Shown here: piece after piece, positions 1-64,000 of the stretch
Numbering within the stretch: position 1 is the first letter of the stretch
Layout of the letters: each line of letters begins with the position of its first letter
NCBI GenBank assembly: GCA_028875725.1
Contig: JAPPCR010000006.1
Location: forward strand, 563,786 to 627,785
Direction of reading: 5' to 3'
Source of the DNA: Acidobacteriota bacterium
GTDB lineage: Bacteria; Acidobacteriota; Thermoanaerobaculia; Multivoradales; Multivoraceae
DNA length: 64,000 nt
Program-made: the position numbers and the translations under genes
Notes under the pieces: generated by a model
What the model was told of the DNA's origin: nothing
Databases searched by the model: none
What the model saw: the letters and a program-made list of their open reading frames with translations, nothing else

Positions 1-14
1 CGGCGGAAGCCCCC

Positions 15-2825
15 GTGATCAATCGCTTCGAGTCGACGTCAGCGGGCACCGTGACGTCCGACGTCGCGACGAACGTCATGTCCGTCAACACGAACTACTA
101 CAGCTCTTTGGCCCTGTTGCCTGGCGTGACATCGGACGGCGACTTGGCCGATGAGTATCCCGGGTCAAACGGTGCGCGCTGGATGGAAGGGGCCGTCTTC
201 GTGGACGGAGTTGACACTACTTACACCCGTCGCGGTGGCTCGCGGATGTACCTGCCACACATCGCAGTCTCTTCGACCACGCTGCAATCGACGACCGGCG
301 GCGCGGAGTACGGCCGTGCGGTCGGCGGCATCACCAACGTCGTGACCAAGTCGGGAACCAACCGGTTCCACGGCGACTACTTCGTTCATCGCCAGCAGGG
401 CGACTGGGTTTCCGAGTACAAGTCCCATCCGGAGTTGGCAGAACGATGGAATTGCAGGCGTCGCGCTGTCGTGCAACCCCAGAACGACTGGCTCCGGCCG
501 TCGTGTCAGCCGGACTTCTTCCATCGGAACGAACGGGAGAAGGACTACTCGGACCTCACATTGCAGGGCTCGATCGGTGGCCCGATTGCCCGTAACAAGG
601 CCTGGTTCTTCGCAGCCGCGGCCGATACCAACACGTTCAGCAGCCAGGAGACCTTCAGCGGCGATATCGTGGACAACAGCGCCTACGTGGGCAGCCGGAT
701 CGCGAAGCTGAACTTCCAGCCGAGTCCGTCGCACGCGCTAGCTGCGTACTACACGACCTCGCCGCTCGATGTCACCTTTGTTCTCGGCGACGTTCCTTCC
801 GACCGCTACACGGCTACGCCGCACGAGTTTGGCGGCGAACTGGTGACGGGAAGCTGGAACTGGAGTGCGCGCTCCGACCTGTTCCTCGAGTTCAAGCTCG
901 CTCTCCACGACTCCAGCGAGCACAAGGCTCTCAACGCCGGCGAAGGCTATGACCTGGAGTCCGCGCTCGCGGAGAAACAGCAGGATCCGCGCTACCCCGC
1001 CAACAACCAGGGACCCCACAGCCCCGGCAACAACTTCCACGGCTACGTCGGATATCGGGGAGGCGAACAGCATTGGTGGAACGGTTGGATTCTGGACAAC
1101 GGTTTCGGCCGCAACGACTATCCACGTGATCAGGCGAACGCTCGTGTGACCTGGTTTGCGAGTGATGCGCACGAAGCCCTCTTCGGCTTCGACTGGCAGG
1201 ATGTCGCCTGGGAACAGAACCTGCAGCGAAACAACCTCTACGTGGGGAACGTGTTCGACGCCTCGAGCCCGTCCGGTTTCGATAGCTGCAGCATTATCCG
1301 CATCGGCTACCGCCTCTGCTATCTGGAGGACTACAGCCCGGCCGACCTCGAGGGAGAGCCGATACTCCACGGCACGAAGTCGTCCAACACGGCCTTCTTC
1401 GCTCAGGACCGGTTCTCAGCCGGGGATCATTGGACGTTCAACCTCGGACTCCGGTACGAAGACCAGGTCCACCTGAACGACGTCAGGCGCACCGTCATCG
1501 ATTCCCAGGACCTCTCGCCGAGGATCTTCGCCGCGTACGACTTCCGAGCCGACGGTCGGACTCTGCTAAGCCTGAGTCTCGGCCGGGCGTACCAGCACCT
1601 GCCGCAGGATCTCTCCAACAACCATCTCCTGGAAGGTTGGAACGGTACGAATGCCTTCGACCGATTCATCTACTGCGACGATCTTGCGGCTTTCTTTCTC
1701 AGGCATGTGTGCAGGGGAGTTGGTTACACCGGGCTGATCGGCAAGCTGCGCCCCGGCACGATGTGGCGCCAGATTGACGCGGGTGTCATTCCTCAAGTGG
1801 ATATCGACCCCTACTTCAAGGATGAGATCGATCTGAGTCTGCGGTGGGCGTTGAACCCCAGGTGGTACTTCCAGGCCAGCGCAATCTACTGGACTTTCGA
1901 GAACTCCATCGGCACAACCGAGCAGAGACTTCCCGACGGGAACTACTTCCGGTTCACGGAAAACTACAAGGACTACGAGAAGGTCCTCGGTCCACTCGGC
2001 GTCGTAGATCCGGAGGTGCTGGCTAACTTCGATGAAGGAAGGCGGACCTACAGGTCGCTGCAGCTTCAACTGAACCGGAATTTCAGGAACAACTGGGCGC
2101 TTTTCAACAACCTGACGTACGCCGACGCCAAGGGCCACTTCTGGGGCGGTCTGTTCAACAACACGAACTCGGACTACGGGCGGAACCTCGATGTAGTCCT
2201 GACCCAAGGGCACATCGATGGTTGCGCGGCGGACCAGCTCGTGCTGGAGGGCGGCCAGCCGGTCATTGACGCGAACGGCAACCAGATCGTGAAGCCGTAC
2301 CCGGTAGATTGCCAGGCGATCCTGGAGCCGTTCCTCGGTCAGGCAGTGTCCACGATCTACCGCTACGGTACGGCACGGGAGAACAACGAGTACGTGTGGA
2401 ACAGCTTCGGCTGGAAGACCTGGAACCTCGGCAACACAGGCCACTCGTTCACTTTGGGCGGTTCCTTCTCCTGGCGTTCCGGCAAACCCTGGCAGCGCCA
2501 GGGCGGGGCATTTCTAGGAGGCTGCGACAACGCGTTTGAAGGCTGCGACCCGGAGCAGGCGATCGTGGGTCGAGGCACAGCACTCTTCCTGGAGCCGCGT
2601 GGGACCCGAGACCCGTTCAATCCGATCTGGAATCTCAACCTCACCGGAATATGGAGCTTCCGTATCCGGGGGGACTTCACCGGGAATCTCCGTGTCGATG
2701 CCACCAATGTGACGAACAACCAGGACGGCCAGCGAGTCAACGCTCAGGGTGAGTTCGGTTCGTCGCGTTACATTGACTGGCAGCGTCCCCGACGGTTCTC
2801 GCTGTCTGCGACGTTTAACTTCTAG
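15..2825 (+). CDS. TonB-dependent outer-membrane receptor, Oar-like (5'-truncated by window edge)
   Basis: The ORF is open from the window start. Plug-like segment FVDGVDTTYTRRGGSRMY. Long beta-rich body ending in a C-terminal aromatic residue (..SATFNF), typical of OM beta-barrels. Resembles Acidobacterial Oar-type TBDRs. Confidence 0.65.
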   Translation: MINRFESTSAGTVTSDVATNVMSVNTNYYSSLALLPGVTSDGDLADEYPGSNGARWMEGAVFVDGVDTTYTRRGGSRMYLPHIAVSSTTLQSTTGGAEYGRAVGGITNVVTKSGTNRFHGDYFVHRQQGDWVSEYKSHPELAERWNCRRRAVVQPQNDWLRPSCQPDFFHRNEREKDYSDLTLQGSIGGPIARNKAWFFAAAADTNTFSSQETFSGDIVDNSAYVGSRIAKLNFQPSPSHALAAYYTTSPLDVTFVLGDVPSDRYTATPHEFGGELVTGSWNWSARSDLFLEFKLALHDSSEHKALNAGEGYDLESALAEKQQDPRYPANNQGPHSPGNNFHGYVGYRGGEQHWWNGWILDNGFGRNDYPRDQANARVTWFASDAHEALFGFDWQDVAWEQNLQRNNLYVGNVFDASSPSGFDSCSIIRIGYRLCYLEDYSPADLEGEPILHGTKSSNTAFFAQDRFSAGDHWTFNLGLRYEDQVHLNDVRRTVIDSQDLSPRIFAAYDFRADGRTLLSLSLGRAYQHLPQDLSNNHLLEGWNGTNAFDRFIYCDDLAAFFLRHVCRGVGYTGLIGKLRPGTMWRQIDAGVIPQVDIDPYFKDEIDLSLRWALNPRWYFQASAIYWTFENSIGTTEQRLPDGNYFRFTENYKDYEKVLGPLGVVDPEVLANFDEGRRTYRSLQLQLNRNFRNNWALFNNLTYADAKGHFWGGLFNNTNSDYGRNLDVVLTQGHIDGCAADQLVLEGGQPVIDANGNQIVKPYPVDCQAILEPFLGQAVSTIYRYGTARENNEYVWNSFGWKTWNLGNTGHSFTLGGSFSWRSGKPWQRQGGAFLGGCDNAFEGCDPEQAIVGRGTALFLEPRGTRDPFNPIWNLNLTGIWSFRIRGDFTGNLRVDATNVTNNQDGQRVNAQGEFGSSRYIDWQRPRRFSLSATFNF

Positions 2826-2914
2826 ACGGCTGAATGTGGTTACGAAGTGGTCGAAAAGTCGTAGCTTGGGTTAGGTGTGCAGGAACACGAGATAGGGAGA
2901 AAGGAGAATGAAGA

Positions 2915-3394
2915 ATGAGTCTTCTGGACACTAGAATGGTTGTGTTGGTAAGCTGCGCCGTACTCTCGGCTGGGTTTGCGGTTCCCCAGGGGAGTGGGGA
3001 AACCGAAGTAGGCACTGAAGCAACTGAGCCACGTAGAGTTAGTGACAAGACGAATGTTGAAGCTCGAGGTGGCGGCAGGGGTGAGCCAACAGCAGTCTTG
3101 GAGTTCTTGAGCTTTCCAACGCCTGGTGGCCCAGCTCCAGCTGACAACTGCACAGTCGGTATTGACCAGGAGGGACTTCCCGGAAACTGCTTCACACACA
3201 TGTCGCTGATTTGGGTAGCGGAGCATCAACTCAATCTCTGCCTGAGCGCTTTGCAGAATGTTGACGTGGCGGCGGGTTCTTGCGATCAGTATCTTGGTGC
3301 GATGGAGTCGGCACGTGAGGCCTACAATCAGTGTCGAAGCGTGAGTAGTGGCCCGACGTACGAGTGGGTGTGTCCGGTCACAGATTCGGGTTAG
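2915..3394 (+). CDS. hypothetical small secreted Cys-containing protein (lower-GC gene)
   Basis: N-terminal hydrophobic signal-like segment (MVVLVSCAVLSAGFAVPQG). Six Cys. Local GC is clearly lower than the flanks. Good RBS-like gggagaaaggagaatg upstream. No recognisable family. Confidence 0.4.
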   Translation: MSLLDTRMVVLVSCAVLSAGFAVPQGSGETEVGTEATEPRRVSDKTNVEARGGGRGEPTAVLEFLSFPTPGGPAPADNCTVGIDQEGLPGNCFTHMSLIWVAEHQLNLCLSALQNVDVAAGSCDQYLGAMESAREAYNQCRSVSSGPTYEWVCPVTDSG

Positions 3395-3800
3395 CGGTTG
3401 GGGTAGCCCGGGTTTCTTGGACGTTCGTGTTTAGGAGTGATGCAGCTTCGCGGTAGCTGTTCTCGAAGTTGACGGGTGAGCGGTAGCCGATCGCGGAGTG
3501 ACGTCGATGCGTGTGTACCAGCCTTCGACGTACCGGGCGAGCTCGGCCCTGGTTTCGGCGTAGTTTCCGGAAGCTGGCCTGGTCGAGCAGCTCGCATTCG
3601 AGGCTGGCGAAGAAGCTTTCGACCATCGCGTTGTCGTAGCAGTCGCCGACGGAGTCCGTCGAGAGGGCGACGCCGGCGGCGCGGCAGCGCTTTCCGAAGG
3701 CTAGCCCGCATGTTTCACCGATGCGGCCTGCGGGCTGGTTTCGGGGCAGCGGAGACGCTTGGGCGTTCGGCGGTGGGCTGGCGGTGGTCGGCTGAGCTTG
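3378..3800 (-). mobile_element. IS3-family transposase (OrfB/rve integrase core) C-terminal remnant, degraded
   Basis: The translation contains GDCYDNAMVESFFASLECELL...RRHSAIGYRSPVNFE, the conserved C-terminal end of IS3 OrfB transposases. The upstream part is out of frame or missing. No intact orfA/orfB and no inverted repeats identified. Confidence 0.6.
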
Positions 3801-3849
3801 CCCCGGTTTCGTGGACACTTCATCCTTGGAGTAGGAGGTATCCGCGATG

Positions 3850-4115
3850 CCGAGAGCGCCCCTGCTAGGCTCTCTCCGTTGCGCGGGTCGTGGAGTGCTG
3901 GCAGGAGCGGTGAGTGCCGTCGCGGATAGGCAGCTACGTTTCGTAGGCGAAGGTCTCCCCCGGTGGCTGCGCTTCCGAGACGAATCGGGATCCCGGTGCC
4001 GAGATTCTTCGAGCGCTCACCGTAGTTGTCGGCCGCCCAAGTGCGAGAATCCAGGTGGTTCGTCCACCGGCCGTCGCGGGGCAGTAGCGTCAGGTCGCCG
4101 ACGGGAATCGTGGGC
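3850..4115 (-). pseudogene. C-terminal fragment of a VWFA-related Acidobacterial-domain paralog (frameshifted, with an in-frame stop)
   Basis: Reverse-strand translation gives PVGDLTLLPRDGRWTNHLDSR...IPIRLGSAA in one frame and GETFAYET* in another. These match the conserved C-terminus of the downstream paralogs (LLPMDGRWMNELEFR...IPI...GDTFVYETEL). The N-terminal roughly 450 aa are absent. Confidence 0.5.
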
Positions 4116-4259
4116 TAGAGGTCGGCACGAGGAGCTTCCGGAGCCTGGCTTTCCCCGGCGTGCCGCAGTGCACTTCCAGAACGTCCTTGCCGGGCAGGCC
4201 CGAACATCAAGTGAGCCGTGGGCCAGCATCCGGTGCCCCCTGTTTGGGCCGGTTCGGCG

Positions 4260-5876
4260 CTACCTCGGCCCGACGGTGCCTCTCGTCGACAGCAGCTCGC
4301 CGGTCAGCGGGTCGTAGACCGCCGCGACGAAACGATGTTCGCGCTTGCGGATCTTGAGGTCCATCTCGAAGATGAAGAAGTCGCCGCGCGCGGGTTCCTT
4401 CGGGATGACCACCGGGATCTTCACCGCGGGCGGCGCCGCCTGGTCGCCCCACTTGTTCATCAGGCGGATCCTGAACTCCAGTTCGTTCATCCACTGGCCG
4501 TTCACGGGCAGCAGTTCCACGTCTTCAAGGGGAAACGCAATCGTCATCGGTACGTCGAGCTGCCGGAATCCCGCCTTCTTCGGCTCGCCGAAGCTGACTT
4601 CGAGCGATTCGGCGCCGGGGGAACCGCCGAGCAGCAGGGCGCCCTCGACCAGCATCCCCACCTCGGTCGCCCTGGACATGTCCAGATAGTGCTCCCGTGT
4701 TCTCACCCGGAGGTCGGGGTGGCCGGGTAGCCGCACGGCGATGTCGTGAAGCCGGTCGTCTTCGTTGCGGGGAGGTTCGAAGCCGAGCCAGTAGTAGGAG
4801 CGGGTGTCCGCCGCCGTCTCCGCGAGGGCCTTCTTGCTGAAGGAGTTGATCATCGGCAGGCCACCCGTCTCTTCGGCCAGAAACTGGAGGACGTTGTGGA
4901 ATCGCCGCTCGGGTACCGCCCACCAGCTTGCGTACCCTCCGATGGCGCCGGTGAAGACTGGCGCCACGCCTGCCGCACCGAAGCCGGCGATCGGAGGACC
5001 TGGCGAGCCCTGGAAGCCGGGAGTATCGATCGGGTAGAGGCTGTAGCCGACCAGGTTCGCGGCGTTCACGAGAGGCCCGTAGAGCCGGTCGAGTGTTACC
5101 CCGCCGGACGCCGCCGCGTAGGCCGACCTGAAGTTCCAGGTGTCGGACACGGTGGTCCACCCCTCGATCAGCAACAGCATGACCTTGCGGCCCGGCGCGT
5201 TGGCAAAGCTGCGCACGGCGCCGGCGGCGGCCATCACCGATCGCCGGGTTTTGTCGCCTCGCTCCGAGCCCATGCCGTGCCGGTACAGCAGACCGTACGG
5301 CCTTCGTTTCCTTGCCTCCAGCAGCGCGGTCTCGATGTCGGCGCGGTCGCCGGTCCAGTCCGTGATCAACACGAGTTCCCGGCCGTCGTGGGCCACGACG
5401 GCGACGCGGTCGGCGGGGTCGAGCTGGACGAGGTCCTGTTCGAGGCGGTTCAGCACGCGGTTCCTGCGCTGCTTGATGGCGAACAGGTCGTCGATGAAGA
5501 CGAGGTAGCTCGTGCCGACCGGCTCGTCCGGAGTCAGGGCGGGAACGTTGCCGACGCCTTCGTCGGACGCTTCCAGCGCCCGGCCCTCGTCGACCTCCGT
5601 GAAGTAGTCGACCGCCACGGGCCGGCGGTCTACGCGGAGTTCGAAGTCTCCCGGCTGGAGTCCCCGGATGCGGTTTCCGCTCCTGTCCGTCACGACGACT
5701 TCGACGTTGACCACGCGGACGTCAATCACGTCGGAGAACAGGTCCGGCAGCGGACTGTCCTGCGCGGCCGCCGGTAGCGCGGTCAGCAGGCATGTGACAG
5801 TCGCCGCGGCGCGGAGTCCTGGCAGGTTCGGCTTCATGCTCATCAGGTTACTCTCGTCTTTCGGCCGGGAGATCAT
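4260..5876 (-). CDS. secreted VWFA-related Acidobacterial-domain protein (TIGR03436-like), paralog 1
   Basis: Signal peptide. N-terminal motif LFSDVIDVRVVNVEVVVTDRSGNRIRGL..DFEL.VD..PV.V.YF, characteristic of the acidobacterial VWFA-related family. VWA-like middle (YLVFIDDL...RVAVVAHDG). C-terminus conserved with the neighbouring paralogs. Confidence 0.7.
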   Translation of the reverse strand: MISRPKDESNLMSMKPNLPGLRAAATVTCLLTALPAAAQDSPLPDLFSDVIDVRVVNVEVVVTDRSGNRIRGLQPGDFELRVDRRPVAVDYFTEVDEGRALEASDEGVGNVPALTPDEPVGTSYLVFIDDLFAIKQRRNRVLNRLEQDLVQLDPADRVAVVAHDGRELVLITDWTGDRADIETALLEARKRRPYGLLYRHGMGSERGDKTRRSVMAAAGAVRSFANAPGRKVMLLLIEGWTTVSDTWNFRSAYAAASGGVTLDRLYGPLVNAANLVGYSLYPIDTPGFQGSPGPPIAGFGAAGVAPVFTGAIGGYASWWAVPERRFHNVLQFLAEETGGLPMINSFSKKALAETAADTRSYYWLGFEPPRNEDDRLHDIAVRLPGHPDLRVRTREHYLDMSRATEVGMLVEGALLLGGSPGAESLEVSFGEPKKAGFRQLDVPMTIAFPLEDVELLPVNGQWMNELEFRIRLMNKWGDQAAPPAVKIPVVIPKEPARGDFFIFEMDLKIRKREHRFVAAVYDPLTGELLSTRGTVGPR

Positions 5877-7477
5877 GGTCGGCCCGGTCTGGGGTTGACA
5901 ACCCCGCGGGCCGACACCAGCGTCCTGTCCGTGAGCGGATCGTAGACGGCCGCGACGTATCGGTACTCGCGCTTTCGCAGGCGGAGGTCCGTCTCATACA
6001 CAAAGGTCTCGCCCGGCGCCGGCGCCTCGGACCTGACCACAGGGACCTTCTGAACCAGCTTCCTGGAATGGATGTCCCATTTATCCACCGCCGAGATCCG
6101 GAACTCGAACTCGTTCATCCACTTCCCATCCATGGGCAGCAGGGTCAGCTCATCGAGCGGGACGACTACTTCCACCGGGACGGAGACCCTGAGGAATCCG
6201 GCCTTTCGGGGCGTCCCCAGGCGCACCGCCAGGGGGTCGGCGCCGGGAGCGTTGCCGAAGAGCATCGACGCCTCGAGGCGCATGTCGATCTCTGTGCTCT
6301 TCGACATGTCCAGGTAGTGCTCGCGGGACCGCACGCGGAGTTTCCTTTGTCCGACCAGCCGCACCCTGATGTCGTGCAGCTCGTCGTCCCGGCTCTGCGG
6401 AGCGTCGAAGCCGAGCCAGTAGTACGAGCGTGTGTCCGCCACGGTCTCGCTGAGCGCCTTGCTGCGGAAGGCGTTGAGCATTGGCCGCCCTCCCGTTTCG
6501 TCGGCGAGGAAGCGAAGAACGTCGTGTTGCCGCTCCTCGTACGAGCCGATCATGAGCGCCTGCATCGACGGCCATGGCGGCGGGTACATTGTGCTGCCGC
6601 GCGTGTCGCCCCCTGAGTAGGCGTAGTAACCGCCCGGGGGAATCGGTGGGAGTCGCCCGTAGGAACGTTGCCTGTACTGCAGACCCGCAACGTCGACGGG
6701 GTAGAGGCTGTAGCCGACCCGGTTGGCGGCATGGACCAGCGGGCTGTACAGGCTGTCGATGTTCGGTCTGGCGAGTCCCGAACCCAGGACATCCCAAACC
6801 GCGCTCGGGGCGCTCCAGCTATCCGCCAGCAGGAGCATCACCTTGCGGCCCGGTCCACGGGTGACGCTTCGTATGGTTGCCGTGGCCGCCATGACGGCGC
6901 GCCTGGTGGCTTCGGCGCTCTGGCGGCCGAACGTCGGCCGCATCTGCGCTTCCAGGAGCGCGGTGCGGAGCTGGTAGTGGGAGTTCGTCCAGTCCGTCAG
7001 CCGGGAGACGCCCGTTCCGTCGAACGCGACGATCGCCGCGCGGTCCGCCGGGTTCAGCAGGCGGAGATCCTGGTCCAGGCGGCTCAGCACCCGGTTGCGG
7101 CGTCCGCGGATGGCCGACAGGTCGTCCACGAAGATCAGGTAGTTCGTACCGACCGGCGCGTTGTGCGCCAGAGACGGTACGTCCGCGACGCCGTCGCCGC
7201 CGGCGGTCCTCGCGTAACCCTCGTCGACCTCGGTGAAGTACGCGATGCGCACCGGCTGGCGGTCCACGAGGAGCTCAAAGTCGTCTGGCTCGAGTCCGCG
7301 AATCCGGTTCCCCTTCCTGTCCGTGACAACGACCTCGACGTTGACGACGCGAACGTCGACCGAGTCGGAGAACAGATCCGGCAGCGACGATTCCTGGGCA
7401 GTTGCGGGGAGCGCGGCCAGGACCAGTGCGGTCGTGAAAGCCGTGCCGAATCTGAATGGGGACAATGGCCTGATCAT
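5873..7477 (-). CDS. secreted VWFA-related Acidobacterial-domain protein, paralog 2 (start set at internal Met MIRPLS, 4 bp overlap with upstream gene)
   Basis: Same N- and C-terminal conserved blocks as paralog 1. The six-frame ORF extends to 7714, but the signal peptide begins at MIRPLSPFRFGTAFTTALVLAALPATAQ. Contains a Pro/Tyr/Gly-rich insert. Confidence 0.65.
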   Translation of the reverse strand: MIRPLSPFRFGTAFTTALVLAALPATAQESSLPDLFSDSVDVRVVNVEVVVTDRKGNRIRGLEPDDFELLVDRQPVRIAYFTEVDEGYARTAGGDGVADVPSLAHNAPVGTNYLIFVDDLSAIRGRRNRVLSRLDQDLRLLNPADRAAIVAFDGTGVSRLTDWTNSHYQLRTALLEAQMRPTFGRQSAEATRRAVMAATATIRSVTRGPGRKVMLLLADSWSAPSAVWDVLGSGLARPNIDSLYSPLVHAANRVGYSLYPVDVAGLQYRQRSYGRLPPIPPGGYYAYSGGDTRGSTMYPPPWPSMQALMIGSYEERQHDVLRFLADETGGRPMLNAFRSKALSETVADTRSYYWLGFDAPQSRDDELHDIRVRLVGQRKLRVRSREHYLDMSKSTEIDMRLEASMLFGNAPGADPLAVRLGTPRKAGFLRVSVPVEVVVPLDELTLLPMDGKWMNEFEFRISAVDKWDIHSRKLVQKVPVVRSEAPAPGETFVYETDLRLRKREYRYVAAVYDPLTDRTLVSARGVVNPRPGRP

Positions 7478-7479
7478 GC

Positions 7480-9153
7480 CTACCTCGGCCTGATCGTTTC
7501 GCTGGCAGACAGGATCGTGCCGCTCACCGGGTCGTGGACGGCCACCACGATGCGGTGTTCCCGCTTTCGGAGCACCAGTTCCGTCGTGTACCACCAGTGC
7601 TGGCCAGGCTCCGGTTCCGCCGGGCCTGAGATGCGGACCGTCTCGACCGGCGTCTCGGAGCGGTCGCCGGACTCGTTGATCACGCTGACGCGCAACTCGA
7701 CCTCGTTCATCCACAGGTCGCCCATCGGGAGGAGGGTGATGTCGTCGAGCGGAATGAACACCTTCATCGGCACCAGGATCTTCCGGCCCCGGGCGGGTTG
7801 CGAGGCGCCGAACTCGACCGTCAGTGTTTCCTTCCCCGCTACGCCGCCGAAAAGCAGGGATCCCTCGACCATCATGGTCACTTCAGTGCTCTTCGACAGA
7901 TCGAGATAGCTTCGCCGCGACCTGACCCGAAGATCGGGACGGCCAACCAGTTGCACTTCGATGTCGTGGAGCGTGTCGTCCTCATTGCGAGGCGGCTCGA
8001 ATCCGAGCCAGTAGTAGGAGCGGGTGTCGGTCGCGGTCGCGGCCAGGGCGACGTCGCGAGAGGCGTTGATCATCGCAAGCCCGCCGGTCTCGCGGGCGAG
8101 ATAGCCGAGGGCAGCTTCCTGGGACCACTCGCTGTAGAGATCGGTCGGGAGGGCGGAGAGGTTCGGTTCCAGCGCCAGGCTCGGACTTGGAGTGTAGGTC
8201 GCGGTCGGGTCGCTGGTTCCGGCGGGGGCGTTCGTGAAGGCCGGATCGAGCCCTGGAAGGTCGACGGGGTAGAGCGTGTAGCCGACCAGGTTGGCGGCGT
8301 GGACGAGGGGGCCGTAGATGCTCTCGATGCTCGGAGGCCGCCAGTCGACCTGATCGAAGTTGTCCCTGTTCCACTCGGGTACGCCCCAGCCGTCCGTCAG
8401 CACGAGCATCACCTTGCGCCCCGGCGGATCGGCGTAGCTCCGGAGGGTGGCCGTGGCGGCGAGGACGGACTGTTGGATCTCACGCTCCCGCTTGTTCAGA
8501 TGCAGCGTCGACATTGCTCGCCGGATACCTTCGCGGGAGCGGACGAGAGCCTGCGATGTCCGGTCCGCCAGTGCCGGTTCGACAACGGCCGGTTCGATGT
8601 CCACGATTCGCATGATGCCCAGCGCGTCGCGCTCGCGCGCCTCGCTGAGAGCGTCGCGGAGTACGTCCCGCGAGTCGGTCCAGTCCGTCAGTTCGGTGAC
8701 GTTCTGGCCGTCGAACGCGACCAGGGCGACGCGATCGTGGGCGCGGAGCTTCCCCAGGTCCTGCTCCAGTCGGTCAAGTACCCGGTCGCGGTCCCGCCTG
8801 ACCGCGAAGTACTCGTCGATGAAGACGAGGTAGTTCGTGCGCACCGGTTCGCCGGGGACGAGGGAAGACACCGTCCCCGCCGCATCCCCCGGGGCACTCG
8901 TCCGGGCGATTCCCCCGTCGACCTCCGTGAAGTACTCGATAGGCACGCTCTCGCCGTCCACGCGAAGCTCGAAGTCCGCCGCGTCCAGGCCTTGTACCCG
9001 ATTGCCCCTCCTGTCCGTGACGACCACCTCGACGTTGACCACGCGGACATCGATCGTGTCGGAGAACAGCTCCGGCAGCGGCGACTCCTGCGCGGCGGCC
9101 GGCAGTGCGGCCAGGACCAGGGCGATCAGGGATGGGGCTTGGAGTCTCACCAC
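7480..9153 (-). CDS. secreted VWFA-related Acidobacterial-domain protein, paralog 3
   Basis: Signal peptide MVRLQAPSLIALVLAALPAAAQE. Conserved DVRVVNVEVVVTDRRGNRVQGL..DFEL block. Conserved C-terminus ...REHRIVVAVHDPVSGTILS. Confidence 0.7.
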   Translation of the reverse strand: MVRLQAPSLIALVLAALPAAAQESPLPELFSDTIDVRVVNVEVVVTDRRGNRVQGLDAADFELRVDGESVPIEYFTEVDGGIARTSAPGDAAGTVSSLVPGEPVRTNYLVFIDEYFAVRRDRDRVLDRLEQDLGKLRAHDRVALVAFDGQNVTELTDWTDSRDVLRDALSEARERDALGIMRIVDIEPAVVEPALADRTSQALVRSREGIRRAMSTLHLNKREREIQQSVLAATATLRSYADPPGRKVMLVLTDGWGVPEWNRDNFDQVDWRPPSIESIYGPLVHAANLVGYTLYPVDLPGLDPAFTNAPAGTSDPTATYTPSPSLALEPNLSALPTDLYSEWSQEAALGYLARETGGLAMINASRDVALAATATDTRSYYWLGFEPPRNEDDTLHDIEVQLVGRPDLRVRSRRSYLDLSKSTEVTMMVEGSLLFGGVAGKETLTVEFGASQPARGRKILVPMKVFIPLDDITLLPMGDLWMNEVELRVSVINESGDRSETPVETVRISGPAEPEPGQHWWYTTELVLRKREHRIVVAVHDPVSGTILSASETIRPR

Positions 9154-9158
9154 GTCGC

Positions 9159-10874
9159 CTACTTGCGTTCGCTCACTGTATCCGCGGGATCTATCGCCCC
9201 CTGCGCCGAGAGGATCGCACCAGAGAGCGGGTCGTAGACGGCAGCGACGTACCGGTGCTCACGCCGGCGCATCACGAGTTCCGTCTCGTAGACGAAGGTG
9301 TCCCCGGGCGATGGCGCCCGCGCCCCGTGGATCGGGATCTTGTCAATCGGCGTCTCGGAGCGGTCGCCGTGTTCGTCGATCAGCGTGACCCGGAACTCCA
9401 GTTCGTTCATCCAGCGACCGTCCATCGGCAGGAGCTGAACGTCGTCGAGAGGAATCGACACCTCTATCGGTACCGAGATCTTCCTGAACCCGGCCTTGCG
9501 AGGCCTGCCGAAGCGCGCTTCAAGGACGTCCTTGCCCGGCGAATCGTCGAACACCAGAGCGCCTTCGACGAGCATCGTGACTTCGGTGCTTCGGGAAACG
9601 TCCAGGTAGTGCTTCCGGGTGCGAACGCGCAGGTCCCGGCGCCCGGGCAACCGCACCTTGATGTCGTGCAGCTCGTCGTCCTGGTCGCGGGGCGCTTCGA
9701 AGCCGAGCCAGTAGTAGCTGCGGGTGTCCTCGGCGGTCTCTCCGAGCGCTCGGTCGCGGGACGCGTCGAGCATCGGCAGTCCGCCCGTCTGTCTGGCCAG
9801 GAACCGGAGGACCTCGTGTCCGTTCTCTCTCCGGCACCACCCCTGGAGCGACGGGCTCGGGATTGGGCGTGGCCGGGTGGACGTGCCCAGGGTCCAGCCG
9901 CGGTCGTCGTTGTAACGGGTGTCAACGCCGGCTTGGCGCTGCACGTAGACCGAGTCGCGAGTTGAGGAGATGGTCCGGGGCGAGCCCCACCAGAGTGGGG
10001 CCGACGAACAGGCGACCATGTCCCTGAATCCGGGGAGATCGATCGGATACAGGCTGAAGCCGACCTGATTCGCGGCGTGAACCAGGGGGTTGTACAGGCT
10101 TTCCGTGTCGCCCCAGGGTGGAGCGGCCTCCATGATCGTCAGCCCGCGGGCAGGCTGGCTCCAGCCGTCCGCCAGGAGCAGCGCCACCTTGCGGCCGGGA
10201 GCGACGGCAAGAGCCCGTACCGTTGCGGTAGCGGCCATCACGGCTTTCCGCACCCGATTCTCCTGGGCTCCCCAGTCGCGCAGCCTCGCGCGGCCACCTG
10301 CTCGGCGCTGCCGCGCCAGCACCAGGGCCTCGCTGATCTCCTGGCGGGAGTTGGTCCAGTCGGTCAGCCGGGAGACGTTCCTGCCATCGAAGGCGACGAC
10401 GGCAACGCGATCCGCGGGGTTCAGCAGAACGAGATCCTGCTCCAGCCGGCTCAGCACTCGATCGCGGTGCTGCCGGACCGCGTGCAGGTCGTCGATGAAG
10501 ATGAGGTAACTCGTGCCCACCGGTTCGTCCGTTACCACCGACGGCACTCTCGCGACATCGTCGTCCAGCGAGCCTCGCGCCACGCCCTCGTCGACTTCCG
10601 TGAAGTAGCTGATCGGTATCGGCTCCCGATCGACCAGGAGTTCGAAGTCCGAGGCCGCGAGACCGCGGATGCGGTTGCCTCTCCTGTCGGTGACGACGAC
10701 TTCGACGTTCACGACCCGAACGTCAAGTACTTCGGAGAACAGATCAGGCCAGTGTTCTTGCTGTCCCCAAACGGGGACGGCTGCGATACAGAAGGTGACA
10801 GCGGCAGCGAAGCCGCGGCGCATCGAGAACGTCCCTTGTCTCTCGCCGGTCAGAACAGAGTCCTGTCGCAGCAA
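9159..10874 (-). CDS. secreted VWFA-related Acidobacterial-domain protein, paralog 4 (start may be the internal Met at about 10823)
   Basis: Signal peptide (MRRGFAAAVTFCIAAVPVWGQQ). Conserved N- and C-terminal blocks. Large Trp/Pro/Ser-rich variable insert in the middle. Confidence 0.7.
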   Translation of the reverse strand: MLRQDSVLTGERQGTFSMRRGFAAAVTFCIAAVPVWGQQEHWPDLFSEVLDVRVVNVEVVVTDRRGNRIRGLAASDFELLVDREPIPISYFTEVDEGVARGSLDDDVARVPSVVTDEPVGTSYLIFIDDLHAVRQHRDRVLSRLEQDLVLLNPADRVAVVAFDGRNVSRLTDWTNSRQEISEALVLARQRRAGGRARLRDWGAQENRVRKAVMAATATVRALAVAPGRKVALLLADGWSQPARGLTIMEAAPPWGDTESLYNPLVHAANQVGFSLYPIDLPGFRDMVACSSAPLWWGSPRTISSTRDSVYVQRQAGVDTRYNDDRGWTLGTSTRPRPIPSPSLQGWCRRENGHEVLRFLARQTGGLPMLDASRDRALGETAEDTRSYYWLGFEAPRDQDDELHDIKVRLPGRRDLRVRTRKHYLDVSRSTEVTMLVEGALVFDDSPGKDVLEARFGRPRKAGFRKISVPIEVSIPLDDVQLLPMDGRWMNELEFRVTLIDEHGDRSETPIDKIPIHGARAPSPGDTFVYETELVMRRREHRYVAAVYDPLSGAILSAQGAIDPADTVSERK

Positions 10875-10895
10875 CAGGCGTGCCAGAACTTTCGT

Positions 10896-11327
10896 CTAGC
10901 CGGGCGCCTCAATGCGGATCTGGGATCCGAACGGGGCGAAGTCGCGGACATTCCACGTGAGGATCGTCTCCGCTCTTGCCTTGAGCGCCGTTCGAGCGAT
11001 GAGCGTGTCGTAGGTCCGGCCGCCGACGGTTTCGAGCCTTACGGCTTCGGTCAGGGCAGCCCAGGTCTCGGTTCCGGTCAGTTGGACGACCGGCGCGGAA
11101 CTCCAGTTGGCCTCGATCGCCGCGAGGGCGTCGCTTGCTCGCAACCTGTGGGGAGCTGGCAGTCGCGTCAGCACGGAGTAGGTCTCCACGAGTGAGTGGC
11201 CTGCCAACACGAGCGTGTCGCCCCGGTTCGATCGCCGATCGAGTTCCGCGCGGGTGCGTTCGTGGTGCTCGTGCCAGGAACTGATCGCTGCGACCAGGCA
11301 GGACGTGTCGCAGAGGTACCGGGTCAA
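10896..11327 (-). CDS. vapC: type II toxin VapC (PIN-domain ribonuclease)
   Basis: 143 aa. PIN-like acidic residues (DTSCLVA... D..). 4 bp overlap with the upstream small antitoxin gene. Confidence 0.6.
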   Translation of the reverse strand: MTRYLCDTSCLVAAISSWHEHHERTRAELDRRSNRGDTLVLAGHSLVETYSVLTRLPAPHRLRASDALAAIEANWSSAPVVQLTGTETWAALTEAVRLETVGGRTYDTLIARTALKARAETILTWNVRDFAPFGSQIRIEAPG

Positions 11328-11596
11328 TCGCCAGGACGCTCGCGGTCCTGCCGCGTGCGGATTTCATCGATCACAGTGGCAACTTCCGATGCGGTCAGCG
11401 GAGCCGGTGTCTCCCCGGTTGGAACGGCGACGACCACCGAGCCGCGGCGTTCGAGTTTCACCTCGAGGGGCTCCGGCTCGATCTGAACGCAACCGCCGGT
11501 CAGGCGAAAGCGAACCTGGGTGCCTGGATGAAGATGCGCGGCGTCCCGGATGGCCTTGGGTACGACCAGGCGGCCTGCTTTGTCGATCATCGTCAT
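11324..11596 (-). CDS. vapB: antitoxin VapB (AbrB/MazE/SpoVT-type swapped-hairpin DNA-binding domain)
   Basis: 90 aa. MTMIDKAGRLVVPKAIRD is the typical AbrB/MazE N-terminus. Overlaps vapC by 4 bp. Confidence 0.6.
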   Translation of the reverse strand: MTMIDKAGRLVVPKAIRDAAHLHPGTQVRFRLTGGCVQIEPEPLEVKLERRGSVVVAVPTGETPAPLTASEVATVIDEIRTRQDRERPGD

Positions 11597-11646
11597 GGCA
11601 GAGAAGCTACCATTCTCTCTGCCAGGAAGCGACCCATAGGACGAGC

Positions 11647-13005
11647 TTAGCGGCGAACCTGCGCGAGCCTCCTGCGAAGTCCGGCCGCCTCGGGACTTCC
11701 CGCTTCCTCGGCCAGGTCGAGCGCCTTCCGGAACTGCCCGGCGGCGGCGTCCGGCAGCCCGCTGCTCACCATTGCTTCTCCGACGTTCGTTAGCAACTGG
11801 ATGAGGCCGTCGCGGGTGGGCGGATCCTGGGGCCGCTCCCGGTAGGCGCGATCCAATACGTCGACGGTGCGGACGACGTCGCCACGCTCGGCGCTGACCA
11901 GGGCGACGAGCAGCATCATGCTGACGTCGCTCGCGTCGAGTCGCAGAGCCTCTTCGGCCTTGGCGAGCGCCCCGCTCAGGTCGCCGGTCTGAAAGAGCGC
12001 CCGCGCCAGAAAAGGCGCCACGCCTTCGAGTTCCGGGTGCAGTTCGGACGCGCGGTGCGCGGCGGCGAGCGAGCCCGCCGGATCGCCAGCGGCGGCGAGC
12101 ACTTCGGCAAGTGCGAAGTGGAGTTCGGGCCTCGAGGCGTCGACATCGATGCCGGCACGGAGCTCACGCCGCGCGAGGTCGAGTTCGCCGTGGACGCGGT
12201 GAGCGTTGGCGCGCCGCAGATAGCTGCGGGCGTCCAGCGCCAGGTCGTGGACGCTCGAGCGGATCGGGTCGTCGCGGTAGTTGATGCGTCCCAGCGAGCG
12301 TGCGGCGGTGGCGATCTGCTGCCCGCGCTCGCGGTCTCCTGCCCGCGCGTACGCCTGGGCCAGGGTGACCGCGAAGGAGCGATTCTCGGCCGCGAGGTCG
12401 CGGGCTCGGGACAGATGCCGAATGGCGGCGTCCGAATCGCCGGCGGCGAGGGCGAGGCGGCCCAGCCCGGCGTGGGCGTGGGCGTTGGCCGGGTCGAGTC
12501 GGGCCGCTTGCGCGTACTCGCGGTTGGCGGCGTCGAACTGCCCGGTCCGCTCGAGCGCCTCGGCGAAGCGGACCCGGGCGGGTGCGTAGTCCGCGTCGAG
12601 GGCGAGGGCCGCGCGGTAGAACTGCAGGCTGTCCGCGGCGGAGCGTTCGTCGATCAGGGCGGCGAGCAGGTAGGGCCAGCGGAACGTCCCCGGCGAGAGC
12701 TCGTGGCCTCGGCCGTAGGCGGCGATGGCCTCGTCGGTGAAGGTGTGAGCCTCGAGGACCATGCCGTATCGGCCCCAGGCGTCGCCGTTTCCCGGGTCGG
12801 CGCGGAGGTCCGCCTGAAGCGAGGCGAGGCGCTGGCGAACGGCGGGCTCGGCGCCGTCGAGCCGGGGTGCGGGGATCTGCTGGGCGGTGAGGGGGGCAGT
12901 GGTGAGGAGTACGAGGAGGATCGCCGCGACGATGTCGCTTAGGGCGAGTGCCGGCCAGAAGGCAGGCGCACCGGCAGTCAGCCTGGCCGACATTGCGCGA
13001 GTCAT
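11647..13005 (-). CDS. tetratricopeptide-repeat protein with N-terminal membrane/signal anchor
   Basis: Multiple TPR-like repeats (AxxxYxxAL..P....A...LG pattern). Hydrophobic N-terminus. Stop codon 3 bp upstream of the CRTAC1 gene start. Confidence 0.6.
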   Translation of the reverse strand: MTRAMSARLTAGAPAFWPALALSDIVAAILLVLLTTAPLTAQQIPAPRLDGAEPAVRQRLASLQADLRADPGNGDAWGRYGMVLEAHTFTDEAIAAYGRGHELSPGTFRWPYLLAALIDERSAADSLQFYRAALALDADYAPARVRFAEALERTGQFDAANREYAQAARLDPANAHAHAGLGRLALAAGDSDAAIRHLSRARDLAAENRSFAVTLAQAYARAGDRERGQQIATAARSLGRINYRDDPIRSSVHDLALDARSYLRRANAHRVHGELDLARRELRAGIDVDASRPELHFALAEVLAAAGDPAGSLAAAHRASELHPELEGVAPFLARALFQTGDLSGALAKAEEALRLDASDVSMMLLVALVSAERGDVVRTVDVLDRAYRERPQDPPTRDGLIQLLTNVGEAMVSSGLPDAAAGQFRKALDLAEEAGSPEAAGLRRRLAQVRR

Positions 13006-13007
13006 CG

Positions 13008-14726
13008 TCAGTGGCCCTCGCCGCGGACTAGCGTTACGACCTGGTCGGCGGCAGCGCCGTCGAAGCTCTCCACCAGACCGTCGGGCCAGACGACATCGAA
13101 GCTCTCCACCGATTCGGCCGCGCCCAGGCCGAGGTGGGCCGTGGCGGGTCCGGCGGAGAGGTAGCTGCCGGGCGGCAGCGCGTGCAGGAGCCGCGGACCG
13201 TCCGGCGTACGGACCGTGATCCGGGCGCCGATCGCCTCGCGGTCGAGGCGGGGGTCGAACGCGCGGACCCGCAGCCAGTTCGCAACGGTCGGTTCGTCGC
13301 TGGCGGCGCCCGCGTCAATCGTCAGGTTGCGGAGAATCCGTGGCGCTCCGTCGAGGTTGGCGATCACGAGGTCGAGGTCGCCGTCCCGGTCCAGGTCGGC
13401 GGGTACGAGCGCCCGGCTGAGCCCGAGTTCGGTCCACGGCCGCTGGGCCGAAGCGTCGGCGAAGCGGCCTTCGTCGTTGACCAGGAGAAGGTTCGGTTCG
13501 GCGTACTCGGACCAGAACGCGGGAGGAGCGTCGACGCCACCGGGCGTAGCTAGCGCCGACGGCCGCCGCTTGACCGCTCCGTTCGCCACCGCGAGGTCGA
13601 GGTCGCCGTCGTTGTCGGCGTCGAAGAAGGCGGTGCCGAAGCCGGTCAGATCGAGGCTCGCCGCGCCGAGTTCGGTGTCGATCGTCGCGTCCTCGAAGCC
13701 GGGCAGCATGAGGTTGCGGTAGTAGGTGTTCGTCTCGGTGATCAGGTGGGTCACGAACAGGTCGAGGTCCAGGTCGAGGTCGGCGTCGCCGGTGGCGATG
13801 CCCATTCCCGCCTCGCTGTTGCCCCAGCGGTTGAACGCGGAGCCTTGCAGGACGCCGTCGTCCAGGAAACGCCCACCGCCCTGGTGGGTCCAGAGGTTGT
13901 TCGGGTCGGCGTCGTTCGCGACGTAGATGTCCACTTCGCCGTCGTGATCGAAGTCCGCGGCGACGACACCGAGGCCGGCGTCTGCCACCGCGGTGATGCC
14001 GGCGGCGGCGCTGACGTCTTCGAACCCGTTACCGCCCAGGTTGTGGAGCAGGACGTCGCTCAGGCCCTCGAACTCGGTGGGGCCACAGAAGTCCCGCCTT
14101 CCGCCGTGCTGCGAGCAGACGCGCGCCGGGTCGAACGCAACGTAGCGGGCGACGTAGAGGTCGAGGTAGCCGTCGCGGTCGTAGTCGAGCAGGGCGGCGG
14201 ACGAGGACCAGCCGGGAACAGCCGCGTTCCAGGCCGCGGAGCGGTCAGCGAACACGCCCTTGCCGTCGTTGAGGAAGAGGCGGTCCGGCCCGACCCGGGT
14301 CACGTAGAGGTCGAGGTCGCCGTCGTTGTCCAGATCGCCGACGGCGCAGCCCATGCCGTCGCCCTCCAGTCCGGCGGCCGTCGTGGCGTCTGTGAAGTGG
14401 CCGGCGTCGTGCTGGACGTAGAAGCGGTTGCCGCCGGCCGCCGGGGCGACGACGTACAGGTCGAGGTCGCCATCGCCGTCGGCGTCGAACACCGCCAGGC
14501 CGCCACCCATCACCGCCGGCATGGGGTAGGTCGAGTCCGTGCCGCTCGGCAGGACGTGGTCGATGCCGCTCTCGGCTGTCACGTCGACGAAGCGGACGGC
14601 GGGCGTGGCCTCCGGGCCGGCTCCCGGCGCTTCCGCCGGCGCCACACCGGAGTCGGGCGGCGCCGAACAGGCAGACGCGCTAGCCAGAACCAGGCCCGCA
14701 ACCCGGGCCGCGCGGTTCCGCGCCAC
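13008..14726 (-). CDS. CRTAC1-family lipoprotein (FG-GAP/VCBS repeats plus C-terminal ASPIC/UnbV domain); start set at GTG preceding lipobox
   Basis: Repeated FDADGDGDLDLYV / DLDNDGDLDLYV / FDHDGEVDIYV FG-GAP motifs. C-terminal ASPIC/UnbV-like block (RITVRTPDGPRLLHALPPGSYLSAG...FDVVWPDG). The six-frame ORF runs to 15119, but a lipoprotein signal (ARNRAARVAGLVLASASAC) begins at GTG 14726. Confidence 0.65.
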   Translation of the reverse strand: MARNRAARVAGLVLASASACSAPPDSGVAPAEAPGAGPEATPAVRFVDVTAESGIDHVLPSGTDSTYPMPAVMGGGLAVFDADGDGDLDLYVVAPAAGGNRFYVQHDAGHFTDATTAAGLEGDGMGCAVGDLDNDGDLDLYVTRVGPDRLFLNDGKGVFADRSAAWNAAVPGWSSSAALLDYDRDGYLDLYVARYVAFDPARVCSQHGGRRDFCGPTEFEGLSDVLLHNLGGNGFEDVSAAAGITAVADAGLGVVAADFDHDGEVDIYVANDADPNNLWTHQGGGRFLDDGVLQGSAFNRWGNSEAGMGIATGDADLDLDLDLFVTHLITETNTYYRNLMLPGFEDATIDTELGAASLDLTGFGTAFFDADNDGDLDLAVANGAVKRRPSALATPGGVDAPPAFWSEYAEPNLLLVNDEGRFADASAQRPWTELGLSRALVPADLDRDGDLDLVIANLDGAPRILRNLTIDAGAASDEPTVANWLRVRAFDPRLDREAIGARITVRTPDGPRLLHALPPGSYLSAGPATAHLGLGAAESVESFDVVWPDGLVESFDGAAADQVVTLVRGEGH

Positions 14727-14812
14727 TCGCGAACCGGGCCGAGCCCCCGCGGTTGGACGCCTGGATGACACGGTGCCGGGATGCGAGCGAGACGCCCGCT
14801 CTCCCACAGGTG

Positions 14813-15217
14813 TTACTGCCAGGCCCCCTGGATCGCACCGACCATCGCAAGGCCGATCGTCATGTGTCCGGCATTGATCAGCCACAGCTTGAGGGACCGC
14901 TGCTCGAACAGGTACTGGACCCCCATCAGCATCGACGCGATGCCGAGGCCGAGCAGGAGACCGACGTGGATTCCGACCATGTAGCCCCCGCCCATGTCCA
15001 TCATCACCATGCCGACGACGATGGCCGCGATCAACTCCAGAACGAACGAGCCGCCCATCGTCTTGACCATGTTCGATTCCGGCGGGTTCTCCATGTCGAT
15101 GCCCATCTCGGCGGCCCACGCCTTGCCGAACAGGAAGGAGTACCAGACGGCGCCGAAGGCGAAGAAGGCAACGGCGGAGACGACGACGGCAAGCCAGTTC
15201 AGGTCGGCAAAGTGCAT
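14813..15217 (-). CDS. DUF1761-family integral membrane protein
   Basis: 134 aa with 4 predicted TM segments. N-terminus LNWLAVVVSAVAFFAFGAVWYSFLFGKAW is typical of DUF1761. Confidence 0.5.
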   Translation of the reverse strand: MHFADLNWLAVVVSAVAFFAFGAVWYSFLFGKAWAAEMGIDMENPPESNMVKTMGGSFVLELIAAIVVGMVMMDMGGGYMVGIHVGLLLGLGIASMLMGVQYLFEQRSLKLWLINAGHMTIGLAMVGAIQGAWQ

Positions 15218-15289
15218 GCGGAGGCTCCTTCTCGTTGGTAAGGGGGCGAGGTCAGTGTAGCGCCCAGGTGGGTAGCGACATGGCCTGGG

Positions 15290-15763
15290 TTACTCCTCAG
15301 GCGCGCCGAAATGCTCGATCATGTAGTCGTCGTAGGGCCCGGCCAGGAAGTTCAGGAAGATCTCGTTGACCAGCTTGACCGCCTTGCCGGCGGCGTACTC
15401 GACGTCTCCGTCCAGGCTGCGGACCTCGATCGACACCTTCCCGCCCCGGTTCCGGCAGCGGCAGCTCACTTTCGACGCGTCGATCCGGCGGTGGGCAGGC
15501 AGGTCGTCGCTCGCGCGCTCGGCAACGAACCTGCGGAGTTCCCGATCCATCTCCGACGGATAGGGCACTCCGGGCAAGAGATCGACGAACACCACCGCCC
15601 TGCGTCGCGGTTCGAACCGGAGCCGATGAGGTTCGGGAGCGTGCCAGAGGAAACGGCATTCGAGGTTCCCTTTGCGGTCCTCGCTTGTTCCGAACCCCCG
15701 GAAGATCCCCTTGTCGGCGTAGTTCCGCAGGCGCTTCAACACAGTTTCTCGCAACGGGGTCAT
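15290..15763 (-). CDS. hypothetical protein
   Basis: 157 aa ORF with coding-like composition. No recognisable family. Confidence 0.35.
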   Translation of the reverse strand: MTPLRETVLKRLRNYADKGIFRGFGTSEDRKGNLECRFLWHAPEPHRLRFEPRRRAVVFVDLLPGVPYPSEMDRELRRFVAERASDDLPAHRRIDASKVSCRCRNRGGKVSIEVRSLDGDVEYAAGKAVKLVNEIFLNFLAGPYDDYMIEHFGAPEE

Positions 15764-15908
15764 GTCAATTCACTAGTCCCCACGACGACCGGTCGTACGC
15801 AGTGCGGTCGCCGCTTCGCGGCGCGATTTCCCGGCGGCCTCCGGCCGCAGCGGGTCGGAAGACCCGCGCACGCAGAGCACCGCTTCCGGCTCTCGGCGAC
15901 GTCCAGCT

Positions 15909-16080
15909 GGCTCGGGGACGGGTGTGGAGGGTCCCAGCGGGCTAGAGCCAAGCGACTGCCCGAGACCTTGCATGAACCACGGACAAGCCGGAGCGCAGGC
16001 GACCGAAGCGAACGCCCAACCTCACATCCACCAAGCGGGCGTGAGCGTCCGCTGGGACCCTCCACACCCGTCCACGAGCC
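15909..16080. repeat. intergenic long-stem hairpin element, copy 1 (about 30 bp stem, about 110 nt interior)
   Basis: The arm ggctcggggacgggtgtggagggtcccagcgg (15909-15940) pairs with ccgctgggaccctccacacccgtccacgagcc (16049-16080); one mismatch over about 32 bp. The interior shares a conserved core with copy 2 at about 47.98 kb. Confidence 0.7.
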
Positions 16081-16098
16081 AGCGGGTGCCCGCCACCG

Positions 16099-18090
16099 TC
16101 AGTGGTAGTAGGCCATGCAGCCGGGTTCGACCTTGCGGGGCAGGCCGGGCGGATACTCGTTGGTCCAGAACTCCTTGATGGCTTGGCAGTTGATGAGAGT
16201 GGAGACGCCGTCGTTGGCGGCCATCTCGTAGCTGCGGGGCAGCGCTTCGCGGAGCTGTTCGGGGGAGGTGACGTACTCGCCGCGAGCGCCGAGGCCTTCG
16301 GCGATCTTGTCGTAGCGCAGGTTCTCCTGGAAGAGGTACATGTGCATCGACCGCGTGGCGCGGCGAGCCGATCCGTAGACGCCCCAGGCGTTGTTGTTGT
16401 AGACGATCATGACCGCCGGGATCCGGTACTTCGCCAGGGTCTCGAACTCCATGCCGGAGTAGGCGATGCCGCCGTCGCCGGTGATCCCGAACACGGGCGC
16501 CCCGCGGTACGGCTCCTGGGGACCGACGCCGTTCATCACCGCGGCGCCGGCGCCGACCGTGTAGCCGACGTCGGGTCCGATCGCGCCGTACTGGTAGGCG
16601 CCGTTCAGGATCTGGCCCGGCCGGTGGGCGCGCAGCCAGCGCCGGGTGTAGCGGGCGATGCCGTAGCCGCCCGAGACCACCGTCGTCTGTTCCTTCGGCA
16701 GGTCGCCGGAGTACAGGAAGTTCGAGAGTTCCTGCGCGATGACGGCCGGGTGAATCGTGTCGGTGGCCGCGCTGTGCTTCAGCCCGAGCTCGTACCACTC
16801 CGCGTTCTGCTTTTCGAACGCGTCGCGGGCGGTGGCGAGCTCGTCGCGCCAGGCCGGACGCGACGCCGCCGGCAGTGCCTCTGCGAGAGCCTCCAGGCCG
16901 CCACGGGCGCTGGCAACGAGTCCCAGATCGACCGGCAGGTTGCGGCCGATGTCCGCCGCGTCGGGGTCGATCCGGATCACCTTGGCGTCCGGGTCGAAGG
17001 CGACTTCACCGACGCCGGGCATCGAGTACTGACCGACGAAGATGACGAGGTCGGCCGAGAGCAGGGCATCCGGTCCGGTGCTCACCGACAGCGGATGGCT
17101 GTCCGGGAAGTGGCCGCGCATCGGCCCGGATTCGACGACTGCGATGTCCGCCCGCTCCGCCACCGTGCGCAGGACATCCCAGGCCCGGTCGTAGAACACG
17201 CCGGTCGAGGCGACGATGATCGGCCGCTCGGCCTTCCCGATCATCTCGACGACCTTCCCGGTGTCCGCCCTGGACGGGTGGGGCAGGGCCTCGGTGCGGT
17301 AGGCGTTCTTGTCGTGGTAGTAGAGCAGGTCGTCCGGCGACTCGAACTGGGCCCGCGCGACCTCACCGGTGAAGTCGAGGTGGACCGGCCGCGGCACGCC
17401 GGTGCGCAGGTGCCGGAAGGCGTAGGCGGCGTACTCGTAGACCCGGTTCGGGGTGATCAGCCGCTTGCCGTACTTTTTCAACCCCACGGTGGTCGGTTGC
17501 TGGTAGCCGCGCTGGATGCCGCGTTCCGTGTCGTCACCGCCGACCGTCATGTTGCTCGCCAGCACGAGCAGCGGCGTGCGTGCGGCGTTCGCGGCGCCGA
17601 TGTTCATGATCATGTTCGTGAACCCCGGGCCCTCGGTGCCCGAGCAGGCGGCGGCCTCGCCGGTGACCCGGATGAAGCCGTCGGCGGCGGCGCACATGCT
17701 GCCCTCGGTGCGGCCGCCGTAGGTGGGGATGCCCTCGGCGGCGATCGCGTTGATCACCTGGTAGTTGCCCGGCGCGCAGAAGAGCGCCTTGAGGCCCTCG
17801 TTGGCGCAGGCGCGGGCGAACACCTGGGCGCCGTTCATCGGGAACTCGGCCGGGTCGGGGGCCTCGTTTCTGGTGCGGGGAATCTCCTCCGGAACGCTGA
17901 TTGGCCGATCCTCGCGGTCGGCGGCGGCAGCCCGGGCCTGCTGTGCGAACAGGGCGGCGGCGCCGACGCCGGCAGCGCTCGTGGCGACGAAGCTGCGGCG
18001 GGAGACGCCGGAATCTGCCTTGGCGGCGGCAGGGTCTGCGGCGTCTTGCGCCGGAGAGAGCGTACGGGGCGGGCGTTGCGGTTCGTTCAT
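16099..18090 (-). CDS. Tat-exported thiamine-pyrophosphate-dependent enzyme (ALS/POX/BFD superfamily)
   Basis: 663 aa. Twin-arginine signal SRRSFVATSAAGVGAAALFAQQARA. TPP-enzyme N-terminal, middle and C-terminal domains (GDGG..N TPP-binding region GITGDGGIAYSGMEFETL...NN). 4 bp overlap with the downstream cytochrome c gene. Confidence 0.65.
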   Translation of the reverse strand: MNEPQRPPRTLSPAQDAADPAAAKADSGVSRRSFVATSAAGVGAAALFAQQARAAAADREDRPISVPEEIPRTRNEAPDPAEFPMNGAQVFARACANEGLKALFCAPGNYQVINAIAAEGIPTYGGRTEGSMCAAADGFIRVTGEAAACSGTEGPGFTNMIMNIGAANAARTPLLVLASNMTVGGDDTERGIQRGYQQPTTVGLKKYGKRLITPNRVYEYAAYAFRHLRTGVPRPVHLDFTGEVARAQFESPDDLLYYHDKNAYRTEALPHPSRADTGKVVEMIGKAERPIIVASTGVFYDRAWDVLRTVAERADIAVVESGPMRGHFPDSHPLSVSTGPDALLSADLVIFVGQYSMPGVGEVAFDPDAKVIRIDPDAADIGRNLPVDLGLVASARGGLEALAEALPAASRPAWRDELATARDAFEKQNAEWYELGLKHSAATDTIHPAVIAQELSNFLYSGDLPKEQTTVVSGGYGIARYTRRWLRAHRPGQILNGAYQYGAIGPDVGYTVGAGAAVMNGVGPQEPYRGAPVFGITGDGGIAYSGMEFETLAKYRIPAVMIVYNNNAWGVYGSARRATRSMHMYLFQENLRYDKIAEGLGARGEYVTSPEQLREALPRSYEMAANDGVSTLINCQAIKEFWTNEYPPGLPRKVEPGCMAYYH

Positions 18091-18536
18091 GGTGGATTCT
18101 CCGGTTCAGCCGCCGCGCGGTACTCCTCGGGGCCGAGGCTGCGCAGGTAGTGGACGAGTTCCCAGATCTCCGTGTCGTCGAGTTCGGCCTCGAAGGGCGG
18201 CATGTCGAGGCCGGCGCCGAACTTCGTGGAGCGGAAGAGATCGCCGTCCGTGGTCCCGAACCGCCAGCGTTCGGGGTCGGTGAGGTCGGTGGCCTCGAAG
18301 TCGATGTTCTCGAGCGCGCGGCCGTCGAAGCCGTGGCAGATCTGGCAGTGGCGCAGGTAGTGGGTGCGACCTCTCTTCTCGGCGGCCTCGGTGTACGGCG
18401 TCGGGTTGACGGCCGGTACCGCCGGATCGTCCGCCGCGCCGGCGCCCTGGGACGCCTCGGACTGGCCGGCCGCGGCCGCGGCCAGGCCGAGCGACAGGAA
18501 CGTCGCCAGGCGGAGCGCTCTTGTGGCAACTGTCAT
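18087..18536 (-). CDS. mono-heme c-type cytochrome (periplasmic)
   Basis: Start reassigned to the internal ATG at 18536 (MTVATRALRLATFLSLGLAAAAAGQ signal peptide); the upstream 370 codons of the six-frame ORF are Arg/Pro-rich non-coding-like. Single CQICH heme-binding motif. Confidence 0.6.
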   Translation of the reverse strand: MTVATRALRLATFLSLGLAAAAAGQSEASQGAGAADDPAVPAVNPTPYTEAAEKRGRTHYLRHCQICHGFDGRALENIDFEATDLTDPERWRFGTTDGDLFRSTKFGAGLDMPPFEAELDDTEIWELVHYLRSLGPEEYRAAAEPENPP

Positions 18537-18685
18537 CGGGATGGCCCGGGCAGTGTACCCGTGCCGCATGCCGGCGGGAACCCGTGTGGCGCGATCCCGC
18601 GCCACACGCGTCACAGTCCGTGCGCCCGTCATCGGGCGCACGGATGACACGCCGGCGTACCCAGTTTCCGGCGTGCCGGCTTCGG

Positions 18686-21055
18686 CTATTGCGCGGGAGC
18701 GGGAAGCAATTCGATTCTGGCTTCCGCCGCCTCGAGGATGGCGGGGCGGGTGTAGAGCAGGGGAAACGCCTGGTCGTTGGCCCAGGGCTGGAACAGGTCC
18801 CGGTAGTGCGGGCTCCTGGGGTCCCCGGACTGGCCTGGATTGTTCATCACCACCGAGGCGTCCCAGTTGCCGACGTCGATGACCATGCGGAAGGAGGCGC
18901 CGGAGCGCTGGTTGAAGCCGTCGCCGTAGCTGGTGTTGCCGACCGTGTCGCCGGAGCCGCCGCGCTCGGCGGGGCCGACGTCGGCGAGCCGGCGGATGTC
19001 GTCCGGAAGGTGCGCCGACAGTGGATGCCGCAGTTCGATCTGGTGCAGGTCGCCCCAGCGCCAGGCGACGGGGTCGGGGCCCAGGCGCTCGCTGACGTCG
19101 ACGTACGCGGCCCGCAGGCTGTCGAGGAGCGCTTCGTCGCGCGCCCGCCGCGGCCGGTCGCCGAGCCTCGGATCCATCTCTTCGAGCATCCGGAGCAGGT
19201 GCTCGTCCTGGACCGGGAGCGGGTCCTCGCCCGCCCCGAGGGCCGCCGCCATCCGCCGGCCGACCTCGGCTTCGAGGTGCCGTCGCCACCAGACTTCGAA
19301 GAGGGCGGCCGCGGCGCTGTCCGCGGCGAGCTCCGCGTTCCAGCCGCCCAGGAGCTCGAGCGCCGGCCCGGCCTCCGGTGTCGGACTCGCTCGTCCCAGC
19401 AGCGCGTGAAGACGGCGCGCGGGTATCGAGACGTAGTCGGTCTGGAGCCGGACGGCGCCCTCGACCGTCATTGCGTCCTCGGCGTCCAGCACTTCGCCGA
19501 TCCGCTGCCGCCGGTACGGCCCGGCCCACTCCCAGCCCAGCGGCACGTCGTAGCCGGCGGGCAGGTTCATCTCGTTGGCGGTCGCCACCCAGCCGCGCTC
19601 CGGATTGAACTCGACCGGCAGTTCGTCCATGTCCCGGTAACCGCTCCACTCGTAGCGGCCGTCGCCCGGCACCGGCAGCAGACCGTCCCAGTTCGGCCGG
19701 ACCGGCGCCAGGCCGCCCGGTTTCCAGCCGATGTTGCCGCTCGTGTCGGCGTAGACCTGGTTCTCGGACGGCGTTCCCCAGCGGTTCATCGCCGCCAGGA
19801 ACTGATCCCAGTTGCGCGCCCGGATGTACTCGATCGACCCGAGGTAGGGCGCCATGCCGGGCTCCAGCCAGGCCGCGCGCAGACCGATCGCCAGGTCGCG
19901 GTCGGGGTCCCGGTAGAGCACGGGGCCATGGTGGGTGAAGCGAAGGTCCACGGTGCGGGCGTCTTCGCCGCGAACCGGAATCGTCTCCTCGATCGTCTCC
20001 ATCGGCAGCCAGTTGCCCCGGTGCTCGTAGAAGTCTGGTTCGCCGGGTTTCGTCCGGTAAATGTAGAGGTCTTCCTGGTCGATGCTGAAAATTGTCAGCC
20101 CGAAGGCGATCGTGCCGTTGTGTCCGATCGAAATGCCGGGCAGCGCGGGCTCGCCGGCACCGATCAGGTCGAGGTCCGGTGAACTGAGGTGGACGATGTA
20201 GCGGAGCGAGGGCACGGCCTGTGTGCGGTGCGGGTCGTTGGCGAGCAGTGGCCGGCCTGTGGCGGTACGTCGCGGCGAGATCGCCCAGTTGTTGCTGCCC
20301 TGGGATGCCGGGCCGACCTCGTCCTGAAAGCCTGGTTCGAGGTCACCGAAGCGAACGCCGCGGGTGCCCAGCCGGTACAGGTCGAGTGCCTTGGGGGCCG
20401 CCCGGAAGGCGTCGAGATCGAGGCCTGCGGGTACGGCGAGCCGATGGTCTGGCTGGTACCGGTCACGGAGGGCCAGCGCCGCGGCTCCGTGCTCCGCCAG
20501 AAACCTCGCGCGGGAGAACTCGCTGGCGGCGTTTCGCAGCAGGCCATGGCTGCGGATCCGCGTCACCGCCTCAGGGGTCCAGTGCGACGGCTCGTAGCCC
20601 AGCGCCTCGAACTCCGGCGGCAGCAGCTCGCGACGCTCCAGCACCAGGTCGACGTAGGCGTTGACGCCTCGCGTCCAGGCGCTGACGATGCGCTTCGTGT
20701 CCGAGGCGTAGGCGAGCCACTCGGCGTGCATGTCGCCGCGGTAGAGCAGCAGCCGGGCGGCCCGGTCCTGCTCGACGAAGTGGGGCCCGAAGACCTCGGA
20801 GAGCGTCCCCTCGCCGCGCCGGCGCCAGAGGTCGATCTGCCACAGCCGGTCGCGGGCCGCGTTCCAGCCCTGGGCGAAGAACAGGTCGTCCTGGCCGCCG
20901 GCGAAGACGTGGGCGACGCCCCAGCGGTCGACCAGGATCTCGACCGACGCGTCGAGCCCCGGGACCTCGAAGCGGGTTGTCTCGATCTCCTGGGCAACCG
21001 TCGTCGAGGCGAGGAACAGGGCGAGCGCGGGGGCCGTCTGGCGGAGCTTGCGCAT
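18686..21055 (-). CDS. penicillin acylase family (Ntn-hydrolase S45) protein, possible N-acyl-homoserine-lactone acylase
   Basis: Signal peptide. Conserved N-terminus (WGVAHVFAGGQDDLFFAQGWNAARDRLWQIDLWRR). Beta-subunit N-terminal nucleophile motif SNNWAISPRRTATGRPLLANDPH. Confidence 0.7.
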   Translation of the reverse strand: MRKLRQTAPALALFLASTTVAQEIETTRFEVPGLDASVEILVDRWGVAHVFAGGQDDLFFAQGWNAARDRLWQIDLWRRRGEGTLSEVFGPHFVEQDRAARLLLYRGDMHAEWLAYASDTKRIVSAWTRGVNAYVDLVLERRELLPPEFEALGYEPSHWTPEAVTRIRSHGLLRNAASEFSRARFLAEHGAAALALRDRYQPDHRLAVPAGLDLDAFRAAPKALDLYRLGTRGVRFGDLEPGFQDEVGPASQGSNNWAISPRRTATGRPLLANDPHRTQAVPSLRYIVHLSSPDLDLIGAGEPALPGISIGHNGTIAFGLTIFSIDQEDLYIYRTKPGEPDFYEHRGNWLPMETIEETIPVRGEDARTVDLRFTHHGPVLYRDPDRDLAIGLRAAWLEPGMAPYLGSIEYIRARNWDQFLAAMNRWGTPSENQVYADTSGNIGWKPGGLAPVRPNWDGLLPVPGDGRYEWSGYRDMDELPVEFNPERGWVATANEMNLPAGYDVPLGWEWAGPYRRQRIGEVLDAEDAMTVEGAVRLQTDYVSIPARRLHALLGRASPTPEAGPALELLGGWNAELAADSAAAALFEVWWRRHLEAEVGRRMAAALGAGEDPLPVQDEHLLRMLEEMDPRLGDRPRRARDEALLDSLRAAYVDVSERLGPDPVAWRWGDLHQIELRHPLSAHLPDDIRRLADVGPAERGGSGDTVGNTSYGDGFNQRSGASFRMVIDVGNWDASVVMNNPGQSGDPRSPHYRDLFQPWANDQAFPLLYTRPAILEAAEARIELLPAPAQ

Positions 21056-21107
21056 CTGCGAAAGCGCACGATACCAATGGGCCGCTCGGCTAAGCTCTTC
21101 GCCCGTG

Positions 21108-23069
21108 ATGACTCAGACCTCTTGGTCGAAGGCGTGTGGTGCGATTGCTGTCGCGGCGCTCATGATGCCGGCCGCGCCAGCTCTCGTCGCGCAGGACGAG
21201 GCGGCGGACGCGGCGGGTGCCGGAGATCAGGACGGTTCGGCTCCGGAGACCGTGTTCTACGAAACGGCCACGGTGCGGGCCCGCGCTCTGGAAGGCGCGA
21301 CCGCCTCGGTCCAGGTCGTCGACGCGGACGAGTTGCGGCACCTTGCGGTGCGCGACGCGGCCGAGGCGCTGCGGCTGGTGCCCGGCGCCTGGGTGCTCGG
21401 CAACGACTCCAGCGCCTCTCTCGCGGGCGTATCGCTGCGAGGCGGCGACGCGAACTTCTCCCTCGTTTTGATCGACGGCGTGCCGATGGCCGACAGCACG
21501 GACCAGTACGGCGGCGCCTTCCCGCTCGGCAGCGTGGGAGGGGCCGAGATCGAGCGCCTGGAGGTCGTGCGCGGGCCGCTGTCGTCGTTCTACGGGTCGA
21601 GTTCCCTGGCCGGGGCGGTGCAGTTGATCACCGCGGCGCCGCGCGACGAGGCGCCCTTTCTGGGCTGGAGCGCGCAAGCGGGAGATCACGACCACCTGAG
21701 CAGCCGGCTTTCCTGGGGACGCGCGGGCGAGTCGTCGCACGGTTCGATCAACGCGGCGGTTCGCGAGGAACAGGGCCGGGTCGGCGAGGATGCGCTGGAG
21801 CAGCAGACGCTCAGCGCGCGCTGGGGCCGGAACCTGGGCGAGGCGTCCGCGCTTCGCCTCTCGGGGCGCTTCTCCGACTGGCAGGCGGACGACTACTCGG
21901 ACGGCTCCGGCGGCCCTGTCTTCGGCAGCGGAGACCTGCGGGAGTCAGATCACAGCGATCTCGGCCTCGCGGCGACGGTCGACTTCGGTGCCGGGGAGGC
22001 CTGGAGCCACACGCTGCGGTCGACCTTCTACAAACACACCCTCGACCGGACCAGTCCTCCGATCGTTCCCGTCGTGCCGCCGATCACCGAGTCCACGGAG
22101 TTCGACGACCTGCGGGTTGCCTGGACCGGCGCCTTCTCTCCGGCGGGCGGAGCGCCGTATGACCTCAGCCTGGGCGTCGAAGGCCTCGCCGAGGAGGGCC
22201 GCAACCAGAGTCTTCTTCTTCTGCCGCCTTACTTCGGCGGCCCTCTGGCCGGCGACTATCTGATCGAGCGGGAGCGAGTGGGCGCGTTCGCGGAGTGGCG
22301 GTGGAGCCGCGGCGGCTTCGTGGCCGAACTCGGTGCGCGAGCCGACTTCTTCGAAGGTGAAGGCGAGGAAGTGAGTCCACGGGTCGGCTTTCGCTACACG
22401 CCCGAGGGTGACGCCTGGTCGGTGCGGGCGTCGGCGGGCGAGGCGTTCAAGCTGCCGAGCCTCTACGCGCTGGCGACTCCACGCGCGATCGGAGGCAATC
22501 CGAACTTGCTGGCGGAGACGAGCGCCGGGGCGGATTTGGGAGTCGAGTTCCGGGCCTCTGACGCTTCGGTGAGGGGCGGCATCACCCTGTTCTCGAACCG
22601 ATTCGAGAACCTGATCGACTTCGACTTCGACACCTTTCAGATCGTGAACCGGAGCAAGGTGGACGCCGAAGGCGTGGAGGCGTTTCTCGTCTGGAACCCG
22701 TCGGCGCGCGTCGGAGTCGATGTCCGCCTCACCTCGCAGGACACCGAGGACCTGGCCACCGGGCGGACACTGCGCCGCAGGCCGGATCTCTACGGCGGCG
22801 TCGGCCTGCGGGTTGACCTGAGCGAGTCGGTCCGGCTCGGCCTCGAGGCCCGGCACACCGGCTCCTATCTCGACGAGCAGGTTCCGGCGCCGTTCCGGAC
22901 CTCGGTCGCCGGCCGGGACCTGGTTGGCTTGTCGCTCTCCTGGCAGGCCGCGGACCGGTGGCGGATGAGCCTGCGCGCCGACAATGCCTTCGATGAGTCG
23001 TACGAGACGCAGGTTGGTTTCCCGGGCCCTGAACGGTCCGTGAGGATCGGAGTTCGTTATGGGCACTAG
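21108..23069 (+). CDS. TonB-dependent receptor (plug plus beta-barrel)
   Basis: Signal peptide (MTQTSWSKACGAIAVAALMMPAAPALVAQ) at an internal Met; the ORF extends to 21048. Plug motifs (VQVVDADEL...AEALRLVPGAWV...LRGGDANFSLVLIDGVPM). About 650 aa. Confidence 0.65.
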   Translation: MTQTSWSKACGAIAVAALMMPAAPALVAQDEAADAAGAGDQDGSAPETVFYETATVRARALEGATASVQVVDADELRHLAVRDAAEALRLVPGAWVLGNDSSASLAGVSLRGGDANFSLVLIDGVPMADSTDQYGGAFPLGSVGGAEIERLEVVRGPLSSFYGSSSLAGAVQLITAAPRDEAPFLGWSAQAGDHDHLSSRLSWGRAGESSHGSINAAVREEQGRVGEDALEQQTLSARWGRNLGEASALRLSGRFSDWQADDYSDGSGGPVFGSGDLRESDHSDLGLAATVDFGAGEAWSHTLRSTFYKHTLDRTSPPIVPVVPPITESTEFDDLRVAWTGAFSPAGGAPYDLSLGVEGLAEEGRNQSLLLLPPYFGGPLAGDYLIERERVGAFAEWRWSRGGFVAELGARADFFEGEGEEVSPRVGFRYTPEGDAWSVRASAGEAFKLPSLYALATPRAIGGNPNLLAETSAGADLGVEFRASDASVRGGITLFSNRFENLIDFDFDTFQIVNRSKVDAEGVEAFLVWNPSARVGVDVRLTSQDTEDLATGRTLRRRPDLYGGVGLRVDLSESVRLGLEARHTGSYLDEQVPAPFRTSVAGRDLVGLSLSWQAADRWRMSLRADNAFDESYETQVGFPGPERSVRIGVRYGH

Positions 23070-23081
23070 GAGGATGAACGG

Positions 23082-23861
23082 ATGAAGACGATGTTGACGG
23101 TTGTCGCCGCAATGCTGTTGGTGATGGGAACGGTCGCCTGCGTCGAGATCCGGGTAGGCGCCCCGGATGACGCCGAGACCGAAGAGGCCGCGGTCGAACC
23201 GGCCGCGACCCTGAACGAGCTCAGTGCCGAGGAAGTCGAGGCAGGCTTCCAGTCGCTCTTCGACGGCGAGTCGCTGGAGCACTGGCGCGGCTTCAAGCTG
23301 GACCAGGTGCCGGCGGGCTGGTCGGCAGCCGACGGCGTGGTCCACTTCCTGCCGCCTACCGGCGACGACGCCGGACCGCGAGCCGACCTGCTGACCCGGG
23401 AGCAGTACCGGTCATTCGAGTTCCGCTTCGACTGGGCCGTAACGGCGGGAGGCAACAGCGGCGTCATGTTCCACGTCTCCGAGGACGCCCCGGCCTCCTA
23501 CTCGACCGGCCCGGAGTTTCAGATTCTGGATGATGACGGCCACCGGGACGGTCAGCGCATGGAGACTTCCGCGGCCTCTAACTACGCCCTTCACGCTCGG
23601 CAGGGCGGTGAGCTGGTACCGGTGGGCGAGTTCAACACTTCCGCCCTGCGGGTGGAAGGAAACCGGGTCACGCACTGGTTGAACGGCGAGAAGGTGGTCG
23701 AGTACATGCTCTGGGACGACGACTGGAAGGCGCTGGTTGAGGCCAGCAAGTTCGCTTCGATGCCCGGCTACGGGATGATGGAGACGGGCCACATCGCGCT
23801 CCAGGACCACGGCAACGAGATCTGGTTCCGCAACCTCCGCATCCTCGTGCTGCCTGATTGA
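23082..23861 (+). CDS. DUF1080 (3-keto-disaccharide hydrolase-like, LamG-fold) lipoprotein
   Basis: Lipobox MLLVMGTVAC. Motifs FDGESLEHWRG...GNSGVMFHV...GHIALQDHGNEIWFRNLRI are typical of DUF1080. Confidence 0.55.
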   Translation: MKTMLTVVAAMLLVMGTVACVEIRVGAPDDAETEEAAVEPAATLNELSAEEVEAGFQSLFDGESLEHWRGFKLDQVPAGWSAADGVVHFLPPTGDDAGPRADLLTREQYRSFEFRFDWAVTAGGNSGVMFHVSEDAPASYSTGPEFQILDDDGHRDGQRMETSAASNYALHARQGGELVPVGEFNTSALRVEGNRVTHWLNGEKVVEYMLWDDDWKALVEASKFASMPGYGMMETGHIALQDHGNEIWFRNLRILVLPD

Positions 23862-25831
23862 TGGACGACCCCGCCTCCGGCCTGGCCTGGTTCAAGGTCG
23901 CCGACCTCGACGAGCTGGCCGAGAACCGGGTCAAGACGGTGGTGGCGGGCCGCCGCTCCATTTGCCTGACGCACCACGACGGGCAGTACGGCGCGCTGGA
24001 CAACCGCTGTCCGCACCAGGGTGGCCCGTTGGGGGAGGGATCGATCGAGAACGGCTGGTTGCGTTGCCCGTGGCATGGCTGGGACTACTGCCCGCTCACG
24101 GGCAAGTCGCCGGCGGGCTACGACGAGCGGGTGCCGACCTACGCAGTCGAGGTCCGCGGCGACGGCATCTATGTCGGTCTGGAGAAAGAGGTCGAGCGAC
24201 CGCGCACGGTGAGCGACGCGATGGTCGAGACCTTTGTCAACTGGGGGATGACCCACGTCTTCGGAATGGTCGGCCATTCGAACCTCGGACTGGCCGACGC
24301 GATCCGGGCGCAGTGCGAGGCCGGCGCCCTCCAGTACGTCGGTGTCCGCCATGAGGGCGCGGCGGCGTTTGCCGCCTCGGCCTATGGCAAGTTGACCGGC
24401 CGGCCCGCTGCCTGTTTGACGATCGCCGGACCGGGCGCCACGAACCTGCTCACCGGGATGTGGGACGCGCGGATGGACCGTGCTCCGATCCTGGCGCTGA
24501 CCGGCCAGGTGGACACCCAGGTCCTGGGCCCCGGGGCGTTCCAGGAGGTCGACCTCTCGGCTGCCTTTGCCGGCGTCGCCGCGATGAGTCACGCCGTCTA
24601 CCGGGACAGCCGGCACGTGGAACTGGCGAATCTGGCCTGCAAGAACGCGATCCTCAAGCGCGACGTGGCGCACCTCATCTTCCCGGACGAGGTTCAGACG
24701 CTGCCTTCGGAAGCTTCTGCCGGGTCGCCCGAGGGTCGGCTGACGCCACCCGGGATCACCCCACCGCCCGAGGCCACGGAACGCGCCCTGGAGTTGATTC
24801 GCGGCGCTCGCCGACCGGTCATCATCGTCGGCCACGGCGCCCGCTTCGAGATGGGCGGCGTCACGGCTCTCGCGGAGCGGTTGAACGCGCCGGTGGTCAC
24901 GACGTTCAAGGCGAAGGGGCTGATCTCCGACGACCACCCGCTCGGCTGCGGCGTCCTCGGCCGCAGTGGCACGCCGGTCGCGAGCTGGTTCATGAACGAG
25001 AGCGACCTGCTCATCGTGTTCGGCGCCTCGTTCTCGAACCACACCGGGATCACGACCTTCAAGCCGGTCATCCAGGTCGACTTCGAGGCGATGGCCCTCG
25101 GCAAGTTCCACGCCGTCGACGTGCCCGTCTGGGGCGAGATCGGGGTCACCGCGCGGCTGTTCGCGGAGGCGCTCGGCGACGGCGCCACCGACACCATGGA
25201 CCAGCGGCCGGAGGTCGCTGAGCGCTGGCGGATCTGGCGGCTGGAGAAGGAACGCCGTCTCGCGGATGTCGGCGAGGCCGGCGTGAGTTCCGCGGCCGTG
25301 TTCGCGTCGCTGAACCGCTGCCTGCCCGAGGACGCGATCATCGCCGTCGACGTCGGCAACAACACGTACTCCTTCGGCCGCTACTTCGAGTGCCGGCGGC
25401 AGGCCGTGCTGATGTCGGGATATCTCGGTTCGATCGGGTTCGGCTACCCGGCGGCGATGGGCGCCTGGGCGGCGACGCAGACGGCCGACGAGCGGTTCGC
25501 CGGCCGGCCGGTGGTGGCGATCACCGGCGACGGCGGCTTCGGCCAGTACCTTGGAGAGGTGATGACCGCCGTCCACCACCGGATGAACATCACCCACGTT
25601 CTGCTGAACAACAGCGAGCTCGGCAAGATCTCGAAGGAGCAGCGGGCGATCGAACTGCCCGTCTGGATGACCGACCTGACGAACCCGAACTTCGCCGAGT
25701 TCGTGACGAACTGCGGTGGCCTCGGCATCCGGGTCGAGGACGCGGGCGAACTCGACAGTGCGCTCGAGCGTGCGCTGGACCACGATGGGCCGGCCACGGT
25801 CGAGGTCGTCGCGGACCCGCTCCTGGTGTAG
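23858..25831 (+). CDS. Rieske [2Fe-2S] domain fused to a TPP-dependent enzyme (ALS/POX family)
   Basis: N-terminal Rieske motifs CPHQGGPL...CPWHGWDY. The remainder is TPP-enzyme domains (PAACLTIAGPGATNL; GDGGFGQY...NN TPP-binding). 4 bp overlap with the upstream DUF1080 gene. Confidence 0.65.
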   Translation: MMDDPASGLAWFKVADLDELAENRVKTVVAGRRSICLTHHDGQYGALDNRCPHQGGPLGEGSIENGWLRCPWHGWDYCPLTGKSPAGYDERVPTYAVEVRGDGIYVGLEKEVERPRTVSDAMVETFVNWGMTHVFGMVGHSNLGLADAIRAQCEAGALQYVGVRHEGAAAFAASAYGKLTGRPAACLTIAGPGATNLLTGMWDARMDRAPILALTGQVDTQVLGPGAFQEVDLSAAFAGVAAMSHAVYRDSRHVELANLACKNAILKRDVAHLIFPDEVQTLPSEASAGSPEGRLTPPGITPPPEATERALELIRGARRPVIIVGHGARFEMGGVTALAERLNAPVVTTFKAKGLISDDHPLGCGVLGRSGTPVASWFMNESDLLIVFGASFSNHTGITTFKPVIQVDFEAMALGKFHAVDVPVWGEIGVTARLFAEALGDGATDTMDQRPEVAERWRIWRLEKERRLADVGEAGVSSAAVFASLNRCLPEDAIIAVDVGNNTYSFGRYFECRRQAVLMSGYLGSIGFGYPAAMGAWAATQTADERFAGRPVVAITGDGGFGQYLGEVMTAVHHRMNITHVLLNNSELGKISKEQRAIELPVWMTDLTNPNFAEFVTNCGGLGIRVEDAGELDSALERALDHDGPATVEVVADPLLV

Positions 25832-25869
25832 AGTCCGCGACGTTTCTGCGCCCGCAGTCCGGCAGGGTG

Positions 25870-26583
25870 ATGCCGAGTGCTCGCAAAGGCCAGGTGAGCC
25901 AAAGCAGCCGGATGGCGATTCCCACACATGGCCCATCGTGCCGGACTTGGACTTATCCGACGGCTTGCTGGGAATGCGGAAAAGCCATCCAAATCCTGCA
26001 GTGCACCTGTGGCAGCGTCGTGCTGTTGGAGGCCATGGGCTGGCCATGGCCACGGCACGACTGCCGTTCCCATAGTTCCGCATCCGGGGGTGTCGGCGGT
26101 AGCGGTCTGAGCGGCTGGACGGCAGTTAACAAACTGCGGCGCCTGGGGATCCCCATCACCGATGCTGCCATGGAGAAGATCTTCCCGGAAGAGAGATCAG
26201 GACCGCAAGTTACTCGTCCAGTTGAGGACACGAAGAAGGTCGACCCCTCGGGCCATGGGACGAAGGACCTTCTGGCCGTCTTGCGGGAGTTGCAAGAGAG
26301 GACACGTCGCACGGCGCTCATAGAGAGCCTCCCGGTGATGGGGAAGAAGCTGCTTGGCCTTGAAGCTCACGTCCGCTACTGGCAGGTGACGCTGGTTCGA
26401 AACGACGTGCAGCCGAATGAGAGCTACACAGCTTTCATTCCAGCGCCACTCGTGCGGACTCTACGGAGGGGCGTGATGGTCGCAGCGAAGATCGTGGCCC
26501 GTGGGCACGGCGAACAGGCGTGCTGGCTCGTCTCGGCCATCCGGGGTTGTGTGATCCCGGTGAAGTCTAGGAGCGATCCGTGA
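25870..26583 (+). CDS. hypothetical Cys-rich (zinc-ribbon-like) protein at the edge of the defence island
   Basis: Begins 40 bp after the Rieske-TPP stop, where GC drops. CxxC...CxC cluster (CRTWTYPTACWECGKAIQILQCTCG). Converges on and overlaps the brxA 3' end by 17 bp. Confidence 0.35.
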   Translation: MPSARKGQVSQSSRMAIPTHGPSCRTWTYPTACWECGKAIQILQCTCGSVVLLEAMGWPWPRHDCRSHSSASGGVGGSGLSGWTAVNKLRRLGIPITDAAMEKIFPEERSGPQVTRPVEDTKKVDPSGHGTKDLLAVLRELQERTRRTALIESLPVMGKKLLGLEAHVRYWQVTLVRNDVQPNESYTAFIPAPLVRTLRRGVMVAAKIVARGHGEQACWLVSAIRGCVIPVKSRSDP

Positions 26584-27322
26584 GAGCGACCAAGGCTTCT
26601 TGATCCAGTCCGTGATGCGTGACTTCAAGCGTGGTGCAGGCTTCAAGCTCTCTCGTGGACGGAAGGGACACATCGAACGGGAACATGTGGGGACCGTGTA
26701 GCAGTGCCCTGGCTTGCTGCGGTCGATCTCCCGTGGCTGCAAGCACCGCCTGGATGGCCCAGGCGGCGAGTTGATCCCGGTTCCCTACGACGCGCTTCGA
26801 TGTCGCGCTGTAGACGCCCTTTGAACCGCTTTCCTGAAGGACATCCCAGTCGATGAATGTCCGCAGAATCCGCCTCGTGGCGCGGGCCACCGTTTCGCGT
26901 TCACCGAACTGCTCACGGACGCGGCGCTGCACTTGGGCGGCACCAGCCGTTCCCTGTAGGCGCAAGAGCCGACCGGTCTGGTGTGCGACTTGCCAGAAGA
27001 ACGGGTAGGCCGCCATGCACATGCACCAGTGGACGAAAGTGCGTTCCGCTGCCGACGGACGTTGAAGCAAGTGGATCCCCTGGTCTCTCAGCCCCACGCG
27101 GTTTCTTGGGACGTTGGCCCACACCTTTGTCAGGATCGTGATCGCCTTGTGCCGGTTACCGCGCTTCGGTTCGTTGCCGACGGACAGCTTCTCCCGCAGG
27201 CGTTCGTTGAGTTCCGAAGCGATCTCGGCCGTCGTGTTGTCCGCGAGAACGAGGTTTGCCGTGTACTCCAGCCAGTCGAGCTGAATGCGCTGGCTGAAAC
27301 CGATCTGACCGGCTCGGTTCAT
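26567..27322 (-). CDS. brxA: BREX protein BrxA (DUF1819-like)
   Basis: 251 aa. Last gene of the minus-strand operon. 4 bp overlap with pglZ. Size and position fit BrxA of BREX type 3. Family assignment rests on context plus weak sequence recollection. Confidence 0.45.
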   Translation of the reverse strand: MNRAGQIGFSQRIQLDWLEYTANLVLADNTTAEIASELNERLREKLSVGNEPKRGNRHKAITILTKVWANVPRNRVGLRDQGIHLLQRPSAAERTFVHWCMCMAAYPFFWQVAHQTGRLLRLQGTAGAAQVQRRVREQFGERETVARATRRILRTFIDWDVLQESGSKGVYSATSKRVVGNRDQLAAWAIQAVLAATGDRPQQARALLHGPHMFPFDVSLPSTRELEACTTLEVTHHGLDQEALVALTDRS

Positions 27323-29367
27323 TCTGCTTTTCGCCTGATCTCGATCAAGGGGACGACGAGCTCTTCAAGAGAGACGCCGCCGTGCCCGACGATCCGGTCG
27401 CCTTTGTGCGCAAAGGCGGATCTGCCAGGCGCCAAGAGAGCGTGACAGTCGGTTGGAAGACCGGGCCCCGGCCACGCGACGGCGTCTGGGAACTGCTCAA
27501 GCACGCGGTTTCGCAGAGTCGTATCTGAGTAGACGCGCGCACGCTTCCCCCGCGTGCTGACAAGCGCTCCCTCAGAGGGCCGGCCGTAGCCTCGCGCCTC
27601 GACGTTGCCATGGTCCGACGTCAGAAACACGGCGAAACCAGCCTCGAGGAGCGACTCCACGATGGCCACGGGCTGGCCTTCCTCGGCCCACTGCCGGACC
27701 TGGTTGTGCATGCCGGCGACGCCCAGTTCCATGCCGTGCATGATGTCGTCTACCTTGTTGAGGACGACGCCGAGTACTCGCAGTCCACGCACGGAAGCGC
27801 GATCCCGCAACTCGTCGACGCTGTCGCAGGTGCCGCCCTTCAGATACTCGACTTCGTGCTCGCTCAGGCCATGTTCGGCCCAGAACCCATGCCACAGCGA
27901 AGGTTCCTTCTCGGTCGTGTGGATGCTCGACTCGAAGTAGAACGGCGGTGTGCCGGCAAAGATGGACTGGCGTGACACCGACGTGATGGTAGGCGCCCAG
28001 GCGAAGAGTGCATCTGACCGGAAACCGAGTGTTGGGCGTTGGTCACCAAGAACGTCGCGGAGCACGAGCCATTGGTCCAACGCCAGGCCGTCGACCACGA
28101 CCAGGGCGATCCTCCGTTCGGTCGCGTCTTCGAGCCGCCGGGCGAGATAGCGTGGCAGGTGATGGACCATCACCGGAGGGTCGGGCGGTAGGTTGTGCAG
28201 CCCAGCGTAGCGGCTCTCGACCCAGCCGCGAAATGCCTCATCCACCCGGCGACGGAGGCTGGTCAGGCGACCGCTCAACTGCTGGCGAGCCGGGGCTAGG
28301 GTGGACCACCACAGGACGCCCAGTTCCGCCCACAGCCAAGCGAACGACAGCCATTCCGGGTGTCTTACACCGGACTGAGGCACGACGCGATCGACGTGCC
28401 CCAGCAGCTTCTCAAGCCGGCGCAAGCGATCTACTTCGAGGTCGCTGCGGATTCCAACGGAGACCCAATCGCCGTGCCGGCCCAGTTCCGGCGCGTGGGG
28501 AACAGGGACGAGTTTCCCTTCAAGGAACAGGTTGTCGATGTACACCCGGACATCGGCGTGATCGAACGGCAGGTGGAGTGGTCCGTTCAGGATCAGCGGA
28601 CGCTCCGCCTTGATCTGCCCATCTTCACCCGCGCTGCCGTCTAGGAAGACAGGCCAGCGCTCTTGCAAGAAGGCGAAGAAGGCCTCTCGCTCCGGGACGA
28701 TGGTCTCAAGTGGCCACGACGCGAACGCTTCGTTCCGTCGGAGCACCGCGACTAGTCGTTCATCCAGTGGCCGCGGCAGCCGGATCTCGCGGTAGTGCCG
28801 CCGCAACAGAATCTGCAGGAGGTCGGCCGGGCTCTTGATCTCAGTAGCCCGAACGCCGAAGACGTGCTGGAGTACAAAGTCCTTCGTAGCCTTCTCGCCA
28901 AGTGCCTTAGGCCTGCGTTCCCTTTGTGCGTCATCAACCGCGTTCAGGTCGGCTGTGTCCAGTGTTGCGAGTACCGCACAACTGAGTTCGGGGAACAGCT
29001 CGGAGAGGCCGAAGCGCAAGGGTCTTCCAACCTGCAAGAGATCGTAGGGGATGGAGGCGAGATCGTCGTGGTCGAAACGTAGGAGTAGTTCCGCGTTCGC
29101 GCCTTCGGCATTGCCCGAGACGCGGGGGTGGCGGGATCGCATCTCGTGGGCAAGGCGGAACGCCACCGGATCCTCGAAAGTGAAGAACTGAAAGCCCCTG
29201 CGCCGGACCTCTTCGAGCACCTCTTCGTCGAGCAACAAGTCGTCCGGGTCGGCGGCCAGCGTTACCGACGCGACTCCCGGCGCTAGGTCCTCCAGGATCC
29301 TCTCACGCCAACTAGCCATCGGGACCACCGTTTCCTCGTGCAGCCGCGAGGTCACGGAACGTGCCAA
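27319..29367 (-). CDS. pglZ: BREX alkaline-phosphatase-superfamily protein PglZ
   Basis: 682 aa. C-terminal PglZ-type motifs (FLTSDHGNVEARG...GHGGVSLEELVVP). Confidence 0.7.
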   Translation of the reverse strand: MARSVTSRLHEETVVPMASWRERILEDLAPGVASVTLAADPDDLLLDEEVLEEVRRRGFQFFTFEDPVAFRLAHEMRSRHPRVSGNAEGANAELLLRFDHDDLASIPYDLLQVGRPLRFGLSELFPELSCAVLATLDTADLNAVDDAQRERRPKALGEKATKDFVLQHVFGVRATEIKSPADLLQILLRRHYREIRLPRPLDERLVAVLRRNEAFASWPLETIVPEREAFFAFLQERWPVFLDGSAGEDGQIKAERPLILNGPLHLPFDHADVRVYIDNLFLEGKLVPVPHAPELGRHGDWVSVGIRSDLEVDRLRRLEKLLGHVDRVVPQSGVRHPEWLSFAWLWAELGVLWWSTLAPARQQLSGRLTSLRRRVDEAFRGWVESRYAGLHNLPPDPPVMVHHLPRYLARRLEDATERRIALVVVDGLALDQWLVLRDVLGDQRPTLGFRSDALFAWAPTITSVSRQSIFAGTPPFYFESSIHTTEKEPSLWHGFWAEHGLSEHEVEYLKGGTCDSVDELRDRASVRGLRVLGVVLNKVDDIMHGMELGVAGMHNQVRQWAEEGQPVAIVESLLEAGFAVFLTSDHGNVEARGYGRPSEGALVSTRGKRARVYSDTTLRNRVLEQFPDAVAWPGPGLPTDCHALLAPGRSAFAHKGDRIVGHGGVSLEELVVPLIEIRRKAE

Positions 29368-29381
29368 GCGTCCTTGAAGCC

Positions 29382-31565
29382 TCAGAACGGGATGTCGTCA
29401 TCGGCTGGCTGCGTAGCTGCCGGCTGTTTCTCCGGCGCCTTCCGAGCGGTGCTACTCCCTTCCGTCATCCGTCTTGTGCCGGCCCACTCTTCGGCGATTG
29501 GCTTCCAATCGACGTCTCTTTGATCGCGTCCTGTCCACACTCCCCAGAACGCTGGGTCGGCCGAATCTGGGCGCTGGGTCTCGTGCAGTTCGTCAACCTC
29601 GACCAGTACTGGCGCCGATGCCGCCCAGCCAAGCAGAATCGCACGACGCGTCGGAAGGCTAGGGAGTTCCCGAAGCAATGTGCTCATTCCGTCGGGGACC
29701 ATTCGGCGCACCAAGTCTTGGTCCTGCCTGTTCACGATCCGGTGCAGCAGGAAAGTGCTGCACTGGGACAAAACTGTGGGAGACAGTTCGGATGGGCGCT
29801 GCGAACAAAGCACAAGCCCAAGACCGAGTTTCCTGCCTTCTCTGGCGATTCGGTCGAACACGCGCCCACAGGCGCGCTCGGCGCCGGTGGCCTCTTGGCC
29901 AGCCATAGCCCGATGCACGAATCTGTGAGCCTCCTCGAGGACGAGGACTGTTGGCAGGTCCCGTCGGTGATGGTGTCTGTATCTCTGATGGGCCTCAAAC
30001 GTGAGGCGAGCGAGAACTGCTACGACTATCTGGACGACATCGGATGGCACTAGAGAAAGGTCGATGATCGAGAGCTGGCCGTTGGCCCCGTCGTCTCCTA
30101 CTACATCGGCCAACCAATCGGAGAGTGCAATCTCCTCTCCGTCTGGTGGAAGTGCGATTGACGCCAGACGTCGTCGCCTTGTGAGGTCTCGAATACGGAG
30201 GTTCAGTGTGTCCACGAACTGGGCTATGTCTCGGCCTTGTGACTGCGCCGCCAATCCGTCGACGTAGTCAGGTAGCCTCTCAACTGGAAAGGGGCGCGGT
30301 TGGTCGTGGTCCCAAGCGGCTTTGTCGGTCGGTGGCTCAACCAAGTCGAGCACGTCGGCCAAGCGTTCCTCCACGTCTGCGATTCTGTTTGGCGCTAGGC
30401 TGCGGTGCCATTGCTTCCCCTTGGAGGGCAGCCCTTCACGCGCCTCCTGTTCGAGACGTGTCGCGGCTACTTGTACGGACTTCAGCGGTTCCCCCAGAGG
30501 CGAATGGCAACTCGTGGCTTCTCGGGAGAGTGCGCCGAATTCGTCTGCTGTGCTGGAGAGAAGATCTGCGACGTCCTCTTTTCCGCCTCCCTTTTCGTTC
30601 GGGCCTACCGCGACTGCGAGACGGAAGTCGCGCTCGTAGCGCCGTGCCACCCTGGCGACTCTTCTCGCCAAGGAGTTGGGAGGCTCAGCACCGGCTCGCA
30701 AGTGTCGGAGGGCTTTGAACAGCGTCGGGCGCTGGACACCAGGTGCCGCGGTCGTGAACGCGGCCCACTCTTCACCGTTCCAGAGCCAGGCAGGGACCTT
30801 GAGCTGTTGCGCTGCGTTGGTTGCTTTCTCAACCTGGAAGAGCCTCACGTCCAGGTCTGAGAAGGCGTGAGCGTACTCTCCGTGTGGGTCGAGGAGGATG
30901 AAGCGGGCGTTGGGAGGGCCTGCCCTTTCGTGTTGCTCCCGCGCGTTCGTCGCTTCGTTGATCGACTGTCGCAGCAGGCCGGCCACGGTACAGGACTTGC
31001 CGGAGCCCGTGTTTCCAAGCACTGCTAGGTGGCGTCCGAACAAACGGTCGGGGTCTACGTGCACGGGCGCATTGCCGGCGAGAGGTGCTTGGCCCAGAAG
31101 GACACGGCCCCGTGTCGCCGAGCGGTCGCCTTCAACGATTGCCTGAAGCTGTTCCCGGGTGGGCAAGAGGACTTGATCGCCGAGAACCGGGGCCGCGTCG
31201 ACACCACGGCGAAAGACGAGCGCGCAGCGGCCGTCCTGAAGTGTGCTTACGAGCGTTCCCAAGGGTACGAGTGATGCGATGCGTCGGGGAAAGGGAAGAT
31301 CCACGAATCCATGCGCTCGCGACTCGCCGGCCGGTGGGAATGGCGCAGGGCGGGCACGCACCGACGTGATCCAACCGACCGTTGAACCCACCTCGCTCGG
31401 AATCGTCAGGTAGGTGCTAATGCGAGGAAACGCAGTCGGCCGGCCGTTCGTGATCGCGGTCGCCAGCGGCGCCTCGGAGCTGATTGCTACCTCGATCTGG
31501 TTCGCCGACACCTCGTCGACGGTGCCAATTGCTCGGTCGCTTGGGTGTGAGCCGGAAGTCGTCAC
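29382..31565 (-). CDS. herA: HerA-like (FtsK/HerA superfamily, DUF87) ATPase of a SIR2-HerA defence module
   Basis: Walker A LAVLGNTGSGKSCTVAGLL. Walker B/LEEAH box VLVLEEAHRF. HerA signature GLGLVLCSQRPSEL. 4 bp overlap with the upstream SIR2 gene. Confidence 0.75.
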   Translation of the reverse strand: MTTSGSHPSDRAIGTVDEVSANQIEVAISSEAPLATAITNGRPTAFPRISTYLTIPSEVGSTVGWITSVRARPAPFPPAGESRAHGFVDLPFPRRIASLVPLGTLVSTLQDGRCALVFRRGVDAAPVLGDQVLLPTREQLQAIVEGDRSATRGRVLLGQAPLAGNAPVHVDPDRLFGRHLAVLGNTGSGKSCTVAGLLRQSINEATNAREQHERAGPPNARFILLDPHGEYAHAFSDLDVRLFQVEKATNAAQQLKVPAWLWNGEEWAAFTTAAPGVQRPTLFKALRHLRAGAEPPNSLARRVARVARRYERDFRLAVAVGPNEKGGGKEDVADLLSSTADEFGALSREATSCHSPLGEPLKSVQVAATRLEQEAREGLPSKGKQWHRSLAPNRIADVEERLADVLDLVEPPTDKAAWDHDQPRPFPVERLPDYVDGLAAQSQGRDIAQFVDTLNLRIRDLTRRRRLASIALPPDGEEIALSDWLADVVGDDGANGQLSIIDLSLVPSDVVQIVVAVLARLTFEAHQRYRHHHRRDLPTVLVLEEAHRFVHRAMAGQEATGAERACGRVFDRIAREGRKLGLGLVLCSQRPSELSPTVLSQCSTFLLHRIVNRQDQDLVRRMVPDGMSTLLRELPSLPTRRAILLGWAASAPVLVEVDELHETQRPDSADPAFWGVWTGRDQRDVDWKPIAEEWAGTRRMTEGSSTARKAPEKQPAATQPADDDIPF

Positions 31566-32908
31566 ACGTTTGCTACCTTGCCGTCGGGCTCCTCGTTCTG
31601 CCCGCCTCCTCCGACATGCGGGTCTGGTCGTGTACGCTTCAGGATTTCGGTCATGGTTCCGAGGTTGAAGTCGATGTAGGGCTTCGGCAAGTAGTGCTCG
31701 ACCAGCTCGAACAGGCTGCCAAAGTGCTCGCCGACCAGGATTGTGATCTGCTGCTCGCGCATGCTGGCCTTCACGAATCGCTCGGCCCGCCTGCCGGTGT
31801 CCTCGTAGGACAGGATCACGAGATGTGTCGACGGGATCGTGAGCATATCCCGGATCACCCGGTTCACGTGATCGTCACCGAAGCCGTAGCCGTAGGTGAC
31901 CAACACGGTGTCGGGTCGGCAGACCGCGGCTGCGAAGTCACGAAACAGGTCTGCGTAGGGATACTCCAACGTCTCCGTGTCCTTAGCGGCATTCGGGTAG
32001 ATCATCAAGCTGTTGGTTGCCCGTGAAGATACTTCGGAGTCAGTAGGTTCCGCGCCGAACGGAAGAGTGTGTTGGACGATCTCGGGGCCTCCTAGGTGAG
32101 TCTTGCGACTGTGCCAGTCGAGCGAGCCATGCAGCTTCGTGAGCCTCACGACGCCGTCGAGGTAGCGGGGCTCGCCGCGCAGCCCAGGGGGGTTGTAGTG
32201 CAGGTCGACAGCAGGGCGGGACGAGCGGAAGACTGGAGACAACCGTCCAACGAATCGATCGAGAACTCGGAGTCCCAGGAACTCGCAGCCGTACTCGATC
32301 AGTCTGTCGTAGTTCGTTGTAAAGATGTGCAGCCTTTCGCGAGAACCAGGGCGGTTACTGAAGGTCTGGAAGAAAGAGGATAGTAACCGTAGACCTTCTA
32401 CGTGGCCGTCCGCGAAGGCGTCCCGGATCTGACGCTCCGAGAGGAGTAGTGCATGCCAAAAGTCCTGCAGTGCGGTTTCGTACTCCCGCTCCCATGTGCG
32501 GAGCTGGGCCGAGGCGTCCTTGTCCCCGTGGAGTCCAAGAATGCGGAGCCCACTGACGAGCTCTGCAACGGCACGCATCTGGTCTTCAAAATTCGGTTTA
32601 CCGCGTGCCGAACGCTCGGCGGCATCTTCAGCGGCTTGCTGAATCGCACCCGCCATCTCGTGTCGAAACTCAACCATCCCCATATCCAGTGCTGCGACGT
32701 CCACTGCTGCGCCGACGGCCGTGGTCAGGCCACTACCTACGAGGAGGTTGACATGCTCGCCTTGGATCAGAGCAGAGAGCCAAGGCCGGATGTGGAGCTT
32801 CTGTTCTTCCGGATCAGGTGCCTCGTTCTTTGACCAGACATGGGTCCCGGCTCGAGCGTAGTGGGTGGGCCAGGCTGGAAGGCATGTGGCGTCGGCACTG
32901 CCGGTCAT
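31562..32908 (-). CDS. SIR2-family (SIR2_2) NAD+-binding/NADase effector of a SIR2-HerA defence module
   Basis: Motifs VNLLVGSGLT, IFTTNYDRLIE and KLHGSLDW are the hallmark SIR2_2 motifs shared with ThsA/DSR/SIR2-HerA defence proteins. 4 bp overlaps on both sides (pglXI upstream, herA downstream). Confidence 0.75.
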   Translation of the reverse strand: MTGSADATCLPAWPTHYARAGTHVWSKNEAPDPEEQKLHIRPWLSALIQGEHVNLLVGSGLTTAVGAAVDVAALDMGMVEFRHEMAGAIQQAAEDAAERSARGKPNFEDQMRAVAELVSGLRILGLHGDKDASAQLRTWEREYETALQDFWHALLLSERQIRDAFADGHVEGLRLLSSFFQTFSNRPGSRERLHIFTTNYDRLIEYGCEFLGLRVLDRFVGRLSPVFRSSRPAVDLHYNPPGLRGEPRYLDGVVRLTKLHGSLDWHSRKTHLGGPEIVQHTLPFGAEPTDSEVSSRATNSLMIYPNAAKDTETLEYPYADLFRDFAAAVCRPDTVLVTYGYGFGDDHVNRVIRDMLTIPSTHLVILSYEDTGRRAERFVKASMREQQITILVGEHFGSLFELVEHYLPKPYIDFNLGTMTEILKRTRPDPHVGGGGQNEEPDGKVANV

Positions 32909-35892
32909 GAGGCGGTCCGGGTCACGGCCTGGTCATACCAGAGTAGGAGCTTTTGGTCCTCCTGCAGGACTGTCGGAGGAAGTCTGTCAGCGACTCGGAT
33001 GATGGTGTCGTAGTCACCGTCTTGGTACGCGCGGAAGAAGCCAGCGCGGACGGCCTCAAGGCGGAAGAGCTTCAGGCGGCGCTGGGGTGCAGCGACGTAC
33101 TCCTTGAACTCGCGGAGGAGGAGACCGTTGCGGCGCTTCTCTACGTCAGCAGCTTTCTTCGGGTCGGGTACGTACCAGCGACCGGCGCCCTTCGCTTTCA
33201 GAGCAGGGTGGTCTTTAGGGAGTTTGCGAAGGTCCTTGTAGTTCGTCGAGAGATAGGAGTGGATCTGGCTGGGGACATCACCCGAGCCGCCGTAGAGGAG
33301 GAAGTTCTGGTCTAGCATGTCAGATAGTTCGGGTAGCTTCTCGTGCTTCAGTTGACTCCGCAGTTCGCGCAGGAAGGCTGGGTGGAGATCCTGAAAACTC
33401 TGAGGTTTGTGGAGCAGTTGCTGTCTCAGCCATTGGATCGTCGTCGCCTCGTCGCGGACGAAGATCTCCAACTGGGCCACCTCGCTGGCTGCCATTCTCT
33501 TCCGGTCGTACTCCGTGACCTGGTCGGGAAGGAAGACCATGCCGTCGCGTTCGGGGTAGCGCTGGCTGACGCCGACCAGGAACTCGCCCACGGACAGGGG
33601 CACGGCGACCTCGCGAAGGACATGGAAGGCGACCATGCGGTCGAAGAGGATATGAGGCTGCCGCTCGTGGACAATCTCGGTCCGGCCGTCCTTGGCCACG
33701 AAAACTGGAAGTTGCTTCAAGTGTGTGCGTAGGAAGTCCCAGGCGGCGTCCTCAGTGCCTTTGGTCAGCTCGAAGCGCCCTTCCAGGCCGTCGTTTGGCT
33801 TGTAGGCTGAGATGATGAGGTCCTGTTTGACGGCTGTGCTCGTTACCTGTTTGAACGATCCCTGGCTCTTGTCCATAGTCCGCACGTCGGCGACGACAAA
33901 ACCTGCCGCGAGCAGCCCTTCCTGAATCGCCGTCCAGACCGCGTTGCTGGAGTTATGGAAGACTACAGTAATCCAGCGACCTGGCTTGAGGACACGTCTG
34001 TACTCCTCGAACGCTCGTTGCATCAGGCGCTGGTACGTGGGTAGGCCCTTAGCTCTGACGCGATCGACAATTGCCTCTGGCGCCGCATTTGTCAGCACAC
34101 CGTGCCAGGATTCGATTAGGAAGTTCAGGTCAGCGTAGTAGATGTTCTCGCCGAAAGGGGGGTCGGTGAAGATGTAGTCTACGGAACCGTCGGGGACGCT
34201 AAGGGCCGCCGCCGTTCCCGCCGTCACGATACATGGGGCTCGTCCTTTGTCGTTGGCAGAAAACGCCTTGGCAAGCCGGGACAGCTTGTTGCCGAGGTTG
34301 TATCTGGGTGACACTTCTGCGATCTGGGAGCCTACGTAGTACACGCCGGACAACTGCCGATTGACTTGCGAACCGCCGAGCCGGCCGTGTTGGACCGGCT
34401 GGTAGCGATTGAGAAGGGACATCCCCCAGACGGCCTGCTCGACGAAGTAGAGCAGCATGTGTCGGACTCGTGGGTCCGAGTAGGAGCTGGCACGTCGCCA
34501 AAGAGCGGTCAAAGCGTGTGCGGCCCTTGGGAGGTAGAGGTGGTGTATGGCGGTTGTCTTCGTTGTTGCCATCCGCCCGACCCGAGTCATCTGGCATTCG
34601 GGAAGCGAATTGACTGGGAAGGCAGCCGGCAGCGGCATGGATGCGATCCGCTCGAGCAGGGCGGTGTCCGCTGATGTCGGGGTCTTTTCGTACCGTTCTC
34701 CGCCCACTCGATAGTGAATCAGGGCAGGTACACGTTTCGGACGTTGTCGCACCTCCCCGGTCGCAGGATCGACGTAGTTGTCCAGGCGGAGTTCCATGTT
34801 CTCCTTGCGGGCGACGGCACTGCACTGGGGACAGGCGATGGTCGGGTCGGTACGGCCTGTGGTCCTGTCTAGAGCTTCCAGCACGAAGACGAGTTCGGCG
34901 CCGCAGTTCAAGCAGCCGAAGACCTCGCTCCAGACCGTGTAGCTGATTCGCCCCTTCGTCCGCTCGTCCGTGTGCAGTGTCTCGTACATCCAGCCCAGTT
35001 CCGCATCGACCTCGTCGAGCAGTTTGCGACCAGCCTCGGCGAATTCGTCCACCTCGATGGGCAGCGTGTAGTTCGCCGCGATGAAGCCTGCGAGCGGGGA
35101 TAGGTCGTTCAGGATGGCCCGGCGAGCGCCCCATTTTGGCTTCCCCAGGCCCTGCTCCGCCCACGTCGCTTCGAGACGCTGGCGGTAGCTCTTCGGTGCC
35201 GACTCGCACCATTGAGCCGCGACGCCGGTCATCCCGGAGCCGGAGAAGCCGTCGAGAACGAGATCGCCTGGTTCGGTGTAGTGGAGCAGGGAAGGGAGGA
35301 TCGCTAGATGGGGCACCTTCGTGTGGTAGCCATGCGCTCGGTAGACGGCGTGTGTCTTCCCTTCCTTGACGTCGACGGCGAAGGGTGTGCGGCGGTATGG
35401 CTCGTCAGGGTCGTAGGGCTTACCGTACGTTGCTACGAACTCGTCCAGAAAGGGATTCGGGCAGGCGGTGTGCAAGGGCGGGTCGGACAGATTCAGGATG
35501 TCCTCGATTTCGCCTTCGGGGAAGCCGACCTCGTCCTTCCAGCGCTGGAGCAGGCCCTTGGTGCGATCCGCCGAGCGCATCCGTTCGACGAGCGTGCGGA
35601 GTTGCGCTTGGCTGCCCATGGGCCAATGCCGAATGGCCGAGAGCCGAGCCACGGCGTGCTCGGCACCGTCCCAGGGAACACCGTCGAGCCGAGTGTGGAG
35701 TTCCTCCAGCCCCTTTCTCAGCCTGCCCAGAAAGTGCTCCCGGCGTTCGTCGTCGCTCTCGAAGGTCAGCCCCAGGCATTCGACCGGGCCGTCGTTGGAG
35801 CCGTTCGTTGAGGAGGCCTTGTACAGCTTGTCTTGTGTGGGCGGCTCGGCGCGGCCACCGCGCACAGCGCCCGTCCACATGTCATTGGGCAT
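32905..35892 (-). CDS. pglXI: BREX type 3 adenine-specific DNA methyltransferase PglXI (DUF1156 N-terminus plus N6_N4 beta-class MTase)
   Basis: 995 aa. SAM-binding motif LVLDGFSGSGMTGVAA. Catalytic DPPF motif DYIFTDPPFGENIYYADLN. Confidence 0.65.
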   Translation of the reverse strand: MPNDMWTGAVRGGRAEPPTQDKLYKASSTNGSNDGPVECLGLTFESDDERREHFLGRLRKGLEELHTRLDGVPWDGAEHAVARLSAIRHWPMGSQAQLRTLVERMRSADRTKGLLQRWKDEVGFPEGEIEDILNLSDPPLHTACPNPFLDEFVATYGKPYDPDEPYRRTPFAVDVKEGKTHAVYRAHGYHTKVPHLAILPSLLHYTEPGDLVLDGFSGSGMTGVAAQWCESAPKSYRQRLEATWAEQGLGKPKWGARRAILNDLSPLAGFIAANYTLPIEVDEFAEAGRKLLDEVDAELGWMYETLHTDERTKGRISYTVWSEVFGCLNCGAELVFVLEALDRTTGRTDPTIACPQCSAVARKENMELRLDNYVDPATGEVRQRPKRVPALIHYRVGGERYEKTPTSADTALLERIASMPLPAAFPVNSLPECQMTRVGRMATTKTTAIHHLYLPRAAHALTALWRRASSYSDPRVRHMLLYFVEQAVWGMSLLNRYQPVQHGRLGGSQVNRQLSGVYYVGSQIAEVSPRYNLGNKLSRLAKAFSANDKGRAPCIVTAGTAAALSVPDGSVDYIFTDPPFGENIYYADLNFLIESWHGVLTNAAPEAIVDRVRAKGLPTYQRLMQRAFEEYRRVLKPGRWITVVFHNSSNAVWTAIQEGLLAAGFVVADVRTMDKSQGSFKQVTSTAVKQDLIISAYKPNDGLEGRFELTKGTEDAAWDFLRTHLKQLPVFVAKDGRTEIVHERQPHILFDRMVAFHVLREVAVPLSVGEFLVGVSQRYPERDGMVFLPDQVTEYDRKRMAASEVAQLEIFVRDEATTIQWLRQQLLHKPQSFQDLHPAFLRELRSQLKHEKLPELSDMLDQNFLLYGGSGDVPSQIHSYLSTNYKDLRKLPKDHPALKAKGAGRWYVPDPKKAADVEKRRNGLLLREFKEYVAAPQRRLKLFRLEAVRAGFFRAYQDGDYDTIIRVADRLPPTVLQEDQKLLLWYDQAVTRTAS

Positions 35893-37771
35893 CGGGGCGC
35901 TCTCCTTGGGTCGTTGCTGCGCTCTTGGCAGAGGCGCTCAGACGACGGGCCTTGATCGCGATGCCAGCCGGAGTGAGCACATAGGCTTGACGCGGATGGT
36001 GAGGCTGATCCGGATGAGTCATCTGGAGAACCCCCGTGTGCAGCAGGGGGTCCAGATGCTGCGCCTTGAAGTAGCCCCGGTTCTTCATTCTCACTGCCGA
36101 CATCAGCTCGGCCAGACGGCGGGGCGTATCGCAGAGCCGGATGATCCGATCCTGAACGGCCGTTAGCTCCGCCAAACCTGGACCTTGTGCAGTGGACAAG
36201 TTCGCCGTTGGCTGGCCGGGTTGTGCAGTGGACAAGTCTCCGGGCGGTGGTGCGGAGGGAGCGTCCGAGGACCGGAAAGCTCCGGCACGACCTAGTTCGC
36301 CAAGCTGCTCCTCAAGGTGAGCGGCCGGGACGAACAAGGGAGCCTCGGAGCCTTCAAGCGGCGAGATCAGCGCCTGAGCCGTCAGCCTGTTGAGGACGGC
36401 CATGACGTCGCCACCGGAGAGACCCGTCACGGCCCGAACATCGCCAAGTCGCAGACGTCCTTCGCGGCAGGCGAACGCGAACGCCCTGGATTCCGGGTCG
36501 CTCAAGCGAACCCCCAAGCTCGCTTGAAGGAGGAGTTGCCGTTCAGAGACGAGCTCCTCCTTGAGGAGAGTGATCTCGAAGGTCTTCTCGACCCTGTCGC
36601 TGGCGATGACAGGCGGCACGTGACCGAGCTGCCGCTGGTGGCCGAAGATGGCGCGAAGCCCTGAACCTGCCTGCTCACTCAGACCGATGCGACGGAAGGC
36701 CGTGACTATCCTCGGGTTGCGGACTGCCGTCCCTTGCGGTTCCAGGAGGGCCTCCGCCGAGACGAAAGCGTCTCCGGGGTTCCACAGCGACGTGCGGTCG
36801 TCATACGAGTGGATCTCCGCCTTGCGCGAGTGGTCGGCATAGTCCTGATGTATCAGCAGGTTGATCGCCGCCTCGCGGAACGCCGCGTAGTCCGGGGGAC
36901 GATCGGCTCGTTGCAGCGTCTCCGGGTGGAGAGCGAAGGGGACCTCTGCGCGTTGCAGATAGCGATTGTGAAGTACCTTCCACGCTTCTATGAGGTTCGA
37001 CTCGATGACGAGTCGGTCCGTCCATCGCTGGTCGTCGAAGCCGTCGGGCCAGTCACCGCGGTGCCACTGCCAGTCGACAACCGGTCGCGGCAGGAGTTGG
37101 TGGAAGGCCGACGGGCTACCGAACAACAGGACCGCCGCACGGGTTGGTAGGAGGCGGTCGCCCTTCTCGACTATGAGGCCCCATTCAAGAAGGAAGTCCG
37201 TGTCTGACCATTCCGGGTCATGGCTCAGGTTCCGATCTTCAAGGAGACGTCGGTACCAGCGGACGGACGAGGCGTCGAAGCACCGTTCGGGGTCGAGGTC
37301 CACCGCGACGCTGTCATAGGTGACGTCTGCGGCGTCGCGGAGCAACCGTTCGATCTCGGCTGGTGTACACCTTTCGTCGGCCGCCCCGCGGCGGAGAAAC
37401 GAGAGCTTGATGTCTCCATTCAGATAGACAGGTTTGTCCTGTCTCTGGGCTTCTGGAATGTAGAAGACGATCAGCGCCTTGCCTTCATCCTCTAGGAGCT
37501 GACCTTCGGCTTCGATGGCTCGGTTGAACTTCTGACCGGAGCGCAGAACTGTGAGGAAGTCGTTCTGCACTCTGTCGACTTCGATGACACCGACGACCTC
37601 AAGGTCGCCGTCTTTGTCGCGGACGCCGAACACGAGCCGGCCGCCTTGCGTGTTCGCAAACGCGGAGACGGTTGTGTAGGCCTCTCCTGGAACGCCACGT
37701 TGGGCGGCCTTGAACTCCAGATCTTCCCACTCGTAGCCCTTGATACGCCGGATGAGTTCTTCCCTGTTCAT
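35882..37771 (-). CDS. AlbA_2 (Schlafen-like) plus HATPase_c_4 divergent-AAA protein with C-terminal wHTH, inserted in the BREX operon
   Basis: N-terminus EDLEFKAAQRGVPGEAYTTVSAFANTQGGRLVFGV is the AlbA_2 signature. Family often mis-annotated as RecG-like. Sits between brxC and pglXI with a 6 bp gap and 11 bp overlap. Confidence 0.55.
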   Translation of the reverse strand: MNREELIRRIKGYEWEDLEFKAAQRGVPGEAYTTVSAFANTQGGRLVFGVRDKDGDLEVVGVIEVDRVQNDFLTVLRSGQKFNRAIEAEGQLLEDEGKALIVFYIPEAQRQDKPVYLNGDIKLSFLRRGAADERCTPAEIERLLRDAADVTYDSVAVDLDPERCFDASSVRWYRRLLEDRNLSHDPEWSDTDFLLEWGLIVEKGDRLLPTRAAVLLFGSPSAFHQLLPRPVVDWQWHRGDWPDGFDDQRWTDRLVIESNLIEAWKVLHNRYLQRAEVPFALHPETLQRADRPPDYAAFREAAINLLIHQDYADHSRKAEIHSYDDRTSLWNPGDAFVSAEALLEPQGTAVRNPRIVTAFRRIGLSEQAGSGLRAIFGHQRQLGHVPPVIASDRVEKTFEITLLKEELVSERQLLLQASLGVRLSDPESRAFAFACREGRLRLGDVRAVTGLSGGDVMAVLNRLTAQALISPLEGSEAPLFVPAAHLEEQLGELGRAGAFRSSDAPSAPPPGDLSTAQPGQPTANLSTAQGPGLAELTAVQDRIIRLCDTPRRLAELMSAVRMKNRGYFKAQHLDPLLHTGVLQMTHPDQPHHPRQAYVLTPAGIAIKARRLSASAKSAATTQGERPDAQ

Positions 37772-37777
37772 GAGAAG

Positions 37778-40700
37778 CTACTCGAGCACGATCCGGACCC
37801 TCGCCGGATCCTCTCCCTTGGTGAGACTGTCCACGTACTTCGCGAACCGCTGCTTCATCTCAGTGGGAGCTGCGGGCGACCCGCCGTCGAGCAGGGCAGT
37901 GCGGACCTCCCCGATGTTTGCCTCTACTTTGACAAGCCCCGATAGGACGGCGCGGACTCCGTCGATGAGCTCAGATGTCAGCGACTCGGGTAGCTCTCCG
38001 GACCGTAGGAAAGCCTCGACGGGCGTGCGGCGCTCAGGATCGAGCAGGGCGATGTTCTCGCTAGTCGAGGGATCGTCCAGGTTCGCGAGCAGTGTCTCGG
38101 ACCACGCCTTCAGTATCCCGTCGAGGCGGTCGTCAATGCTCGCCAAAGCCGTGGCTACGCCTGGAGAGGAGTCCTCCATTGAAGGCCTGAACTCGCAGTG
38201 GGAGCAGGTCGGCCTTGCATCGAGGTCTTCCTTGGTCAGCGCGAAACAGGTCGTTAGCCGCTCAAGTCCCTTTCGCAGGTCCTCCAATTGCCGAGTCGGT
38301 AGCAAGTCGATGGCCGAGAGGGTGTCGAGTCGCGCGAATCGTACGTCCCGAAGCAGGGCCGTCTTCCGGCGATCGTCGTTGACACCGAGCCGAGCCTTGG
38401 TGTGGAGGGTGAGGTACCGTTCAATGTAGTCCCGCTTGAGATCGTCGAGTGCGCTTAGCACTCGCCGGCGGACCGTAGCGGTGTCCTGGGGCGAGCGGTT
38501 CGCCAGTTCCGCGAGGACCGCTTTCCTTGTCGTCTGCAGCTGACGCGTCCATTCTTCGGAGGATGGGCCCGAGTTGGAGAGTGCGGCCTCGGCCGCGGCG
38601 AAGTAGGTCTCCGCGGGCGCAAGTTCCACTGCCAGACGTTGGGCGCTCTCGGCCTCGTCAAGAGCACGGATCGCCGCCTTGTGGCTCCTGACGTCACGGG
38701 CGTCCGGCCTGAAGTTCTTGAGCTTTCCGGGTGTGTTGAAGGCCTGGACCGTCTCCAGGAAGTTCTTGGTCCGTGCCAGGTTGAACACCGGATGCGCGGT
38801 CTCTTCCTCGCGGACGAGCGTTTGCCCCCAGAACTGAAGGCCGCCCCGAACCGCGTCTTCGGCGCGGACCAGACGGTCGATCATCTGCTGGACGCCGACT
38901 TGAAGTTCGCGAACCGGCGCCTCCTTGCCTTGGGTGACGAGCGCGGCGACGCCCGGGCTCTGGCCTAGCAGCTCGAACAGGGCGCGGAGGCCCGGGACGT
39001 TCCATTCCTTAGGTGGCTCGACATGCTTGAAGCGGGCCAGTTCATCGACCGAGATGGCGGCGATGGTCGAGAGGTCCGAGGCATCGAACTTCCTGCCTGA
39101 CACTAGGAGGACGAGGGCCCCAGCGTGCACCAGCGCCGCAAGCAGCACGACCACCCACTCGGGCTCCAAGCGGAGGGTTTGCGGGGCCATGTACTCGACG
39201 CCGAGTAACTCCTGGATCAACTCTGATCGGTTGACGACCTGGCCCTGGCCCTTTCGGCCCAAGGCATCCAGAATGTGTCGTGCGTACCGCGAGTTGTCGG
39301 GGTCCAGGCGTTCACCGTCGAGAAGCTCGAGCGCATCCAGCACGGCGGCAGCCTGCCTGGTCCTGGATGCTCCGGCTATGCGCCGTAACGCGTCCTGTGC
39401 TGCCTGCGGACGGCTCTCCGCGGTGATCAGCACCGAGAAGCTGGGATACTCCGGTGCCCGGTCTGCGAAGTGGGCCTCCAGACAGATGCCGGCAACTGCG
39501 TTCATCAGGTCGCGCAGGTTGATCCGTGAGGGAGTCGTCGCCGCGGAGAGCCCCGGAACAGCTTGACCTTCTGTCCATGCGAGCAGCGGCTTGCGCCGAC
39601 CCCGATGGACCACTTCAAAGGCCGAGTCCATGTGCTCTTGAAGCCAGACGACCAGGCTGCGAAGAAAGCCGGAGGCCTTCGACTCGTAGGTAGCTTTCGC
39701 GTGGCCGGAGGAGGTCGAGGCAAGTTCGGCCGCAGCCGCGTAGCTGCGCAGGATGTTCCGAAACTCGTCGTCCGCGCCCGTCAGATGGACCAAGACCTCG
39801 TCCTGTGCCCTCTCGTCCTTGAAAGAGGGGGGCTCGTTGGGCTGAAGGAAGTAGATGTAGAAGTCTCGCGGCGGTACGGCCGTGGATCGTTCGTTCGGAG
39901 CGCCGAAGAACAGGTAACCCTGACGTGCCGCCTTGCGGCTGCGCCATTCGAGATCGTGCTCCCAGATGCGGTAGCCCGTGACATAGGTTTCGTCCGTGCA
40001 CTCCATCGCCTGGCGAAGCGCCTGGTAGTAGTACCGGTCGAGCCGTGCCGGGTCGAGGCTCTCCGCCCGCCGCTCGATCAGGGCGTCGAAATCGTCCGTC
40101 TTCTTCAGGTCGAGGTAGTACTGGCCGTTCTCCGGGTTGGACGAGATGAACTGGCCGCTGACCGTCCGGTGGATCTCCCGGAGGACGGTCGCTACTTGAG
40201 AAACCAGGTCGTCGGTGGGGTCGCCCCCGAGGTCTTCGATGCCCTCCTGGTAGAGGCAGAGGCTGTCCCGCAGTTCAGCCGGTGTGGCGCCGAGAGGAGT
40301 GTCCAGACCTCCGGTGGTCAGTCGGTGGACCGAGAGCGCATGGATGATGCGAAGCGCCATCGGCTTGTAGTTCGGTCTGCCAAACGCCTGCTCCACTCGG
40401 GACTCGAGTACCTGACTGCAGTCGATGACAGCCTTGATGTCGGGAATGGTGCGGAAGGACGGGTTGCCTCGCAGCGTGGACCAGTAGTCGTCGTAGGCGA
40501 TCAGGCCCGGGTGTTCCGAGGGCAGTTCGCACGCCAGAAGTCCCTTGATCGACAGTGAGAGGGTCTTCAGCACCTCCCGCTTCTCGGCTGCGGTTACGCG
40601 CTCGAACGTATCCACATAGTCGGGGTGAACAGGAAACAGGTCGACAAACTCGTCCAGCCGTTCGTTCATCCGTTCGTAGAAGCGGGTGAAGGGCGAGAGG

Positions 40701-41518
40701 TACTCGCGGATGCGGGCGTGTTGCTCGCCTGACTTCCGCAGCAGGCGCTGCGCGACGACGTACTTCACGTCCTGTCGGGCGATGTGGACCTGTTCGAAAC
40801 GGTCGCGAACGCGCCGGACGCTTTCGCCGATGAAGGCGAAGCGGTGGTGGTCGAAGACAGCCTCTTGAACGCCGGCCACAAACCGGAATCGGAGGTCCTT
40901 GCAGACTTCGCCAACCTCGCGCAGGAAGTTCAGGTCGAGGATGATCTGCTGATCGTCGCGGCTGCGGAGATAGTCCAGCAGTTCGTCGACCACCAACAAC
41001 AGACCGTGATCGGGATGCTCTGCAAGGAAGGCCGTGAGCATCTCCTCGAAGGCCCGTTTGCTGCTCGAGACCTCGGCGACGCTCGGGAAGGAGTACGCGA
41101 CCCCGAGGGCGCGGAGACCTTCCTCGAGGGTGTCGACCACGATGTCGCGCAGAGGCATCGTCGTGGCCCCGATCTCCGTTCGAACGACCTTGAACTTGCC
41201 GGCTATTGCGACGGCCTGCTCGGAGACACCGGAGTGGGTGAGGACCTTCGCCAGGTCCTCATGCTCGGCAACACCGGAGATGACGGACATAAGGTGTGAC
41301 TTGCCGGTGCCGTAGTTGCCGACGATGAGGATGCCCTTGTTGTCGGCCGGCGTGTCGTACTGAAGCTGCGGAAAGACCACGGACGTGAGCTTCTCGGCCA
41401 TCTCGTCGGAGATCACATAGGTGCTCACGAGGCGGCGGGCCGCTTCGGTTTCGTCCGCGTCGCGAAGCTGAACGACGGTCTCGATCGGGTCGAACTGGAC
41501 GAGGTCTTCGTACTTCAT
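37778..41518 (-). CDS. brxC: BREX ATPase BrxC/PglY (DUF499 P-loop NTPase)
   Basis: About 1247 aa from the internal ATG (MKYEDL...), which overlaps the brxF stop as ATGA. P-loop [18 protein letters not shown] near the N-terminus. Size typical of BrxC. Confidence 0.7.
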
Positions 41519-41997
41519 CCTGCGGCGGGTTCGACGTTGACGATCTGAACGTCGTCGATCGGGTAGTGGCGATACTCGGGATGGCCGGGTTCGGCGTAAC
41601 GGAGGTGGTTGCCGTGAGTAGCTCCGCTCCAGGCAGCGACCACGGTCCACTGGCGCGAGAGGTCCTTCAGGAGGCGGAACGGGTTCTGACGGAGTGCGGT
41701 GTCGAACAGCAACTCCAGCCTGTCGAGCAGAACGACTTTGCTGTCCAGTTCGGCGAGTACTGCTTCAAGGAGCCGCCGGACTTGGCGGGGACGCTGAGAC
41801 GAGGTCAAGTGGAGGAGACGGCGAGAGAGTTCCAAGTTCACGTTGACGAGAGGAGCGCCCGCCGCTTCTGCGACTTCCTCCAACACTGCGGCCTTGCCTC
41901 GGCCGTTGGAACCGACGAGAAGGACGAGGCGCTCGCTTCGTTGCTCGGCGTGGTGGATCGCCACTGTCACTTTCCGGGCGAGATCGGTGGTCATCAA
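41515..41997 (-). CDS. brxF: BREX type 3 small P-loop ATPase BrxF
   Basis: 160 aa. Walker [15 protein letters not shown]. First gene of the operon, immediately upstream of brxC with ATGA overlap. Confidence 0.55.
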
Positions 41998-42092
41998 GCG
42001 CTGCCGGTTATCGGGTCTTGGGGGCGACGACGATCATCGCGGGACTCTACACGCCGATACGCTTGGTTGGCTGCGGTAGCCTGACGTCGATG

Positions 42093-42836
42093 ACGATCGG
42101 CGGCCGTGAAGAGCTGGAGGCCCTGCGCCGGGCGGGTCGGGTAGCGGCCCGATGTCTGGCGCGTATGGGCGAGGCGCTCGAGCCGGGCATGACGACCGCC
42201 GAACTCGATCTGATCGGTCGGGAGTACATGGAAGCGCGCGGCGCGCGTTCGGCGCCCGAGTTCTGCTACGACTTCCCGGCCGCGACCTGCATCAGCGTCA
42301 ATGAGGAAGTCGCGCACGGCATCGCGGGCGACCGGCGGATCGAGGCGGGCGATCTGGTCCACGTTGACGTGTCGCTCGAACTCGACGGCTACTTCAGCGA
42401 TACGGGCGCGGCGTACCCGGTGCCGCCGGTGAACGAGGTGCGGCGGCGGATGATCTCGGCCACCCGGCGGGCGCTGCGGGAGGCAATGCGGCAGGCGCGC
42501 CACGGTCGCCGCCTGCGCCACATCGGCCGCGCGATCGAGGAGACGGCGACCAGGGCTGGTTTCGGCCTGATCCGCAACCTGGGCTCGCACGGCATCGGCC
42601 GCTCGCTCCACGAGGAGCCGAAGTTCGTGCCTGGCTTCGACGACCCGAACGACGACCGCTTCCTGCATGACGGCATGGTGCTGACGATCGAGCCATTTCT
42701 TACCAACGGCCGCGAGCAGGCGAAGACCGCGAAGGACGGCTGGACGCTGCTCAACAGGCCCGGAACGACGACGGTCCAGTTCGAGCACACGATCATCGTC
42801 ACCCGCAAGAAACCGCTAGTGATGACCTTGCCGTAG
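42093..42836 (+). CDS. map: methionine aminopeptidase, type I
   Basis: Conserved MetAP-I blocks (CISVNEEVAHGI, HVDVS, GHGIGRSLHEEP, EPF). Start set at internal Met MTIGGREELEAL; the ORF extends to 42018. Confidence 0.7.
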   Translation, partial: TIGGREELEALRRAGRVAARCLARMGEALEPGMTTAELDLIGREYMEARGARSAPEFCYDFPAATCISVNEEVAHGIAGDRRIEAGDLVHVDVSLELDGYFSDTGAAYPVPPVNEVRRRMISATRRALREAMRQARHGRRLRHIGRAIEETATRAGFGLIRNLGSHGIGRSLHEEPKFVPGFDDPNDDRFLHDGMVLTIEPFLTNGREQAKTAKDGWTLLNRPGTTTVQFEHTIIVTRKKPLVMTLP

Positions 42837-42847
42837 GTGGTTCGTAC

Positions 42848-44722
42848 GTGAGTACTCCTCGTCACTGGCAAGAAGCCTCTGGTGATGACGCTGCCGTAGC
42901 GGGTGGAGCGGGGAGGAGCGAACGGCGACGGGGCGTGATCGGCACGGTTCTCGGCCTGAGCCTTGTCCTGGGGGCCGCCGCTTCCCATGCCCAGGAAACG
43001 GACGGACCCGCCGGCCGGACGGCGGACGAAGTGGCTCCCGTCGTGCTGAAGGCGGTCGCCTACCGGACCGTCTCGGCCGAAGTGACGCTCGTGGCCAGGA
43101 ACGCGGACGGCGCCGAGCAGGAGCTGCCGGTGGTCAGTGGTCAGCCGTTCCAGGTGTTTCTGTTCGAGCCCGGACCCTGGAACGTCCGGCCGGCGTCCGG
43201 CAGCGGGTTCTGGGGTCGTGAGGTCTACATCGACCCCGACCTGGAGCCGGACGATCCAGGCGAGCCGGGGCCGGAGGCCGACGGCAGCGATGAGCCGGCC
43301 CCCTCGGTCGTGCCGGTCTTCGAGGTGCCGGTTTTCCCGGCGGTTTCCGGTTCGGGACGGGTGGTCGGTCCGCGGCGCCCGGTTTCGGAAATCCTGATCC
43401 TTCTCGGCGACGTCGACTCCGAGCGGATGGACCCGCGCTTCAGCCTGAAGGGAGCGAGGATCCGGTGCCCGGTGGCGGACGACGGCCGCTGGTCCTGCGA
43501 CTTGCCGGGCACCCTGGTTCACATCGTGTTCTGGCTGCCCGGACACTCGCCGGAGTACCGCTGGGAGACGCCGTTGTTCGGCCGGCGGCAGCTTCGCATG
43601 GGCGACCAGAGGCTCGTCCCCGGCGCCAGTCTGGCCGGTTTCGTCGCCGCGGGGCCGGGCTTCAGGGAGTTGATCGAACGTTGCGTCGTCCACGTGGCGA
43701 AGGCGGATCCCGCGTTCTGGACGACCGGTCTCGAGGACGTCGTGACGACGGTGGAAGTGGCCAGGGACGGTTTCTTCCAGGCGCCGGGACTGGGTCCCGG
43801 CCACCATTGGATCCAGGTGGACTGCGACAGCCGGGTGGCCGCGCGCGCGGGTCCCTACACTCTCCAGAGGAACGCCGAGATGTTCCCCCGGAAGCGGATT
43901 CCGCTCATGCGAAGTCACCTCCTGGAACTCTCGGTGCTCCCGGCCGATTCGCCTTACGACAGCCACTGGGTGGCACGCTTGAAGCAGGTCGAGCCGGAGA
44001 ACCCGGTCGAGTTCTGGCGCCAGTATCGGCCCGGGGACTATCCGCAGCAGAGGGCGGTGGTCGAGAACGGCCGCGTCCAGTTCTACGTGCCGGGCAACGG
44101 CGCGTTCAGTGTGGAGATCACGGACGAGGCGGGCGGGCGGTTCGGCGGACTGGACTACCTCGAGGTCGTGAACGATCTGACCGCGGCGGTCGAACTCGAC
44201 CTCGTGCCGGTCGTGGGACGCCTCATGCTGGACGAGGTTCCGGTGCCCGGGCTCGTGTTCTTCGGCGGTCGCCAGACTTCGCCCGAACTGACCTTCCGGA
44301 GCGACAACGAAGGCTGGTTCCGGGGGGCTCTGCCGGGACGGGAGGGCTGGCGGGTCGACGCGGTGGCGCCGGAGTACGAGTTGATGCAGTTCTTCCACGA
44401 TGTCGACATCCCAGTGGACGAGCCGCTGGTTCTGGAACTCGCCGACATCGTTGTCCAGGGCCGGGTGCGCAGCGCGTCCACGGGTCAGCCGGCGGAGCGC
44501 GCCATCATCCGCTTCGAGTCCGCGGAGGGGCAGCTCGTTCACCAGGCGACCGCTGGCGAAGACGGCTCCTACTCCGCTCGCGGCGTCCCGCCGGGCTGGG
44601 TCCGAATCTCGGTTCGGCGCTTGACTCCGGACAGTTGGGAGGTAAGTGATCCCTTCGAGACGATTCTGAATCCGCGCCAGTCCCTGACCGTGGATTTCGT
44701 GTTGCGGGAGCGCGTGCAGTAG
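42848..44722 (+). CDS. hypothetical secreted protein (possible GTG start at 42935)
   Basis: Signal-peptide-like VIGTVLGLSLVLGAAASHAQE. Large beta-rich protein with no recognised family. Coding-like composition. Confidence 0.4.
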   Translation: MSTPRHWQEASGDDAAVAGGAGRSERRRGVIGTVLGLSLVLGAAASHAQETDGPAGRTADEVAPVVLKAVAYRTVSAEVTLVARNADGAEQELPVVSGQPFQVFLFEPGPWNVRPASGSGFWGREVYIDPDLEPDDPGEPGPEADGSDEPAPSVVPVFEVPVFPAVSGSGRVVGPRRPVSEILILLGDVDSERMDPRFSLKGARIRCPVADDGRWSCDLPGTLVHIVFWLPGHSPEYRWETPLFGRRQLRMGDQRLVPGASLAGFVAAGPGFRELIERCVVHVAKADPAFWTTGLEDVVTTVEVARDGFFQAPGLGPGHHWIQVDCDSRVAARAGPYTLQRNAEMFPRKRIPLMRSHLLELSVLPADSPYDSHWVARLKQVEPENPVEFWRQYRPGDYPQQRAVVENGRVQFYVPGNGAFSVEITDEAGGRFGGLDYLEVVNDLTAAVELDLVPVVGRLMLDEVPVPGLVFFGGRQTSPELTFRSDNEGWFRGALPGREGWRVDAVAPEYELMQFFHDVDIPVDEPLVLELADIVVQGRVRSASTGQPAERAIIRFESAEGQLVHQATAGEDGSYSARGVPPGWVRISVRRLTPDSWEVSDPFETILNPRQSLTVDFVLRERVQ

Positions 44723-44740
44723 CTGGTACCCTGCGCCGCC

Positions 44741-45922
44741 ATGGGTCCGCTCGACGGCTTGCGGGTGATTGAACTGGCGACGATGGTCTCTGGGCCGATC
44801 GCCACCATGCTGCTGGCGGATCAGGGCGCCGAAGTGATCAAGGTCGAGGCGCCCCCGGGCGGCGACATCATGCGCCGGCTGGGACCCCAGCGGGGCGGCG
44901 TCACGGCCGGGTTCGCGACGATCAACCGGGGCAAGCGGTCCCTGGTCCTCGACCTGAAGCACGAGCGCGGCATCGGGATCCTGCTCGACCTGATCGGCAC
45001 CGCCGACGTCTTCGTCCAGAACTTCCGGCCCGGCGTGGTCGACAAGCTGGGACTGGGCGCCGAGCGCCTGCGCGAGCTGAACCCTCGTCTCGTCTACGTT
45101 TCGATCAGCGGCTTCGGGCAGGAAGGACCGTACGCTCAGAAGCGCGTGTACGACCCGATCATCCAGGCCCTGTCGGGATTCGCCGACATCCAGGCCGATC
45201 GCGTCACGGGTGAGCCGAAGATGGTGCGGACGATCATCCCGGACAAGGTGACCGGCCTGACCGCGGCCCAGGCGATCACGGCGGCGCTGCTGGCCCGCGA
45301 ACGGACGGGCGAGGGCCAGCACCTGGAACTCGCGATGCTCGACGCGACGATCTCCTTCACCTGGCCCGAGGGCTTCGTGCGCCAGATTCTGGTCGGCGGC
45401 GAGGTCGCGCACGGCCGTCCCGGCTCGACCAGCGACCTGATCTACCAGACCGCCGACGGCTACATCACGGCGTCCACGATCTCGGACGCGGAGTGGGAGG
45501 GCATGGCGCGGGCCACCGGGCACCTCGAGTGGCTGGAGGACGAGCGCTACAACACAGCGGCGGGGCGGATCTCGAACGCGGACTCGCGCCTGGGCATGGT
45601 CGGCGACGTCATGCGGCAGCGCACCTCCGCGGCGTGGATCGCCGCGCTCGAAGCGGAGGACGTGCCCTGTGCGCCGATCCTGACCCGCAACGAGGTGCTG
45701 ACCGACCCGCAGGTGACCGAGAACGAGCTGCTGCGGGAAGTCGATCATCCGCAGGTCGGCCGCATGAGGGTGCCTCGTCCGGCGGCGAAGTTCTCGGGCA
45801 CGCCGCCGGCGCCGGTCGCGCCGTCGCCGGCCCTGGGCGAGGGCGCCGACGACCTGCTGGGGGCGTTGGGCATGACCGCCGCGGAAATCGACGAATTGCG
45901 CCGGCAGAAGGTCGTCGGCTGA
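44741..45922 (+). CDS. CoA-transferase family III (CaiB/BaiF)
   Basis: N-terminus LDGLRVIELATMVSGPIATMLLADQGAEVIKVE is the family III CoA-transferase signature. Confidence 0.7.
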   Translation: MGPLDGLRVIELATMVSGPIATMLLADQGAEVIKVEAPPGGDIMRRLGPQRGGVTAGFATINRGKRSLVLDLKHERGIGILLDLIGTADVFVQNFRPGVVDKLGLGAERLRELNPRLVYVSISGFGQEGPYAQKRVYDPIIQALSGFADIQADRVTGEPKMVRTIIPDKVTGLTAAQAITAALLARERTGEGQHLELAMLDATISFTWPEGFVRQILVGGEVAHGRPGSTSDLIYQTADGYITASTISDAEWEGMARATGHLEWLEDERYNTAAGRISNADSRLGMVGDVMRQRTSAAWIAALEAEDVPCAPILTRNEVLTDPQVTENELLREVDHPQVGRMRVPRPAAKFSGTPPAPVAPSPALGEGADDLLGALGMTAAEIDELRRQKVVG

Positions 45923-45999
45923 GTCGGCTCGGGCGGCGTATTGTGGCCGGTCGGAAGGGTCTGGAAGGGGCCGGCCGGCGGGGATAGAGTGCCTCGGTC

Positions 46000-46977
46000 G
46001 TGCGCTGGCTGCACTACTACCTCCGGCTGCTGGCCGCGGCGTCCCTGCTGCTGATCGCGGCCGGCGGCCTGGTCACGAGCACCGACTCGGGGCTTGCCGT
46101 TCCGGACTGGCCCAACACCTACGGCTACTTCATGTTCGCCTTCCCGTTCTCGAAGATGGTGGGCGGCATCCTCTACGAGCACGGTCACCGCCTGATCGCG
46201 AGCGTGGTGGGTCTGATGACGATCGGTCTGGCGGTGTGGGCCTCCCGCGTCGAGACCCGTGCCTGGGTGCGTCGACTGGCCTGGACGGCGCTCGCCGCGG
46301 TCATCGCTCAGGGACTGCTCGGCGGCATCACGGTGATCTACCTGCTGCCGAAACCGATCTCGATCAGCCATGCCGGTCTGGCCCAGCTCTTCTTTGCTCT
46401 GGTCGTGAGCCTGGGCATCTTCACGTCGCCGGGCTGGCGAAGGGGCTTCGGGCGGTCGGAACCGCTGGGCGACCCGCTGCTGGCCCGGCTCGCACTGGCC
46501 GTTCCGGTGCTCGTGTACGTCCAGATCCTCCTTGGCGCGACGATGCGTCACAACGACGCCGGGCTCGCCATCCCGGACTTCCCGCTGGCCTTCGGCCGGT
46601 TGCTGCCGCCCGAGTGGAGCCTGGGCATCTCACTTCACTTCGTGCACCGGCTGGGCGCTGTCGCCGTGACCGTCGCGGCGGTGGCCCTGATCGTGCGCGT
46701 TCTCAGGGTTCATCGGCACCGGCCGGAGCTAGCCCGCGCGGCGCTGCTGCTGGGGACGGTGCTGCTGGCTCAGGTCGGCCTCGGCGCATGGACCGTCTGG
46801 AGCGGCCTGCAACCGCACATCAACACGGCGCACGTGGCGACCGGCGGCCTGCTCTGGGTCGTCTCGGTGGCGCTGGCGTTGCGGGTGCACCGCGCCTGGT
46901 TCGGCGACGCTTCGTCCATCCGGGCTACCCGCTTTGCGACGAGCACCGGTGACGCCCCCGGGCGGGTCCCGGCGTGA
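46000..46977 (+). CDS. ctaA: heme A synthase (COX15/CtaA)
   Basis: Polytopic membrane protein. LVTSTDSGLAVPDWPNTYGYFMFAFP and paired His-containing helices. Confidence 0.7.
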   Translation: MRWLHYYLRLLAAASLLLIAAGGLVTSTDSGLAVPDWPNTYGYFMFAFPFSKMVGGILYEHGHRLIASVVGLMTIGLAVWASRVETRAWVRRLAWTALAAVIAQGLLGGITVIYLLPKPISISHAGLAQLFFALVVSLGIFTSPGWRRGFGRSEPLGDPLLARLALAVPVLVYVQILLGATMRHNDAGLAIPDFPLAFGRLLPPEWSLGISLHFVHRLGAVAVTVAAVALIVRVLRVHRHRPELARAALLLGTVLLAQVGLGAWTVWSGLQPHINTAHVATGGLLWVVSVALALRVHRAWFGDASSIRATRFATSTGDAPGRVPA

Positions 46978-47861
46978 CGCTCCTCGCCGCGGAAGCGACA
47001 CGGCCGAACCGTGCCGCCCTGTGGCTGGCATTGGCCAAGCCGCGACTCAACGCCCTGGCCGTCGCCACGGTCGGCATCGGCTACTACCTCGGGGCCGGCG
47101 CGCTCGACCTGGGAGTTCTTCTCTCCGTCCTGGCTGGCTCCGGTCTAGTCGCCGCCGGCGGAGCCGCCTTCAACCAGGTCGCCGAGCGAGACCTCGACGC
47201 CCTGATGATCCGGACCCGCTCCCGGCCCCTGCCCCTGGGCGGCATCTCGCCGCCGGCCGGCCAGCTCTTCGCCACCGTTCTGAGCATCGCGGGTCTCATC
47301 GTCCTTGCCCTCGGCGCCAACCCGCTCTCCGCCGTTGTGGCGTTGGCGACCCTCGTCAGCTACGCCTGGATCTACACGCCGCTCAAGCGCAGGACGTCGC
47401 TTGCCGTCCTCGTCGGAGCCGTTCCCGGCGCCTTGCCGCCGGTCATCGGCTGGACCGCCGCGACCGGCACTCTGACCGTCGAAGCCTGGCTCCTCTTCGG
47501 CATCGTCTTCGCCTGGCAACTCCCGCACTTCCACTCGCTGGCCTGGCTCCACCGCGACGACTACGCCCGAGCGGGCTTCAAGGTGCTGGCAGTCGCCGAC
47601 TCGAGCGGTCGCCGCACGGCCCTGGAGTCCCTGTCCTGGGCTTTGCTGCTGGTCGTCCTGAGCACACTTGCCGCCGCGGTCGGCCTGACCCCTCTGAGTT
47701 TCGCCATTGCGGCTGCCGCTTTCGGCGGTGTCTTCGTTCTGTTCGCCATGCGGTTTGCATCCGACCGCAGCCGCGCACGCGCCCGGACCCTTTTTCTGGG
47801 TTCGCTGGTCGTTCTGCCTCTGATCTGGATCACCTTGGTCGCGGGCCACGCCACCCTATAA
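46974..47861 (+). CDS. ctaB: protoheme IX farnesyltransferase (heme O synthase, UbiA family)
   Basis: UbiA-type TM protein. 4 bp overlap with ctaA. Conserved ...YTPLKRRT... region. Confidence 0.7.
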   Translation: MTLLAAEATRPNRAALWLALAKPRLNALAVATVGIGYYLGAGALDLGVLLSVLAGSGLVAAGGAAFNQVAERDLDALMIRTRSRPLPLGGISPPAGQLFATVLSIAGLIVLALGANPLSAVVALATLVSYAWIYTPLKRRTSLAVLVGAVPGALPPVIGWTAATGTLTVEAWLLFGIVFAWQLPHFHSLAWLHRDDYARAGFKVLAVADSSGRRTALESLSWALLLVVLSTLAAAVGLTPLSFAIAAAAFGGVFVLFAMRFASDRSRARARTLFLGSLVVLPLIWITLVAGHATL

Positions 47862-47969
47862 GGAGCGAGGCTTCGCCTCGCCGTTTCTCCCGGCCGGCGA
47901 GGACGCCGGCGCACCCAGTGTGAACCGGCGTCGAGTAGCGGCGGCCACGTTCACGGCAGGGCGTCGAGC

Positions 47970-48140
47970 CTGCGGCGGTCCGGGGGGAAGGGTGCCAGCG
48001 GGCTGGAGGCAAGCGACGCCCGACGCCCGCACGCTTACCTCCGACCTGACGGAGCGCAGCCGACCGAAGCGAGCGCTCACCTCCCATCCACCAAGAAAGC
48101 GTGAGCGTCCGCTGGCACCCTTCCCCCCGGACCGCCGCAG
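47970..48140. repeat. intergenic long-stem hairpin element, copy 2
   Basis: Arm ctgcggcggtccggggggaagggtgccagcgg (47970-48001) pairs perfectly with ccgctggcacccttccccccggaccgccgcag (48109-48140). The interior core gcgcagccgaccgaagcgagcgc..catccaccaag..gcgtgagcgtccgctgg is about 80% identical to copy 1. Confidence 0.7.
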
Positions 48141-48158
48141 GCGGCATGCACCACCGCG

Positions 48159-49298
48159 CTATGCGGTTCCGGGAGCGGTCCCGAACTCGGCGCGGATCGC
48201 GGCGCCGTGCTCGTCGAGTTCGGGAACCGGCGGCAGGCGTTTTCCCGGTTCGTTGGGGGCGGTAGCGGGTGCGACCATGTCGATCTCGGTACCGTCGGGG
48301 AGAGGCTGTCTGGCCCGGCGGAGTTGTGGATGCCGTGACAGGGCGGCGACGTCGTTCAGGAAGCCGTAGGCGATACGCGCCTGGTTCAGGGCGGTCTGGA
48401 TCGAGGCCCGGTCGTGTCGCAGGAAGACCGCGCCGATCACGGCTTCGACCTTGTCGCGGGCATTGGCGCGGTCCACGTTCCGCGGGTAGGCGTCGGCCAG
48501 TTCCGGCTGGTCGAGAACCTCGTTGCACAGCCGCACGAACTCGCGGTCGTTCTGGACACCGATCAGGACGGAGTCGCCGTCCCCGAGCCGGAACAGTCCG
48601 TAGGGCACGATCGTCGGATGGCCGAGCCCGACGCGCGGCCAGTCGAGCCCCTGCTGCTCGAAGCTCAGCAGGGGCACGGCCATCCAGTCCGCCATCGTGT
48701 GGAAGAGGGTGGCCTCGACGTTGCGGCCGGCGCCCGTGCTCTCGCGCTCGATCAGGGCTTCGAGGATGGCGGAGTAGGCGTAGATGCCGGTTGCGAAGTC
48801 GCAGATCGACACGCCGACCCGGCCGGGCTCTGCCGGCGAACCGGTGATCGATGCGACGCCGCTCTCGGCCTGGACCAGGAGGTCGTAGGCGCGCATCGAC
48901 CGGTACGGACCCTCCTCGCCGTACCCCGAGATGTCGCAGGTGATCAGCCGCGGGTGACGCTTGCCGAGGTCCTTCGACCCGAAGCCCGCGCGCGCGGCGG
49001 CGCCCGGAGCGAGGTTCTGGATGAACACATCCGCGCGCTCGACCATCCGTTCGAGCAGGGTCCGGTCCCGCGCGTCCTTGATGTCGAGAACGATGGACTC
49101 CTTGCCGCGGTTCAGCCAGGCGAAGTAGGCCGAGACGCCGCCGCTGCCGTCGTAGCCGCGGGCAAAGTCGCCGCCTTCGCGCTCGATCTTGATCACCCGG
49201 GCCCCGGCGTCGGCGAGCCGGCAGGTAGCCAGCGGCGCCGCAACCGCTTGCTCGATGGCCACCACGAGGACGCCGTCGAGAGGCCGGCGCGGGGTCAT
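48159..49298 (-). CDS. CoA-transferase family III (CaiB/BaiF)
   Basis: LDGVLVVAIEQAVAAPLATCRLADAGARVIKIER. Start at the internal Met (MTPRRPLDG). Confidence 0.65.
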   Translation of the reverse strand: MTPRRPLDGVLVVAIEQAVAAPLATCRLADAGARVIKIEREGGDFARGYDGSGGVSAYFAWLNRGKESIVLDIKDARDRTLLERMVERADVFIQNLAPGAAARAGFGSKDLGKRHPRLITCDISGYGEEGPYRSMRAYDLLVQAESGVASITGSPAEPGRVGVSICDFATGIYAYSAILEALIERESTGAGRNVEATLFHTMADWMAVPLLSFEQQGLDWPRVGLGHPTIVPYGLFRLGDGDSVLIGVQNDREFVRLCNEVLDQPELADAYPRNVDRANARDKVEAVIGAVFLRHDRASIQTALNQARIAYGFLNDVAALSRHPQLRRARQPLPDGTEIDMVAPATAPNEPGKRLPPVPELDEHGAAIRAEFGTAPGTA

Positions 49299-49302
49299 CG
49301 AG

Positions 49303-49983
49303 TCAACGCCAGGCGAAGACCGGCTGCTCGTAGTGGGCCACGCGGACATCGTTGCCGCGAAGCACGACCTCGAGCATCTGGTAGACGATCGCCGCCGTCG
49401 GCGAATGGACGAGGCCGCCGCGGATCGGCATGGAGAGCACGGGGTTCTCGCTCTCCGGTATCTCGCGAAGCACGGGCACGTCCGGGCGGTCCAGGTCGAT
49501 CAGCGGAATGCGGTAGGCCCTGTAGACCTCGGCCGGATTCGGCTCCAGCTTGCGGTAGCCGTCGCACCAGAAGACGACCGGCGTGATGACGAAGCCGGAG
49601 CGCGTGCCGAAGTCGTCGAGTCGCCCGAGGACGGCGGACGAGTCGAGGTCGAGGCCCACCTCTTCGTGGAGCTCGCGGAGCGCCGCCTGCTCGGGTGTCT
49701 CCGCCTCGTCGATCCGGCCGCCCGGGAGAGCCCACTGGCCGCGGTGGCGGCGCAGCCGGAGCGACCGCCGCGTGAGCAGGAAGCAGCCGCGGCCGCCCTT
49801 GTCGGGTAGCAGCGTCACGGCGACCGCGGCGTGCGCGTTCGCCGGCGTCGCGCCGGTGTGGCCGGAAGCCTCCGCTGCCCGCGCCGCGGCGGCTTCCGGG
49901 TCGAGCGCGCGCTGCTCGAAGCGTCCCAGGTTCCGCTCGGCGTGCGCGAGAAGTTCCGTGCCGTGCCGTGCCGGAAAGCTCAT
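49303..49983 (-). CDS. NUDIX hydrolase, CoA pyrophosphatase-like
   Basis: LLTRRSLRLRRHRGQWALPGGRIDEAETPEQAALRELHEEVGL, the NUDIX box with CoA-pyrophosphatase-type upstream motif. 4 bp overlap with the LLM gene. Confidence 0.6.
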   Translation of the reverse strand: MSFPARHGTELLAHAERNLGRFEQRALDPEAAAARAAEASGHTGATPANAHAAVAVTLLPDKGGRGCFLLTRRSLRLRRHRGQWALPGGRIDEAETPEQAALRELHEEVGLDLDSSAVLGRLDDFGTRSGFVITPVVFWCDGYRKLEPNPAEVYRAYRIPLIDLDRPDVPVLREIPESENPVLSMPIRGGLVHSPTAAIVYQMLEVVLRGNDVRVAHYEQPVFAWR

Positions 49984-51035
49984 TCTCCGGCGGGAGCCTC
50001 CTCGCGGACCAGCTCCAGGAACCGGCCCAGGGTGTCGAGCCGCTCGCGGACCGTGGCTCCGGCCGGGTTGAGGCGCAGGGTCGTCACGCCGGCGTCGCGG
50101 TAGGCGCGAATGCGCTCCCGCACGCGGGCTTCGTCGCCGATCAGGGTGTTGCCGAGCACCATCTCGTCCGGCACCCGCGCCGCGGCCTCTTCCCGCTTGC
50201 CGGAGATCCAGAGAGCCTGCACCTCACGGGCGGTTTCGATGAAGCCGGCACGGCGGTAGGCGTCGTTGTAGAAGTTGGTCTGCGCCGAGCCCATCGCGCC
50301 AAGGGTGAAGGCCATCGCCGGCTTGCGGCGGGCGGCCATCCGCTCCAGGTCGTCGCCGAACTCGACGTCGCCGCCGACCTGGATGTCGATGTCGCCGAAC
50401 GACCTGCCGGTGCGCTCGGCGCCGGCGCGCATCGCAGGAAAGAAGGCGTCGGTGTGCTCCGGGATGAAGGACGTGCCGAGCCAGCCATCGGCAACCTCGC
50501 CGGTGTACTCCAGGGATTTCGGACCGAGGGTCGCAAGATAGATCGGCATCTCGGGTCGCGCGGGCTGCGACATGCGGATCGCCTTGCCCTCGCCGCCCGG
50601 TCGGGGCAGGGTGTAGTGCCTGCCGTCGTAGGCGATCTTTTCGCCCGACAGGGCGATCTTCAGGATGTCGACGTACTCGCGGAGGCGGCCCAGCGGCATG
50701 GCGAAGGGCACGCCGTGAAGACCCTCGACCACCTGAGGGCCACTGACGCCGAGACCGAGCACGAAGCGGTCCTTCGAGATCGACGCCAGCGACATCGCTG
50801 TCATGGCGGTCATCGATGGCGCTCGCGCCGAGATCTGCATGATGCCGGTGCCGAGGCGGACCCGCTCGGTCCGCCCGGCGAGAAAGGCGAGCGGCGTCAC
50901 CGCGTCGGTGCCCCAGGCCTCGGCCGACCAGACGTCGTCGATTCCCATGCGGTCCGCCTCGACGACGTACTCCGCCAGGGCATCCCAGTTCGTTCCGGAG
51001 GCGTACGCGCTCCCTATCCCGATCGCTGTGCGCAT
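49980..51035 (-). CDS. LLM-class (luciferase-like) F420/flavin-dependent oxidoreductase
   Basis: TIM-barrel LLM motifs (GIDDVWSAEAWGTDAVTPLAFLAG...LGTGIMQISARAP...LGLGVSGPQVVEGLHG). Confidence 0.6.
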   Translation of the reverse strand: MRTAIGIGSAYASGTNWDALAEYVVEADRMGIDDVWSAEAWGTDAVTPLAFLAGRTERVRLGTGIMQISARAPSMTAMTAMSLASISKDRFVLGLGVSGPQVVEGLHGVPFAMPLGRLREYVDILKIALSGEKIAYDGRHYTLPRPGGEGKAIRMSQPARPEMPIYLATLGPKSLEYTGEVADGWLGTSFIPEHTDAFFPAMRAGAERTGRSFGDIDIQVGGDVEFGDDLERMAARRKPAMAFTLGAMGSAQTNFYNDAYRRAGFIETAREVQALWISGKREEAAARVPDEMVLGNTLIGDEARVRERIRAYRDAGVTTLRLNPAGATVRERLDTLGRFLELVREEAPAGE

Positions 51036-51122
51036 TTCTGGTTACTCCTACCTCGCGGCCCGCGCCGCGAGCTCGACACCGGACCGCTTCGTTACTCGTT
51101 GGTTGGCGTGGGCGAGATCCGG

Positions 51123-51674
51123 CTACTGGACGGCGGAGGCGCGGACGAAGTAGTTCTTGCGGATGTCGGGACGGCCCTCGGCGCCTCGTCCGGCGATGGT
51201 CTGCAACAGGTCGCCCTGCTTGGTTATCTCCCAGATCTGCTGTACGTCCGCCTCGAAGCCCGGCAGGCTGACCGTGAACGAGACGGTGAGTTTCTTCTTC
51301 CGCCATCGGGCCCGCACTTCCTGCATCCTGCCGCTGCCCAGGTCGGGCGCTGCGTGGCGCTTGTTGTCCGTGACGTAGGTCACGTTGACGTGCTGCGGGG
51401 TGGGCCAGTCCCGCCGTCGGCTGGTCTGAGTCAACTCGACGTCGTCGCCGACCAGGCGGAACTCGATCTCGATGTCGGCCGCGTTCGGTTGCGGTCGATC
51501 GTGACGCCCGGGCCAGGGCGCGTCGCTGCGTGAGATGTCCTTCTGCCAGATGCCGACGAAGCGTTCGTCCTGGGCGGCTGCCGGCGCGCCGGCGAACCAG
51601 ACGACGGCGAGCGCGGCGCCGAGGATAGTGGTGAATAGGCCTCTGCGGCTTGGAGCAATCGGGTTCATGGACAT
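51123..51674 (-). CDS. hypothetical secreted protein
   Basis: Signal peptide MSMNPIAPSRRGLFTTILGAALAVVWFAGAPAAAQ. No recognised family. Confidence 0.4.
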   Translation of the reverse strand: MSMNPIAPSRRGLFTTILGAALAVVWFAGAPAAAQDERFVGIWQKDISRSDAPWPGRHDRPQPNAADIEIEFRLVGDDVELTQTSRRRDWPTPQHVNVTYVTDNKRHAAPDLGSGRMQEVRARWRKKKLTVSFTVSLPGFEADVQQIWEITKQGDLLQTIAGRGAEGRPDIRKNYFVRASAVQ

Positions 51675-51739
51675 TTCCTCATGGCTGGTTCTGTCCATTG
51701 GGACGGCTGTGCGGATCGACTGATCCTACAGGTCCGGTC

Positions 51740-52687
51740 TCACTGGTCGCCCAACAGGTCCGCGAAGTACCGGATCGTCTTCTCGAGGCCGGCCTCCAGG
51801 TCGATCCGGGGCTCCCAGCCGAGCAGGTCGGTGGCCCGGCCGATGTCGGGCTGGCGCGTCTTCGGGTCGTCGACCGGCAGGGACTGGAACTCGATCTCGC
51901 TGCGGCTCCCGGTCAGGCTCCGAATCACCCGGGCGAACTCGAGCACGGTCATCTCGCGGGGGTTGCCGAGGTTGACCGGGTCGGTCTCCGAGGAGTTGAG
52001 GAGCCGCCAGACCCCTTGGACCAGGTCGTCGATGTAGCAGAACGAACGCGTCTGGCTGCCGTCGCCGTAGACGGTCATGGGTCTGCCGGAGAGAGCCTGG
52101 CGGATGAAGTTCGGCACGACGCGGCCGTCGCGGAGCCGCATCCGCGGTCCGTACGTGTTGAAGATGCGGACGATCCGGGTGTCCAGTCCGTGGATCCGGT
52201 GGTAGGCCATGACCATCGCTTCCGCGAAGCGCTTCGCCTCGTCGTAGACGCCTCGCGGACCGACCGGGTTCACGTTGCCCCAGTAGGACTCCGGCTGGGG
52301 GTGGACCAGGGGGTCGCCATAGACCTCCGAGGTCGAGGCGAGCAGGTAGCGGGCGCCGTGGTGCTTGGCCAGACCGAGCGAGTTGTGGGTTCCGAGCGAT
52401 CCCACCTTGAGTGTCTGGATCGGAAGCTCCAGGTAGTCGACCGGGCTGGCGGGCGAGGCGAAGTGGAGGACGTTGTCGACGTCGGGTCCGACATAGACCG
52501 GCTTGCTGACGTCGTGCTCGATCAGGGTGAAGCGCTCGTTCTCGCGGAGGTGTTCGATGTTCGCCGGGCTACCGGTGATGAAGTTGTCCACGCAGTAGAC
52601 CCGGTGGCCCTCGGCGAGCAGCCGTTCGCAGAGGTGGGAGCCGATGAACCCGGCGCCGCCGGTGACGACGGAAAGCGGTTGGCTCAC
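51740..52687 (-). CDS. UDP-glucuronate decarboxylase (UDP-xylose synthase), extended SDR
   Basis: [33 protein letters not shown]...NIEHL...FTLIEHDV. Start set at GTG (GTGA overlap with the upstream ugd stop); the six-frame ORF extension is Arg-rich. Confidence 0.65.
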
Positions 52688-54015
52688 GAGGCCTTCACTC
52701 CCGGAACTGCAGCGGCCGGGACGGCGTCGGCGCGCCCGAGCGAGGAGTATCTGAGGCCGGCGTCCGCCACGCGTCCAGGCTCGTAGAGATTGCGCAGATC
52801 GAGTATCTGAGGCTCGCGCAGCAACTGCCTCAGCCGCTCGAACTCGAGCGCCCGGAACTGGTTCCACTCGGTCAGGATGACCAGCAGGTCGGCGTCCTCG
52901 GCCGCTTCGTACGGGTCACTGCAGTAGACGGCTTCCGGGCGAATGCGGCGGGCGTTCTCCATCGCCGCTGGATCGTAGACCCGGACCGTCGCGCCCCGCG
53001 ACAGGAGGTTCTCGAGCACGAACATCGCGGGAGATTCACGGATGTCGTCCGTGTTGGGCTTGAAGGACAGTCCCAGCAGCGCCACGTTCCGGCCTTCGGG
53101 ACTACCGAGCACGGACTCGATCCTGGCGAGCATCCGTTCCTGGATTCGATGGTTGACGTGAAGGGTTGCTTCGACGATCTCGGCTCGGGCGCCGGCGTCG
53201 CGCGCCATGGAAACCATGGCCCGCGTGTCCTTGGGAAAGCATGACCCGCCGAAGCCCGGCCCCGGGCGCAGGAACAGCGGTCCGATCCGGCGATCCAGGC
53301 CCATGCCATGGGCAACGACCTGGACATCGGCCCCGGTTCGCTCGCACAACTCCGCCACTTCGTTGATGAAGGAGATGCGGGTGGCCAGGAAGCTGTTGGA
53401 GGCGTACTTGATCATCTCCGCGGTCTCGACGTCCGTGACCACGATCGGGACGCCGCGCGCGCGGAGCGGCGAGTAGATCTCGAGCATGATGTCGGTGGCG
53501 CGCTGGTCGCGGCTGCCGATGACCAGGCGGTCCGGCCGCATGAAGTCCTCGATGGCCGAGCCCTCGCGCAGGAACTCGGGGTTGCTGACAACGGAGAAGG
53601 TGCGGCCGCGACCGATGATGTCTTCGATCATTCGGCCGGTGCCGACCGGCACGGTGCTCTTGGTGACGATTGCCTTGTAGCTGTTGAGCCTTCCACGGAT
53701 TGCCTGGGCCACCTCGCGGACGTAGCGGAGATCCGAAGAGCCGTCCTCGCGGGGCGGCGTGCCGACGGCGATGAAGACAGCCGTTGCGGCTTCAAGAGCC
53801 GGCCCCGGCTCGGTCGTGAAACCCAGGCGTCCGGCTTCCTCGTTCTTGGCAACCAGGGTCGCCAGGCCTGGCTCGTAGATCGGAATCCGGCCCGCCTGCA
53901 ACTGGGCGATCTTCGTCCGATCCTGGTCGACGCAGACGACGTCCATACCGAAGTCGGCAAGGCATGCGCCCGTGACCAGGCCGACGTAGCCGGAGCCGAC
54001 GACGCAGATTCTCAT
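52684..54015 (-). CDS. ugd: UDP-glucose 6-dehydrogenase
   Basis: [26 protein letters not shown]-binding N-terminus. Catalytic region GGSCFPKD. Start at internal ATG 54015. Confidence 0.7.
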
Positions 54016-54220
54016 GTCAGCCTCGGCTTGCGTGTGGCGGTCATATCGTCCGGGCTGGGGATCGTCCGGGGCGGGTTGCCGGCCGGCCATTGCCGGCCTC
54101 GCCCGGGGACGGTACGGCTGCTATGTTACAGGGCTCGAAGCGCTTCGTTTGCCCGGCTGCGGCCGGCGGGCGAAACGAGAACATGCGAAGGACCGGCAGA
54201 CGAAGGACCACGGTGAGTCG

Positions 54221-54457
54221 ATGAAGGGCGGACGAAGGCTGAGCAACGCGATCTCGACCCGCAAATCGGTGGTTACCGCGCCGCGGCGCTTCAGCAAGGT
54301 GCAGCGCAACGAACCCTGCCCCTGCGGCAGCGGCAGGAAGTACAAGGACTGCTGCTTCAACAAGGGCGAGGCGTTCCTGCGGAAGCTGGAACGCCAGCGC
54401 TTCAAGGAGCAGCAGAAGGCCGACGGAACGCCCTGGTACGTCCGCTGGCTGACCTGA
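54221..54457 (+). CDS. SEC-C motif (YchJ-like) small protein
   Basis: NEPCPCGSGRKYKDCC metal-binding SEC-C motif. Start at internal Met MKGGRR. Confidence 0.5.
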   Translation: MKGGRRLSNAISTRKSVVTAPRRFSKVQRNEPCPCGSGRKYKDCCFNKGEAFLRKLERQRFKEQQKADGTPWYVRWLT

Positions 54458-54476
54458 TCCGGCGCCAGGAAGCGCG

Positions 54477-55385
54477 CTAGACCGGCGTCGGCTCCGCCTT
54501 CTCGTCGACCGCCGCGTCGTGGTCCTGCTTCGCCTTGAGAAGCTGCGGCATGATCAGGTCGATGTCGCGGTTGTCCCACATGCCGTCCTTGCTGAACTTC
54601 CGGATCACCTTGGGCTGCTGCATGATGCCGACCCAGCCGCGCATCACGTCGATGATCTGGGCGGTCATGTCCGCGCCCGCGTCGGATGCCAGCCAGGCGC
54701 AGACCGGCGCGATCTGATTCGGGCTCTGCTCCGGCGCGTCCTCGTCGATCTTCATGCCGCGGCCGGCTCGCAGTTCGGCCGTCATGCGCGTCGTCGCGCC
54801 CGGCGAGATCGTGTTCACGGTGCAGCGGTACTTGGCCAGCTCCAGCGCCAGCACCCGGGAAAGACCGGCGATGCCGGCCTTGGCGGCGGCGTAGTTGGAC
54901 TGGCCGAAGTTGCCGTAGAGGCCGGACACGGAGGAGAAGTTGATGATCCGGCAGTCCGGGCGGTTCGTCTCGCGGATGTAGCGGGCGAACGGCCGGCTGC
55001 AGCAGTAGTGGCCCTTCAGGTGGACGTCAAGCACGGCGTCCCAGTCGGTCTCTTCCAGGTTGAAGATCGTCCGGTCACGCAGAATGCCGGCGTTGTTGAC
55101 GAGGACGTCCAGACCACCGAACGAGTCGATCGCCGTCTGAAAGATGTTCTGACCGCCCTCGACCGTGGCGACCGAGTCGTAGTTCGGTACGGCCGAACCG
55201 CCGGCGCTCCGGATCTCCTCGACGACCTCGTCGGCGATCCGTGAACCGCCGGTGCCGTCGGTCGCGCCGCCCAGGTCGTTGATCACGACGTTGGCGCCCT
55301 CTTCCGCGAACTTGATCGCGATTCCCTTGCCGATGCCGCGGCCGGCGCCGGTGACGATTGCCGTCCTGCCTTCGAGGATTCCCAT
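54477..55385 (-). CDS. SDR oxidoreductase, MFE-2-type (3R)-hydroxyacyl-CoA dehydrogenase
   Basis: TGAGRGIGKGIAIKFAEEGANVVINDLGG...DGTGG...AD.VV.EI...GG.A..NYDSV is the classic MFE-2/FOX2 dehydrogenase pattern. YxxxK present. Confidence 0.6.
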   Translation of the reverse strand: MGILEGRTAIVTGAGRGIGKGIAIKFAEEGANVVINDLGGATDGTGGSRIADEVVEEIRSAGGSAVPNYDSVATVEGGQNIFQTAIDSFGGLDVLVNNAGILRDRTIFNLEETDWDAVLDVHLKGHYCCSRPFARYIRETNRPDCRIINFSSVSGLYGNFGQSNYAAAKAGIAGLSRVLALELAKYRCTVNTISPGATTRMTAELRAGRGMKIDEDAPEQSPNQIAPVCAWLASDAGADMTAQIIDVMRGWVGIMQQPKVIRKFSKDGMWDNRDIDLIMPQLLKAKQDHDAAVDEKAEPTPV

Positions 55386-55434
55386 CTCTTCGTGTCTCCG
55401 TCGGTTGGTCCTGCTGTCGATCGCGGCCGGTACT

Positions 55435-56310
55435 CTACGCGACGACCGCGACGCCCTGGCTTACCGCCTCCTTGCCCCCCGCGTTGAGGACCCGGAAGGC
55501 GACCTGGAGCGCGCCGTCTTCGGCCTCGCCGGCGGGAGCGTGCTCGACCGCGACCGAGGTGCCCGGAATGACCATCGCGCTGAATCGGCCATGGAGACGC
55601 CTGAGCCGCCGGGGGTCGCCGCCGCCGTAGGCGCGCAGCACCTCGCGGCCGGCAAGAGCCCAAGTGGCCGTGCCGTGGAGGATGATGTCGGGCAGGCCCG
55701 CGGCCAGCGCCACCTCGCGCTCCGTGTGGATCGGATTCCAGATCCGGGCGCATTCCGTGTAGACGTGGGGCATCTCCCGCGGCACGAAGATCTCGCTCCG
55801 GCTCCGGCCGTTTCCAGCCAGGCTCAACCTGGGCGGCTCGGGGGAAGGTTCCGTTTCGGTGTTCGGGCCGGTGGTGTCGACGCCGCGGAAGATCGAACGC
55901 GACCAGGAGGTGGTGACCGGCCGGCCGGCCCCGTCGACGGTGTCGAGGCGGGTAGTCAGCAGCACCCCGGCGCGCGTGCTCCGGATGCCGACGTAGCGGC
56001 CGCGGGTGGTCAGCGAGTCGCCGGGGCGGATCGGACGGTGGAAGTGGGAGTCCTGGCTGGCGTGGACGCCGCGCCGCAACTCCTGCGGCTCGCCGCCCAG
56101 TAGCTCCGACCCTCGGCCGCGGCTGACGACGGGCCATTCGAGGGACACGCAGTACGGCGGCGGCGCCGCGACGCCGCCGTTTCGGGCGTCGTCGAACACG
56201 GCGTCGCAGGTGTCGCCGATGCCGGCCGCGTAAGCGAGCACGTCGCGGACGGTAATCTCGATCGTCGAGGGCGTGAGTTCGCTGCCGGCGGCGGCGGTCG
56301 ACAGGGGCAT
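55435..56310 (-). CDS. MaoC-like double hot-dog dehydratase ((R)-specific enoyl-CoA hydratase, PhaJ-like)
   Basis: Two hot-dog halves. Paired with the MFE-2-type SDR and adjacent to phaR. Confidence 0.5.
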   Translation of the reverse strand: MPLSTAAAGSELTPSTIEITVRDVLAYAAGIGDTCDAVFDDARNGGVAAPPPYCVSLEWPVVSRGRGSELLGGEPQELRRGVHASQDSHFHRPIRPGDSLTTRGRYVGIRSTRAGVLLTTRLDTVDGAGRPVTTSWSRSIFRGVDTTGPNTETEPSPEPPRLSLAGNGRSRSEIFVPREMPHVYTECARIWNPIHTEREVALAAGLPDIILHGTATWALAGREVLRAYGGGDPRRLRRLHGRFSAMVIPGTSVAVEHAPAGEAEDGALQVAFRVLNAGGKEAVSQGVAVVA

Positions 56311-56332
56311 CGCGTCGCGCGTCCGGGGCCGG

Positions 56333-56953
56333 TCAGTCGGAGGTGTCCGCGAGGCGGCGTTCGAGATCCTGGAGCCGACTCTTCAGGTCATCGAGTTCGG
56401 CGCGGGTGGCGCTGCCGCCGTCCTCGCGCGTGGATACGGCCGTTGGTGGAGGAGCCGGCGGCTCCTGAGCCTTGCCGCTTCGGTCGGCGCCGCCGCCTCT
56501 GCCGAACACTCCTTCCATCTGCCGCGTCATCTGCGTGTGCATCTCCTCGGCCATGGCGCGAGGGTCCCAGAGGCGCATCCAGGACGGGTCCGGCGCGAAC
56601 GGGCTTCGCTGCATCGTTTCGCGGACCCGTTCGTAGACCTCGCCGGCGCTCTTCAGGTACCACTGGAAGAAGTCCCGGCCCGCCTGGTCCCGCGCCCGCA
56701 CCAGGTCGCGGAGGAACTCGAGCGGCGGTCCGTGCTCGGGATCCTTCGCGCCGTCGACGATGATCTGGGTCAGGACGTGGCGGGTGACGTCCTCTCCCGT
56801 CTTCGAGTCGACGACCTGGATGTCCCGGCCGCCGCGGACGAGTTCGGCGACGCCGTCGAGGTTCACGTAGCGGCTGCTGTGCGTGTCGTACAGCCGACGG
56901 TTCTCGTACTTCTTGATGACGATCGGCGCGAGCGACTTGCGGGAAGTGTTCAT
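56333..56953 (-). CDS. phaR: polyhydroxyalkanoate synthesis repressor PhaR
   Basis: IKKYENRRLYDTHSSRYVNLDGVAELVRGG is the PhaR N-terminal DNA-binding signature. Confidence 0.7.
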   Translation of the reverse strand: MNTSRKSLAPIVIKKYENRRLYDTHSSRYVNLDGVAELVRGGRDIQVVDSKTGEDVTRHVLTQIIVDGAKDPEHGPPLEFLRDLVRARDQAGRDFFQWYLKSAGEVYERVRETMQRSPFAPDPSWMRLWDPRAMAEEMHTQMTRQMEGVFGRGGGADRSGKAQEPPAPPPTAVSTREDGGSATRAELDDLKSRLQDLERRLADTSD

Positions 56954-57001
56954 GTCACGGGTGTGGGTCGAGCCGCTAGGAGTCGGTCATGCGGAGGGGG
57001 G

Positions 57002-57050
57002 TTGACACGGTGCAGCATATTGTGCAGCATTCTTGCTGCATTGCACAAGA
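57002..57050 (+). promoter_or_regulatory. candidate promoter and PhaR operator in the phaR-phasin divergent intergenic region
   Basis: TTGACA at 57002-57007, followed by TGCAGCAT direct repeat and a perfect 7 bp inverted repeat TGCAGCA-ttct-TGCTGCA (about 57024-57041), about 110 bp upstream of the phasin start. Confidence 0.35.
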
Positions 57051-57162
57051 CGGGCGCTGTCGAATGAAGCGACCGTCACCGTTGCAACCGTCGAAACAGG
57101 CTTGTAAGCCAAGACCATGTGGGCCATCCGGGCAACGGATCGTACCACTCAGGAGACCCTAG

Positions 57163-57498
57163 ATGACGACCAGCACAACCACCGCGACGAAGAGCCCGAG
57201 CCAGGCCTGGCGCGGCTCGTTGATCGATGCCAACCGGCAGGCGCTCGACTTCCAGAAGCGCGTGTTCGACACCAGCTTCGACATGGTGGCTTCCATGCAG
57301 GAGCGCCGCGAAGAGACGATCACCAAGTGGACCGAGAACTCCGAGCGGCTTCCGGCCGAGGCCAAGAGCCTGGTCCAGGAGTGGGTCCGGTTGTTCCAGG
57401 ACGGTCGCAGTTCCTACCGCTCCGCGGTCGACGCGAGTTTCGGCCTGGCGAACAGCTACCTCGACTCGCTCACCGCGCAGGCGGAGGAGTCGGCGTAG
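57163..57498 (+). CDS. phasin-like PHA granule-associated protein
   Basis: 111 aa, helical and Ala/Glu-rich. Sits between phaR and the PHA synthase genes. Confidence 0.4.
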   Translation: MTTSTTTATKSPSQAWRGSLIDANRQALDFQKRVFDTSFDMVASMQERREETITKWTENSERLPAEAKSLVQEWVRLFQDGRSSYRSAVDASFGLANSYLDSLTAQAEESA

Positions 57499-57507
57499 GC
57501 TAGTCCG

Positions 57508-57897
57508 ATGGCCGACGATCGCCCACCCCCGCAGCCGCCTCCCGACCCCTTCGCCGCCTGGCGTGAGTGGGTCACCCAGTCCGAACACCAGATGAACAAG
57601 GTGTTCAACGACATGATGGGCACGGAGCAGTTTGCCCGCGCTTCGGGCGGCTGGATCGAGGCGATGACCATGTTCCAGCAGACGATGAACGAGGGCGCGC
57701 AGCGCTACTTCCAGGCGGTCAACCTGCCCACGCGCAACGATCTCAGCGAACTCGCGGAGCGCCTGACCGCTGTCGAGGAGAGGCTGTTGCGCATCGAGGG
57801 GCTGCTCGCCCAGGCCATCGGCCGGAAAGGCGACGCGAGCCCGGCGCCCCGGCCGGCCCGCACCCGCCGCCCGCCGTCGGAGCAGAAGACCGAATGA
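57508..57897 (+). CDS. small PhaE/PhaR-subunit-like second subunit of class III/IV PHA synthase
   Basis: 129 aa. NLPTRNDLSELAERLTAVEERLLRIEGLL matches the conserved C-terminal motif of PhaE and Bacillus PhaR subunits. 4 bp overlap with phaC. Confidence 0.45.
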   Translation: MADDRPPPQPPPDPFAAWREWVTQSEHQMNKVFNDMMGTEQFARASGGWIEAMTMFQQTMNEGAQRYFQAVNLPTRNDLSELAERLTAVEERLLRIEGLLAQAIGRKGDASPAPRPARTRRPPSEQKTE

Positions 57898-59021
57898 CGA
57901 CGACGTCCGCCGGCCCTGCGGCCCGCAGCGCAACGCCCGTACTGGACGCGACCGCCGGGGTCGCGGAGAGTGTGCGGCGCGAAATGGAGCGCACATTCCG
58001 GCGGAGCGTCAAGGGCCTCGAGTACATCTCGACCGGCGACCCGGGGGTAGGCCTGACGCCGAAGGACACGGTCCACAGCCGGGGCACGCTCCGCCTGTAC
58101 CACTACCGGGCGCGGGTGGACGAGGTGTACCGGACGCCGCTCCTGCTGGTCATGTCCCTGATCAGCAAGCCCTACATCCTCGACCTGGCGCCGGGCCACA
58201 GCCTGATCGAGTTTCTGCTCGACCGCGGCTTCGACGTCTACATGATCGACTGGGGCACGCCCCGGCCGGAGGACAGCCGCCTGCGGCTCGAGGACTACGT
58301 GCTCGACTTCATTCCCGAGTGCGTGGAGGTCGTCCACGAGCGGAGCGGCGAACCCGACGTGTCGATCGTCGCCTACTGCATGGGCGGGCTCCTGGGCGCG
58401 CTCTACGCGGCGCTTCATTCCGACGTGGCGTCCGGCGGGCGGCTGCGCAATCTGGCCTGCTTCACGACGCCGGTCAACTACGACGGAATGGGACTGTTCA
58501 GGACCTGGACGGACCCGGCCCACTTCGATGTCGACCGGATCGTCGACCGGCTGGGCAACGTCCCGCCGCAGATGCTCTACGCTTCCTTCAACGCCCTGCG
58601 GCCGGCGTCACAGGTCGCGGGCCGGGTGCGTCTCTGGGACAACATGTGGAACGACGAGTTCGTGACCTCGTACCGCCGACTCCAGCGCTGGGCCGCCGAC
58701 CAGATCCCGTTCCCGGGTGAGTGCTTCCGTCAGACGACGAAAGAGCTCCAGCAGCAGAACCTGCTGATGAAGGGCGAGTTCCGGCTCGGCGGCAGGCTCG
58801 TTGACCTGTCGAACATCAAGGTCCCCTTCATCCACGTCGTCGCGGAGCACGACCACATCGTGCCGTACGAGGCGGCCCGAGACCTGGTCGGAATGGTCGG
58901 CTCCGAGGACAAGCAGGAGCTCATGCTGAAGGGCGGCCACGTCAGCCTCGTCGCCGGGGGGAACGCGGTGCGCCGCCTGTGGCCGCGCCTCGAGGAGTGG
59001 CTGGCCGAGCGTTCGGTCTGA
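57894..59021 (+). CDS. phaC: poly(R)-hydroxyalkanoate synthase PhaC, class III/IV type
   Basis: About 375 aa from internal ATG 57894. Lipase-box-like VAYCMGG (G-x-C-x-G) with catalytic Cys. Alpha/beta-hydrolase fold. Confidence 0.65.
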   Translation: MTTTSAGPAARSATPVLDATAGVAESVRREMERTFRRSVKGLEYISTGDPGVGLTPKDTVHSRGTLRLYHYRARVDEVYRTPLLLVMSLISKPYILDLAPGHSLIEFLLDRGFDVYMIDWGTPRPEDSRLRLEDYVLDFIPECVEVVHERSGEPDVSIVAYCMGGLLGALYAALHSDVASGGRLRNLACFTTPVNYDGMGLFRTWTDPAHFDVDRIVDRLGNVPPQMLYASFNALRPASQVAGRVRLWDNMWNDEFVTSYRRLQRWAADQIPFPGECFRQTTKELQQQNLLMKGEFRLGGRLVDLSNIKVPFIHVVAEHDHIVPYEAARDLVGMVGSEDKQELMLKGGHVSLVAGGNAVRRLWPRLEEWLAERSV

Positions 59022-59037
59022 GGGGGAAGAACGGGAT

Positions 59038-59679
59038 ATGGCAGACGAGAAGAACCGCGTCGAAGAGAACCGCCCGCTGTCGATGGCGCCCGTCGACCGT
59101 GTCGCCCGGCGGCTGAACGCCCGTGAGCTGACGGTACGGCCGATGGACGCGGACGATCGCACAGCCGTCCTCGCCTTCGCCGACGGTCTTCCGGACCACG
59201 ATCTCCTGTTCCTGCGCCGCGACATCCGCGAGGCCGACGTGGTCGACCAGTGGATCGGCGAGATCGAGTCGGGCCAGATGACAACGTTGCTCGCCCTGGC
59301 GGACGCCGAGCTGATCGGCTACGCCTCGATCGACCGCAGCCAGTTGCAGTGGTCCTCCCACGTCGCCGAGATTCGGGTCGTGATCTCCGAGTCGGCGCGC
59401 GCCATGGGCCTCGGCCGGCTGCTCGTCGAGCAGGCGTTCCAGGCGGCTGTCGCGGCCGGCATCGAGAAGGTCGTGGCGCGGATGACGGCGGACCAGAAGG
59501 GCGCCGTCGCTGCCTTCGAGGGACTCGGCTTTCGCCCCGAGGGGCTGATGCGGAATCACGTCCGCGACCTGTCCGGCGAGAAGCACGACCTGCTCGTCAT
59601 GGGGCTCGACATCGTCGCTCTGCACGGGACGCTGGAAGGCTACGGTCTCGACGAGGCAGTGGCCGCCACCGTCGATTAG
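59038..59679 (+). CDS. GNAT-family N-acetyltransferase
   Basis: Acetyl-CoA binding-like RAMGLGRLLVEQA. Confidence 0.5.
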   Translation: MADEKNRVEENRPLSMAPVDRVARRLNARELTVRPMDADDRTAVLAFADGLPDHDLLFLRRDIREADVVDQWIGEIESGQMTTLLALADAELIGYASIDRSQLQWSSHVAEIRVVISESARAMGLGRLLVEQAFQAAVAAGIEKVVARMTADQKGAVAAFEGLGFRPEGLMRNHVRDLSGEKHDLLVMGLDIVALHGTLEGYGLDEAVAATVD

Positions 59680-59733
59680 ACCGGTCGCGCTACGATCCGG
59701 CCGGATCGCTGAACGCCCGAGGAGAAGGAGCCC

Positions 59734-61272
59734 ATGCGAGACAACGTCGGACTCATCCTGACCAAGCGCGCCTCCCTGTCGCCGGATATGGAGGGTTTCG
59801 TCGACGTCGAAACGGAGCGCCGTTTCACGTTCGCCGAGTGGAACCTGCGCTCGAACCGGACCGCCAACGCGCTCCGCGAACTCGGTGTCGGCAAAGGCGA
59901 CCGCGTGGCGCTGTTGCTGATGAACAGCGTGGAGTACATGGAGACGTTCTTCGCGATCGCCAAGATCGGCGCCGTTTGCGTGCCGCTGAACTGGCGGCTG
60001 ACGCCCGAGGAACTGTCCTTCATCATCCGCGACGCCGGCGCCGAGACGCTCATCTTCGGCGACGAGTTCCAGGCCCAGGTGCTGGACCTGATCGCGCGCG
60101 GCGGCGGCGAGAACGGCACGGACGTCACGAAGTGGGTCCACGTCGGTCCGGACGAGCAGCGGCCCGACGGCTGTGTCTCGTACCTGGACGCCACGTCGGC
60201 GGCGAGCGATGCCGAGCCCGAGATCGGGGCCCTGGACGACGACCTGCTCTACATCATGTACACCTCGGGAACGACCGGCCTGCCCAAAGGCGCCGTTCAC
60301 ACCCACGCGTCGGCGCTGTGGGCGGGCCTGACGATCATGGCCAGCGCCGACACCCGCTACGGCGACCGCTACCTCGTCTCGTTGCCCCTGTTCCACGTTG
60401 GCGCCCTGACCCCGGCCACCGGCAACGTCCACCGCGGCAGCACCAGCGTCGTGCTGCGCGCCTTCGACCCGGTGCGCACCTGGCAGTTGATCGACGAAGA
60501 GAAGATCGACGTGATGCTGAAGGTGCCTGCGATGCTCAACTTCATGCTCCAGGTCTACGATCCCGAGCGCTGCAGGCACGAGCGGCTCCGCTGGTGCATG
60601 AGCGGCGCGGCGCCGGTGCCGGTCAACCTGATCGAGGCCTACGACAAGCTGGGCATCGAGATCCACCAGGTCTACGGCCTGACCGAGACCTGCGGTCCGG
60701 CCTGCCTCATCTCGCCCGAGGACGCCATCCGCAAGGCCGGCTCGACCGGCAAGGCCTTCTTCCACACCTCCGTGCGCGTCGTCGATGGCGACGGCAACGA
60801 CTGCGCTCCCGGCGATGCGGGAGAGGTCCTGGTCGCCGGCCGCCACCTGATGAAGGAGTACTGGAACCGCCCGGACGCCACCGCCGAGAGTCTCGTGGAC
60901 GGCTGGTTCTACACCGGCGACGGCGCGGTGATGGACGAGGACGGTTTCGTCTACATCCAGGACCGGCTGAAGGACATGATCATCTCCGGCGGCGAGAACG
61001 TCTATCCCGCTGAGCTCGAAGAGGTCATCGGCCGCCACCCCAAGGTGCTCGAAGTCGGCGTCATCGGCCGCGAGAGCGAGAAGTGGGGCGAGTCCCCGGT
61101 CGCCATCGTCGTCCGCTCCGACGAGAACCTCGAAGGCGAAGAGATCCTCGAGTTCTGCCAGGACAAGCTGGCCCGCTTCAAGCAACCGGTCGCCGTCCAC
61201 TTCATCGACCAGTTGCCGCGCAACCCGTCGGGGAAGATCCTGAAGCGCCTGCTGCGCGAACAGTTCAACTGA
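59734..61272 (+). CDS. acyl-CoA synthetase (AMP-binding, fatty-acid-CoA ligase)
   Basis: AMP-binding motif YTSGTTGLPKGAVHTH. C-terminal ...GKILKRLLRE. Confidence 0.7.
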   Translation: MRDNVGLILTKRASLSPDMEGFVDVETERRFTFAEWNLRSNRTANALRELGVGKGDRVALLLMNSVEYMETFFAIAKIGAVCVPLNWRLTPEELSFIIRDAGAETLIFGDEFQAQVLDLIARGGGENGTDVTKWVHVGPDEQRPDGCVSYLDATSAASDAEPEIGALDDDLLYIMYTSGTTGLPKGAVHTHASALWAGLTIMASADTRYGDRYLVSLPLFHVGALTPATGNVHRGSTSVVLRAFDPVRTWQLIDEEKIDVMLKVPAMLNFMLQVYDPERCRHERLRWCMSGAAPVPVNLIEAYDKLGIEIHQVYGLTETCGPACLISPEDAIRKAGSTGKAFFHTSVRVVDGDGNDCAPGDAGEVLVAGRHLMKEYWNRPDATAESLVDGWFYTGDGAVMDEDGFVYIQDRLKDMIISGGENVYPAELEEVIGRHPKVLEVGVIGRESEKWGESPVAIVVRSDENLEGEEILEFCQDKLARFKQPVAVHFIDQLPRNPSGKILKRLLREQFN

Positions 61273-61340
61273 GTCGGCGCCGCCAGCTCCGCGTCGGGCA
61301 GGACAACATCACCCCGTTCGGGCTCGACATTCACCACCCG

Positions 61341-62867
61341 GTGTTCGTCGTCTCGGGTGCCGTGATCGTCCTGTTCGTTCTCGGCACGCTGGTCTTCCAG
61401 AACCAGGCCGCGCGGTTCTTCAGGTGGCTGCTCCCGGCGATCATCGGCGCCTTCGACTGGTTCTTCCTGTCGGCCGGCAACGTCTTCGTGTTCTTCGCCC
61501 TGCTGCTCGTGTTCCTGCCGGTCGGCAGGGTGCGGCTGGGTGGCCCGGACGCCAGGCCAGAGTTCTCGTACCCGGGCTGGTTCGGGATGCTGTTCGCCGC
61601 CGGCATGGGGATCGGCCTGATGTACTTCGGCGTTTCGGAACCGCTGTCCCACTTCGGCGCCGCCCTGGACGGGCCGGTGATGGACGGCGACGGCCTGCGC
61701 AGCGACGCCGCGCCGCTGGGAGGCGCCGCCGGTGACGCGCTGGCCGCGCGCGACCTCGCGATGGCGGCGACGATCTACCACTGGGGCCTGCATCCGTGGG
61801 CGATCTACGCCGTGGTCGCCCTGGCGCTGGCGTTCTTCGCCTACAACCACGGCCTGCCCCTGACCCTGCGCTCGGCGTTCTATCCGATTCTGGGCGACCG
61901 CGTGCGCGGCTGGTGGGGACATCTGATCGACGTCCTGGCTGTGTTTGCCACCCTGTTCGGCCTGGCGACGTCGCTTGGGCTGGGGACCACCCAGGCCCTG
62001 GCGGGGTTCAACCTGCTCTACGGCTGGGGTACGGGCGGTCTGGCCGCCGTGGTGCTGATCGGCGTCATCACGTTGCTCGCCGTCGTTTCGGTGGTACGCG
62101 GCCTGGACCGCGGCATCAAGGTGCTGTCGGGATTCAACATGACCCTTGCCCTTGCCCTGTTGCTCGCGGTCATCGTGATCGGCCCGACGGGTGAGATTCT
62201 GGTCACCGCCGCCAGGGGCGCGTTGGCCTATGGCGCGAACCTGGTGCCGCTGGCGGTGCCGTTCGGTCGTGAGGACACGGGCTTCTCGCATGACTGGACC
62301 ACGTTCTACTGGGCCTGGTGGGTGTCCTGGTCGCCGTTCGTCGGCATGTTCATCGCCCGAGTGTCCCGCGGCCGGACCGTGCGCGAGTTCGTCGTGTGCG
62401 TGATTCTCATCCCGACCCTGCTGTCGATCGTCTGGATGGCGGCCTTCGGCGGCACGGCGATCTCCCAGACGATCGCGGACGGCACGGCGCCGGTGGCGTC
62501 GGCGGCCCAGGAGGTCATGCTCTTCCGGATGGTCGAGCAGTTCCCGCTCAGCGCGGTGCTGTCGCTCGCCGGCATCGTCCTCGTGCTCGTGTTCTTCGTC
62601 ACTTCGTCCGACTCCGGCTCGCTCGTCGTCGACACGATCACCGCGGGCGGGAAGGAAGACGTGCCGACCAGCCAGCGTGTCTTCTGGGCCACGCTCGAAG
62701 GTGTCGTCGCCGCGGTCCTGCTCCTGGTCGGCGGCACCGGCGCGCTGGACGCCCTGCGGGCGATGACCGTCTCGACGGGCCTGCCGTTCACCCTGGTGCT
62801 GCTGGCCATGTGCTACAGCATCTGGGTCGGCCTGTGGGCCGCGGTGCGGGAGAGGAGCGGCGTCTGA
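61341..62867 (+). CDS. BCCT-family (betaine/carnitine/choline) transporter; start uncertain (GTG at 61341 proposed)
   Basis: 12-TM protein with BCCT signature region (GWFGMLFAAGMGIGLMYFGVSEPLSHF, WTTFYWAWWVSWSPFVGMFIARVSRGRT). The six-frame ORF start at 61083 would overlap the ligase gene by 190 bp. Confidence 0.6.
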   Translation: MFVVSGAVIVLFVLGTLVFQNQAARFFRWLLPAIIGAFDWFFLSAGNVFVFFALLLVFLPVGRVRLGGPDARPEFSYPGWFGMLFAAGMGIGLMYFGVSEPLSHFGAALDGPVMDGDGLRSDAAPLGGAAGDALAARDLAMAATIYHWGLHPWAIYAVVALALAFFAYNHGLPLTLRSAFYPILGDRVRGWWGHLIDVLAVFATLFGLATSLGLGTTQALAGFNLLYGWGTGGLAAVVLIGVITLLAVVSVVRGLDRGIKVLSGFNMTLALALLLAVIVIGPTGEILVTAARGALAYGANLVPLAVPFGREDTGFSHDWTTFYWAWWVSWSPFVGMFIARVSRGRTVREFVVCVILIPTLLSIVWMAAFGGTAISQTIADGTAPVASAAQEVMLFRMVEQFPLSAVLSLAGIVLVLVFFVTSSDSGSLVVDTITAGGKEDVPTSQRVFWATLEGVVAAVLLLVGGTGALDALRAMTVSTGLPFTLVLLAMCYSIWVGLWAAVRERSGV

Positions 62868-62886
62868 CGGCCGGCCCCAGCCCGTC

Positions 62887-63168
62887 TCAACGAACCCCTG
62901 AGACCGGGAACTCCTCCAGGAACCAGAACTCGCCTTCAAGTGCCCCGGCCTCTTCGCCGACCGCGGCGGCTTCAGGCGTTGCCATGTACGCCTCCGCCCT
63001 CGCCCGGTCCTCGACATCGAGGATGAAGAACACCTCGTCCGCCTTGTCGGCCGAACGCCACACTCGCTCGACGGACAGTCCGGCCGCCAGTCCGGCGGCC
63101 TCCTGCTCGTCGAAGACGCGCTTCCAGTGGTCGAAGTCCTTGACGCGGTTGCGCACCAGCAAGACCAT
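62887..63168 (-). CDS. small hypothetical protein (alpha+beta barrel, Dabb/ABM-like?)
   Basis: 93 aa ORF with coding composition. Stop codon 3 bp upstream of the SBP gene start. Confidence 0.3.
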   Translation of the reverse strand: MVLLVRNRVKDFDHWKRVFDEQEAAGLAAGLSVERVWRSADKADEVFFILDVEDRARAEAYMATPEAAAVGEEAGALEGEFWFLEEFPVSGVR

Positions 63169-63171
63169 CTC

Positions 63172-64000
63172 CTACTCCTCCCGCTCGACCCACCACGCCC
63201 GCGTACCGGGGACGAACGCGGTGACGCCCGCCGGCCCCAGTTCGACGCCGCGCATCCTCTTGCTGAAGCCCCAGGTGGTGCTGTAGTTCCACAGGAACAG
63301 GGCGGGCTGGTCGGCCTGGACGTGGGCCTGCAGTTCGCGCAGCAGTTCGGCGCGGCGGTCGCGGTCGAGTTCCATGCGGGAGCGGTCGAAGAGTTCGTCG
63401 ACCTTGGGGTTGCTGTAGCTGTCGTAGTTGCGGCCGTTTTCGATCGCTTCGGTGTGGAAGAAGTTCCGCCAGATGTCCGGGTCGGCGAAGACCTGGTAGG
63501 TGTCGACGTGGGCGATCATCTCGTGCTGGATCAGCAGCGGCGAGCGGCTCGCGTTCTCCTGGATCTCGGTGTCGAAAGAGACGCCGATGCGGCGCAGGTC
63601 GTCGCGGTAGATGTCGACCATGCGGCGCGCGTCGACGAAGGACTGCGCCAGGTTCATCATGAAGTGGAAGCGGACCTGCTCGCCGTCGATCTCCTTGTAG
63701 CGCCAGCCATCGTCCGGGTTCGTCTTCCAGCCGGCCTCGTCCAACAGCGCGGCTGCCTTGTCGAGGTCGTACTCGAGCGGCTGGACGTCGGGGTTGTGGC
63801 TCCAGTGGGTGGGCGGGAACATGCCGTTGGAGCGGGTGTAGACGTTCCAGCTCACCTGCCGCAGCACGCGCTCGGCGTCGTAGGCGTGAGCCATCGCCCG
63901 CCGCACCCGGACATCGCCGAAGAAGTGGTTGTTGCCGCCCTGCTGCCAGCCGATGTACGCCTGCATCCAGCGCGGTCCCCAGGCCTTGACGCCGGCGGCG
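63172..64000 (-). CDS. ABC transporter substrate-binding protein, family 5 (peptide/nickel type), C-terminal part; gene continues past window end
   Basis: The reading frame stays open to the window edge. The sequence is typical of the SBP_bac_5 C-terminal lobe. Confidence 0.5.
   Translation of the reverse strand, partial: AAGVKAWGPRWMQAYIGWQQGGNNHFFGDVRVRRAMAHAYDAERVLRQVSWNVYTRSNGMFPPTHWSHNPDVQPLEYDLDKAAALLDEAGWKTNPDDGWRYKEIDGEQVRFHFMMNLAQSFVDARRMVDIYRDDLRRIGVSFDTEIQENASRSPLLIQHEMIAHVDTYQVFADPDIWRNFFHTEAIENGRNYDSYSNPKVDELFDRSRMELDRDRRAELLRELQAHVQADQPALFLWNYSTTWGFSKRMRGVELGPAGVTAFVPGTRAWWVEREE

Follow-up and report, generated by a model that had tools for sequence, protein, structure and literature searches.

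Introduction

A canonical MIDAS consists of the motif D-x-S-x-S after strand beta1, together with a metal-coordinating Thr and Asp (beta4-alpha5 loop). Integrin beta-I domains have extra loops inserted at their ligand face, and in the Gram-positive pilus-tip adhesins SpaC, RrgA and GBS104 what is bound probably depends on insertions ('arms') close to the MIDAS face. The core of ArnB and of Sec23-Sec24, which are cytoplasmic regulators or coat proteins, is a MIDAS-independent protein-interaction scaffold. Tandem VWA genes occur in the envelope-related Bat (Bacteroides aerotolerance) operons, where BatA and BatB, membrane-anchored and with an intact MIDAS, are encoded beside a TPR gene; these operons also encode a MoxR ATPase and a DUF58 protein. 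To our knowledge, TIGR03436 is one of the large lineage-specific expansions in Acidobacteriota and of undescribed function, and its TIGRFAMs entry, as far as we know, presents it as confined to Acidobacteria, where paralogs are said to have multiplied greatly.

A tandem array of four TIGR03436 paralogs

We analysed a stretch of 64,000 nucleotides (the window) from the genome of a marine Acidobacteriota. ORFs, alignment and profile scores bear out the central claim of an earlier, sequence-only reading of this DNA, namely that four tandem paralogs lie here on the minus strand:

4260..5876, minus strand: g1, 538 aa from ATG; predicted exported long-form TIGR03436 protein with a predicted VWA fold; ortholog group A; TIGR03436 score 129.5 bits
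5873..7477, minus strand: g2, 534 aa from MIRPL; paralog of ortholog group E; 142.1 bits
7480..9153, minus strand: g3, 557 aa from GTG; paralog of ortholog group B; 150.2 bits
9159..10823, minus strand: g4, 554 aa from ATG; paralog of ortholog group H; heads the array; 131.2 bits

The genes had been described as separated by 2-5 bp or overlapping by 4 bp, and this holds: the stop of g2 overlaps the start of g1 (-4 bp), with +2 bp between g3 and g2 and +5 bp between g4 and g3. Of the length range given earlier (538-571 aa), the 538 aa of g1 stands. The mechanical ORF of g2 continues upstream as far as 7714 and thereby overlaps g3, and g4 reaches 571 aa only with a TTG at 10874 as start; an independent gene caller applied to the public contig returned 554, 557, 534 and 538 aa for g4, g3, g2 and g1. 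Scanning the array for sigma-70 promoters and terminators gave a result at or below shuffle expectation.

All four proteins are members of TIGR03436 (acidobact_VWFA, 'VWFA-related Acidobacterial domain'), as had been proposed. Their scores against the NCBIfam profile lie well above its curated cutoff of 81.25 bits, and the matches span profile positions 5-321 of 324; relatives at other loci scored 148-225 bits. Against a profile built from the paralogs each copy reached E ~1e-280, far past chance, and the conserved N- and C-terminal blocks quoted earlier were seen in the paralog alignment. Among Pfam VWA-family HMMs only VWA_2 gave a signal, for g3 (22.9 bits) and g4 (18.9 bits) at a cutoff of 27, and none responded to g1 or g2. 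A profile search found no match among PDB sequences, and tblastn against PLSDB plasmids, aimed at retrieving canonical TIGR03436 members, found none.

The restriction of the family to Acidobacteria was upheld by all 71 related loci drawn from GTDB species genomes, which belong to Acidobacteriota (Thermoanaerobaculia, 'Holophagales' MAGs and one Vicinamibacteraceae). The source names of relatives also read Acidobacteria, except for one MAG labelled Chloroflexi. Literature searches on TIGR03436 and Ca. Multivorans found no paper on the family in the library searched, in keeping with its description as functionally uncharacterised; one sponge-symbiont paper names VWA only generically, for another phylum.

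A signal peptide had been noted on each protein. Judged by eye, every N-terminus indeed combines a basic n-region with a hydrophobic core of ~15 residues, and an A-x-A/V-W-G site precedes a conserved Q; from these features we infer Sec export of the four products. Neither a lipobox nor a recognisable C-terminal sorting signal was found in the sequences of g1-g4.

Predicted fold and loss of the MIDAS motif

An AF2 model of g3 (pLDDT 74.5, pTM 0.70) has the order beta/VWA/beta/helix/sandwich, with these predicted parts (residues of g3):

1-21: signal peptide
22-37: conserved linker
38-87: beta strands
106-376: VWA domain
380-418: beta strands
421-435: helix
445-554: Ig-like sandwich

Between residues 106 and 376 the modelled strands and helices alternate, as in the Rossmann-like VWA alpha/beta fold, whose central sheet is mostly parallel. 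Foldseek with the model gave 129 PDB matches at E<=1e-3, and VWA domains were the majority of the top matches, among them ArnB, SpaC, ANTXR2, ITIH1, TFIIH p44/p34, integrin beta headpieces and Sec23/24 (E 5e-7 to 1e-4). Structure prediction, a check proposed in the sequence-only reading, thus gave a VWA fold but no MIDAS motif. The strands after the VWA domain were confident in the full model and disordered when modelled alone, and the strands on the N- and C-terminal sides of the VWA domain probably come together in a single sandwich, similar to integrin beta or ITIH. The C-terminal domain of the model resembles generic Ig-like sandwiches. With the preceding helix it makes up ~140 extra C-terminal residues that fall outside the TIGR03436 model; this predicted Ig-like domain was previously unmodelled. 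Searches with it matched 1297 cluster representatives in all; in the majority of the best 150 listed it forms the C-terminus of proteins of ~530-630 aa. The shorter proteins among those 150 look like fragments. At the other end, the motif Q..LP..F....DVR is conserved but disordered in the model.

ArnB and Sec23-Sec24 share with the model a VWA-type trunk and a beta sandwich, and gave the best Foldseek match (8s05_B, E 5e-7), whereas g1-g4 have putative signal peptides, lack zinc finger and gelsolin domains, and show only 7-9% identity. SpaC, RrgA and GBS104 are likewise exported bacterial proteins with VWA and Ig-like sandwich domains (6m48_B, E 7.5e-7), but they keep the MIDAS, LPXTG signals, isopeptide bonds and pilus assembly, none of which was seen here. 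The integrin beta headpiece (beta-I in hybrid domain) and ITIH1 resemble the model in having a VWA domain flanked by strands that apparently form one sandwich (3vi3_D, 3ze2_D and 6fpy_A, E 6e-6 to 1e-4; 8-10% identity, TM-scores of 0.2-0.25 on the query), and an FG-GAP propeller gene near the array adds to the likeness. In contrast to integrins, g1-g4 lack MIDAS, ADMIDAS and SyMBS residues, PSI or EGF domains and a membrane anchor. The array also departs from Bat operons: its neighbours are ASPIC, TPR and VapBC genes, an IS3 fragment and a TonB-receptor-like gene, and annotation of the neighbours found no MoxR AAA+ ATPase or DUF58 gene.

At the MIDAS position after beta1 (g3 residues 106-113), g3 reads D-E-Y-F-A and the other copies DDLFA, DDLSA and DDLHA; most of the 159 relatives checked conform to F[IV]D[DE]x[FSH][AS]. 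D-x-S-x-S occurred in none of these relatives, nor in g1-g4. The position of the third MIDAS Asp (beta4) is variable (D, E, G, A or Q), and hhalign set 'VLTDG' of g3 on 'VITDG' of the integrin alphaM I-domain as a weak local beta4 match (probability 0.09), which does not fix the MIDAS positions. Judged by these residues, the canonical MIDAS motif is lost, and any ligand binding would therefore be metal-independent.

Three loops, A, B and C (g3 residues 176-220, 254-275 and 299-336), differ strongly between ortholog groups. Identity from group to group is 9-22% in the loops and 53-75% in the scaffold, and the loops range from 6 to 56, 10 to 28 and 2 to 71 residues in length, respectively. The model predicts them to be disordered (pLDDT <50). 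By analogy with standard VWA topology, they would sit on the face where a MIDAS would be.

Copy number and composition of the array in relatives

The array is bounded by the following genes and relics:

15..2825, plus strand, cut by the window start: TonB-dependent-receptor-like outer-membrane beta-barrel (Pfam OMP_b-brl_4, TonB_dep_Rec_b-barrel)
3378..3818, minus strand: IS3-family transposase fragment, C-terminal end of the integrase core only (Pfam rve_3), adjoining the relic
3863..4200, minus strand: relic of a fifth paralog, decayed and frameshifted, corresponding to the last ~120 residues of a copy of group-G type
10896..11327, minus strand: VapC-type PIN toxin (Pfam PIN, public contig; TIGR00028 39.8 bits, below cutoff)
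11324..11596, minus strand: AbrB/MazE-type antitoxin, 90 aa (TIGR01439 34.3 bits, cutoff 28.3)
11647..13005, minus strand: TPR-repeat protein of 452 aa (Pfam TPR families) whose N-terminus has a hydrophobic signal or anchor; conserved upstream flank
13008..14645, minus strand: FG-GAP/VCBS repeat and UnbV_ASPIC protein (CRTAC1-like), 545 aa (Pfam FG-GAP_3, UnbV_ASPIC); upstream flank

Relatives in Thermoanaerobaculia ('Ca. Multivorans' and 'Holophagales' MAGs from sponges) share these flanks but differ in how many copies lie between them, from 1 to at least 7; copy number thus varies at a fixed site. The copies fall into about 12 ortholog groups whose order is conserved across genomes. Group A, present in 30 relatives, is a nearly universal core copy. 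The window array reads H-B-E-A plus the decayed fifth copy. This copy was detected by hmmsearch, with 29.7 bits at E 5e-9 over profile positions 439-520, and by tblastn, in which two reading frames shared 47-51% identity with group G; stretches of it at 4122-4195 and 3867-3894 also belong to DNA repeat families D6 and D9. In other genomes group G is the last copy of the array and adjoins the TonB-receptor-like gene. The adjacent IS3 fragment matches positions 291-369 of 369 in NCBIfam transpos_IS3, below cutoff. With four copies and a relic here, and 1 to at least 7 copies plus a second locus in relatives, the paralogous expansion typical of TIGR03436 is evident. The VapBC pair is an insertion that separates the TPR gene from g4, and only some relatives have it.

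A repertoire of putative binding modules

On balance, we think it probable that the locus encodes an array of exported, metal-independent VWA paralogs that serve as binding modules and turn over as a birth-and-death repertoire. The array would be a co-transcribed, translationally coupled tandem of old, diverged TIGR03436 'long form' paralogs. Each product would be exported via Sec and would comprise a TIGR03436 unit (VWA flanked by strands), a helix and the extra C-terminal Ig-like sandwich, the scaffold staying conserved and the three loops becoming wholly different from one paralog lineage to the next, in length as well as sequence. Birth and death would change the array at a fixed chromosomal site. 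The products are most likely a repertoire of modules with a presumed binding role, that is, strain-variable extracytoplasmic binding or adhesion modules of different specificities, which would act in the periplasm or at the cell surface.

The finding is another member of a known, uncharacterised family, real but fairly ordinary, and the locus alone reveals no new kind of system and settles no open question. It offers a comparative handle on TIGR03436 through a metal-site-free scaffold, three lineage-specific loops and an unmodelled Ig-like domain, and its natural copy-number variants, with fixed flanks and in partly sponge-associated genomes, make targeted experiments possible.

The sequence-only reading had suggested a functional multi-component set; understood as a hetero-oligomer, this would make g1-g4 the subunits of a single envelope complex. 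The translational coupling of the genes and their conserved order are consistent with such a complex, as are the recurrence of the B-E-A trio in about 9 loci and a fixed triplet, P-L-M, of very diverged paralogs in 3-4 genomes of distant Thermoanaerobaculia; the conserved, disordered N-terminal motif could be an assembly peptide. However, the combination differs among close relatives: L015 and L030 have only A, others have A-J, B-A or D-A, and the number of copies reaches 7, which leaves no fixed stoichiometric set at this site. In addition, group C occurs as a single copy at a second locus in the same genomes, and the window tolerates the loss of its fifth copy. Since both copy number and combination vary among close relatives, an obligate fixed set of four subunits was rejected, and we regard a hetero-oligomeric complex in general as unlikely.

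Divergence and selection

Pairwise comparison of g1-g4 revealed diverged paralogs (50-55% protein identity), with dS of about 0.9-1.3 and omega of 0.33-0.49. These values show that the duplications are old and that the copies are under purifying selection. Diversifying selection had been put forward instead, as might be expected of a variable surface antigen or a phage-receptor decoy. Three loops hypervariable in length and sequence, and a copy number that differs by strain, would suit that proposal; within ortholog groups, moreover, loop omega was 2-3.5x scaffold omega. In group H (g4) loop omega exceeded 1 in 46% of ortholog pairs, a signal that comes from only 13 pairs and about 81 codons. 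Against this, median loop omega was below 1 in all five ortholog groups tested (0.33-0.83, with 0.19-0.24 for the scaffold), and inside these groups the loops are 41-89% identical, far better conserved than between groups. Recombination-grade identical tracts were absent, as was a PADLOC match. Diversifying selection was not detected, because omega stays below 1 despite the hypervariable loops. The group medians led us to reject pervasive positive selection, and selection of this kind on the array is quite improbable. On the evidence of the model, the loops may be functionless spacers.

In PADLOC (E<=0.01) neither the four VWA proteins nor the FG-GAP/ASPIC protein had a match, and the TPR protein had two marginal ones at 13 bits. 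A BREX island lies about 16 kb from the array. A role in defence was rejected on the missing match of the four VWA proteins, despite the nearby island.

Neighbouring genes and possible partners

The FG-GAP/ASPIC gene, which encodes a probable lipoprotein (LASASAC), lies 2 bp from the TPR gene, and both are conserved by synteny. This raises the possibility of an integrin-like pairing, in which a beta-like VWA protein would dock on the alpha-like FG-GAP propeller lipoprotein with the TPR protein as chaperone or adaptor, so that one propeller would serve interchangeable VWA partners. The three kinds of gene lie on the same strand and their products all appear to be exported. Their adjacency is kept in every syntenic locus and also, in differing arrangements, in more distant Multivoraceae (L015, L034, L043), and the Foldseek alignments to integrin beta headpieces and ITIH1 point the same way. 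However, the MIDAS, central to integrin beta function, is missing, the VapBC pair separates the TPR gene from the array here, and synteny among fairly close relatives may be inherited rather than functional. Furthermore, family members elsewhere lie beside 2-oxoacid oxidoreductase genes, a Holin-X-like gene or Peptidase_S9, with no FG-GAP gene. No ligand came to light, among the loci examined no partner gene or neighbour was conserved across the wider family, and these unrelated neighbours led us to reject a family-wide functional partner. We consider such pairing improbable. The full version, a bacterial integrin-like system of one propeller lipoprotein and a TPR helper whose strain-variable, MIDAS-less VWA partners take their specificity from the loops, is somewhat more improbable still. 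If true, it would constitute a combinatorial adhesion repertoire by which sponge-associated Acidobacteriota bind host matrix or polymers.

A further candidate partner is the TonB-receptor-like protein, 1057 aa in full on the public contig with a CarboxypepD_reg N-terminus, for which the VWA proteins might capture substrate or otherwise assist in a Sus-like manner. In every syntenic locus its gene borders the array on the downstream side, but it converges on the array and so belongs to a different operon. The VWA proteins have no lipobox for surface anchoring, and members of the family elsewhere lack such a neighbour. A helper role of this kind is very doubtful.

Authenticity of the array

Recent duplication or an assembly artefact has no observation in its favour and next to no probability, since nucleotide identity among g1-g4 is 60-65% with dS about 1, as the sequence-only reading had anticipated in arguing against recent copies, and the array also occurs in independent assemblies and MAGs. 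DNA repeat families across the array have a period of 1.6-1.7 kb at 60-83% identity, and the repeat analysis found no near-identical tracts within it. The array is confirmed as genuine rather than an assembly artefact, because the exact g3 protein was found on 9 contigs (ENA and Logan assemblies) and an independent MAG (L005) has the identical four-gene order at 90-95% identity.

The paralogs are old duplicates

The array is best read as a co-transcribed set of binding modules that have a VWA fold but no MIDAS, are exported through Sec and can be used independently of one another. It consists of four genes:

4260-5876, minus: g1, ORF with corrected start, 538 aa
5873-7477, minus: g2, ORF with corrected start, 534 aa
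7480-9153, minus: g3, ORF with corrected start, 557 aa
9159-10823, minus: g4, 554 aa (571 aa solely with an upstream TTG start)

A longer mechanical ORF for g2, extending to 7714, was rejected: it overlaps g3 and has no backing from homologs or an independent gene call. The spacing (a 4-bp overlap at g1/g2, 2 bp at g2/g3, 5 bp at g3/g4) is that reported in the earlier sequence-only reading, and both the N- and the C-terminal conserved blocks quoted there were seen in the paralog alignment.

The signal peptide proposed for each copy was also recognizable, as a basic start and a hydrophobic core with A-x-A ahead of a conserved Gln. Inspection of the four N-termini found no lipobox, and they read as Sec/SPase I signal peptides. 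Directly after the peptide, at g3 residues 22-37 (window 9043-9090, minus) and equivalents in all paralogs, lies the segment Q-E-S-P-L-P-D/E-L-F-S-D-x-I-D-V-R. It is among the best-conserved stretches of the family (F30 and D35 invariant; Q22, L26 and P27 nearly so) despite low confidence in the structure model, and may serve as a linear motif for docking or sorting.

Pairwise comparison of g1-g4 gave 50-55% protein and 60-65% DNA identity, bearing out the earlier view of diverged copies; NG86 estimates were 0.9-1.3 for dS and 0.33-0.49 for dN/dS. DNA repeats with a period of 1.6-1.7 kb reach only 60-83% identity, and repeat analysis found no near-identical tracts within the array. The exact g3 protein sequence occurs on 9 public contigs, and all four genes recur in an independent MAG (L005), 90-95% identical to those of the window. 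Taken together, these data show that the four genes are real, old duplicates and refute a recent duplication or assembly artefact.

A VWA fold without a MIDAS motif

Assignment to TIGR03436 (acidobact_VWFA) proved correct. With the NCBIfam HMM (cutoff 81.25) all four proteins scored 129-150 bits, matching profile positions 5-321 of 324 over residues ~35-415. Pfam gave sub-threshold VWA_2 matches for g3 and g4 only, and a profile search of PDB sequences returned nothing. We modelled g3 with AlphaFold2 (41-sequence alignment; pLDDT 74.5, pTM 0.70), which predicted:

residues 38-87: beta strands
residues 106-376: VWA-type domain of alternating strands and helices
residues 380-418: beta strands after the VWA domain
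residues 421-435: helix
residues 445-554: beta sandwich

Foldseek against the PDB matched this model to VWA-containing proteins, with ArnB (8s05) at E 5e-7 and others including pilus adhesin SpaC, ANTXR2, ITIH1, TFIIH p44/p34, integrin beta headpieces and Sec23/24. When g3 377-557 was modelled alone, the C-terminal sandwich stayed confident and the post-VWA strands lost confidence, suggesting that the latter pack against the N-terminal strands. Such packing of strands before and after the VWA domain would resemble the integrin hybrid domain. The sandwich itself has a generic Ig-like likeness (ApaG, GH2 Ig-like domains, transglutaminase barrels). In all, 1297 cluster representatives match it at E<=1e-3; the 150 matches listed place it at or near the C-terminus, mostly of proteins of ~530-630 aa, the shorter ones looking like fragments. 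Long-form TIGR03436 proteins, with this helix and sandwich, are thus a sizeable subfamily of fixed architecture.

The proteins have a predicted VWA fold and lack the canonical metal-binding motif. Metal-binding VWA domains carry D-x-S-x-S after strand beta1; the four paralogs read D-D-L-F-A, D-D-L-S-A, D-E-Y-F-A and D-D-L-H-A. The motif was found in none of 159 full-length relatives, most of which read F[IV]D[DE]x[FSH][AS] there; across these relatives the beta4-loop Asp position is D, E, G, A or Q. A distant member (225 bits on TIGR03436) has V-D-N-F-N-T. Any ligand binding by long-form proteins would thus be metal-independent.

Divergence is concentrated in three loops

Between ortholog groups, scaffold segments are 53-75% identical and three VWA loops only 9-22%. 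Loops A, B and C (g3 residues 176-220, 254-275 and 299-336) range over 6-56, 10-28 and 2-71 residues across groups. Identity within groups is 41-89%, each lineage thus retaining a set of loops of its own. From the order of secondary-structure elements in the g3 model and textbook VWA topology, all three would leave strand C-terminal ends or helix tops on the usual MIDAS face; two are predicted to be disordered (pLDDT <50). The copies would then share a common scaffold and present lineage-specific loops on the ligand face.

Diversifying selection, raised in the sequence-only reading, was not borne out as positive selection: among orthologs the loops have an omega of 0.33-0.83 against 0.19-0.24 for the scaffold, and are therefore either relaxed or evolving fast. 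Loop omega often exceeded 1 in group H only (13 pairs, ~81 codons). Antigenic diversification is a weaker explanation of the array than a set of binding modules.

The array varies between related genomes

We compared 71 related loci, all from Acidobacteriota and mostly from Thermoanaerobaculia, 'Ca. Multivorans'/Multivoraceae or MAGs labelled Holophagales; by their isolate names, the genomes look like sponge metagenome bins. Syntenic loci share a same-strand upstream flank, comprising an FG-GAP/UnbV_ASPIC (CRTAC1-like) probable lipoprotein and a TPR protein, and a convergent downstream CarboxypepD_reg/TonB-receptor-like outer-membrane protein. Integrin-like pairing of the VWA proteins with the FG-GAP propeller, and an accessory role for the receptor-like neighbour, are both weaker readings than independent modules.

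Between these flanks lie from 1 (L030) to 7 (L016) VWA genes, with ~9 segments in L038. With a 65% identity threshold, clustering resolved ~12 ortholog groups at the array site (g1 is A, g2 E, g3 B, g4 H), which occur as collinear but differing subsets:

H-B-E-A: the window and L005
F-D-B-E-A; H-D-B-E-A; F-B-E-A-J-B-G; B-A; A-J; K-N-D-A-I; A alone: other loci

Group A is present in nearly all array loci. The array is ancient and evolves by birth and death, not concerted evolution; strains would gain and lose members of the copy set. An obligate hetero-complex of the paralogs is a weaker reading than modules usable independently. Beside the array are:

3378-3818, minus: C-terminal fragment of an IS3-family transposase, directly beside the relic
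3863-4200, minus: frameshifted relic of a group-G copy, downstream of g1, 47-51% identical to G proteins
10896-11596, minus: VapBC pair (AbrB/MazE-like antitoxin and PIN toxin, 4-bp overlap), between the TPR gene and g4

In L005, the closest relative, only ~95 bp separate g1 from the receptor-like gene. The VapBC insertion is present in L005, L009, L025, L033 and L077 and absent from L006-L008. The receptor-like gene of the window (15-2825, plus) is 98% identical to those of L011/L032 and only 78% to that of L005, whereas the VWA genes are nearest to L005 (90-95%). This mosaic kinship suggests that recombination has crossed the array boundary.

Paralogous expansion in Acidobacteria is part of the TIGRFAMs description of TIGR03436. 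To this known but uncharacterised family our analysis adds the long-form architecture, MIDAS loss, loop-restricted divergence and the variable-cassette behaviour of the locus, with its relic copy.

Family members at other loci

The same genomes hold a second locus, with one or two group C copies (42-47% identity), adjoining 2-oxoacid:ferredoxin oxidoreductase genes. In soil Thermoanaerobaculia three long-form copies, very diverged from one another (25-42% identity), form a conserved triplet, and in L076, L079 and L080 long-form homologs 50% identical to g3 precede a peptidase gene:

L065 13415-13864: 149-aa ORF after the triplet, Holin-X-like membrane protein (Pfam Holin-X superfamily III, PF07332)
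L069 8868-9311: 147-aa ORF after the triplet
L076 9754-11724; L079, L080 9731-11815: Peptidase_S9 (prolyl oligopeptidase family) gene, touching or overlapping the preceding long-form homolog

A gene with a T6SS Tle1-like lipase domain lies near the Peptidase_S9 loci. Across the contexts compared (array site, group C, soil triplet, Peptidase_S9 loci), no partner gene is conserved family-wide.

Other features of the window

PADLOC gave no match for the four VWA proteins. It strongly matched the named genes of a BREX-type defence island (26567-41650, minus; GC 0.60-0.64 versus 0.67-0.72 around it), with a SIR2-HerA pair embedded between PglZ and PglX:

26567-27322, minus: BrxA
27319-29355, minus: PglZ
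29382-31565, minus: HerA
31562-32908, minus: SIR2
32905-35892, minus: PglX methyltransferase
35882-37771, minus: Schlafen AlbA_2/HATPase_c_4/Fic-like_C gene
37778-41650, minus: BrxC
42389-45748, minus: 1119-aa ORF at the island edge, no PADLOC match

The last may be an accessory gene, either BrxL/BrxHI-like or novel. Elsewhere, the gene at 23861-25831 (plus) encodes a complete thiamine-diphosphate enzyme of three domains with a Rieske [2Fe-2S] domain fused at its N-terminus, which is an unusual arrangement; another TPP enzyme is encoded at 16099-18090.

Follow-up and report, generated by a model that had tools for sequence, protein, structure and literature searches.

A dispersed family of structured palindromic repeats behind gene ends in Thermoanaerobaculia (Acidobacteriota)

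Introduction

Two intergenic loci in a 64,000-nucleotide stretch of Acidobacteriota DNA (the window) fold into long hairpins that have similar interiors and different stems. An earlier note, made from the letters of the window, read them as a structured RNA or a DNA cruciform and took the compensatory changes in the stems as an argument against a mobile repeat. The question raised by the locus is what such an element is, what keeps its hairpin intact, and whether a structured element and a mobile one have to be different things. Work on interspersed palindromic repeats has been confined almost entirely to Proteobacteria and a few further groups. The Acidobacteriota that host the element are uncultured, and many of them are represented by MAGs with names that point to sponge or coral hosts.

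Results

Two window hairpins belong to a large repeat family

We folded 181-nt segments on both strands and compared them with 200 shuffles. Hairpins are present at both proposed loci, 15909–16080 and 47970–48140, with free energies of –112 to –138 kcal/mol. On either strand the z-scores range from –7.8 to –10.1, and none of the 200 shuffles is equally stable. The paired ends lie at 15906 and 16083 in copy 1, which has one internal mismatch, and at 47968 and 48142 in copy 2, the stem of which is perfect. The terminal stems had been put at about 30 bp; they measure 35–36 bp, or about 45 bp with the helix base that is recognized at the family level, and the family alignment also widens both elements to the limits given in Table 1. 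The conserved blocks of the earlier note occur exactly twice in the window, compared to 0.00–0.01 occurrences expected. The interiors are indeed shared, at an identity of 73% (79/108 in the family alignment) and not the 80% first estimated, and the stem arms are 63–66% identical. Nine aligned stem pairs are changed on both sides and are Watson-Crick in each copy, in agreement with the original observation that the stems differ and yet stay self-complementary.

To place the two copies, one genome per species was scanned for exact matches to the conserved 22-mer GGAGCGCAGNCGACCGAAGCGA. The scan gave at least 120 matches in 26 assemblies, all of them from Acidobacteriota; among the matches listed, the assemblies are labeled Thermoanaerobaculia, "Candidatus Multivorans", Holophagales and Vicinamibacteraceae, and single complete chromosomes carry at least 8–10 element loci each. 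An nhmmer profile built from 101 copies finds 147 element copies across 1.26 Mb of sampled loci and only copies 1 and 2 in the 64-kb window, so the possibility that just two copies exist, which the earlier note had raised against itself, does not hold. The sampled 8-kb loci mostly contain one copy, and the two in the window are 32 kb apart. One locus (L078, VXSP01000044.1) is 99.2–99.6% identical to the element flanks of the window.

The Rfam 15 covariance models give 0 matches to the window at gathering score and only noise at E-values up to 10 (sR53, 17.7 bits; mir-1788, 13.9 bits). Phage, plasmid and viral-contig collections contain no sequence similar to the element, and a search of the literature on repeats in Thermoanaerobaculia and "Ca. 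Multivorans" and on Acidobacteriota MITE/REP sequences found nothing relevant. It is secure that both hairpins are members of a large, undescribed family of non-coding interspersed repeats of about 200 nt in Thermoanaerobaculia (Acidobacteriota).

At locus L034 (JAJEBV010000042.1) the palindrome, flanks included, reaches a perfect 60 bp precisely where the contig stops. The hairpin has probably caused a fold-back artefact in the assembly here, and L034 was excluded from the family alignment. A practical consequence is that element copies break assemblies, as at L034, and that RNA-motif screens can mistake them for riboregulators.

Architecture of the element

The element unit spans about 200–205 nt, and its conservation edges are sharp at both ends across copies. 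Because its orientation is locked to the upstream gene (see below), the sense strand of both window copies is the minus strand of the window. On this strand the element starts with a 5' tail, (G)GCGUCGGU-GGCA, followed by the helix P1 of about 45 bp, which consists of a conserved base, a middle of 13–18 bp that is different at each locus, and a conserved top (GGAGGGUCCCAGCGG / CCGCUGGGACCCUCC). The base contains the pairs C23–G229, C24–G228 and G26–C226 (alignment columns) and, at columns 25/227, a C·U mismatch that is found in 92 of 101 copies. P1 encloses the hairpin P2 (GCUC-RCSCY / RGSGY-UCGC with a G-rich loop), the junction UUCGGUC and, in most subfamilies, the long-range helix P3 (GNCUGCG / CGCUUGN'C) around a variable segment of 39 nt. 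The 3' tail has the consensus GGCUGGAGGGCGUCGG. In a diverged subfamily (Table 1) the most conserved block is changed to GCTCGCTCCGCTCCGCTCGCTCCGG and its partner to GTCGCTCGCTCCGAG; P3 is lost, and P1, P2 and the tails are retained.

CGTCGG (CGUCGG in RNA) occurs at four fixed columns (11, 142, 160 and 234), in one orientation only and never as its complement. These co-oriented motifs and the invariant C·U mismatch suggest recognition by a protein. We also considered UUCG as a tetraloop that would mark the RNA strand and rejected it, as the consensus fold places UUCG in the junction and the block was preset by the search pattern.

Table 1 Coordinates of the two window copies, their upstream genes and the subfamily that has lost P3
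Feature	Locus	Coordinates	Strand	Description or basis
Copy 1, whole element	window	15891..16099	-	5' tail, P1, P2, P3, 3' tail; nhmmer match 16090-15888, alignment-column map, family boundaries
Copy 1, P1 5' arm	window	16049..16086	-	conserved base CCCG, locus-specific middle, conserved top GGAGGGTCCCAGCGG
Copy 1, P1 3' arm	window	15903..15940	-	CCGCTGGGACCCTCC ... CCAGCTGG
Copy 1, P2 hairpin	window	16008..16046	-	GCUC-ACGCC / GGCGU-UCGC, G-rich loop
Copy 1, P3	window	15947..16000	-	GCCUGCG 15994-16000 paired with CGCUUGGC 15947-15954
Copy 1, variable segment enclosed by P3	window	15955-15993	-	
Gene upstream of copy 1, co-oriented	window	16099..18090	-	TPP-dependent enzyme, 663 aa
Copy 2, whole element	window	47953..48159	-	nhmmer match 48154-47960, alignment-column map
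Copy 2, P1 5' arm	window	48109..48145	-	
Copy 2, P1 3' arm	window	47965..48001	-	
Copy 2, P2 hairpin	window	48069..48106	-	
Copy 2, P3 and enclosed variable segment	window	48008..48061	-	48055-48061 paired with 48008-48015
Gene upstream of copy 2, co-oriented	window	48159..49349	-	CoA-transferase family III, 396 aa
Diverged subfamily without P3	L023	3643-3845		
Diverged subfamily without P3	L065	2132-2335		
Diverged subfamily without P3	L103	4822-5024		
Diverged subfamily without P3	L121 and L122	~6233-6441		

Covariation in the stem and the interior

RNAalifold on the 101 copies predicts 37 base pairs, 28 of which show compensatory change. Standard pairs are formed in 95.2% of the cells, compared to 80.4% with shuffled partners and 46–50% when the partners are slid by 1–3 columns. 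Cells changed on both sides number 532 (148 shuffled, 47–94 slid), the covariation score is 0.413 (0.143 shuffled, 0.053–0.111 slid), and none of 500 shuffles matches the observed covariation value. Covariation is also found inside otherwise invariant blocks, where columns 125 and 176, 50 nt apart, are occupied by GC in 64 copies, CG in 23 and AU in 8. Orthologues follow the same pattern: between copy 1 and L113, a T>G change in one arm is matched by A>C in the other, and copy 2 differs from L001 by a compensatory 1-nt indel in both arms. Within clusters of copies that are at least 85% identical, 29 pairs are swapped between two Watson-Crick states. The proposal that stem pairing is kept by covariation is thereby extended from two copies to the family and to comparisons between orthologues.

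G·U and A·C cells are equally frequent (93 and 92 overall; 36 and 40 in P1 among non-redundant copies), and the antisense alignment folds at least as well as the sense alignment (–64.6 compared to –54.1 kcal/mol). The G·U and A·C counts were tried as a strand test and set aside as symmetric and uninformative. Since the two mismatch types are equally frequent and both strands fold, covariation identifies neither RNA nor DNA, nor the strand. The one feature in favour of a candidate role at the RNA level is the orientation lock to the upstream gene.

The argument that covariation speaks against a mobile repeat is not supported. The family is dispersed and has subfamilies, filled and empty sites, truncations and nested insertions, and in REPINs, which are miniature mobile DNAs, frequent compensatory change between the hairpin arms is on record (PMC3116915).

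Constraint on the stem

Divergence was compared in 79–84 pairs of orthologous copies. Codon position 3 of the upstream gene has a mean divergence of 0.17 (84 pairs; 79 in the second comparison) and the 160-nt 3' flank one of 0.20 (79 pairs), compared to 0.10 for the whole element, 0.11 for the locus-specific mid-stem columns (79 pairs each) and 0.063 for P1 (84 pairs). In the most diverged class of pairs (d3 0.35) the divergence of the element is only 0.13, and L005 and L116 combine a d3 of 0.42 with a P1 divergence of 0.00. The constraint is moderate (about 0.4–0.6 of the neutral proxies), and the least diverged pairs do not show it. Conversion between copies cannot keep a locus-specific stem and arm-to-arm conversion leaves the rate unlowered, so the comparison points to purifying selection acting in place on the locus-specific stems. 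We regard it as secure that the hairpin of the element is maintained by selection.

Position, orientation and transcription signals

Genes were called by a simple third-position G+C method. The adjacent upstream gene is co-oriented with the element in a ratio of 71:15 (86 copies), and the distance from its stop codon to the element is 0–100 nt. On the downstream side, 34 elements face a convergent gene and 19 a tandem one, and divergent arrangements are rare. Other genes in the same 8-kb loci lie on the sense strand of the element in 49.8% of cases, and the loci have a GC skew of 0.014 ± 0.051 along it. What sets the orientation is therefore the gene immediately upstream, rather than the direction of replication or an overall gene-strand bias. 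A fixed link to the stop codon was rejected because the distances range from 0 to 100 nt and the G-rich spacer is variable.

In the window, copy 1 begins directly behind the TGA stop (16099–16101) of the TPP-enzyme gene, at the 3' end of a minus-strand cytochrome c/TPP-enzyme gene pair that is followed by another minus-strand ORF. Copy 2 begins directly behind the TAG stop (48159–48161) of the CoA-transferase gene and lies between the converging ends of this gene and a UbiA-family (ctaB-like) gene. The gene context given earlier was right for copy 2, at the end of the ctaB-like gene, and mistaken for copy 1, which had been placed at an operon start.

Stop codon and element are separated by a G-rich short tandem tract of GGCGNN/GGCGGA type (window 16084–16098 and 48142–48158), and the same tract is seen in the spacers of L002, L020, L057, L070, L109, L114 and L116. 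Its length varies between orthologues in a microsatellite-like manner, for example between the window and L057 or L113.

Neither window copy has a sigma-70-like promoter or a terminator composed of a hairpin and a T-run, and there is no T-run behind P1 on either strand. Intrinsic terminators combine a G+C-rich hairpin with a U-tract directly behind it, and the element lacks the latter. At the locus shared by L085, L012 and L025 a separate hairpin-plus-U-rich terminator is located between the stop codon and the element, and co-transcription with the upstream gene is therefore not assured everywhere.

Mobility and exchange of interiors

BLAST of the element flanks, which are 80–90% identical, identified two orthologous sites in both states. 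The first is filled in L075 and L117 and empty in L014; the second is filled in L023 and L065 and empty in L096 and L044. In the empty state of the second site, which lies within an operon, only 9 nt separate a TGA from the ATG that follows, and in the filled state the element is inserted between them in sense orientation. Both empty sites are without any hairpin, and the GGCGTCGG-like direct repeats found family-wide at both element ends are missing from them. No target-site duplication is seen in these two comparisons, with flanks only 80–90% identical. Metagenomic orthologues of the CoA-transferase locus were considered as a further empty site and rejected because their synteny differs.

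Three copies (L003, L099 and L120) consist of the 5' half only. They were examined as possible IS ends and are truncations instead; the ORF downstream of L120, a candidate for an autonomous parent IS, encodes an ordinary secreted protein. The 1.26 Mb of sampled loci contain no autonomous IS that shares the element termini, and between paired (inverted) copies there is no transposase, only small, ordinary ORFs. From presence, absence and dispersal we conclude that it is secure that the element family is, or was, mobile.

Stems and interiors have different histories. Non-orthologous copies with 0.90–0.97 identical interiors have unrelated mid-stems (identity 0.42–0.60), whereas the stems of orthologous copies with equally similar interiors are 0.94 identical. 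At one orthologous locus the stems diverge by 0–2% and the interiors come from different subfamilies (27% divergence). The covarying pairs of P2 and P3 are found in all four combinations, in 50, 18, 6 and 5 copies. Interiors have therefore been exchanged between loci, by recombination or cassette replacement.

One hairpin has no interior. It has the form GGCACCCGCC-TGCCGCGG-T-CCGCGGCA-GGCTGGAGGTCGTCG, lies on the minus strand of L025 (7350–7379) right behind a TAG stop, and is the sole case in 1.26 Mb, compared to 147 full copies. Either a deletion has left it behind, or it is a hairpin that has stayed unoccupied.

A module of about 75 nt that is present in seven copies (L007, L023, L108, L052, L085, L089 and L038) looked like an optional RNA expansion segment. 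It is instead an independent two-hairpin mini-repeat of about 75–80 nt, nested in the element at one fixed site and in one orientation, and it also occurs on its own in the window (18568–18656), in L038 (twice), in L064 and in L099.

Discussion

A mobile repeat with a probable role at transcript ends

The element family joins the bacterial repeats of REP/REPIN/MITE type as a new relative; it is not a one-off regulatory RNA. REP and BIME sequences are often situated behind gene ends and between convergent genes, and their hairpins are thought to protect mRNA 3' ends. Our best explanation, which from the sequence comparisons we hold to have about an even chance of being right, is that the element is a mobile, REPIN/BIME-like structured repeat residing in 3' UTRs, with a selected hairpin that probably serves as a structure at transcript ends. 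Having no promoter, lying behind a co-oriented gene and being tolerated inside operons, the element would probably be transcribed as the 3' UTR of the upstream gene or as an intercistronic spacer. The folded transcript would then be the object of selection, and the very stable hairpin would most likely define or protect the mRNA 3' end in the manner of REP/BIME sequences. A role as a strong terminator is unlikely because the element is tolerated inside operons. New copies would arise from a putative mobilising activity acting in trans, or from recombination. Points against the 3' UTR reading are the 15 of 86 copies that are antisense to the upstream gene, the separate terminator ahead of the element at the locus of L085, L012 and L025, the moderate strength of the constraint, the absence of P3 in one subfamily, the symmetry of G·U and A·C cells together with an antisense strand that folds at least as well, the lack of a U-tract, and the fact that neither a mobilising enzyme nor a target duplication was found in the sampled loci.

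The main rival, which we consider possible but rather unlikely, is selfish DNA of the REPIN type without a host function. A RAYT-like HUH/Y1 transposase, with a single gene at some other place in the genome, would use the hairpin as its single-stranded DNA substrate; pairing, mismatch and CGTCGG would be determinants of recognition and cleavage, and covariation would reflect selection for mobilisability. Much of the family's behaviour is as expected on this account: it is multicopy and extragenic, it is divided into subfamilies, its sites can be filled or empty, some copies are truncated and one is an interior-less remnant, its strand-symmetric mismatches fit a constraint at the DNA level, and the mini-repeat inserts into it at one site and in one orientation, as in IS200/IS605-like systems. 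Against it, neither the window nor the 1.26 Mb of element-rich loci contains a Y1 motif or a tblastn homologue of E. coli RayT (best E-value 1.7), and the paired copies have no transposase between them. Transposition of single-stranded DNA, as by IS608, is expected to follow the replication fork, whereas the orientation of the element tracks the adjacent gene. The 110-nt structured interior is unlike the short spacer of a REPIN, and constraint on locus-specific stems in place would not be expected from selection at the level of the element. Compensatory hairpin change itself is documented for REPINs (PMC3116915) and agrees with this rival as well. A REPIN-type substrate is in any case compatible with a host function, as a mobile repeat can be retained.

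A stronger version of the transcript-end reading appears doubtful to us. It would make the element a modular plug-in 3' UTR RNA retained by the host, with private, selected stems, a mobile three-way-junction cassette and a dedicated protein that would read the four CGUCGG motifs and the invariant C·U mismatch. If true, it would be a new class of mobile functional RNA that controls mRNA ends in an uncultured symbiont lineage.

We find it distinctly improbable that the differing stems are simply old target DNA. According to this account, a cassette of about 150 nt bounded by GGAGGGTCCCAGCGG and CCGCTGGGACCCTCC homes into the loop of a terminator-like or REP-like hairpin that already exists at the locus, and the stem differences are not covariation within an element. 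The exchange data, in which paralogues share interiors and not mid-stems and one locus carries different interiors on an unchanged stem, would be explained, and the interior-less hairpin of L025, with family outer sequences behind a stop codon, could be an empty shell. However, the helix base (CCCGCC / GGCTGG with the C·U mismatch) and both tails are conserved outside the variable segment in nearly all copies, and the whole 200 nt is therefore homologous. There is one solo shell compared to 147 full copies, the hairpin is missing from both empty sites, and recombination between copies explains the exchange of interiors equally well.

Neutral maintenance of the palindrome, in which one arm serves as the repair template for the other or the template is switched within a quasi-palindrome during replication, without selection on structure, is very unlikely. 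It would account for long, near-perfect stems, for strand-symmetric mismatch types and for compensatory indels between orthologues. Conversion between arms would leave the substitution rate unlowered, yet substitution is slower in the stems than at third codon positions or in the flanks; the short interior helix P2 and the lone pair 125/176, fifty nt apart, covary too; and the C·U mismatch persists uncorrected in the helix. Least credible of all is a stand-alone gene for a small RNA, a riboswitch-like regulator or a self-cleaving ribozyme that would be expressed from signals of its own. The conserved multi-helix fold and the junction sequences common to the copies speak for it. Against it, there is no Rfam match at gathering score (noise up to an E-value of 10) and no promoter-like site was found; genomes carry dozens of copies behind unrelated genes, P3 and the junction block are replaced in one subfamily, and presence/absence polymorphism exists.

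Comparison with known repeats

Correia elements (CREE/NEMIS) of Neisseria and the ERIC/IRU sequences of enterobacteria are palindromic intergenic repeats of 100–150 nt, and like the element they have no known cognate transposase. They are co-transcribed with their neighbours, form long RNA hairpins and affect the processing and stability of mRNA. In Correia elements the terminal inverted repeats are conserved in sequence and the target duplication is TA, whereas in the element the mid-stem is locus-specific and no duplication is visible; host phylum and sequence are also unrelated.

Classical MITEs, derived from DDE-type IS elements, share with the element that they are small, non-coding, dispersed, bounded by inverted repeats and polymorphic for presence and absence. 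In contrast, the sampled loci gave no parent IS with the same ends for the element, and the two comparisons of filled and empty sites gave no target duplication of fixed length; its 45-bp inverted repeat is copy-specific yet complementary, and its copies are constrained in place.

Integron attC sites come immediately after the stop codon of the ORF before them and always point the same way. They are recognized as folded hairpins, and for this recognition sequence counts for less than structure and unpaired bases. The element resembles them in its position right behind a stop codon and in its fixed orientation. However, attC sites belong to cassette arrays next to an integrase, whereas the element copies are single, are scattered behind housekeeping genes and form no cassette-attC arrays with an integrase; moreover, the conserved part of the element is the interior and not outer core sites.

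The closest likeness is to the REPINs and REP-BIMEs of Pseudomonas and Enterobacteria with their RAYT transposases: these are also extragenic, multicopy and non-coding, with a long hairpin and compensatory changes (PMC3116915). REPINs, however, are 70–110 nt long and consist of two inverted REP units, which are imperfect palindromes with a conserved 5' tetranucleotide, and a short spacer; the RAYT gene (Y1/HUH, IS200-like) of the same genome typically has such repeats on its flanks. As the element is about 200 nt long, has a structured and modular 110-nt interior (P2, P3 and the variable segment) and contains no GTAG-type REP core, it is not a REPIN by structural definition. It is also asymmetric and orientation-locked to the upstream gene, and the sampled DNA contains no RAYT. 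The element is thus a more complex, asymmetric and orientation-locked palindromic repeat, of a kind that was not described before in Acidobacteriota.

Its combination of features is unusual: covariation is very strong, the lock to the upstream gene does not depend on replication, the locus-specific stems are constrained, and interiors are exchanged like cassettes. If the role at mRNA 3' ends is true, the domestication of hairpin repeats could be studied here in about a hundred natural replicates that are independent of each other. Should a mobilising enzyme be found, it would extend the REPIN concept to a new phylum and to a more complex substrate.

Neighbouring features in the window

The minus-strand ORF of 520 aa at 18087–19649 is mostly non-gene, as its third-position G+C collapses above about 18540. 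The actual gene at this position encodes a small CxxCH cytochrome c, runs from about 18537 to 18087 and overlaps the start of the TPP-enzyme gene by 4 nt. Just upstream of it, the stand-alone mini-repeat of the window contains the perfect hairpins GTGGCGCG-N-CGCGCCAC and TCCGTGCGCCCG-TCAT-CGGGCGCACGGA and is flanked by GCCGGCG direct repeats. The UbiA/ctaB-like gene has a terminator-like hairpin of its own at 47863–47892 (GCGAGGC-TTCG-CCTCGC, then CGTTTCTC), separate from copy 2; in the orthologous locus L001 about 75 nt that include this hairpin are missing. A third small repeat, the hairpin GCGGGTCGGAAGACCCGC, is located at 15850–15867 between copy 1 and the next gene, and it recurs exactly 12 times in 10 of the other loci, in several cases close to a copy of the main element.

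Follow-up and report, generated by a model that had tools for sequence, protein, structure and literature searches.

Among the described systems closest to the locus analysed here, torCAD, the TMAO reductase operon, encodes in that order the cytochrome c TorC, the Tat-exported enzyme TorA and the cytoplasmic chaperone TorD, and SorAB combines a Tat-exported catalytic subunit with a Sec-exported cytochrome c. Enzymes that depend on ThDP (TPP) are, to our knowledge and as literature searches show, entirely cytoplasmic or organellar, and full-text searches for work on the Tat-TPP family described below, on periplasmic or Tat-exported ThDP enzymes or on the host clade found none. Evaluating a 64,000-nucleotide stretch of Acidobacteriota DNA (the window), we found a module whose conserved unit, as judged from gene neighbourhoods, is a Sec-exported monoheme cytochrome c, a Tat-TPP enzyme and a third protein, X, and which suggests a periplasmic oxidation system not described so far. 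All module genes in the window lie on the minus strand (Table 1).

Table 1. Features of the module and its surroundings, in window coordinates.
Feature	Position	Strand	Detail and basis
Cytochrome c gene	18087..18536	minus	149-aa ORF; Pfam PF13442 and PF00034
Tat-leader ThDP-dependent enzyme gene	16099..18090	minus	663 aa; Pfam
Tat leader of ThDP enzyme	17929..18090	minus	residues 1-54; sequence reading
Pyr domain of ThDP enzyme	17530-17838	minus	PF02776, residues 85-187, E 5e-20
Middle domain of ThDP enzyme	16885-17256	minus	PF00205, residues 279-402, E 7e-23
PP domain of ThDP enzyme	16210-16647	minus	PF02775, residues 482-627, E 2e-20
ATGA overlap of cytochrome c and ThDP enzyme genes	18087..18090	minus	sequence reading
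Gene X (third conserved gene)	15290..15763	minus	157 aa; neighbourhood conservation
38-nt inverted repeat between TPP stop and gene X	15903..16086	.	intergenic hairpin
Penicillin-amidase-family gene	18686..21055	minus (same strand as module)	PF01804, E 8e-207

The original prediction had described a TPP-superfamily enzyme with a twin-arginine leader, a secreted single-CxxCH cytochrome c encoded by a gene overlapping that of the enzyme by 4 bp, and an acylase-family gene upstream on the same strand, and each of these features is present. Pfam recovers all three enzyme domains, S-R-R-x-F is read at residues 30-34, the cytochrome has a hydrophobic signal peptide, a CQICH motif and matches to both cytochrome families, and a PF01804 gene occupies the expected position. 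The prediction erred in gene order, having placed the cytochrome gene downstream of the TPP gene; both are read from the minus strand, which puts the cytochrome c gene 5' (upstream) of the TPP gene, and the two genes share 4 bp where the cytochrome's stop TGA overlaps the TPP start ATG (ATGA, ccaccATGAacg). A Shine-Dalgarno-like GGAG stands 9 nt 5' of that ATG. Also omitted from the prediction was one module member, gene X, whose product is a cytoplasmic protein without known family.

Assessing the ThDP enzyme for family membership, we found the Pyr-middle-PP order of the POX/ALS/decarboxylase (DC) superfamily, with every domain match above its gathering score, Foldseek fold matches at probability 1.0 and the GDG-x(24-27)-NN signature in the form G538-D539-x-G541...N565-N566-N567. 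This ThDP/Mg motif is invariant in 41 family sequences, as is the cofactor-activating glutamate E129 in R-T-E-G, whose counterpart in the alignment with 8vzj is the glutamate of R-N-E-Q. Invariance across the family extends to the C-terminal tail, ending in Y661, and to Y196-Q197-Q198, which, as read from the alignment, corresponds to the Y-E-E active-site loop of OXC, while the middle-domain nucleotide-binding G-x-G is S-T-G in the window's enzyme when the alignment is read directly. Both PDB sequence searches and Foldseek, the latter with an AF2 model (pLDDT 74.6, pTM 0.80), placed HACL/HACS, OXC, BAL, formolase and BbmA closest among solved structures (E ~1e-40, 21-25% identity and target-normalised TM 0.73-0.81 for OXC, HACL/HACS, BAL and BbmA). 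The Foldseek top 50 included neither a pyruvate oxidase nor an ALS, and PDB pyruvate oxidases matched only partially (residues 128-422). The best NCBIfam match, an ALS-named model, reached 186.6 bits against a cut-off of 587, and the named equivalogs fell similarly short: acetolactate synthase, the databases' label (TIGR00118, 150.2 bits vs 538), pyruvate oxidase/PoxB (96.1 vs 742), oxalyl-CoA decarboxylase (141.1 vs 557) and 2-hydroxyacyl-CoA lyase (130 vs 600). With NCBIfam scores 3- to 8-fold under the cut-offs, ALS, POX, OXC, HACL, Xsc, GCL and IolD were rejected as the family of this enzyme. Members of the Tat-TPP family score at least 478 bits, as opposed to at most about 195 bits for leaderless TPP enzymes of ~550 aa, and databases annotate the family only as 'thiamine pyrophosphate-binding protein' or 'acetolactate synthase-like'.

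The leader of the enzyme is, on alignment of its homologues, a conserved and family-defining feature. In residues 30-54 (SRRSFVATSAAGVGAAALFAQQARA), S-R-R-x-F leads into an h-region free of charges, and A-R-A is followed by AAAD; the leader divides into an n-region, the motif S30-R31-R32-S-F34-V, the h-region and a c-region with Arg, with signal-peptidase cleavage predicted after A52-R53-A54 (ARA followed by A). Among the 120 closest homologues, which come from Acidobacteriota, Gammaproteobacteria and other phyla and share 67-97% identity, x-RR-x-hydrophobic is found in all 120 and S/T-R-R-x-F in 117, with an uncharged stretch of median 18 residues and mean Kyte-Doolittle hydropathy 1.19; the window's enzyme has SRRSFV followed by an 18-residue uncharged stretch, and PF10518 is on record for one homologue. 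Motif, h-region, A-x-A site and orthologue conservation, the sequence marks of a Tat substrate, are thus all present. Between the leader and the Pyr domain lies a family-specific linker (residues ~55-84, I.IP.EIP.T..E...PA.FPM; P67, P80, F83 and M85 invariant across the family) which cytoplasmic relatives lack, the leaderless superfamily members beginning at residue ~85. That position, at the Pyr domain, would suit an enzyme whose RR leader does not function in Tat export and which is either cytoplasmic, starting at Met85, or membrane-anchored by an uncleaved leader, and a divergent homologue without RR (P0214) is consistent with the same view, which we nonetheless regard as very unlikely. The S/T-R-R-x-F motif, the h-region and the 30-residue linker are kept in different phyla at the protein level; such conservation would fade in untranslated DNA, and an internal start at Met85 is therefore rejected. 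The ATGA overlap moreover sets the start of the enzyme at 18090, and its partner cytochrome is necessarily periplasmic.

The cytochrome is a monoheme class-I c-type protein with a Sec-type signal peptide (MTVATRALRLATFLSLGLAAAAAG, then Q), the heme motif CQICH at 18333-18347 and an axial-Met motif, DMPPF (MPPF methionine motif), and it matches PF13442 (E 8e-11) and PF00034 (E 1.6e-6) above cut-offs. An alternative ATG at ~18569 would lengthen its n-region by 11 residues. With a signal peptide, one CxxCH, a distal Met and a mature domain of ~100 residues, and with the CcoP C-terminal domain and cytochromes c552 as its closest solved sequences (PDB), it is by these motifs an ordinary class-I electron carrier with His/Met ligation.

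Linkage of the three genes was evaluated across genomes, and the three-gene neighbourhood that the original prediction had suggested looking for, with the acylase as its third gene, recurred only in part. The cytochrome-TPP pair did recur, the two genes standing side by side and co-oriented in 77 of 80 species-representative genomes, and gene X was at the TPP locus in 73 of the 80; several of the loci missing a partner gene end at contig ends, and three Bryobacterales loci had no adjacent cytochrome. Searching metagenomes from X instead, we found a family TPP gene beside it in 50 of 52 loci. The trio keeps together although its order rotates (CTX 17, TXC 16, XCT 2), and divergent TPP members at 53% and 41% identity keep X, the former keeping the cytochrome as well. 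By a rough script, the -4 overlap between cytochrome and TPP genes occurs in 22 of 69 scorable loci, with gaps of 2-56 nt in most others. By these counts the TPP gene keeps its cytochrome c partner across phyla, in many cases with translational coupling. All-against-all clustering of flanking ORFs revealed no further neighbour conserved across lineages, the remainder (PQQ-ADH, Mo aldehyde-oxidase, amidohydrolase and cyclase genes) being lineage-limited. At least 547 species-representative genomes carry the module, spanning Thermoanaerobaculia and sponge symbionts, Bryobacterales, Terriglobia, marine Pseudohongiellaceae, OM182, Gemmatimonadota and Sumerlaeota.

This linkage bears on whether the enzyme is a redox enzyme at all. 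It might instead be a periplasmic non-redox ThDP lyase, decarboxylase or carboligase that makes or breaks a C-C bond of an alpha-hydroxyketone, diketone or 2-oxo acid from outside the cell; the cytochrome would then be a structural subunit or take part in some other linked step, such as the re-oxidation of a second enzyme acting on the product. The nearest solved relatives (HACL/HACS, OXC, BAL, formolase and BbmA) are all non-redox, the sequence matches of the enzyme give no sign of FAD, and in some lineages genes for PQQ alcohol dehydrogenase and Mo aldehyde-oxidase-family proteins, both of them users of cytochromes, lie near the module. We nevertheless consider this reading unlikely, given that the cytochrome is retained beside the TPP gene across phyla despite rotating gene order, often with overlapping stop and start codons, and that the neighbourhood contains no conserved third redox enzyme.

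Protein X is basic (median pI 9.5) and lacks a signal peptide; homologues are encoded immediately 3' of the TPP gene in loci L002, L004 and L005, and its conserved motifs include YADRG(V/I)FRxF, W40, P-x-H-R-R-I-D and LVNEIFxxFLxGPY. Its predicted fold is alpha-beta4-alpha-beta2-alpha2 (AF2 pLDDT 93.9). No significant relative was found by Pfam (E up to 10), by Pfam on 50 members, by NCBIfam or by PDB profile search, and the best Foldseek matches in the PDB were weak (T3SS-chaperone and MotA-CTD, E 0.04-0.1) and divided between T3SS chaperones and DNA-binding domains. The REMP family (TorD/DmsD, NapD) gave no sequence match and none in Foldseek, and the basic pI of ~9.5 differs from that of acidic secretion chaperones. 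We infer that X is a cytoplasmic, dedicated accessory of the module, most likely, by analogy with the torCAD operon only, a private maturation or Tat-proofreading chaperone and less likely a regulator.

Two further elements lie next to module genes in the window. The penicillin-amidase-family gene lies 150 bp upstream and encodes a signal peptide, and a pathway much like that of the original prediction, in which this penicillin/AHL-acylase would supply the ThDP enzyme with an oxidisable product inside the periplasm, draws on that position, on the shared strand and on the persistence of the arrangement in 30 close relatives. The acylase adjoins the module in 30 of 30 loci of the window's clade as against 0 of 50 elsewhere, and loci L001-L005 likewise lack it beside the module; the 30 positive loci are explained by shared ancestry because all have TPP genes of at least 89% identity. 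The amines and the fatty or aryl-acetic acids that acylases yield are, furthermore, not ThDP substrates. We give the acylase pathway very little credence and reject the acylase as a pathway member: judged by synteny, it is a neighbour only within the window's own clade and lies outside the module. The interpretation in the original prediction holds for the Tat leader and cytochrome partner but not for the acylase link.

A gap of 335 bp between the TPP stop and gene X is filled by an inverted repeat (38 nt, 95% complementary, 108-nt spacer, z = -5.1). The repeat is found at the same position in L007, L008, L023, L025 and L045 and is missing in L010 and L011; in those two loci the start of X follows the TPP stop by 4 nt. 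An Rfam search of the hairpin returned one chance-level match (sR53, E 0.08), whose 17.7 bits compare with a gathering score of 49 bits, and a search for promoter and terminator consensus sequences gave nothing above background. By this distribution it is a lineage-specific intergenic element and no conserved part of the module.

Our preferred reading, held with moderate confidence, is a periplasmic ThDP-dependent dehydrogenase that reduces its own cytochrome c within a three-gene respiratory-type module with X as accessory, and the likely substrate class is a 2-oxo acid or aldehyde. The enzyme would fold in the cytoplasm, take up ThDP/Mg2+ and dimerise; ThDP sites sit at dimer interfaces, and therefore only Tat could export the enzyme in active form. 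Tat would then export the folded enzyme, its leader being cut after A-R-A, while Sec would export the cytochrome separately for heme addition in the periplasm, and X would assist from the cytoplasm, most likely as a TorD-like chaperone. Once in the periplasm, decarboxylation of a 2-oxo acid or addition of an aldehyde would form hydroxyalkyl-ThDP (the enamine), the cytochrome would oxidise it in two one-electron steps and hand the electrons to the aerobic chain, and hydrolysis of acyl-ThDP would release the carboxylic acid. Oxidative decarboxylation with electrons passing to the cytochrome is plausible by analogy: in PFOR and PoxB, ThDP enamines can give up their electrons to one-electron acceptors. 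We know of no precedent for direct ThDP-to-heme electron transfer, and a flavin relay as in PoxB is not indicated because the closest solved relatives are non-redox, with no POX among them. Flow in the opposite direction, in which the cytochrome gives electrons to a ThDP-bound acyl intermediate for a reductive or radical reaction, has nothing in its favour other than the co-occurrence of the two genes. Class-I cytochromes c are, by established thermodynamics, far weaker reductants than hydroxyalkyl-ThDP/acyl-ThDP couples; for the cytochrome to reduce acyl-ThDP would be uphill, and we hold this reading to be extremely improbable.

Returning to the preferred dehydrogenase reading, its boldest form would make this the first periplasmic ThDP family, with flavin-free direct oxidation by heme c, X as a Tat chaperone of new fold and respiration of external 2-oxo acids or aldehydes; we put this combination forward tentatively. 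A Tat-exported ThDP enzyme, if true, adds ThDP to the cofactors carried through Tat and raises a mechanistic question, namely how electrons pass from a ThDP carbanion to a heme that accepts them singly when no flavin is present. Aerobic bacteria of soil, sea and sponges would, if the reading is right, respire external 2-oxo acids or aldehydes without import, and the function of the module bears on the use of small oxidised carbon compounds by abundant uncultured heterotrophs. Its three small genes suit heterologous expression with a simple cytochrome-reduction readout.

Compared with known systems, the enzyme shares with PoxB the superfamily and the three-domain fold, and the chemistry of PoxB (2-oxo acid to acid, CO2 and two electrons for the respiratory chain) is that proposed for the module; PoxB, however, is a cytoplasmic, peripheral-membrane enzyme that uses FAD and reduces ubiquinone, and its sequence relation is distant (E 2e-16). 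OXC, HACL/HACS, BAL and BbmA are nearest among solved structures by sequence and fold but are cytoplasmic, non-redox and mostly CoA-dependent, without leader, cytochrome or X. CoA thioesters are unavailable in the periplasm, and the predicted location would thereby exclude CoA substrates for the enzyme. PFOR/OFOR sets a precedent in that a metal centre takes electrons singly from hydroxyethyl-ThDP with no flavin involved, although with unrelated domain organisation, [4Fe-4S] clusters and a cytoplasmic location. SorAB, FccAB and PchCF resemble the module, as functional analogues, in joining a periplasmic soluble dehydrogenase to a dedicated small c-type cytochrome, the catalytic subunit passing through Tat and the cytochrome through Sec, whereas SorAB and the flavocytochrome c dehydrogenases use Mo or FAD, never ThDP, and have no X gene. 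The order in the window (cytochrome, Tat cofactor enzyme, small cytoplasmic protein last) is that of torCAD, yet the two show no homology: the catalytic cofactor is ThDP rather than molybdopterin, the cytochrome is a soluble monoheme protein where TorC is a membrane pentaheme one, X has an alpha/beta fold without similarity to TorD, and electrons in the module are predicted to flow from enzyme to cytochrome.

Reading the minus strand, which carries all the relevant genes in the window, we found the pairing of the TPP enzyme with a cytochrome c to be real and far beyond chance, although the gene order of the original prediction had to be reversed: the two genes do overlap by 4 bp, but the cytochrome gene lies upstream of the enzyme gene rather than downstream. 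A GGAG stands 9 nt 5' of the enzyme ATG. The cytochrome product has the hydrophobic signal peptide and single CxxCH (CQICH) expected of a secreted monoheme protein, as well as a DMPPF methionine motif, and the solved proteins closest to it are CcoP domains and cytochromes c552.

Features of the three-gene unit and its surroundings in the window
Feature	Position	Strand	Remark
Penicillin-amidase-family (acylase) gene	18686-21055	-	PF01804, E 8e-207
Gap, acylase to cytochrome ORF		-	150 bp, order 5' to 3'
Cytochrome c, 149-aa ORF	18087-18536	-	PF13442 and PF00034 matches
ATGA overlap, cytochrome TGA / TPP-enzyme ATG	18087-18090	-	sequence reading
TPP enzyme, 663-aa ORF	16099-18090	-	three TPP-enzyme domains (Pfam), residues 85-187, 279-402, 482-627
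Inverted repeat, between TPP stop and X	15903-16086		38 nt, 95% complementary, 108-nt spacer
Gap, TPP enzyme to X			335 bp
X, 157-aa ORF	15290-15763	-	no Pfam match
TonB-dependent receptor, DUF1080/3-keto-disaccharide-hydrolase protein with signal peptide, ASPIC/UnbV FG-GAP protein, DUF1761	21048-23861; 13008-15217	+; -	surroundings
657-aa fusion, N-terminal Rieske [2Fe-2S] domain and pyruvate-oxidase/PoxB-like ThDP enzyme	23858-25831	+	PF00355, E 2e-17

On contigs of four diverse homologues, the gene immediately 5' of the TPP gene encodes a PF13442 cytochrome of 106-150 aa in every case, and in three of them the gene immediately 3' encodes a 157-160-aa protein without Pfam match, homologous to X. 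A one-genome-per-species scan revealed 547 genomes encoding a relative, and among the best 80 loci the cytochrome gene was adjacent and co-directional in 77 and X in 73, with contig ends accounting for at least four of the X misses. The three loci without the cytochrome all belong to Bryobacterales, and the one inspected carries a different, large unannotated ORF at the upstream site. An independent test, starting from X in metagenome contigs, placed a family TPP gene beside X in 50 of 52 loci with room upstream. The original interpretation finds partial support: its coupling of the enzyme to the cytochrome stands, as does its Tat leader, and its pair of genes becomes a trio. Where all three were visible, their orders (C, cytochrome; T, TPP enzyme) were C-T-X (17 loci), T-X-C (16 soil metagenome loci: L102, L118, L126, L128-L130, L135, L136, L141, L146, L149, L155, L159, L161, L165, L166) and X-C-T (L114, L117), all cyclic rotations of one co-directional trio, and its persistence through rotation is strong evidence for functional linkage. 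X is also retained by two divergent members, 53% and 41% identical, the former of which keeps the cytochrome as well. Flanking genes of the module loci revealed no further neighbour common to different lineages, and our confidence is high that a periplasmic ThDP enzyme and a cytochrome c form, with X, a genuine and conserved module of three genes.

The acylase had been proposed as a third partner feeding the enzyme, and we rejected it as a module member: it lies upstream in 30/30 loci from the clade to which the window belongs (TPP enzyme at least 89% identical) and in none of the remaining 50 of the best 80. Within that clade, the window TPP gene is 99% identical to that of a sponge-associated Holophagales MAG (L007). 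The surrounding genes are typical of an envelope-focused heterotroph, and the TonB receptor, DUF1080, ASPIC/UnbV and DUF1761 genes are not conserved beside the module in other lineages. The Rieske fusion (NCBIfam pyruvate oxidase 375 bits, under the 742 cut-off) is a second ThDP enzyme in the window with a one-electron carrier as its unusual partner, and is apparently cytoplasmic. The inverted repeat (RNA fold -195 kcal/mol, z = -5.1; no Rfam family) recurs at the equivalent site in some close relatives (L007, L008, L023, L025, L045) and is absent from two others (L010, L011), where X begins 4 nt past the TPP stop; possible explanations are insertion of a hairpin element and a signal for mRNA processing or stability. 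Elsewhere, the 53%-identity protein P0212 (contig L168) has its C-T-X cassette between ubiE/ORF/ubiB and a tatA-family gene, X being followed by a 141-aa ORF and hisE (PRA-PH), a place within the classical gammaproteobacterial ubi-tat neighbourhood. A Sumerlaeota MAG (L073, 3053-3913) has a ~287-codon ORF 5' of its TPP gene scoring 283 bits to the cytochrome profile versus about 150-210 elsewhere, which suggests a duplicated (diheme) partner cytochrome.

Preceding the enzyme domains is an 84-residue N-terminal extension with S30-R-R-S-F-V, an uncharged stretch and A-R-A|A. Among the best 120 of 2,097 relatives returned by a database search (67-97% identity, ~650 aa; Thermoanaerobaculia, Bryobacterales, Acidobacteriia, Gammaproteobacteria and Tara Oceans samples), all 120 possess an x-RR-x-hydrophobic motif, bearing out the Tat leader: 117 as S/T-R-R-x-F, two as S-R-R-x-L or S-R-R-x-I, and the last, first matched as P-R-R-x-A through a script artefact, also with VSRRGF. 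A variable n-region (median 13 residues) leads into the motif, which precedes an uncharged, moderately hydrophobic stretch (median 18 residues, mean Kyte-Doolittle 1.19) and a conserved linker (I.IP.EIP.T..E...PA.FPM; invariant P67, P80, F83, M85). Searched exhaustively with HMMER, 1.84 billion representatives gave full-length members at 478-800 bits (41-58% identity), and then proteins of ~550 aa at ~195 bits (32% identity), aligned only from residue 85; the examples read begin at the Pyr domain itself. By these scores the family is sharply bounded, and leader and linker, conserved in homologues and missing from relatives beyond the score drop, are thus a defining feature of it, with export predicted; their protein-level conservation excludes translation from Met85. 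The most divergent member (P0214, locus L167, 41% identity) lacks the RR, beginning MAFPEEIFLKKAAVGAG... with a stop codon just upstream, and has R-H-D-G for the family R-T-E-G (Asp in place of the cofactor-activating Glu) with X still following it; this could be a paralogue changed in export or in catalysis.

Turning to the kind of enzyme, the catalytic equipment is intact: E129 of R-T-E-G aligned with the glutamate that activates the cofactor in a 2-hydroxyacyl-CoA lyase/synthase and, like G538-D539-x-G541...N565-N566-N567, is invariant in 41 sequences (<88% mutual identity). No named family fits, with every NCBIfam match 3- to 8-fold under its cut-off (best 186.6 versus 587 bits), and two features are particular to this family, the N-terminal linker and an almost invariant C-terminus (...EPGCMAYYH). 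The closest solved structures by sequence are BbmA, oxalyl-CoA decarboxylase, 2-hydroxyacyl-CoA lyases and benzaldehyde lyase (E ~1e-40), and searching with an AF2 model (pLDDT 74.6, pTM 0.80) gave the same group (target-normalised TM 0.73-0.81, 21-25% identity), with glyoxylate carboligase at rank 31 and pyruvate oxidase and ALS absent from the top 50. These nearest relatives are non-redox enzymes activating aldehydes, formyl or oxalyl groups, several of which bind ADP, not FAD; the usual middle-domain G-x-G is S-T-G here. Such kinship favours the main rival, a non-redox periplasmic lyase linked to the cytochrome for another reason, whereas the cytochrome's persistence through gene-order rotation and the lack of any other conserved redox partner argue against it, and on balance we lean modestly toward a dehydrogenase that oxidises its substrate and passes the electrons to the cytochrome.

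Such a dehydrogenase would have to be exported folded, dimeric and loaded with ThDP/Mg, a requirement that would explain the Tat leader, while the cytochrome would leave by Sec and mature in the periplasm, as the SorAB cytochrome does. A hydroxyalkyl-ThDP intermediate, formed by decarboxylation of a 2-oxo acid or addition of an aldehyde, would be oxidised by the cytochrome and the acyl-ThDP then hydrolysed. Of this scheme, the gene anatomy, motifs, conservation and linkage are observed, and export, electron transfer, the class of substrate and what X does are predicted. Some loci (e.g., L002/L003, L039, L048 and other Gammaproteobacteria) show a lineage-limited 'periplasmic alcohol/aldehyde' theme, with a PQQ-dependent alcohol dehydrogenase gene within ~3-6 kb of the cassette (seven gammaproteobacterial loci, one Acidobacteriota) or a molybdenum/molybdopterin aldehyde-oxidase/xanthine-dehydrogenase-family gene convergently downstream (13 gammaproteobacterial, one Gemmatimonadota), a weak hint of aldehyde substrates.

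X has no signal peptide, is basic (pI 8.8; family median 9.5) and matched nothing in Pfam, NCBIfam-style scans or PDB sequences. Its AF2 model (pLDDT 93.9, alpha-beta4-alpha-beta2-alpha2) drew weak Foldseek matches only (E 0.04-0.1, TM ~0.5), some to type III secretion chaperones (ShcF, SycT) and others to 'double-wing' domains that bind DNA (MotA CTD, PA14_16140). By analogy with the torCAD operon, X may be a dedicated chaperone that matures or proofreads the Tat substrate; its basic charge and MotA-like matches would also suit a regulator.

Database names for the enzyme are generic ('thiamine pyrophosphate-binding protein', 'acetolactate synthase large subunit-like'), and full-text literature searches turned up no account of a ThDP enzyme that is periplasmic or exported by Tat. 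The module is like torCAD and SorAB in layout and like PoxB in proposed chemistry, and its enzyme is closest in fold to the OXC/HACL/BAL group, yet it belongs to none of those families. We rate it as kin to ThDP oxidoreductases and to periplasmic dehydrogenase-cytochrome pairs, with a location and partner set that are unprecedented.

Follow-up and report, generated by a model that had tools for sequence, protein, structure and literature searches.

The analysed window is a 64 kb stretch of DNA from an Acidobacteriota bacterium. Between 26567 and 41997 it carries eight tightly packed minus-strand ORFs, all with strong HMM matches, which encode BrxF, BrxC, a Schlafen-type protein, PglXI, SIR2, HerA, PglZ and BrxA (Table 1). 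The ORF list, PADLOC and Pfam agree on the eight genes that a preliminary description of this DNA had named, with one correction: the gene listed there as an AlbA_2 ATPase does carry AlbA_2, but its 629-aa product is properly a Schlafen-type AlbA_2/HATPase_c_4/wHTH protein (Pfam SLFN_AlbA_2, 2.6e-14; HATPase_c_4, 4.3e-12; Fic-like_C, the wHTH, 6.8e-11). This gene occupies the position between brxC and pglXI (slot a), and the SIR2 and herA genes occupy the position following pglXI (slot b). The G+C content of the island (0.62-0.64) is lower than that of its flanks (0.68-0.70), and tRNA and Rfam scans for integration landmarks and regulatory RNAs found none.

Table 1 Features of the BREX island and its flanks, with positions in the window.
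Feature	Coordinates	Strand	Evidence
Rieske + TPP enzyme housekeeping gene, downstream island flank	23858..25831	+	Pfam matches
brxA (type 3 BrxA homologue, last gene)	26567..27322	-	PADLOC PDLC02444 1.2e-77
pglZ (alkaline-phosphatase-fold BREX core protein)	27319..29367	-	PADLOC PDLC02558 850 bits; Pfam PglZ 6.4e-25
herA ATPase gene, 727 aa, SIR2 partner	29382..31565	-	PADLOC PDLC04098 788 bits; Pfam DUF87 6.7e-23
SIR2 NADase-family gene, 448 aa, slot b cargo	31562..32908	-	PADLOC PDLC04079 520 bits; Pfam SIR2_2 9e-10
pglXI (type 3 BREX N6-adenine methyltransferase, 995 aa)	32905..35892	-	PADLOC PDLC02541 1266 bits; Pfam N6_N4_Mtase
hypervariable segment within pglXI, ~residues 347-447	34552..34852	-	blastn against L161; alignment A2
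Schlafen-type AlbA_2 + HATPase_c_4 + wHTH protein, 629 aa, slot a (brxC/pglXI)	35882..37771	-	Pfam
brxC (DUF6079 ATPase, 1246 aa)	37778..41518	-	Pfam DUF6079 1668 bits; PADLOC PDLC02482 1828 bits
brxF (inactive-STAND/AAA BrxB homologue, first gene in operon)	41515..41997	-	PADLOC PDLC02496 2.8e-50, full length
Peptidase_M24 housekeeping gene, divergent from brxF, upstream island edge	42018..42836	+	Pfam 3.1e-44

Reading of the N-terminus places the probable start of brxF at an ATG at 41994. BrxC starts at 41518 rather than at the longest-ORF start of 41650, the PADLOC match beginning at residue 45 of that longest ORF. PglZ could begin at a TTG at 29367 or, more likely, at Met17 (29319), which is where both its PADLOC match and the called orthologue in a related locus, L161, begin.

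The preliminary description had the genes running without gaps and joined mostly by 4-nt overlaps. Such overlaps (ATGA or GTGA) are present at brxF/brxC, pglXI/SIR2, SIR2/herA and pglZ/brxA: the ATG of brxC, SIR2 and brxA each overlaps the stop codon of the preceding gene, and herA starts with GTG. The Schlafen gene and pglXI overlap by 11 nt, but brxC and the Schlafen gene are separated by 6 nt, and herA and pglZ by 14 nt, or by 62 nt if PglZ begins at Met17. The overlap read at pglXI/SIR2 accords with the translational coupling claimed for these two genes, and neither SIR2 nor herA has space ahead of it for an intergenic promoter. Co-transcription of the eight genes is very likely because of this packing, and their overlapping stop and start codons suggest that they probably form one transcript beginning upstream of brxF. 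Promoter and terminator scans, uninformative in an Acidobacteriota genome, gave 0 promoter-like sites in the operon and 9 terminator-like sites against 10.8 expected, which is chance level.

The BREX core and the absence of BrxHII

Type 3 BREX reportedly has the gene order brxF-brxC-pglXI-brxHII-pglZ-brxA (Goldfarb et al. 2015), in which BrxHII, an SNF2-type helicase, is placed between pglXI and pglZ. The locus carries the components that mark this type: BrxF, a DUF6079-type BrxC, PglXI rather than PglX, PglZ and a type 3 BrxA, all of them full length, co-oriented and in canonical order. It differs in two extra nested cassettes and in having no BrxHII. A tblastn search of the whole 64 kb with the BrxHII of locus L003, a query that itself matches PDLC02500 with 1460 bits, found nothing (best E = 0.9), and no SNF2, DEAD or Helicase_C Pfam domain was found in any of the eight proteins.

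The recent re-survey of type 3 BREX regards BrxHII as a core component, yet finds it in only 77% of type 3 taxa and absent from 23% (PMC12839542). Among the related loci collected here, BrxHII is absent from 10 of 70 resolved type 3 loci, whether the slot is free of cargo (L082, L105, L117 and L157) or holds other cargo (L081, L086, L087, L103, L135 and L144). BrxHII-less loci with intact core genes recur at no fewer than eight places on the PglXI tree, which like all trees here is a neighbour-joining tree without bootstrap. In the PglXI clade of the window, BrxHII is also gone from L082, where the slot is empty, and from L081, where it holds a Ppl-like ATPase and a short Schlafen protein. Judged by this comparison of loci, BrxHII loss is independent of SIR2-HerA, because the nearest BREX relatives of the window lack the helicase as well.

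The PADLOC match of PglXI spans residues 20-993, and its DPPF motif (residues 577-580) is formed by D577, P578, P579 and F580, which are invariant in the PglXI alignment (A2). Apart from the hypervariable segment of this gene, the whole operon aligns by blastn with the orthologous locus L161, and few columns over the segment are invariant in alignment A2. The segment is probably a nested target-recognition domain, such as the one that BrxXI is described to carry (PMC12839542).

The presence of a HerA-family ATPase in one operon with PglZ, a BrxA-like protein and a DUF6079 ATPase resembling BrxC also recalls the BREX-Related Capture (BRC) system, which comprises HerA/FtsK, DUF6079, PglZ, DUF4007 and STAND proteins, with or without GNAT/TGT (PMC12839542). 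However, the HerA of BRC is DndH-like and is accompanied by neither SIR2 nor PglXI, whereas the HerA of the window scores 788 bits with the SIR2-HerA model and 22.8 with that of DndH. Pfam found no GNAT or TGT domain in the eight proteins. Given its PglXI and a HerA from another subfamily, we rejected the locus as a BRC member.

The SIR2-HerA pair and its relatives

SIR2-HerA has reportedly been described as an anti-phage system by Gao et al. 2020 and Garb et al. 2022, and 8j4u/8su9, 8wld and 8yhx are structures of such systems. In the window, the pair consists of two genes with overlapping codons. The SIR2 protein contains TTNYD and KLHGSLDW, with TTNYD and KLHGS aligning to the SIR2 of PDB 8j4u (phmmer, 7.7e-24), and its N199, D201 and H260 are invariant across 24 homologues. 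HerA contains the Walker A motif GNTGSGKS (residues 178-185, with the lysine at K184), the Walker B motif LEEAH and SQRPSE, in the arginine-finger region; these align to solved HerA structures (8xau), and the protein matches PDB 8xau, 8ziq and 8wiv at 1e-43 to 1e-46. Both the family assignments and the motifs of the preliminary description are upheld: a SIR2 with catalytic Asn, Asp and His stands next to a HerA with its ATPase motifs, and each protein is matched end to end by the PADLOC model of its family. The pair differs from the solved systems in that its proteins are only remotely similar to theirs (7.7e-24 for SIR2, about 1e-46 for HerA), and in that it lies inside a BREX operon and has no intergenic region of its own. 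From its genes and motifs, it is a complete and intact SIR2-HerA system located between pglXI and pglZ. Its putative NADase and abortive role follows the finding that HerA allosterically activates the SIR2 NADase (PMC11514289).

Most relatives of the pair lie outside BREX. Of 65 long SIR2-anchored loci, 50 have neither a BREX gene nor a match to any of eight methylase, helicase or restriction-enzyme queries (RM-like queries) within 10 kb; four of the other 15 are type 3 BREX loci and 11 have other RM-like neighbours. Nine of these 11 were confirmed by PADLOC, as HmaB, DrmD, DruE, a type III REase, a type IIG RM, a PLD-helicase, or a DpdE-like helicase with a DrmMI-like methylase; the neighbours in L025 and L061 are assigned by tblastn similarity only. 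SIR2-HerA also follows immediately after genes of Hma, DISARM-like, type III RM and type IIG RM systems.

In a midpoint-rooted neighbour-joining tree without bootstrap, built from tblastn HSP translations, the slot b copies of SIR2-HerA fall into one clade, interleaved with non-BREX pairs, and the slot a copies (L110, L113 and L131) form another, distant from the first. A third type, likewise distant (33-36% identity by tblastn) and not included in the tree, is carried by L109 and L119. By this comparison, type 3 BREX has acquired SIR2-HerA on several occasions, in both slots and from at least three lineages. This repeated capture, together with the recurrence of the pair beside other methylase- and helicase-based systems, could be a sign of functional synergy rather than of a permissive site alone.

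Cargo slots flanking pglXI

The preliminary description placed SIR2-HerA in the slot of BrxHII, as if in its stead, and was not aware of this architecture as a described BREX subtype. SIR2-HerA lies between pglXI and pglZ elsewhere too: without BrxHII in the orthologous L161 and, as an independent case, in the gammaproteobacterial L019, and with BrxHII in L003, L005 and L012. In the last three, the same SIR2-HerA lineage stands between pglXI and an intact, full-length BrxHII gene; it is therefore an insertion and not a helicase substitute, and the slot is the pglXI/brxHII junction. With BrxHII kept beside SIR2-HerA in these loci and lost without it in L081 and L082, we rejected SIR2-HerA as a specific replacement of BrxHII.

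Cargo is common in both slots, being found after pglXI in 32 of 70 resolved type 3 BREX loci and between brxC and pglXI in 42 of 63 (in 17 of the 63 as a Schlafen-like gene). Slot b holds at least eight other defence cassettes, among them Ppl-like + Schlafen, NsnAB, HEC-01, NsnB/HEC-03B-like, Tmt-like helicase, PDC-S68, PDC-M28-like + Schlafen, IetAS and Schlafen alone, and across 80 related loci it is filled by other cassettes or by none. This comparison of loci marks the junction that follows pglXI as a general hotspot for cargo.

The insert of the window has the properties of an embedded cassette as Payne et al. use the term: it is nested, on the same strand and linked by overlapping codons, and its position is variable. 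Defence genes embedded in BREX, DISARM, RM and Hma systems are co-oriented with their hosts in 96.7% of cases (bioRxiv 10.1101/2024.01.29.577857). As is the case with BrxU in the pEFER BREX, PrrC in EcoprrI and the HEC/PDC candidates of that study, a known cassette is nested here within a larger methylation-based system, at a junction that holds differing cassettes in related loci. The window differs in the nature of its cargo, as the text and accessible supplements of the study do not mention SIR2-HerA in type 3 BREX. SIR2 or sirtuin is likewise unmentioned there and in the text and accessible supplements of the 2026 BREX survey (PMC12839542), and literature searches on BREX with SIR2-HerA, type 3 BREX with HerA, and BrxHII found no description of the exact architecture.

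L161 is a syntenic locus with the same chromosomal flanks (including Peptidase_M24) and all eight genes; its Rieske + TPP flank gene shares 90% amino acid identity with that of the window. L081 is a mosaic. Its nucleotide identity to the window is 86-88% from brxF to the 5' part of pglXI but 76-77% in the 3' part of pglXI and in pglZ-brxA, and the swap of its cargo is bounded precisely by the stop of pglXI and the start of pglZ.

Readings of the locus

We interpret the locus as a type 3 BREX operon, acquired horizontally and lacking BrxHII, in which two defence cassettes are embedded: the Schlafen-type gene in slot a and a complete SIR2-HerA in slot b. From the families of its proteins, the core (BrxF, BrxC, PglXI, PglZ and BrxA) would be expected to methylate the host's DNA and to keep out phage DNA that is unmethylated; type 3 BREX itself has, to our knowledge, seen no experimental study. 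As in characterised SIR2-HerA systems, a HerA hexamer would join SIR2 and allosterically switch on NAD+ hydrolysis, arresting infected cells, so that the pair may add a second layer of defence, an abortive one, expressed from the BREX promoter but working by a mechanism of its own. Such cassettes would arrive or be exchanged by recombination, with the conserved BREX genes serving as flanking homology. In our judgement, the pair is probably transcribed together with BREX but independent of it in mechanism, as its modularity suggests: a second-line module that depletes NAD+, embedded in a BREX cargo hotspot.

The preliminary description went further and suggested that SIR2-HerA is wired into a new BREX subtype. 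In such a true hybrid, the HerA ring translocase would replace the lost BrxHII motor and the SIR2 effector would be triggered by BREX sensing unmethylated DNA. This would fit the absence of BrxHII from the whole window, the translationally coupled placement of SIR2-HerA exactly between pglXI and pglZ, the same BrxHII-less architecture in L161 and L019, and purifying selection on every gene. BrxHII is also missing from two of five independent slot b SIR2-HerA lineages, compared with the background of 10 in 70, but the association is not significant (Fisher p = 0.18) and three lineages retain both. BrxHII is missing in the same PglXI clade without cargo or with different cargo; many unrelated cassettes share the slot; and the embedded HerA and SIR2 equal their non-BREX relatives in length and architecture and fit generic SIR2-HerA HMMs throughout. 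We hold the hybrid to be very unlikely, and the best reading of the locus is a well-preserved example of the known nesting of defence systems, not a new kind of system. A further proposal, that BrxHII loss inactivated BREX and left its genes as a promoter-bearing relic in which only the Schlafen and SIR2-HerA cassettes defend, draws on the core status given to BrxHII (PMC12839542) and on the fact that operon genes do decay: only the C-terminal third of the slot a Schlafen gene is left in L081, and only residues 22-101 of BrxHII in L100. Here, however, each of the five core ORFs is full length by its HMM match. Operon genes of the window and L161 show dN/dS of 0.15-0.27 at dS of 0.70-1.07 (flanking genes, dS 0.61). 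The dN/dS values of the core resemble those of SIR2-HerA and lie close to those of the flanks, and on dN/dS we rejected BREX as a dead relic. The scattered BrxHII-less loci with intact cores and the 23% of type 3 taxa without BrxHII (PMC12839542) also speak against decay, which we consider highly improbable.

A guarding role seems rather unlikely, though less so. By analogy with PrrC in EcoprrI, an autonomous SIR2-HerA might be silenced by, or monitor, the methylation system and fire when a phage anti-BREX or anti-restriction factor disables it. PrrC and BrxU are precedents for embedded systems (bioRxiv 10.1101/2024.01.29.577857), type 3 BREX has captured SIR2-HerA repeatedly, and about a quarter of SIR2-HerA relatives directly adjoin, in the same orientation, a gene for a methylase, helicase or restriction enzyme that belongs to an Hma, DISARM-like, type III RM or type IIG RM system. 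Against this, no known SIR2-HerA trigger involves RM or BREX proteins, 50 of the 65 long loci have no such tested neighbours, and defence-island clustering with shared regulation accounts equally well for the co-location. In an unlikely extension, SIR2-HerA would be a habitual partner of methylation- and helicase-based immunity in general, guarding by NAD+ depletion when its hosts are inhibited or overwhelmed and perhaps supplying the missing DNA motor in helicase-less operons; if true, epigenetic and abortive defence would be functionally coupled.

On its own, the locus leaves current concepts unchanged. With its relatives, it forms a natural series in which the same BREX core has or lacks BrxHII and the slot holds SIR2-HerA, other cassettes or nothing. 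The series shows that BrxHII is dispensable over evolutionary time and that defence cassettes are exchanged at both of the junctions that border pglXI. It also offers a compact set of constructs for asking whether embedded abortive modules are independent of, synergistic with or guarding their host system, and the slots flanking pglXI could be mined for new defence genes.

The slot a cassette belongs to a known class: a Schlafen protein of AlbA_2, minimal histidine kinase and wHTH domains is BREX-linked in 1017 taxa (PMC12839542), and the 629-aa protein, encoded inside the BREX core locus, resembles it with no notable difference. Its gene lies in the brxC/pglXI slot in the window; in other loci, Schlafen genes are found in the slot after pglXI.

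Gene content and packing of the window operon

The window carries a type 3 BREX system that lacks the helicase and has two known defence cassettes embedded in it, a Schlafen gene between brxC and pglXI and a SIR2-HerA pair between pglXI and pglZ. The ORF list and profile searches agree with the preliminary description, which had claimed eight contiguous minus-strand genes, and the identities of all eight proteins, SIR2 and HerA included, are unambiguous (see table). The packing is operon-like: stop and start codons overlap by 4 nt at brxF/brxC, pglXI/SIR2, SIR2/herA and pglZ/brxA, in keeping with the short overlaps reported earlier for most junctions, and by 11 nt at Schlafen/pglXI, with gaps of 6 nt at brxC/Schlafen and 14 nt at herA/pglZ (62 nt should PglZ begin at Met17). 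The catalytic motifs named in the preliminary description are present and intact: TTNYD and KLHGS of SIR2 align to 8j4u, and Walker A (GNTGSGKS), Walker B (LEEAH) and SQRPSE of HerA to 8xau, both solved SIR2-HerA complexes. An identical SIR2 protein has already been recorded from an Acidobacteriota MAG. The island has a G+C content of 0.62-0.64, against 0.68-0.70 outside, and is bordered by a Peptidase_M24 gene on one side and a Rieske/TPP-enzyme gene on the other. A search of all 64 kb with a bona fide BrxHII, the usual helicase of type 3 BREX, from a related locus (PDLC02500, 1460 bits) turned up no counterpart (lowest E-value 0.9).

Insertion and exchange of cassettes around pglXI

The preliminary description had read SIR2-HerA as a substitute filling the BrxHII position. 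We mapped the window proteins onto each of 80 genome loci containing SIR2 relatives of 44-55% identity, and found type 3 BREX with SIR2-HerA immediately after pglXI in four of them. L003 and L005 (Vicinamibacterales) and L012 (Gemmatimonadetes) have the order pglXI-SIR2-herA-brxHII-pglZ with full-length BrxHII, while in L019 (Gammaproteobacteria) herA is followed directly by pglZ, as in the window. Other loci with the pair between pglXI and pglZ exist, but substitution is not borne out: because L003, L005 and L012 keep BrxHII after HerA, SIR2-HerA is an insertion at the pglXI/brxHII junction and not a helicase stand-in. BrxHII loss is not significantly tied to SIR2-HerA (2/5 lineages vs 10/70, p = 0.18) and is dispersed over at least 8 places in a PglXI tree (neighbour joining, no bootstrap). 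Only 77% of type 3 BREX taxa have BrxHII in a 2026 BREX survey (PMC12839542).

Among 80 metagenome loci anchored on PglXI, the gene after pglXI could be resolved in 70: brxHII follows directly in 34 and behind cargo in 26, and in loci without BrxHII pglZ follows directly in four and behind cargo in six. Cargo at this junction includes a Ppl-like ATPase with a short Schlafen protein (L081, L141), NsnAB (L087), HEC-01 (L103), NsnB/HEC-03B-like pairs (L100, L111, L135), a Tmt-like helicase (L144), PDC-S68 (L097), PDC-M28-like plus Schlafen (L124), IetAS (L153), Schlafen alone (L094, L098, L140, L146 and L151, by tblastn similarity to the window protein) and a distant SIR2-HerA (L119, probably also L109). 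The brxC/pglXI junction is equally variable: among 63 resolved loci, 21 have an empty slot, 17 resemble the window in having a Schlafen-like gene there, three hold SIR2-HerA (L110, L113, L131) and 22 hold other cargo. Both slots are modular.

The closest SIR2 homologue of the window protein (P0002, 67% identity) is located in L161, which has the same chromosomal flanks and eight-gene order and also lacks BrxHII. By tblastn, the proteins of the two loci are 67-79% identical and the flanking TPP enzyme 90%. Across all eight genes dN/dS is 0.15-0.27 and dS 0.70-1.07 (0.61 for flanking genes); with the intact synteny, this indicates that the composite has been inherited whole, under purifying selection, since the two genomes split. 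If the one pglXI segment that does not align between the loci is, as is probable, a target-recognition domain, the two orthologous BREX systems would recognise different DNA motifs.

In the PglXI tree the window clusters with L161, L081 and L082, all four without BrxHII. In L082 the stretch between pglXI and pglZ is empty, and in L081 it holds a Ppl-like PHP-ATPase and a distinct, shorter Schlafen gene (418 aa). L081, the nearest BREX relative of the window (BrxC 90% identical), is a recombination mosaic: nucleotide identity is 86-88% from brxF to the 5' part of pglXI and only 76-77% over the 3' part of pglXI and pglZ-brxA, shifting at the middle of pglXI. The cargo exchange spans exactly the pglXI stop to the pglZ start, and only the C-terminal third of the Schlafen gene remains at brxC/pglXI. 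Cassette exchange through homologous recombination between the conserved BREX genes would be expected to leave such a pattern.

Embedding of defence genes in BREX, DISARM, type I RM and Hma is described as a general phenomenon, nearly always co-oriented (bioRxiv 10.1101/2024.01.29.577857), and Schlafen-kinase-wHTH proteins are BREX-linked in 1017 taxa (PMC12839542). The window architecture is recurrent and conserved, and our literature searches returned no explicit description of it, in line with the preliminary description, and no paper linking SIR2-HerA with BREX; it is still one instance of a known phenomenon. In their accessible text and supplements, PMC12839542 and bioRxiv 10.1101/2024.01.29.577857 make no mention of SIR2 at all, nor of any HerA gene embedded within BREX. 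The BRC system (PMC12839542) was ruled out as an identity for the locus: its HerA is DndH-like and it has neither SIR2 nor PglXI, whereas the window has both. The preliminary description stands as an observation and only in part as an interpretation.

Features of the window operon and of related loci
Locus	Position	Strand	Feature	Evidence or remark
Window	26567-41997	-	Eight consecutive ORFs	ORF list
Window		-	BrxF	PADLOC 2.8e-50
Window		-	BrxC	Pfam DUF6079 1668 bits; PADLOC 1828 bits
Window		-	Schlafen-type protein, 629 aa	SLFN_AlbA_2, HATPase_c_4, C-terminal winged-helix domain
Window		-	PglXI	Profile search 1266 bits; DPPF motif
Window		-	SIR2	PADLOC 520 bits; Pfam SIR2_2 9e-10
Window		-	HerA	PADLOC 788 bits; Pfam DUF87 6.7e-23
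Window		-	PglZ	Profile search 850 bits
Window		-	BrxA	Profile search 1.2e-77
Window	34552-34852		pglXI, ~residues 347-447	Sole operon segment not aligning to L161 (blastn); probably a nested target-recognition domain
Window / L161	21048-25831 / 16517-21285		Syntenic flank: TonB-dependent receptor, 3-keto-disaccharide hydrolase, Rieske-TPP enzyme	Receptor only 71% identical, neighbours 88-90%
Window	1-4000		Second low-G+C stretch (0.59-0.61 vs ~0.68), unrelated to BREX island	Overlaps TonB-dependent-receptor-like ORF (15-2825) and small ORFs that match no Pfam family
L005	5869-7050		DUF4062-domain protein, 393 aa, in brxC/pglXI slot (Schlafen in window)	No PADLOC match; possible uncharacterised defence candidate by position
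L081	5833-6357; 9480-13442		C-terminal Schlafen remnant in brxC/pglXI slot; Ppl-like PHP-ATPase plus shorter Schlafen gene after pglXI
L086	6617-7476		Cargo region in type 3 BREX, ORFs 6617-7051 and 7048-7476	6617-7051: no Pfam or PADLOC match
L100	5322-6371		Cargo ORF in type 3 BREX	No family match in PADLOC scan
L100	6386-6625		BrxHII residues 22-101 alone (N-terminal Tudor-like part), behind NsnB/HEC-03B-like cassette, directly upstream of pglZ	Looks like a deletion remnant documenting the route of helicase loss
L135	7246-8295		Cargo ORF in type 3 BREX	No Pfam or PADLOC match
L135, L100			349-aa proteins, each behind an NsnB/HEC-03B-like ATPase	May be partner of that ATPase
L014, L018, L056, L058, L001/L060, L047/L025, L048, L072, L011	~10001		SIR2	SIR2-HerA co-oriented with other systems' genes, mostly directly downstream

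Proposed working of the composite locus

All eight genes would be read from one transcript beginning upstream of brxF. The BREX core is predicted to methylate self DNA by means of PglXI and to exclude unmodified phage DNA. In studied systems, HerA on assembling opens the active site of SIR2 by an allosteric effect, which permits NAD+ hydrolysis (PMC11514289); the window pair may act likewise, which would add a second, abortive layer of defence. The Schlafen protein could supply a further RNase-type backup, the role proposed for BREX-linked Schlafens (PMC12839542).

BREX and SIR2-HerA are probably co-regulated layers with independent mechanisms. A guard relationship between the two seems unlikely to us. 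A true hybrid, with HerA in the place of BrxHII, would suit the gene order of the window and L019, but the loci carrying SIR2-HerA plus full-length BrxHII and the non-significant association with helicase loss make it very unlikely. That the BREX part is a dead relic is highly improbable; its genes share the low dN/dS of the composite.

SIR2-HerA lineages and their homes outside BREX

In a concatenated SIR2+HerA tree (neighbour joining, midpoint-rooted, no bootstrap), all BREX copies located after pglXI fall in one clade, mixed with non-BREX pairs (L002, L004, L008, L001, L060 and others), and those at brxC/pglXI in a distant one. The type found in L109 and L119 is only 33-36% identical (tblastn) and is not included in this tree; therefore, at least three SIR2-HerA lineages entered type 3 BREX.

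We screened the 65 SIR2-anchored loci of at least 12 kb for BREX genes and eight RM-like query proteins. In 50 of them neither BREX genes nor the eight queries gave a match, and other defence neighbours may be present there; the 15 matched loci were the four type 3 BREX loci and 11 others. PADLOC identified co-oriented neighbours in nine of the 11: an HmaB methylase (L014), an HmaB-like methylase with an SNF2 helicase of BrxHII/HmaA type (L072), a DrmD helicase (L056), a DpdE-like helicase with a DrmMI-like methylase (L047), type III restriction enzymes (L018, L058), a type IIG RM enzyme with an HKD-SNF2 helicase (L001, L060) and a PLD-helicase (L048). In L025 and L061 the RM-like neighbours were assigned only on tblastn similarity. 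SIR2-HerA therefore seems to be an autonomous module, often nested in methylase- or helicase-based systems. A functional coupling to methylation-based systems, as guard or motor, is unlikely. In L011, where the sole match to the eight queries was a weak DrmMI-like one elsewhere in the locus, a DruE-type helicase lies one short ORF upstream of SIR2-HerA.
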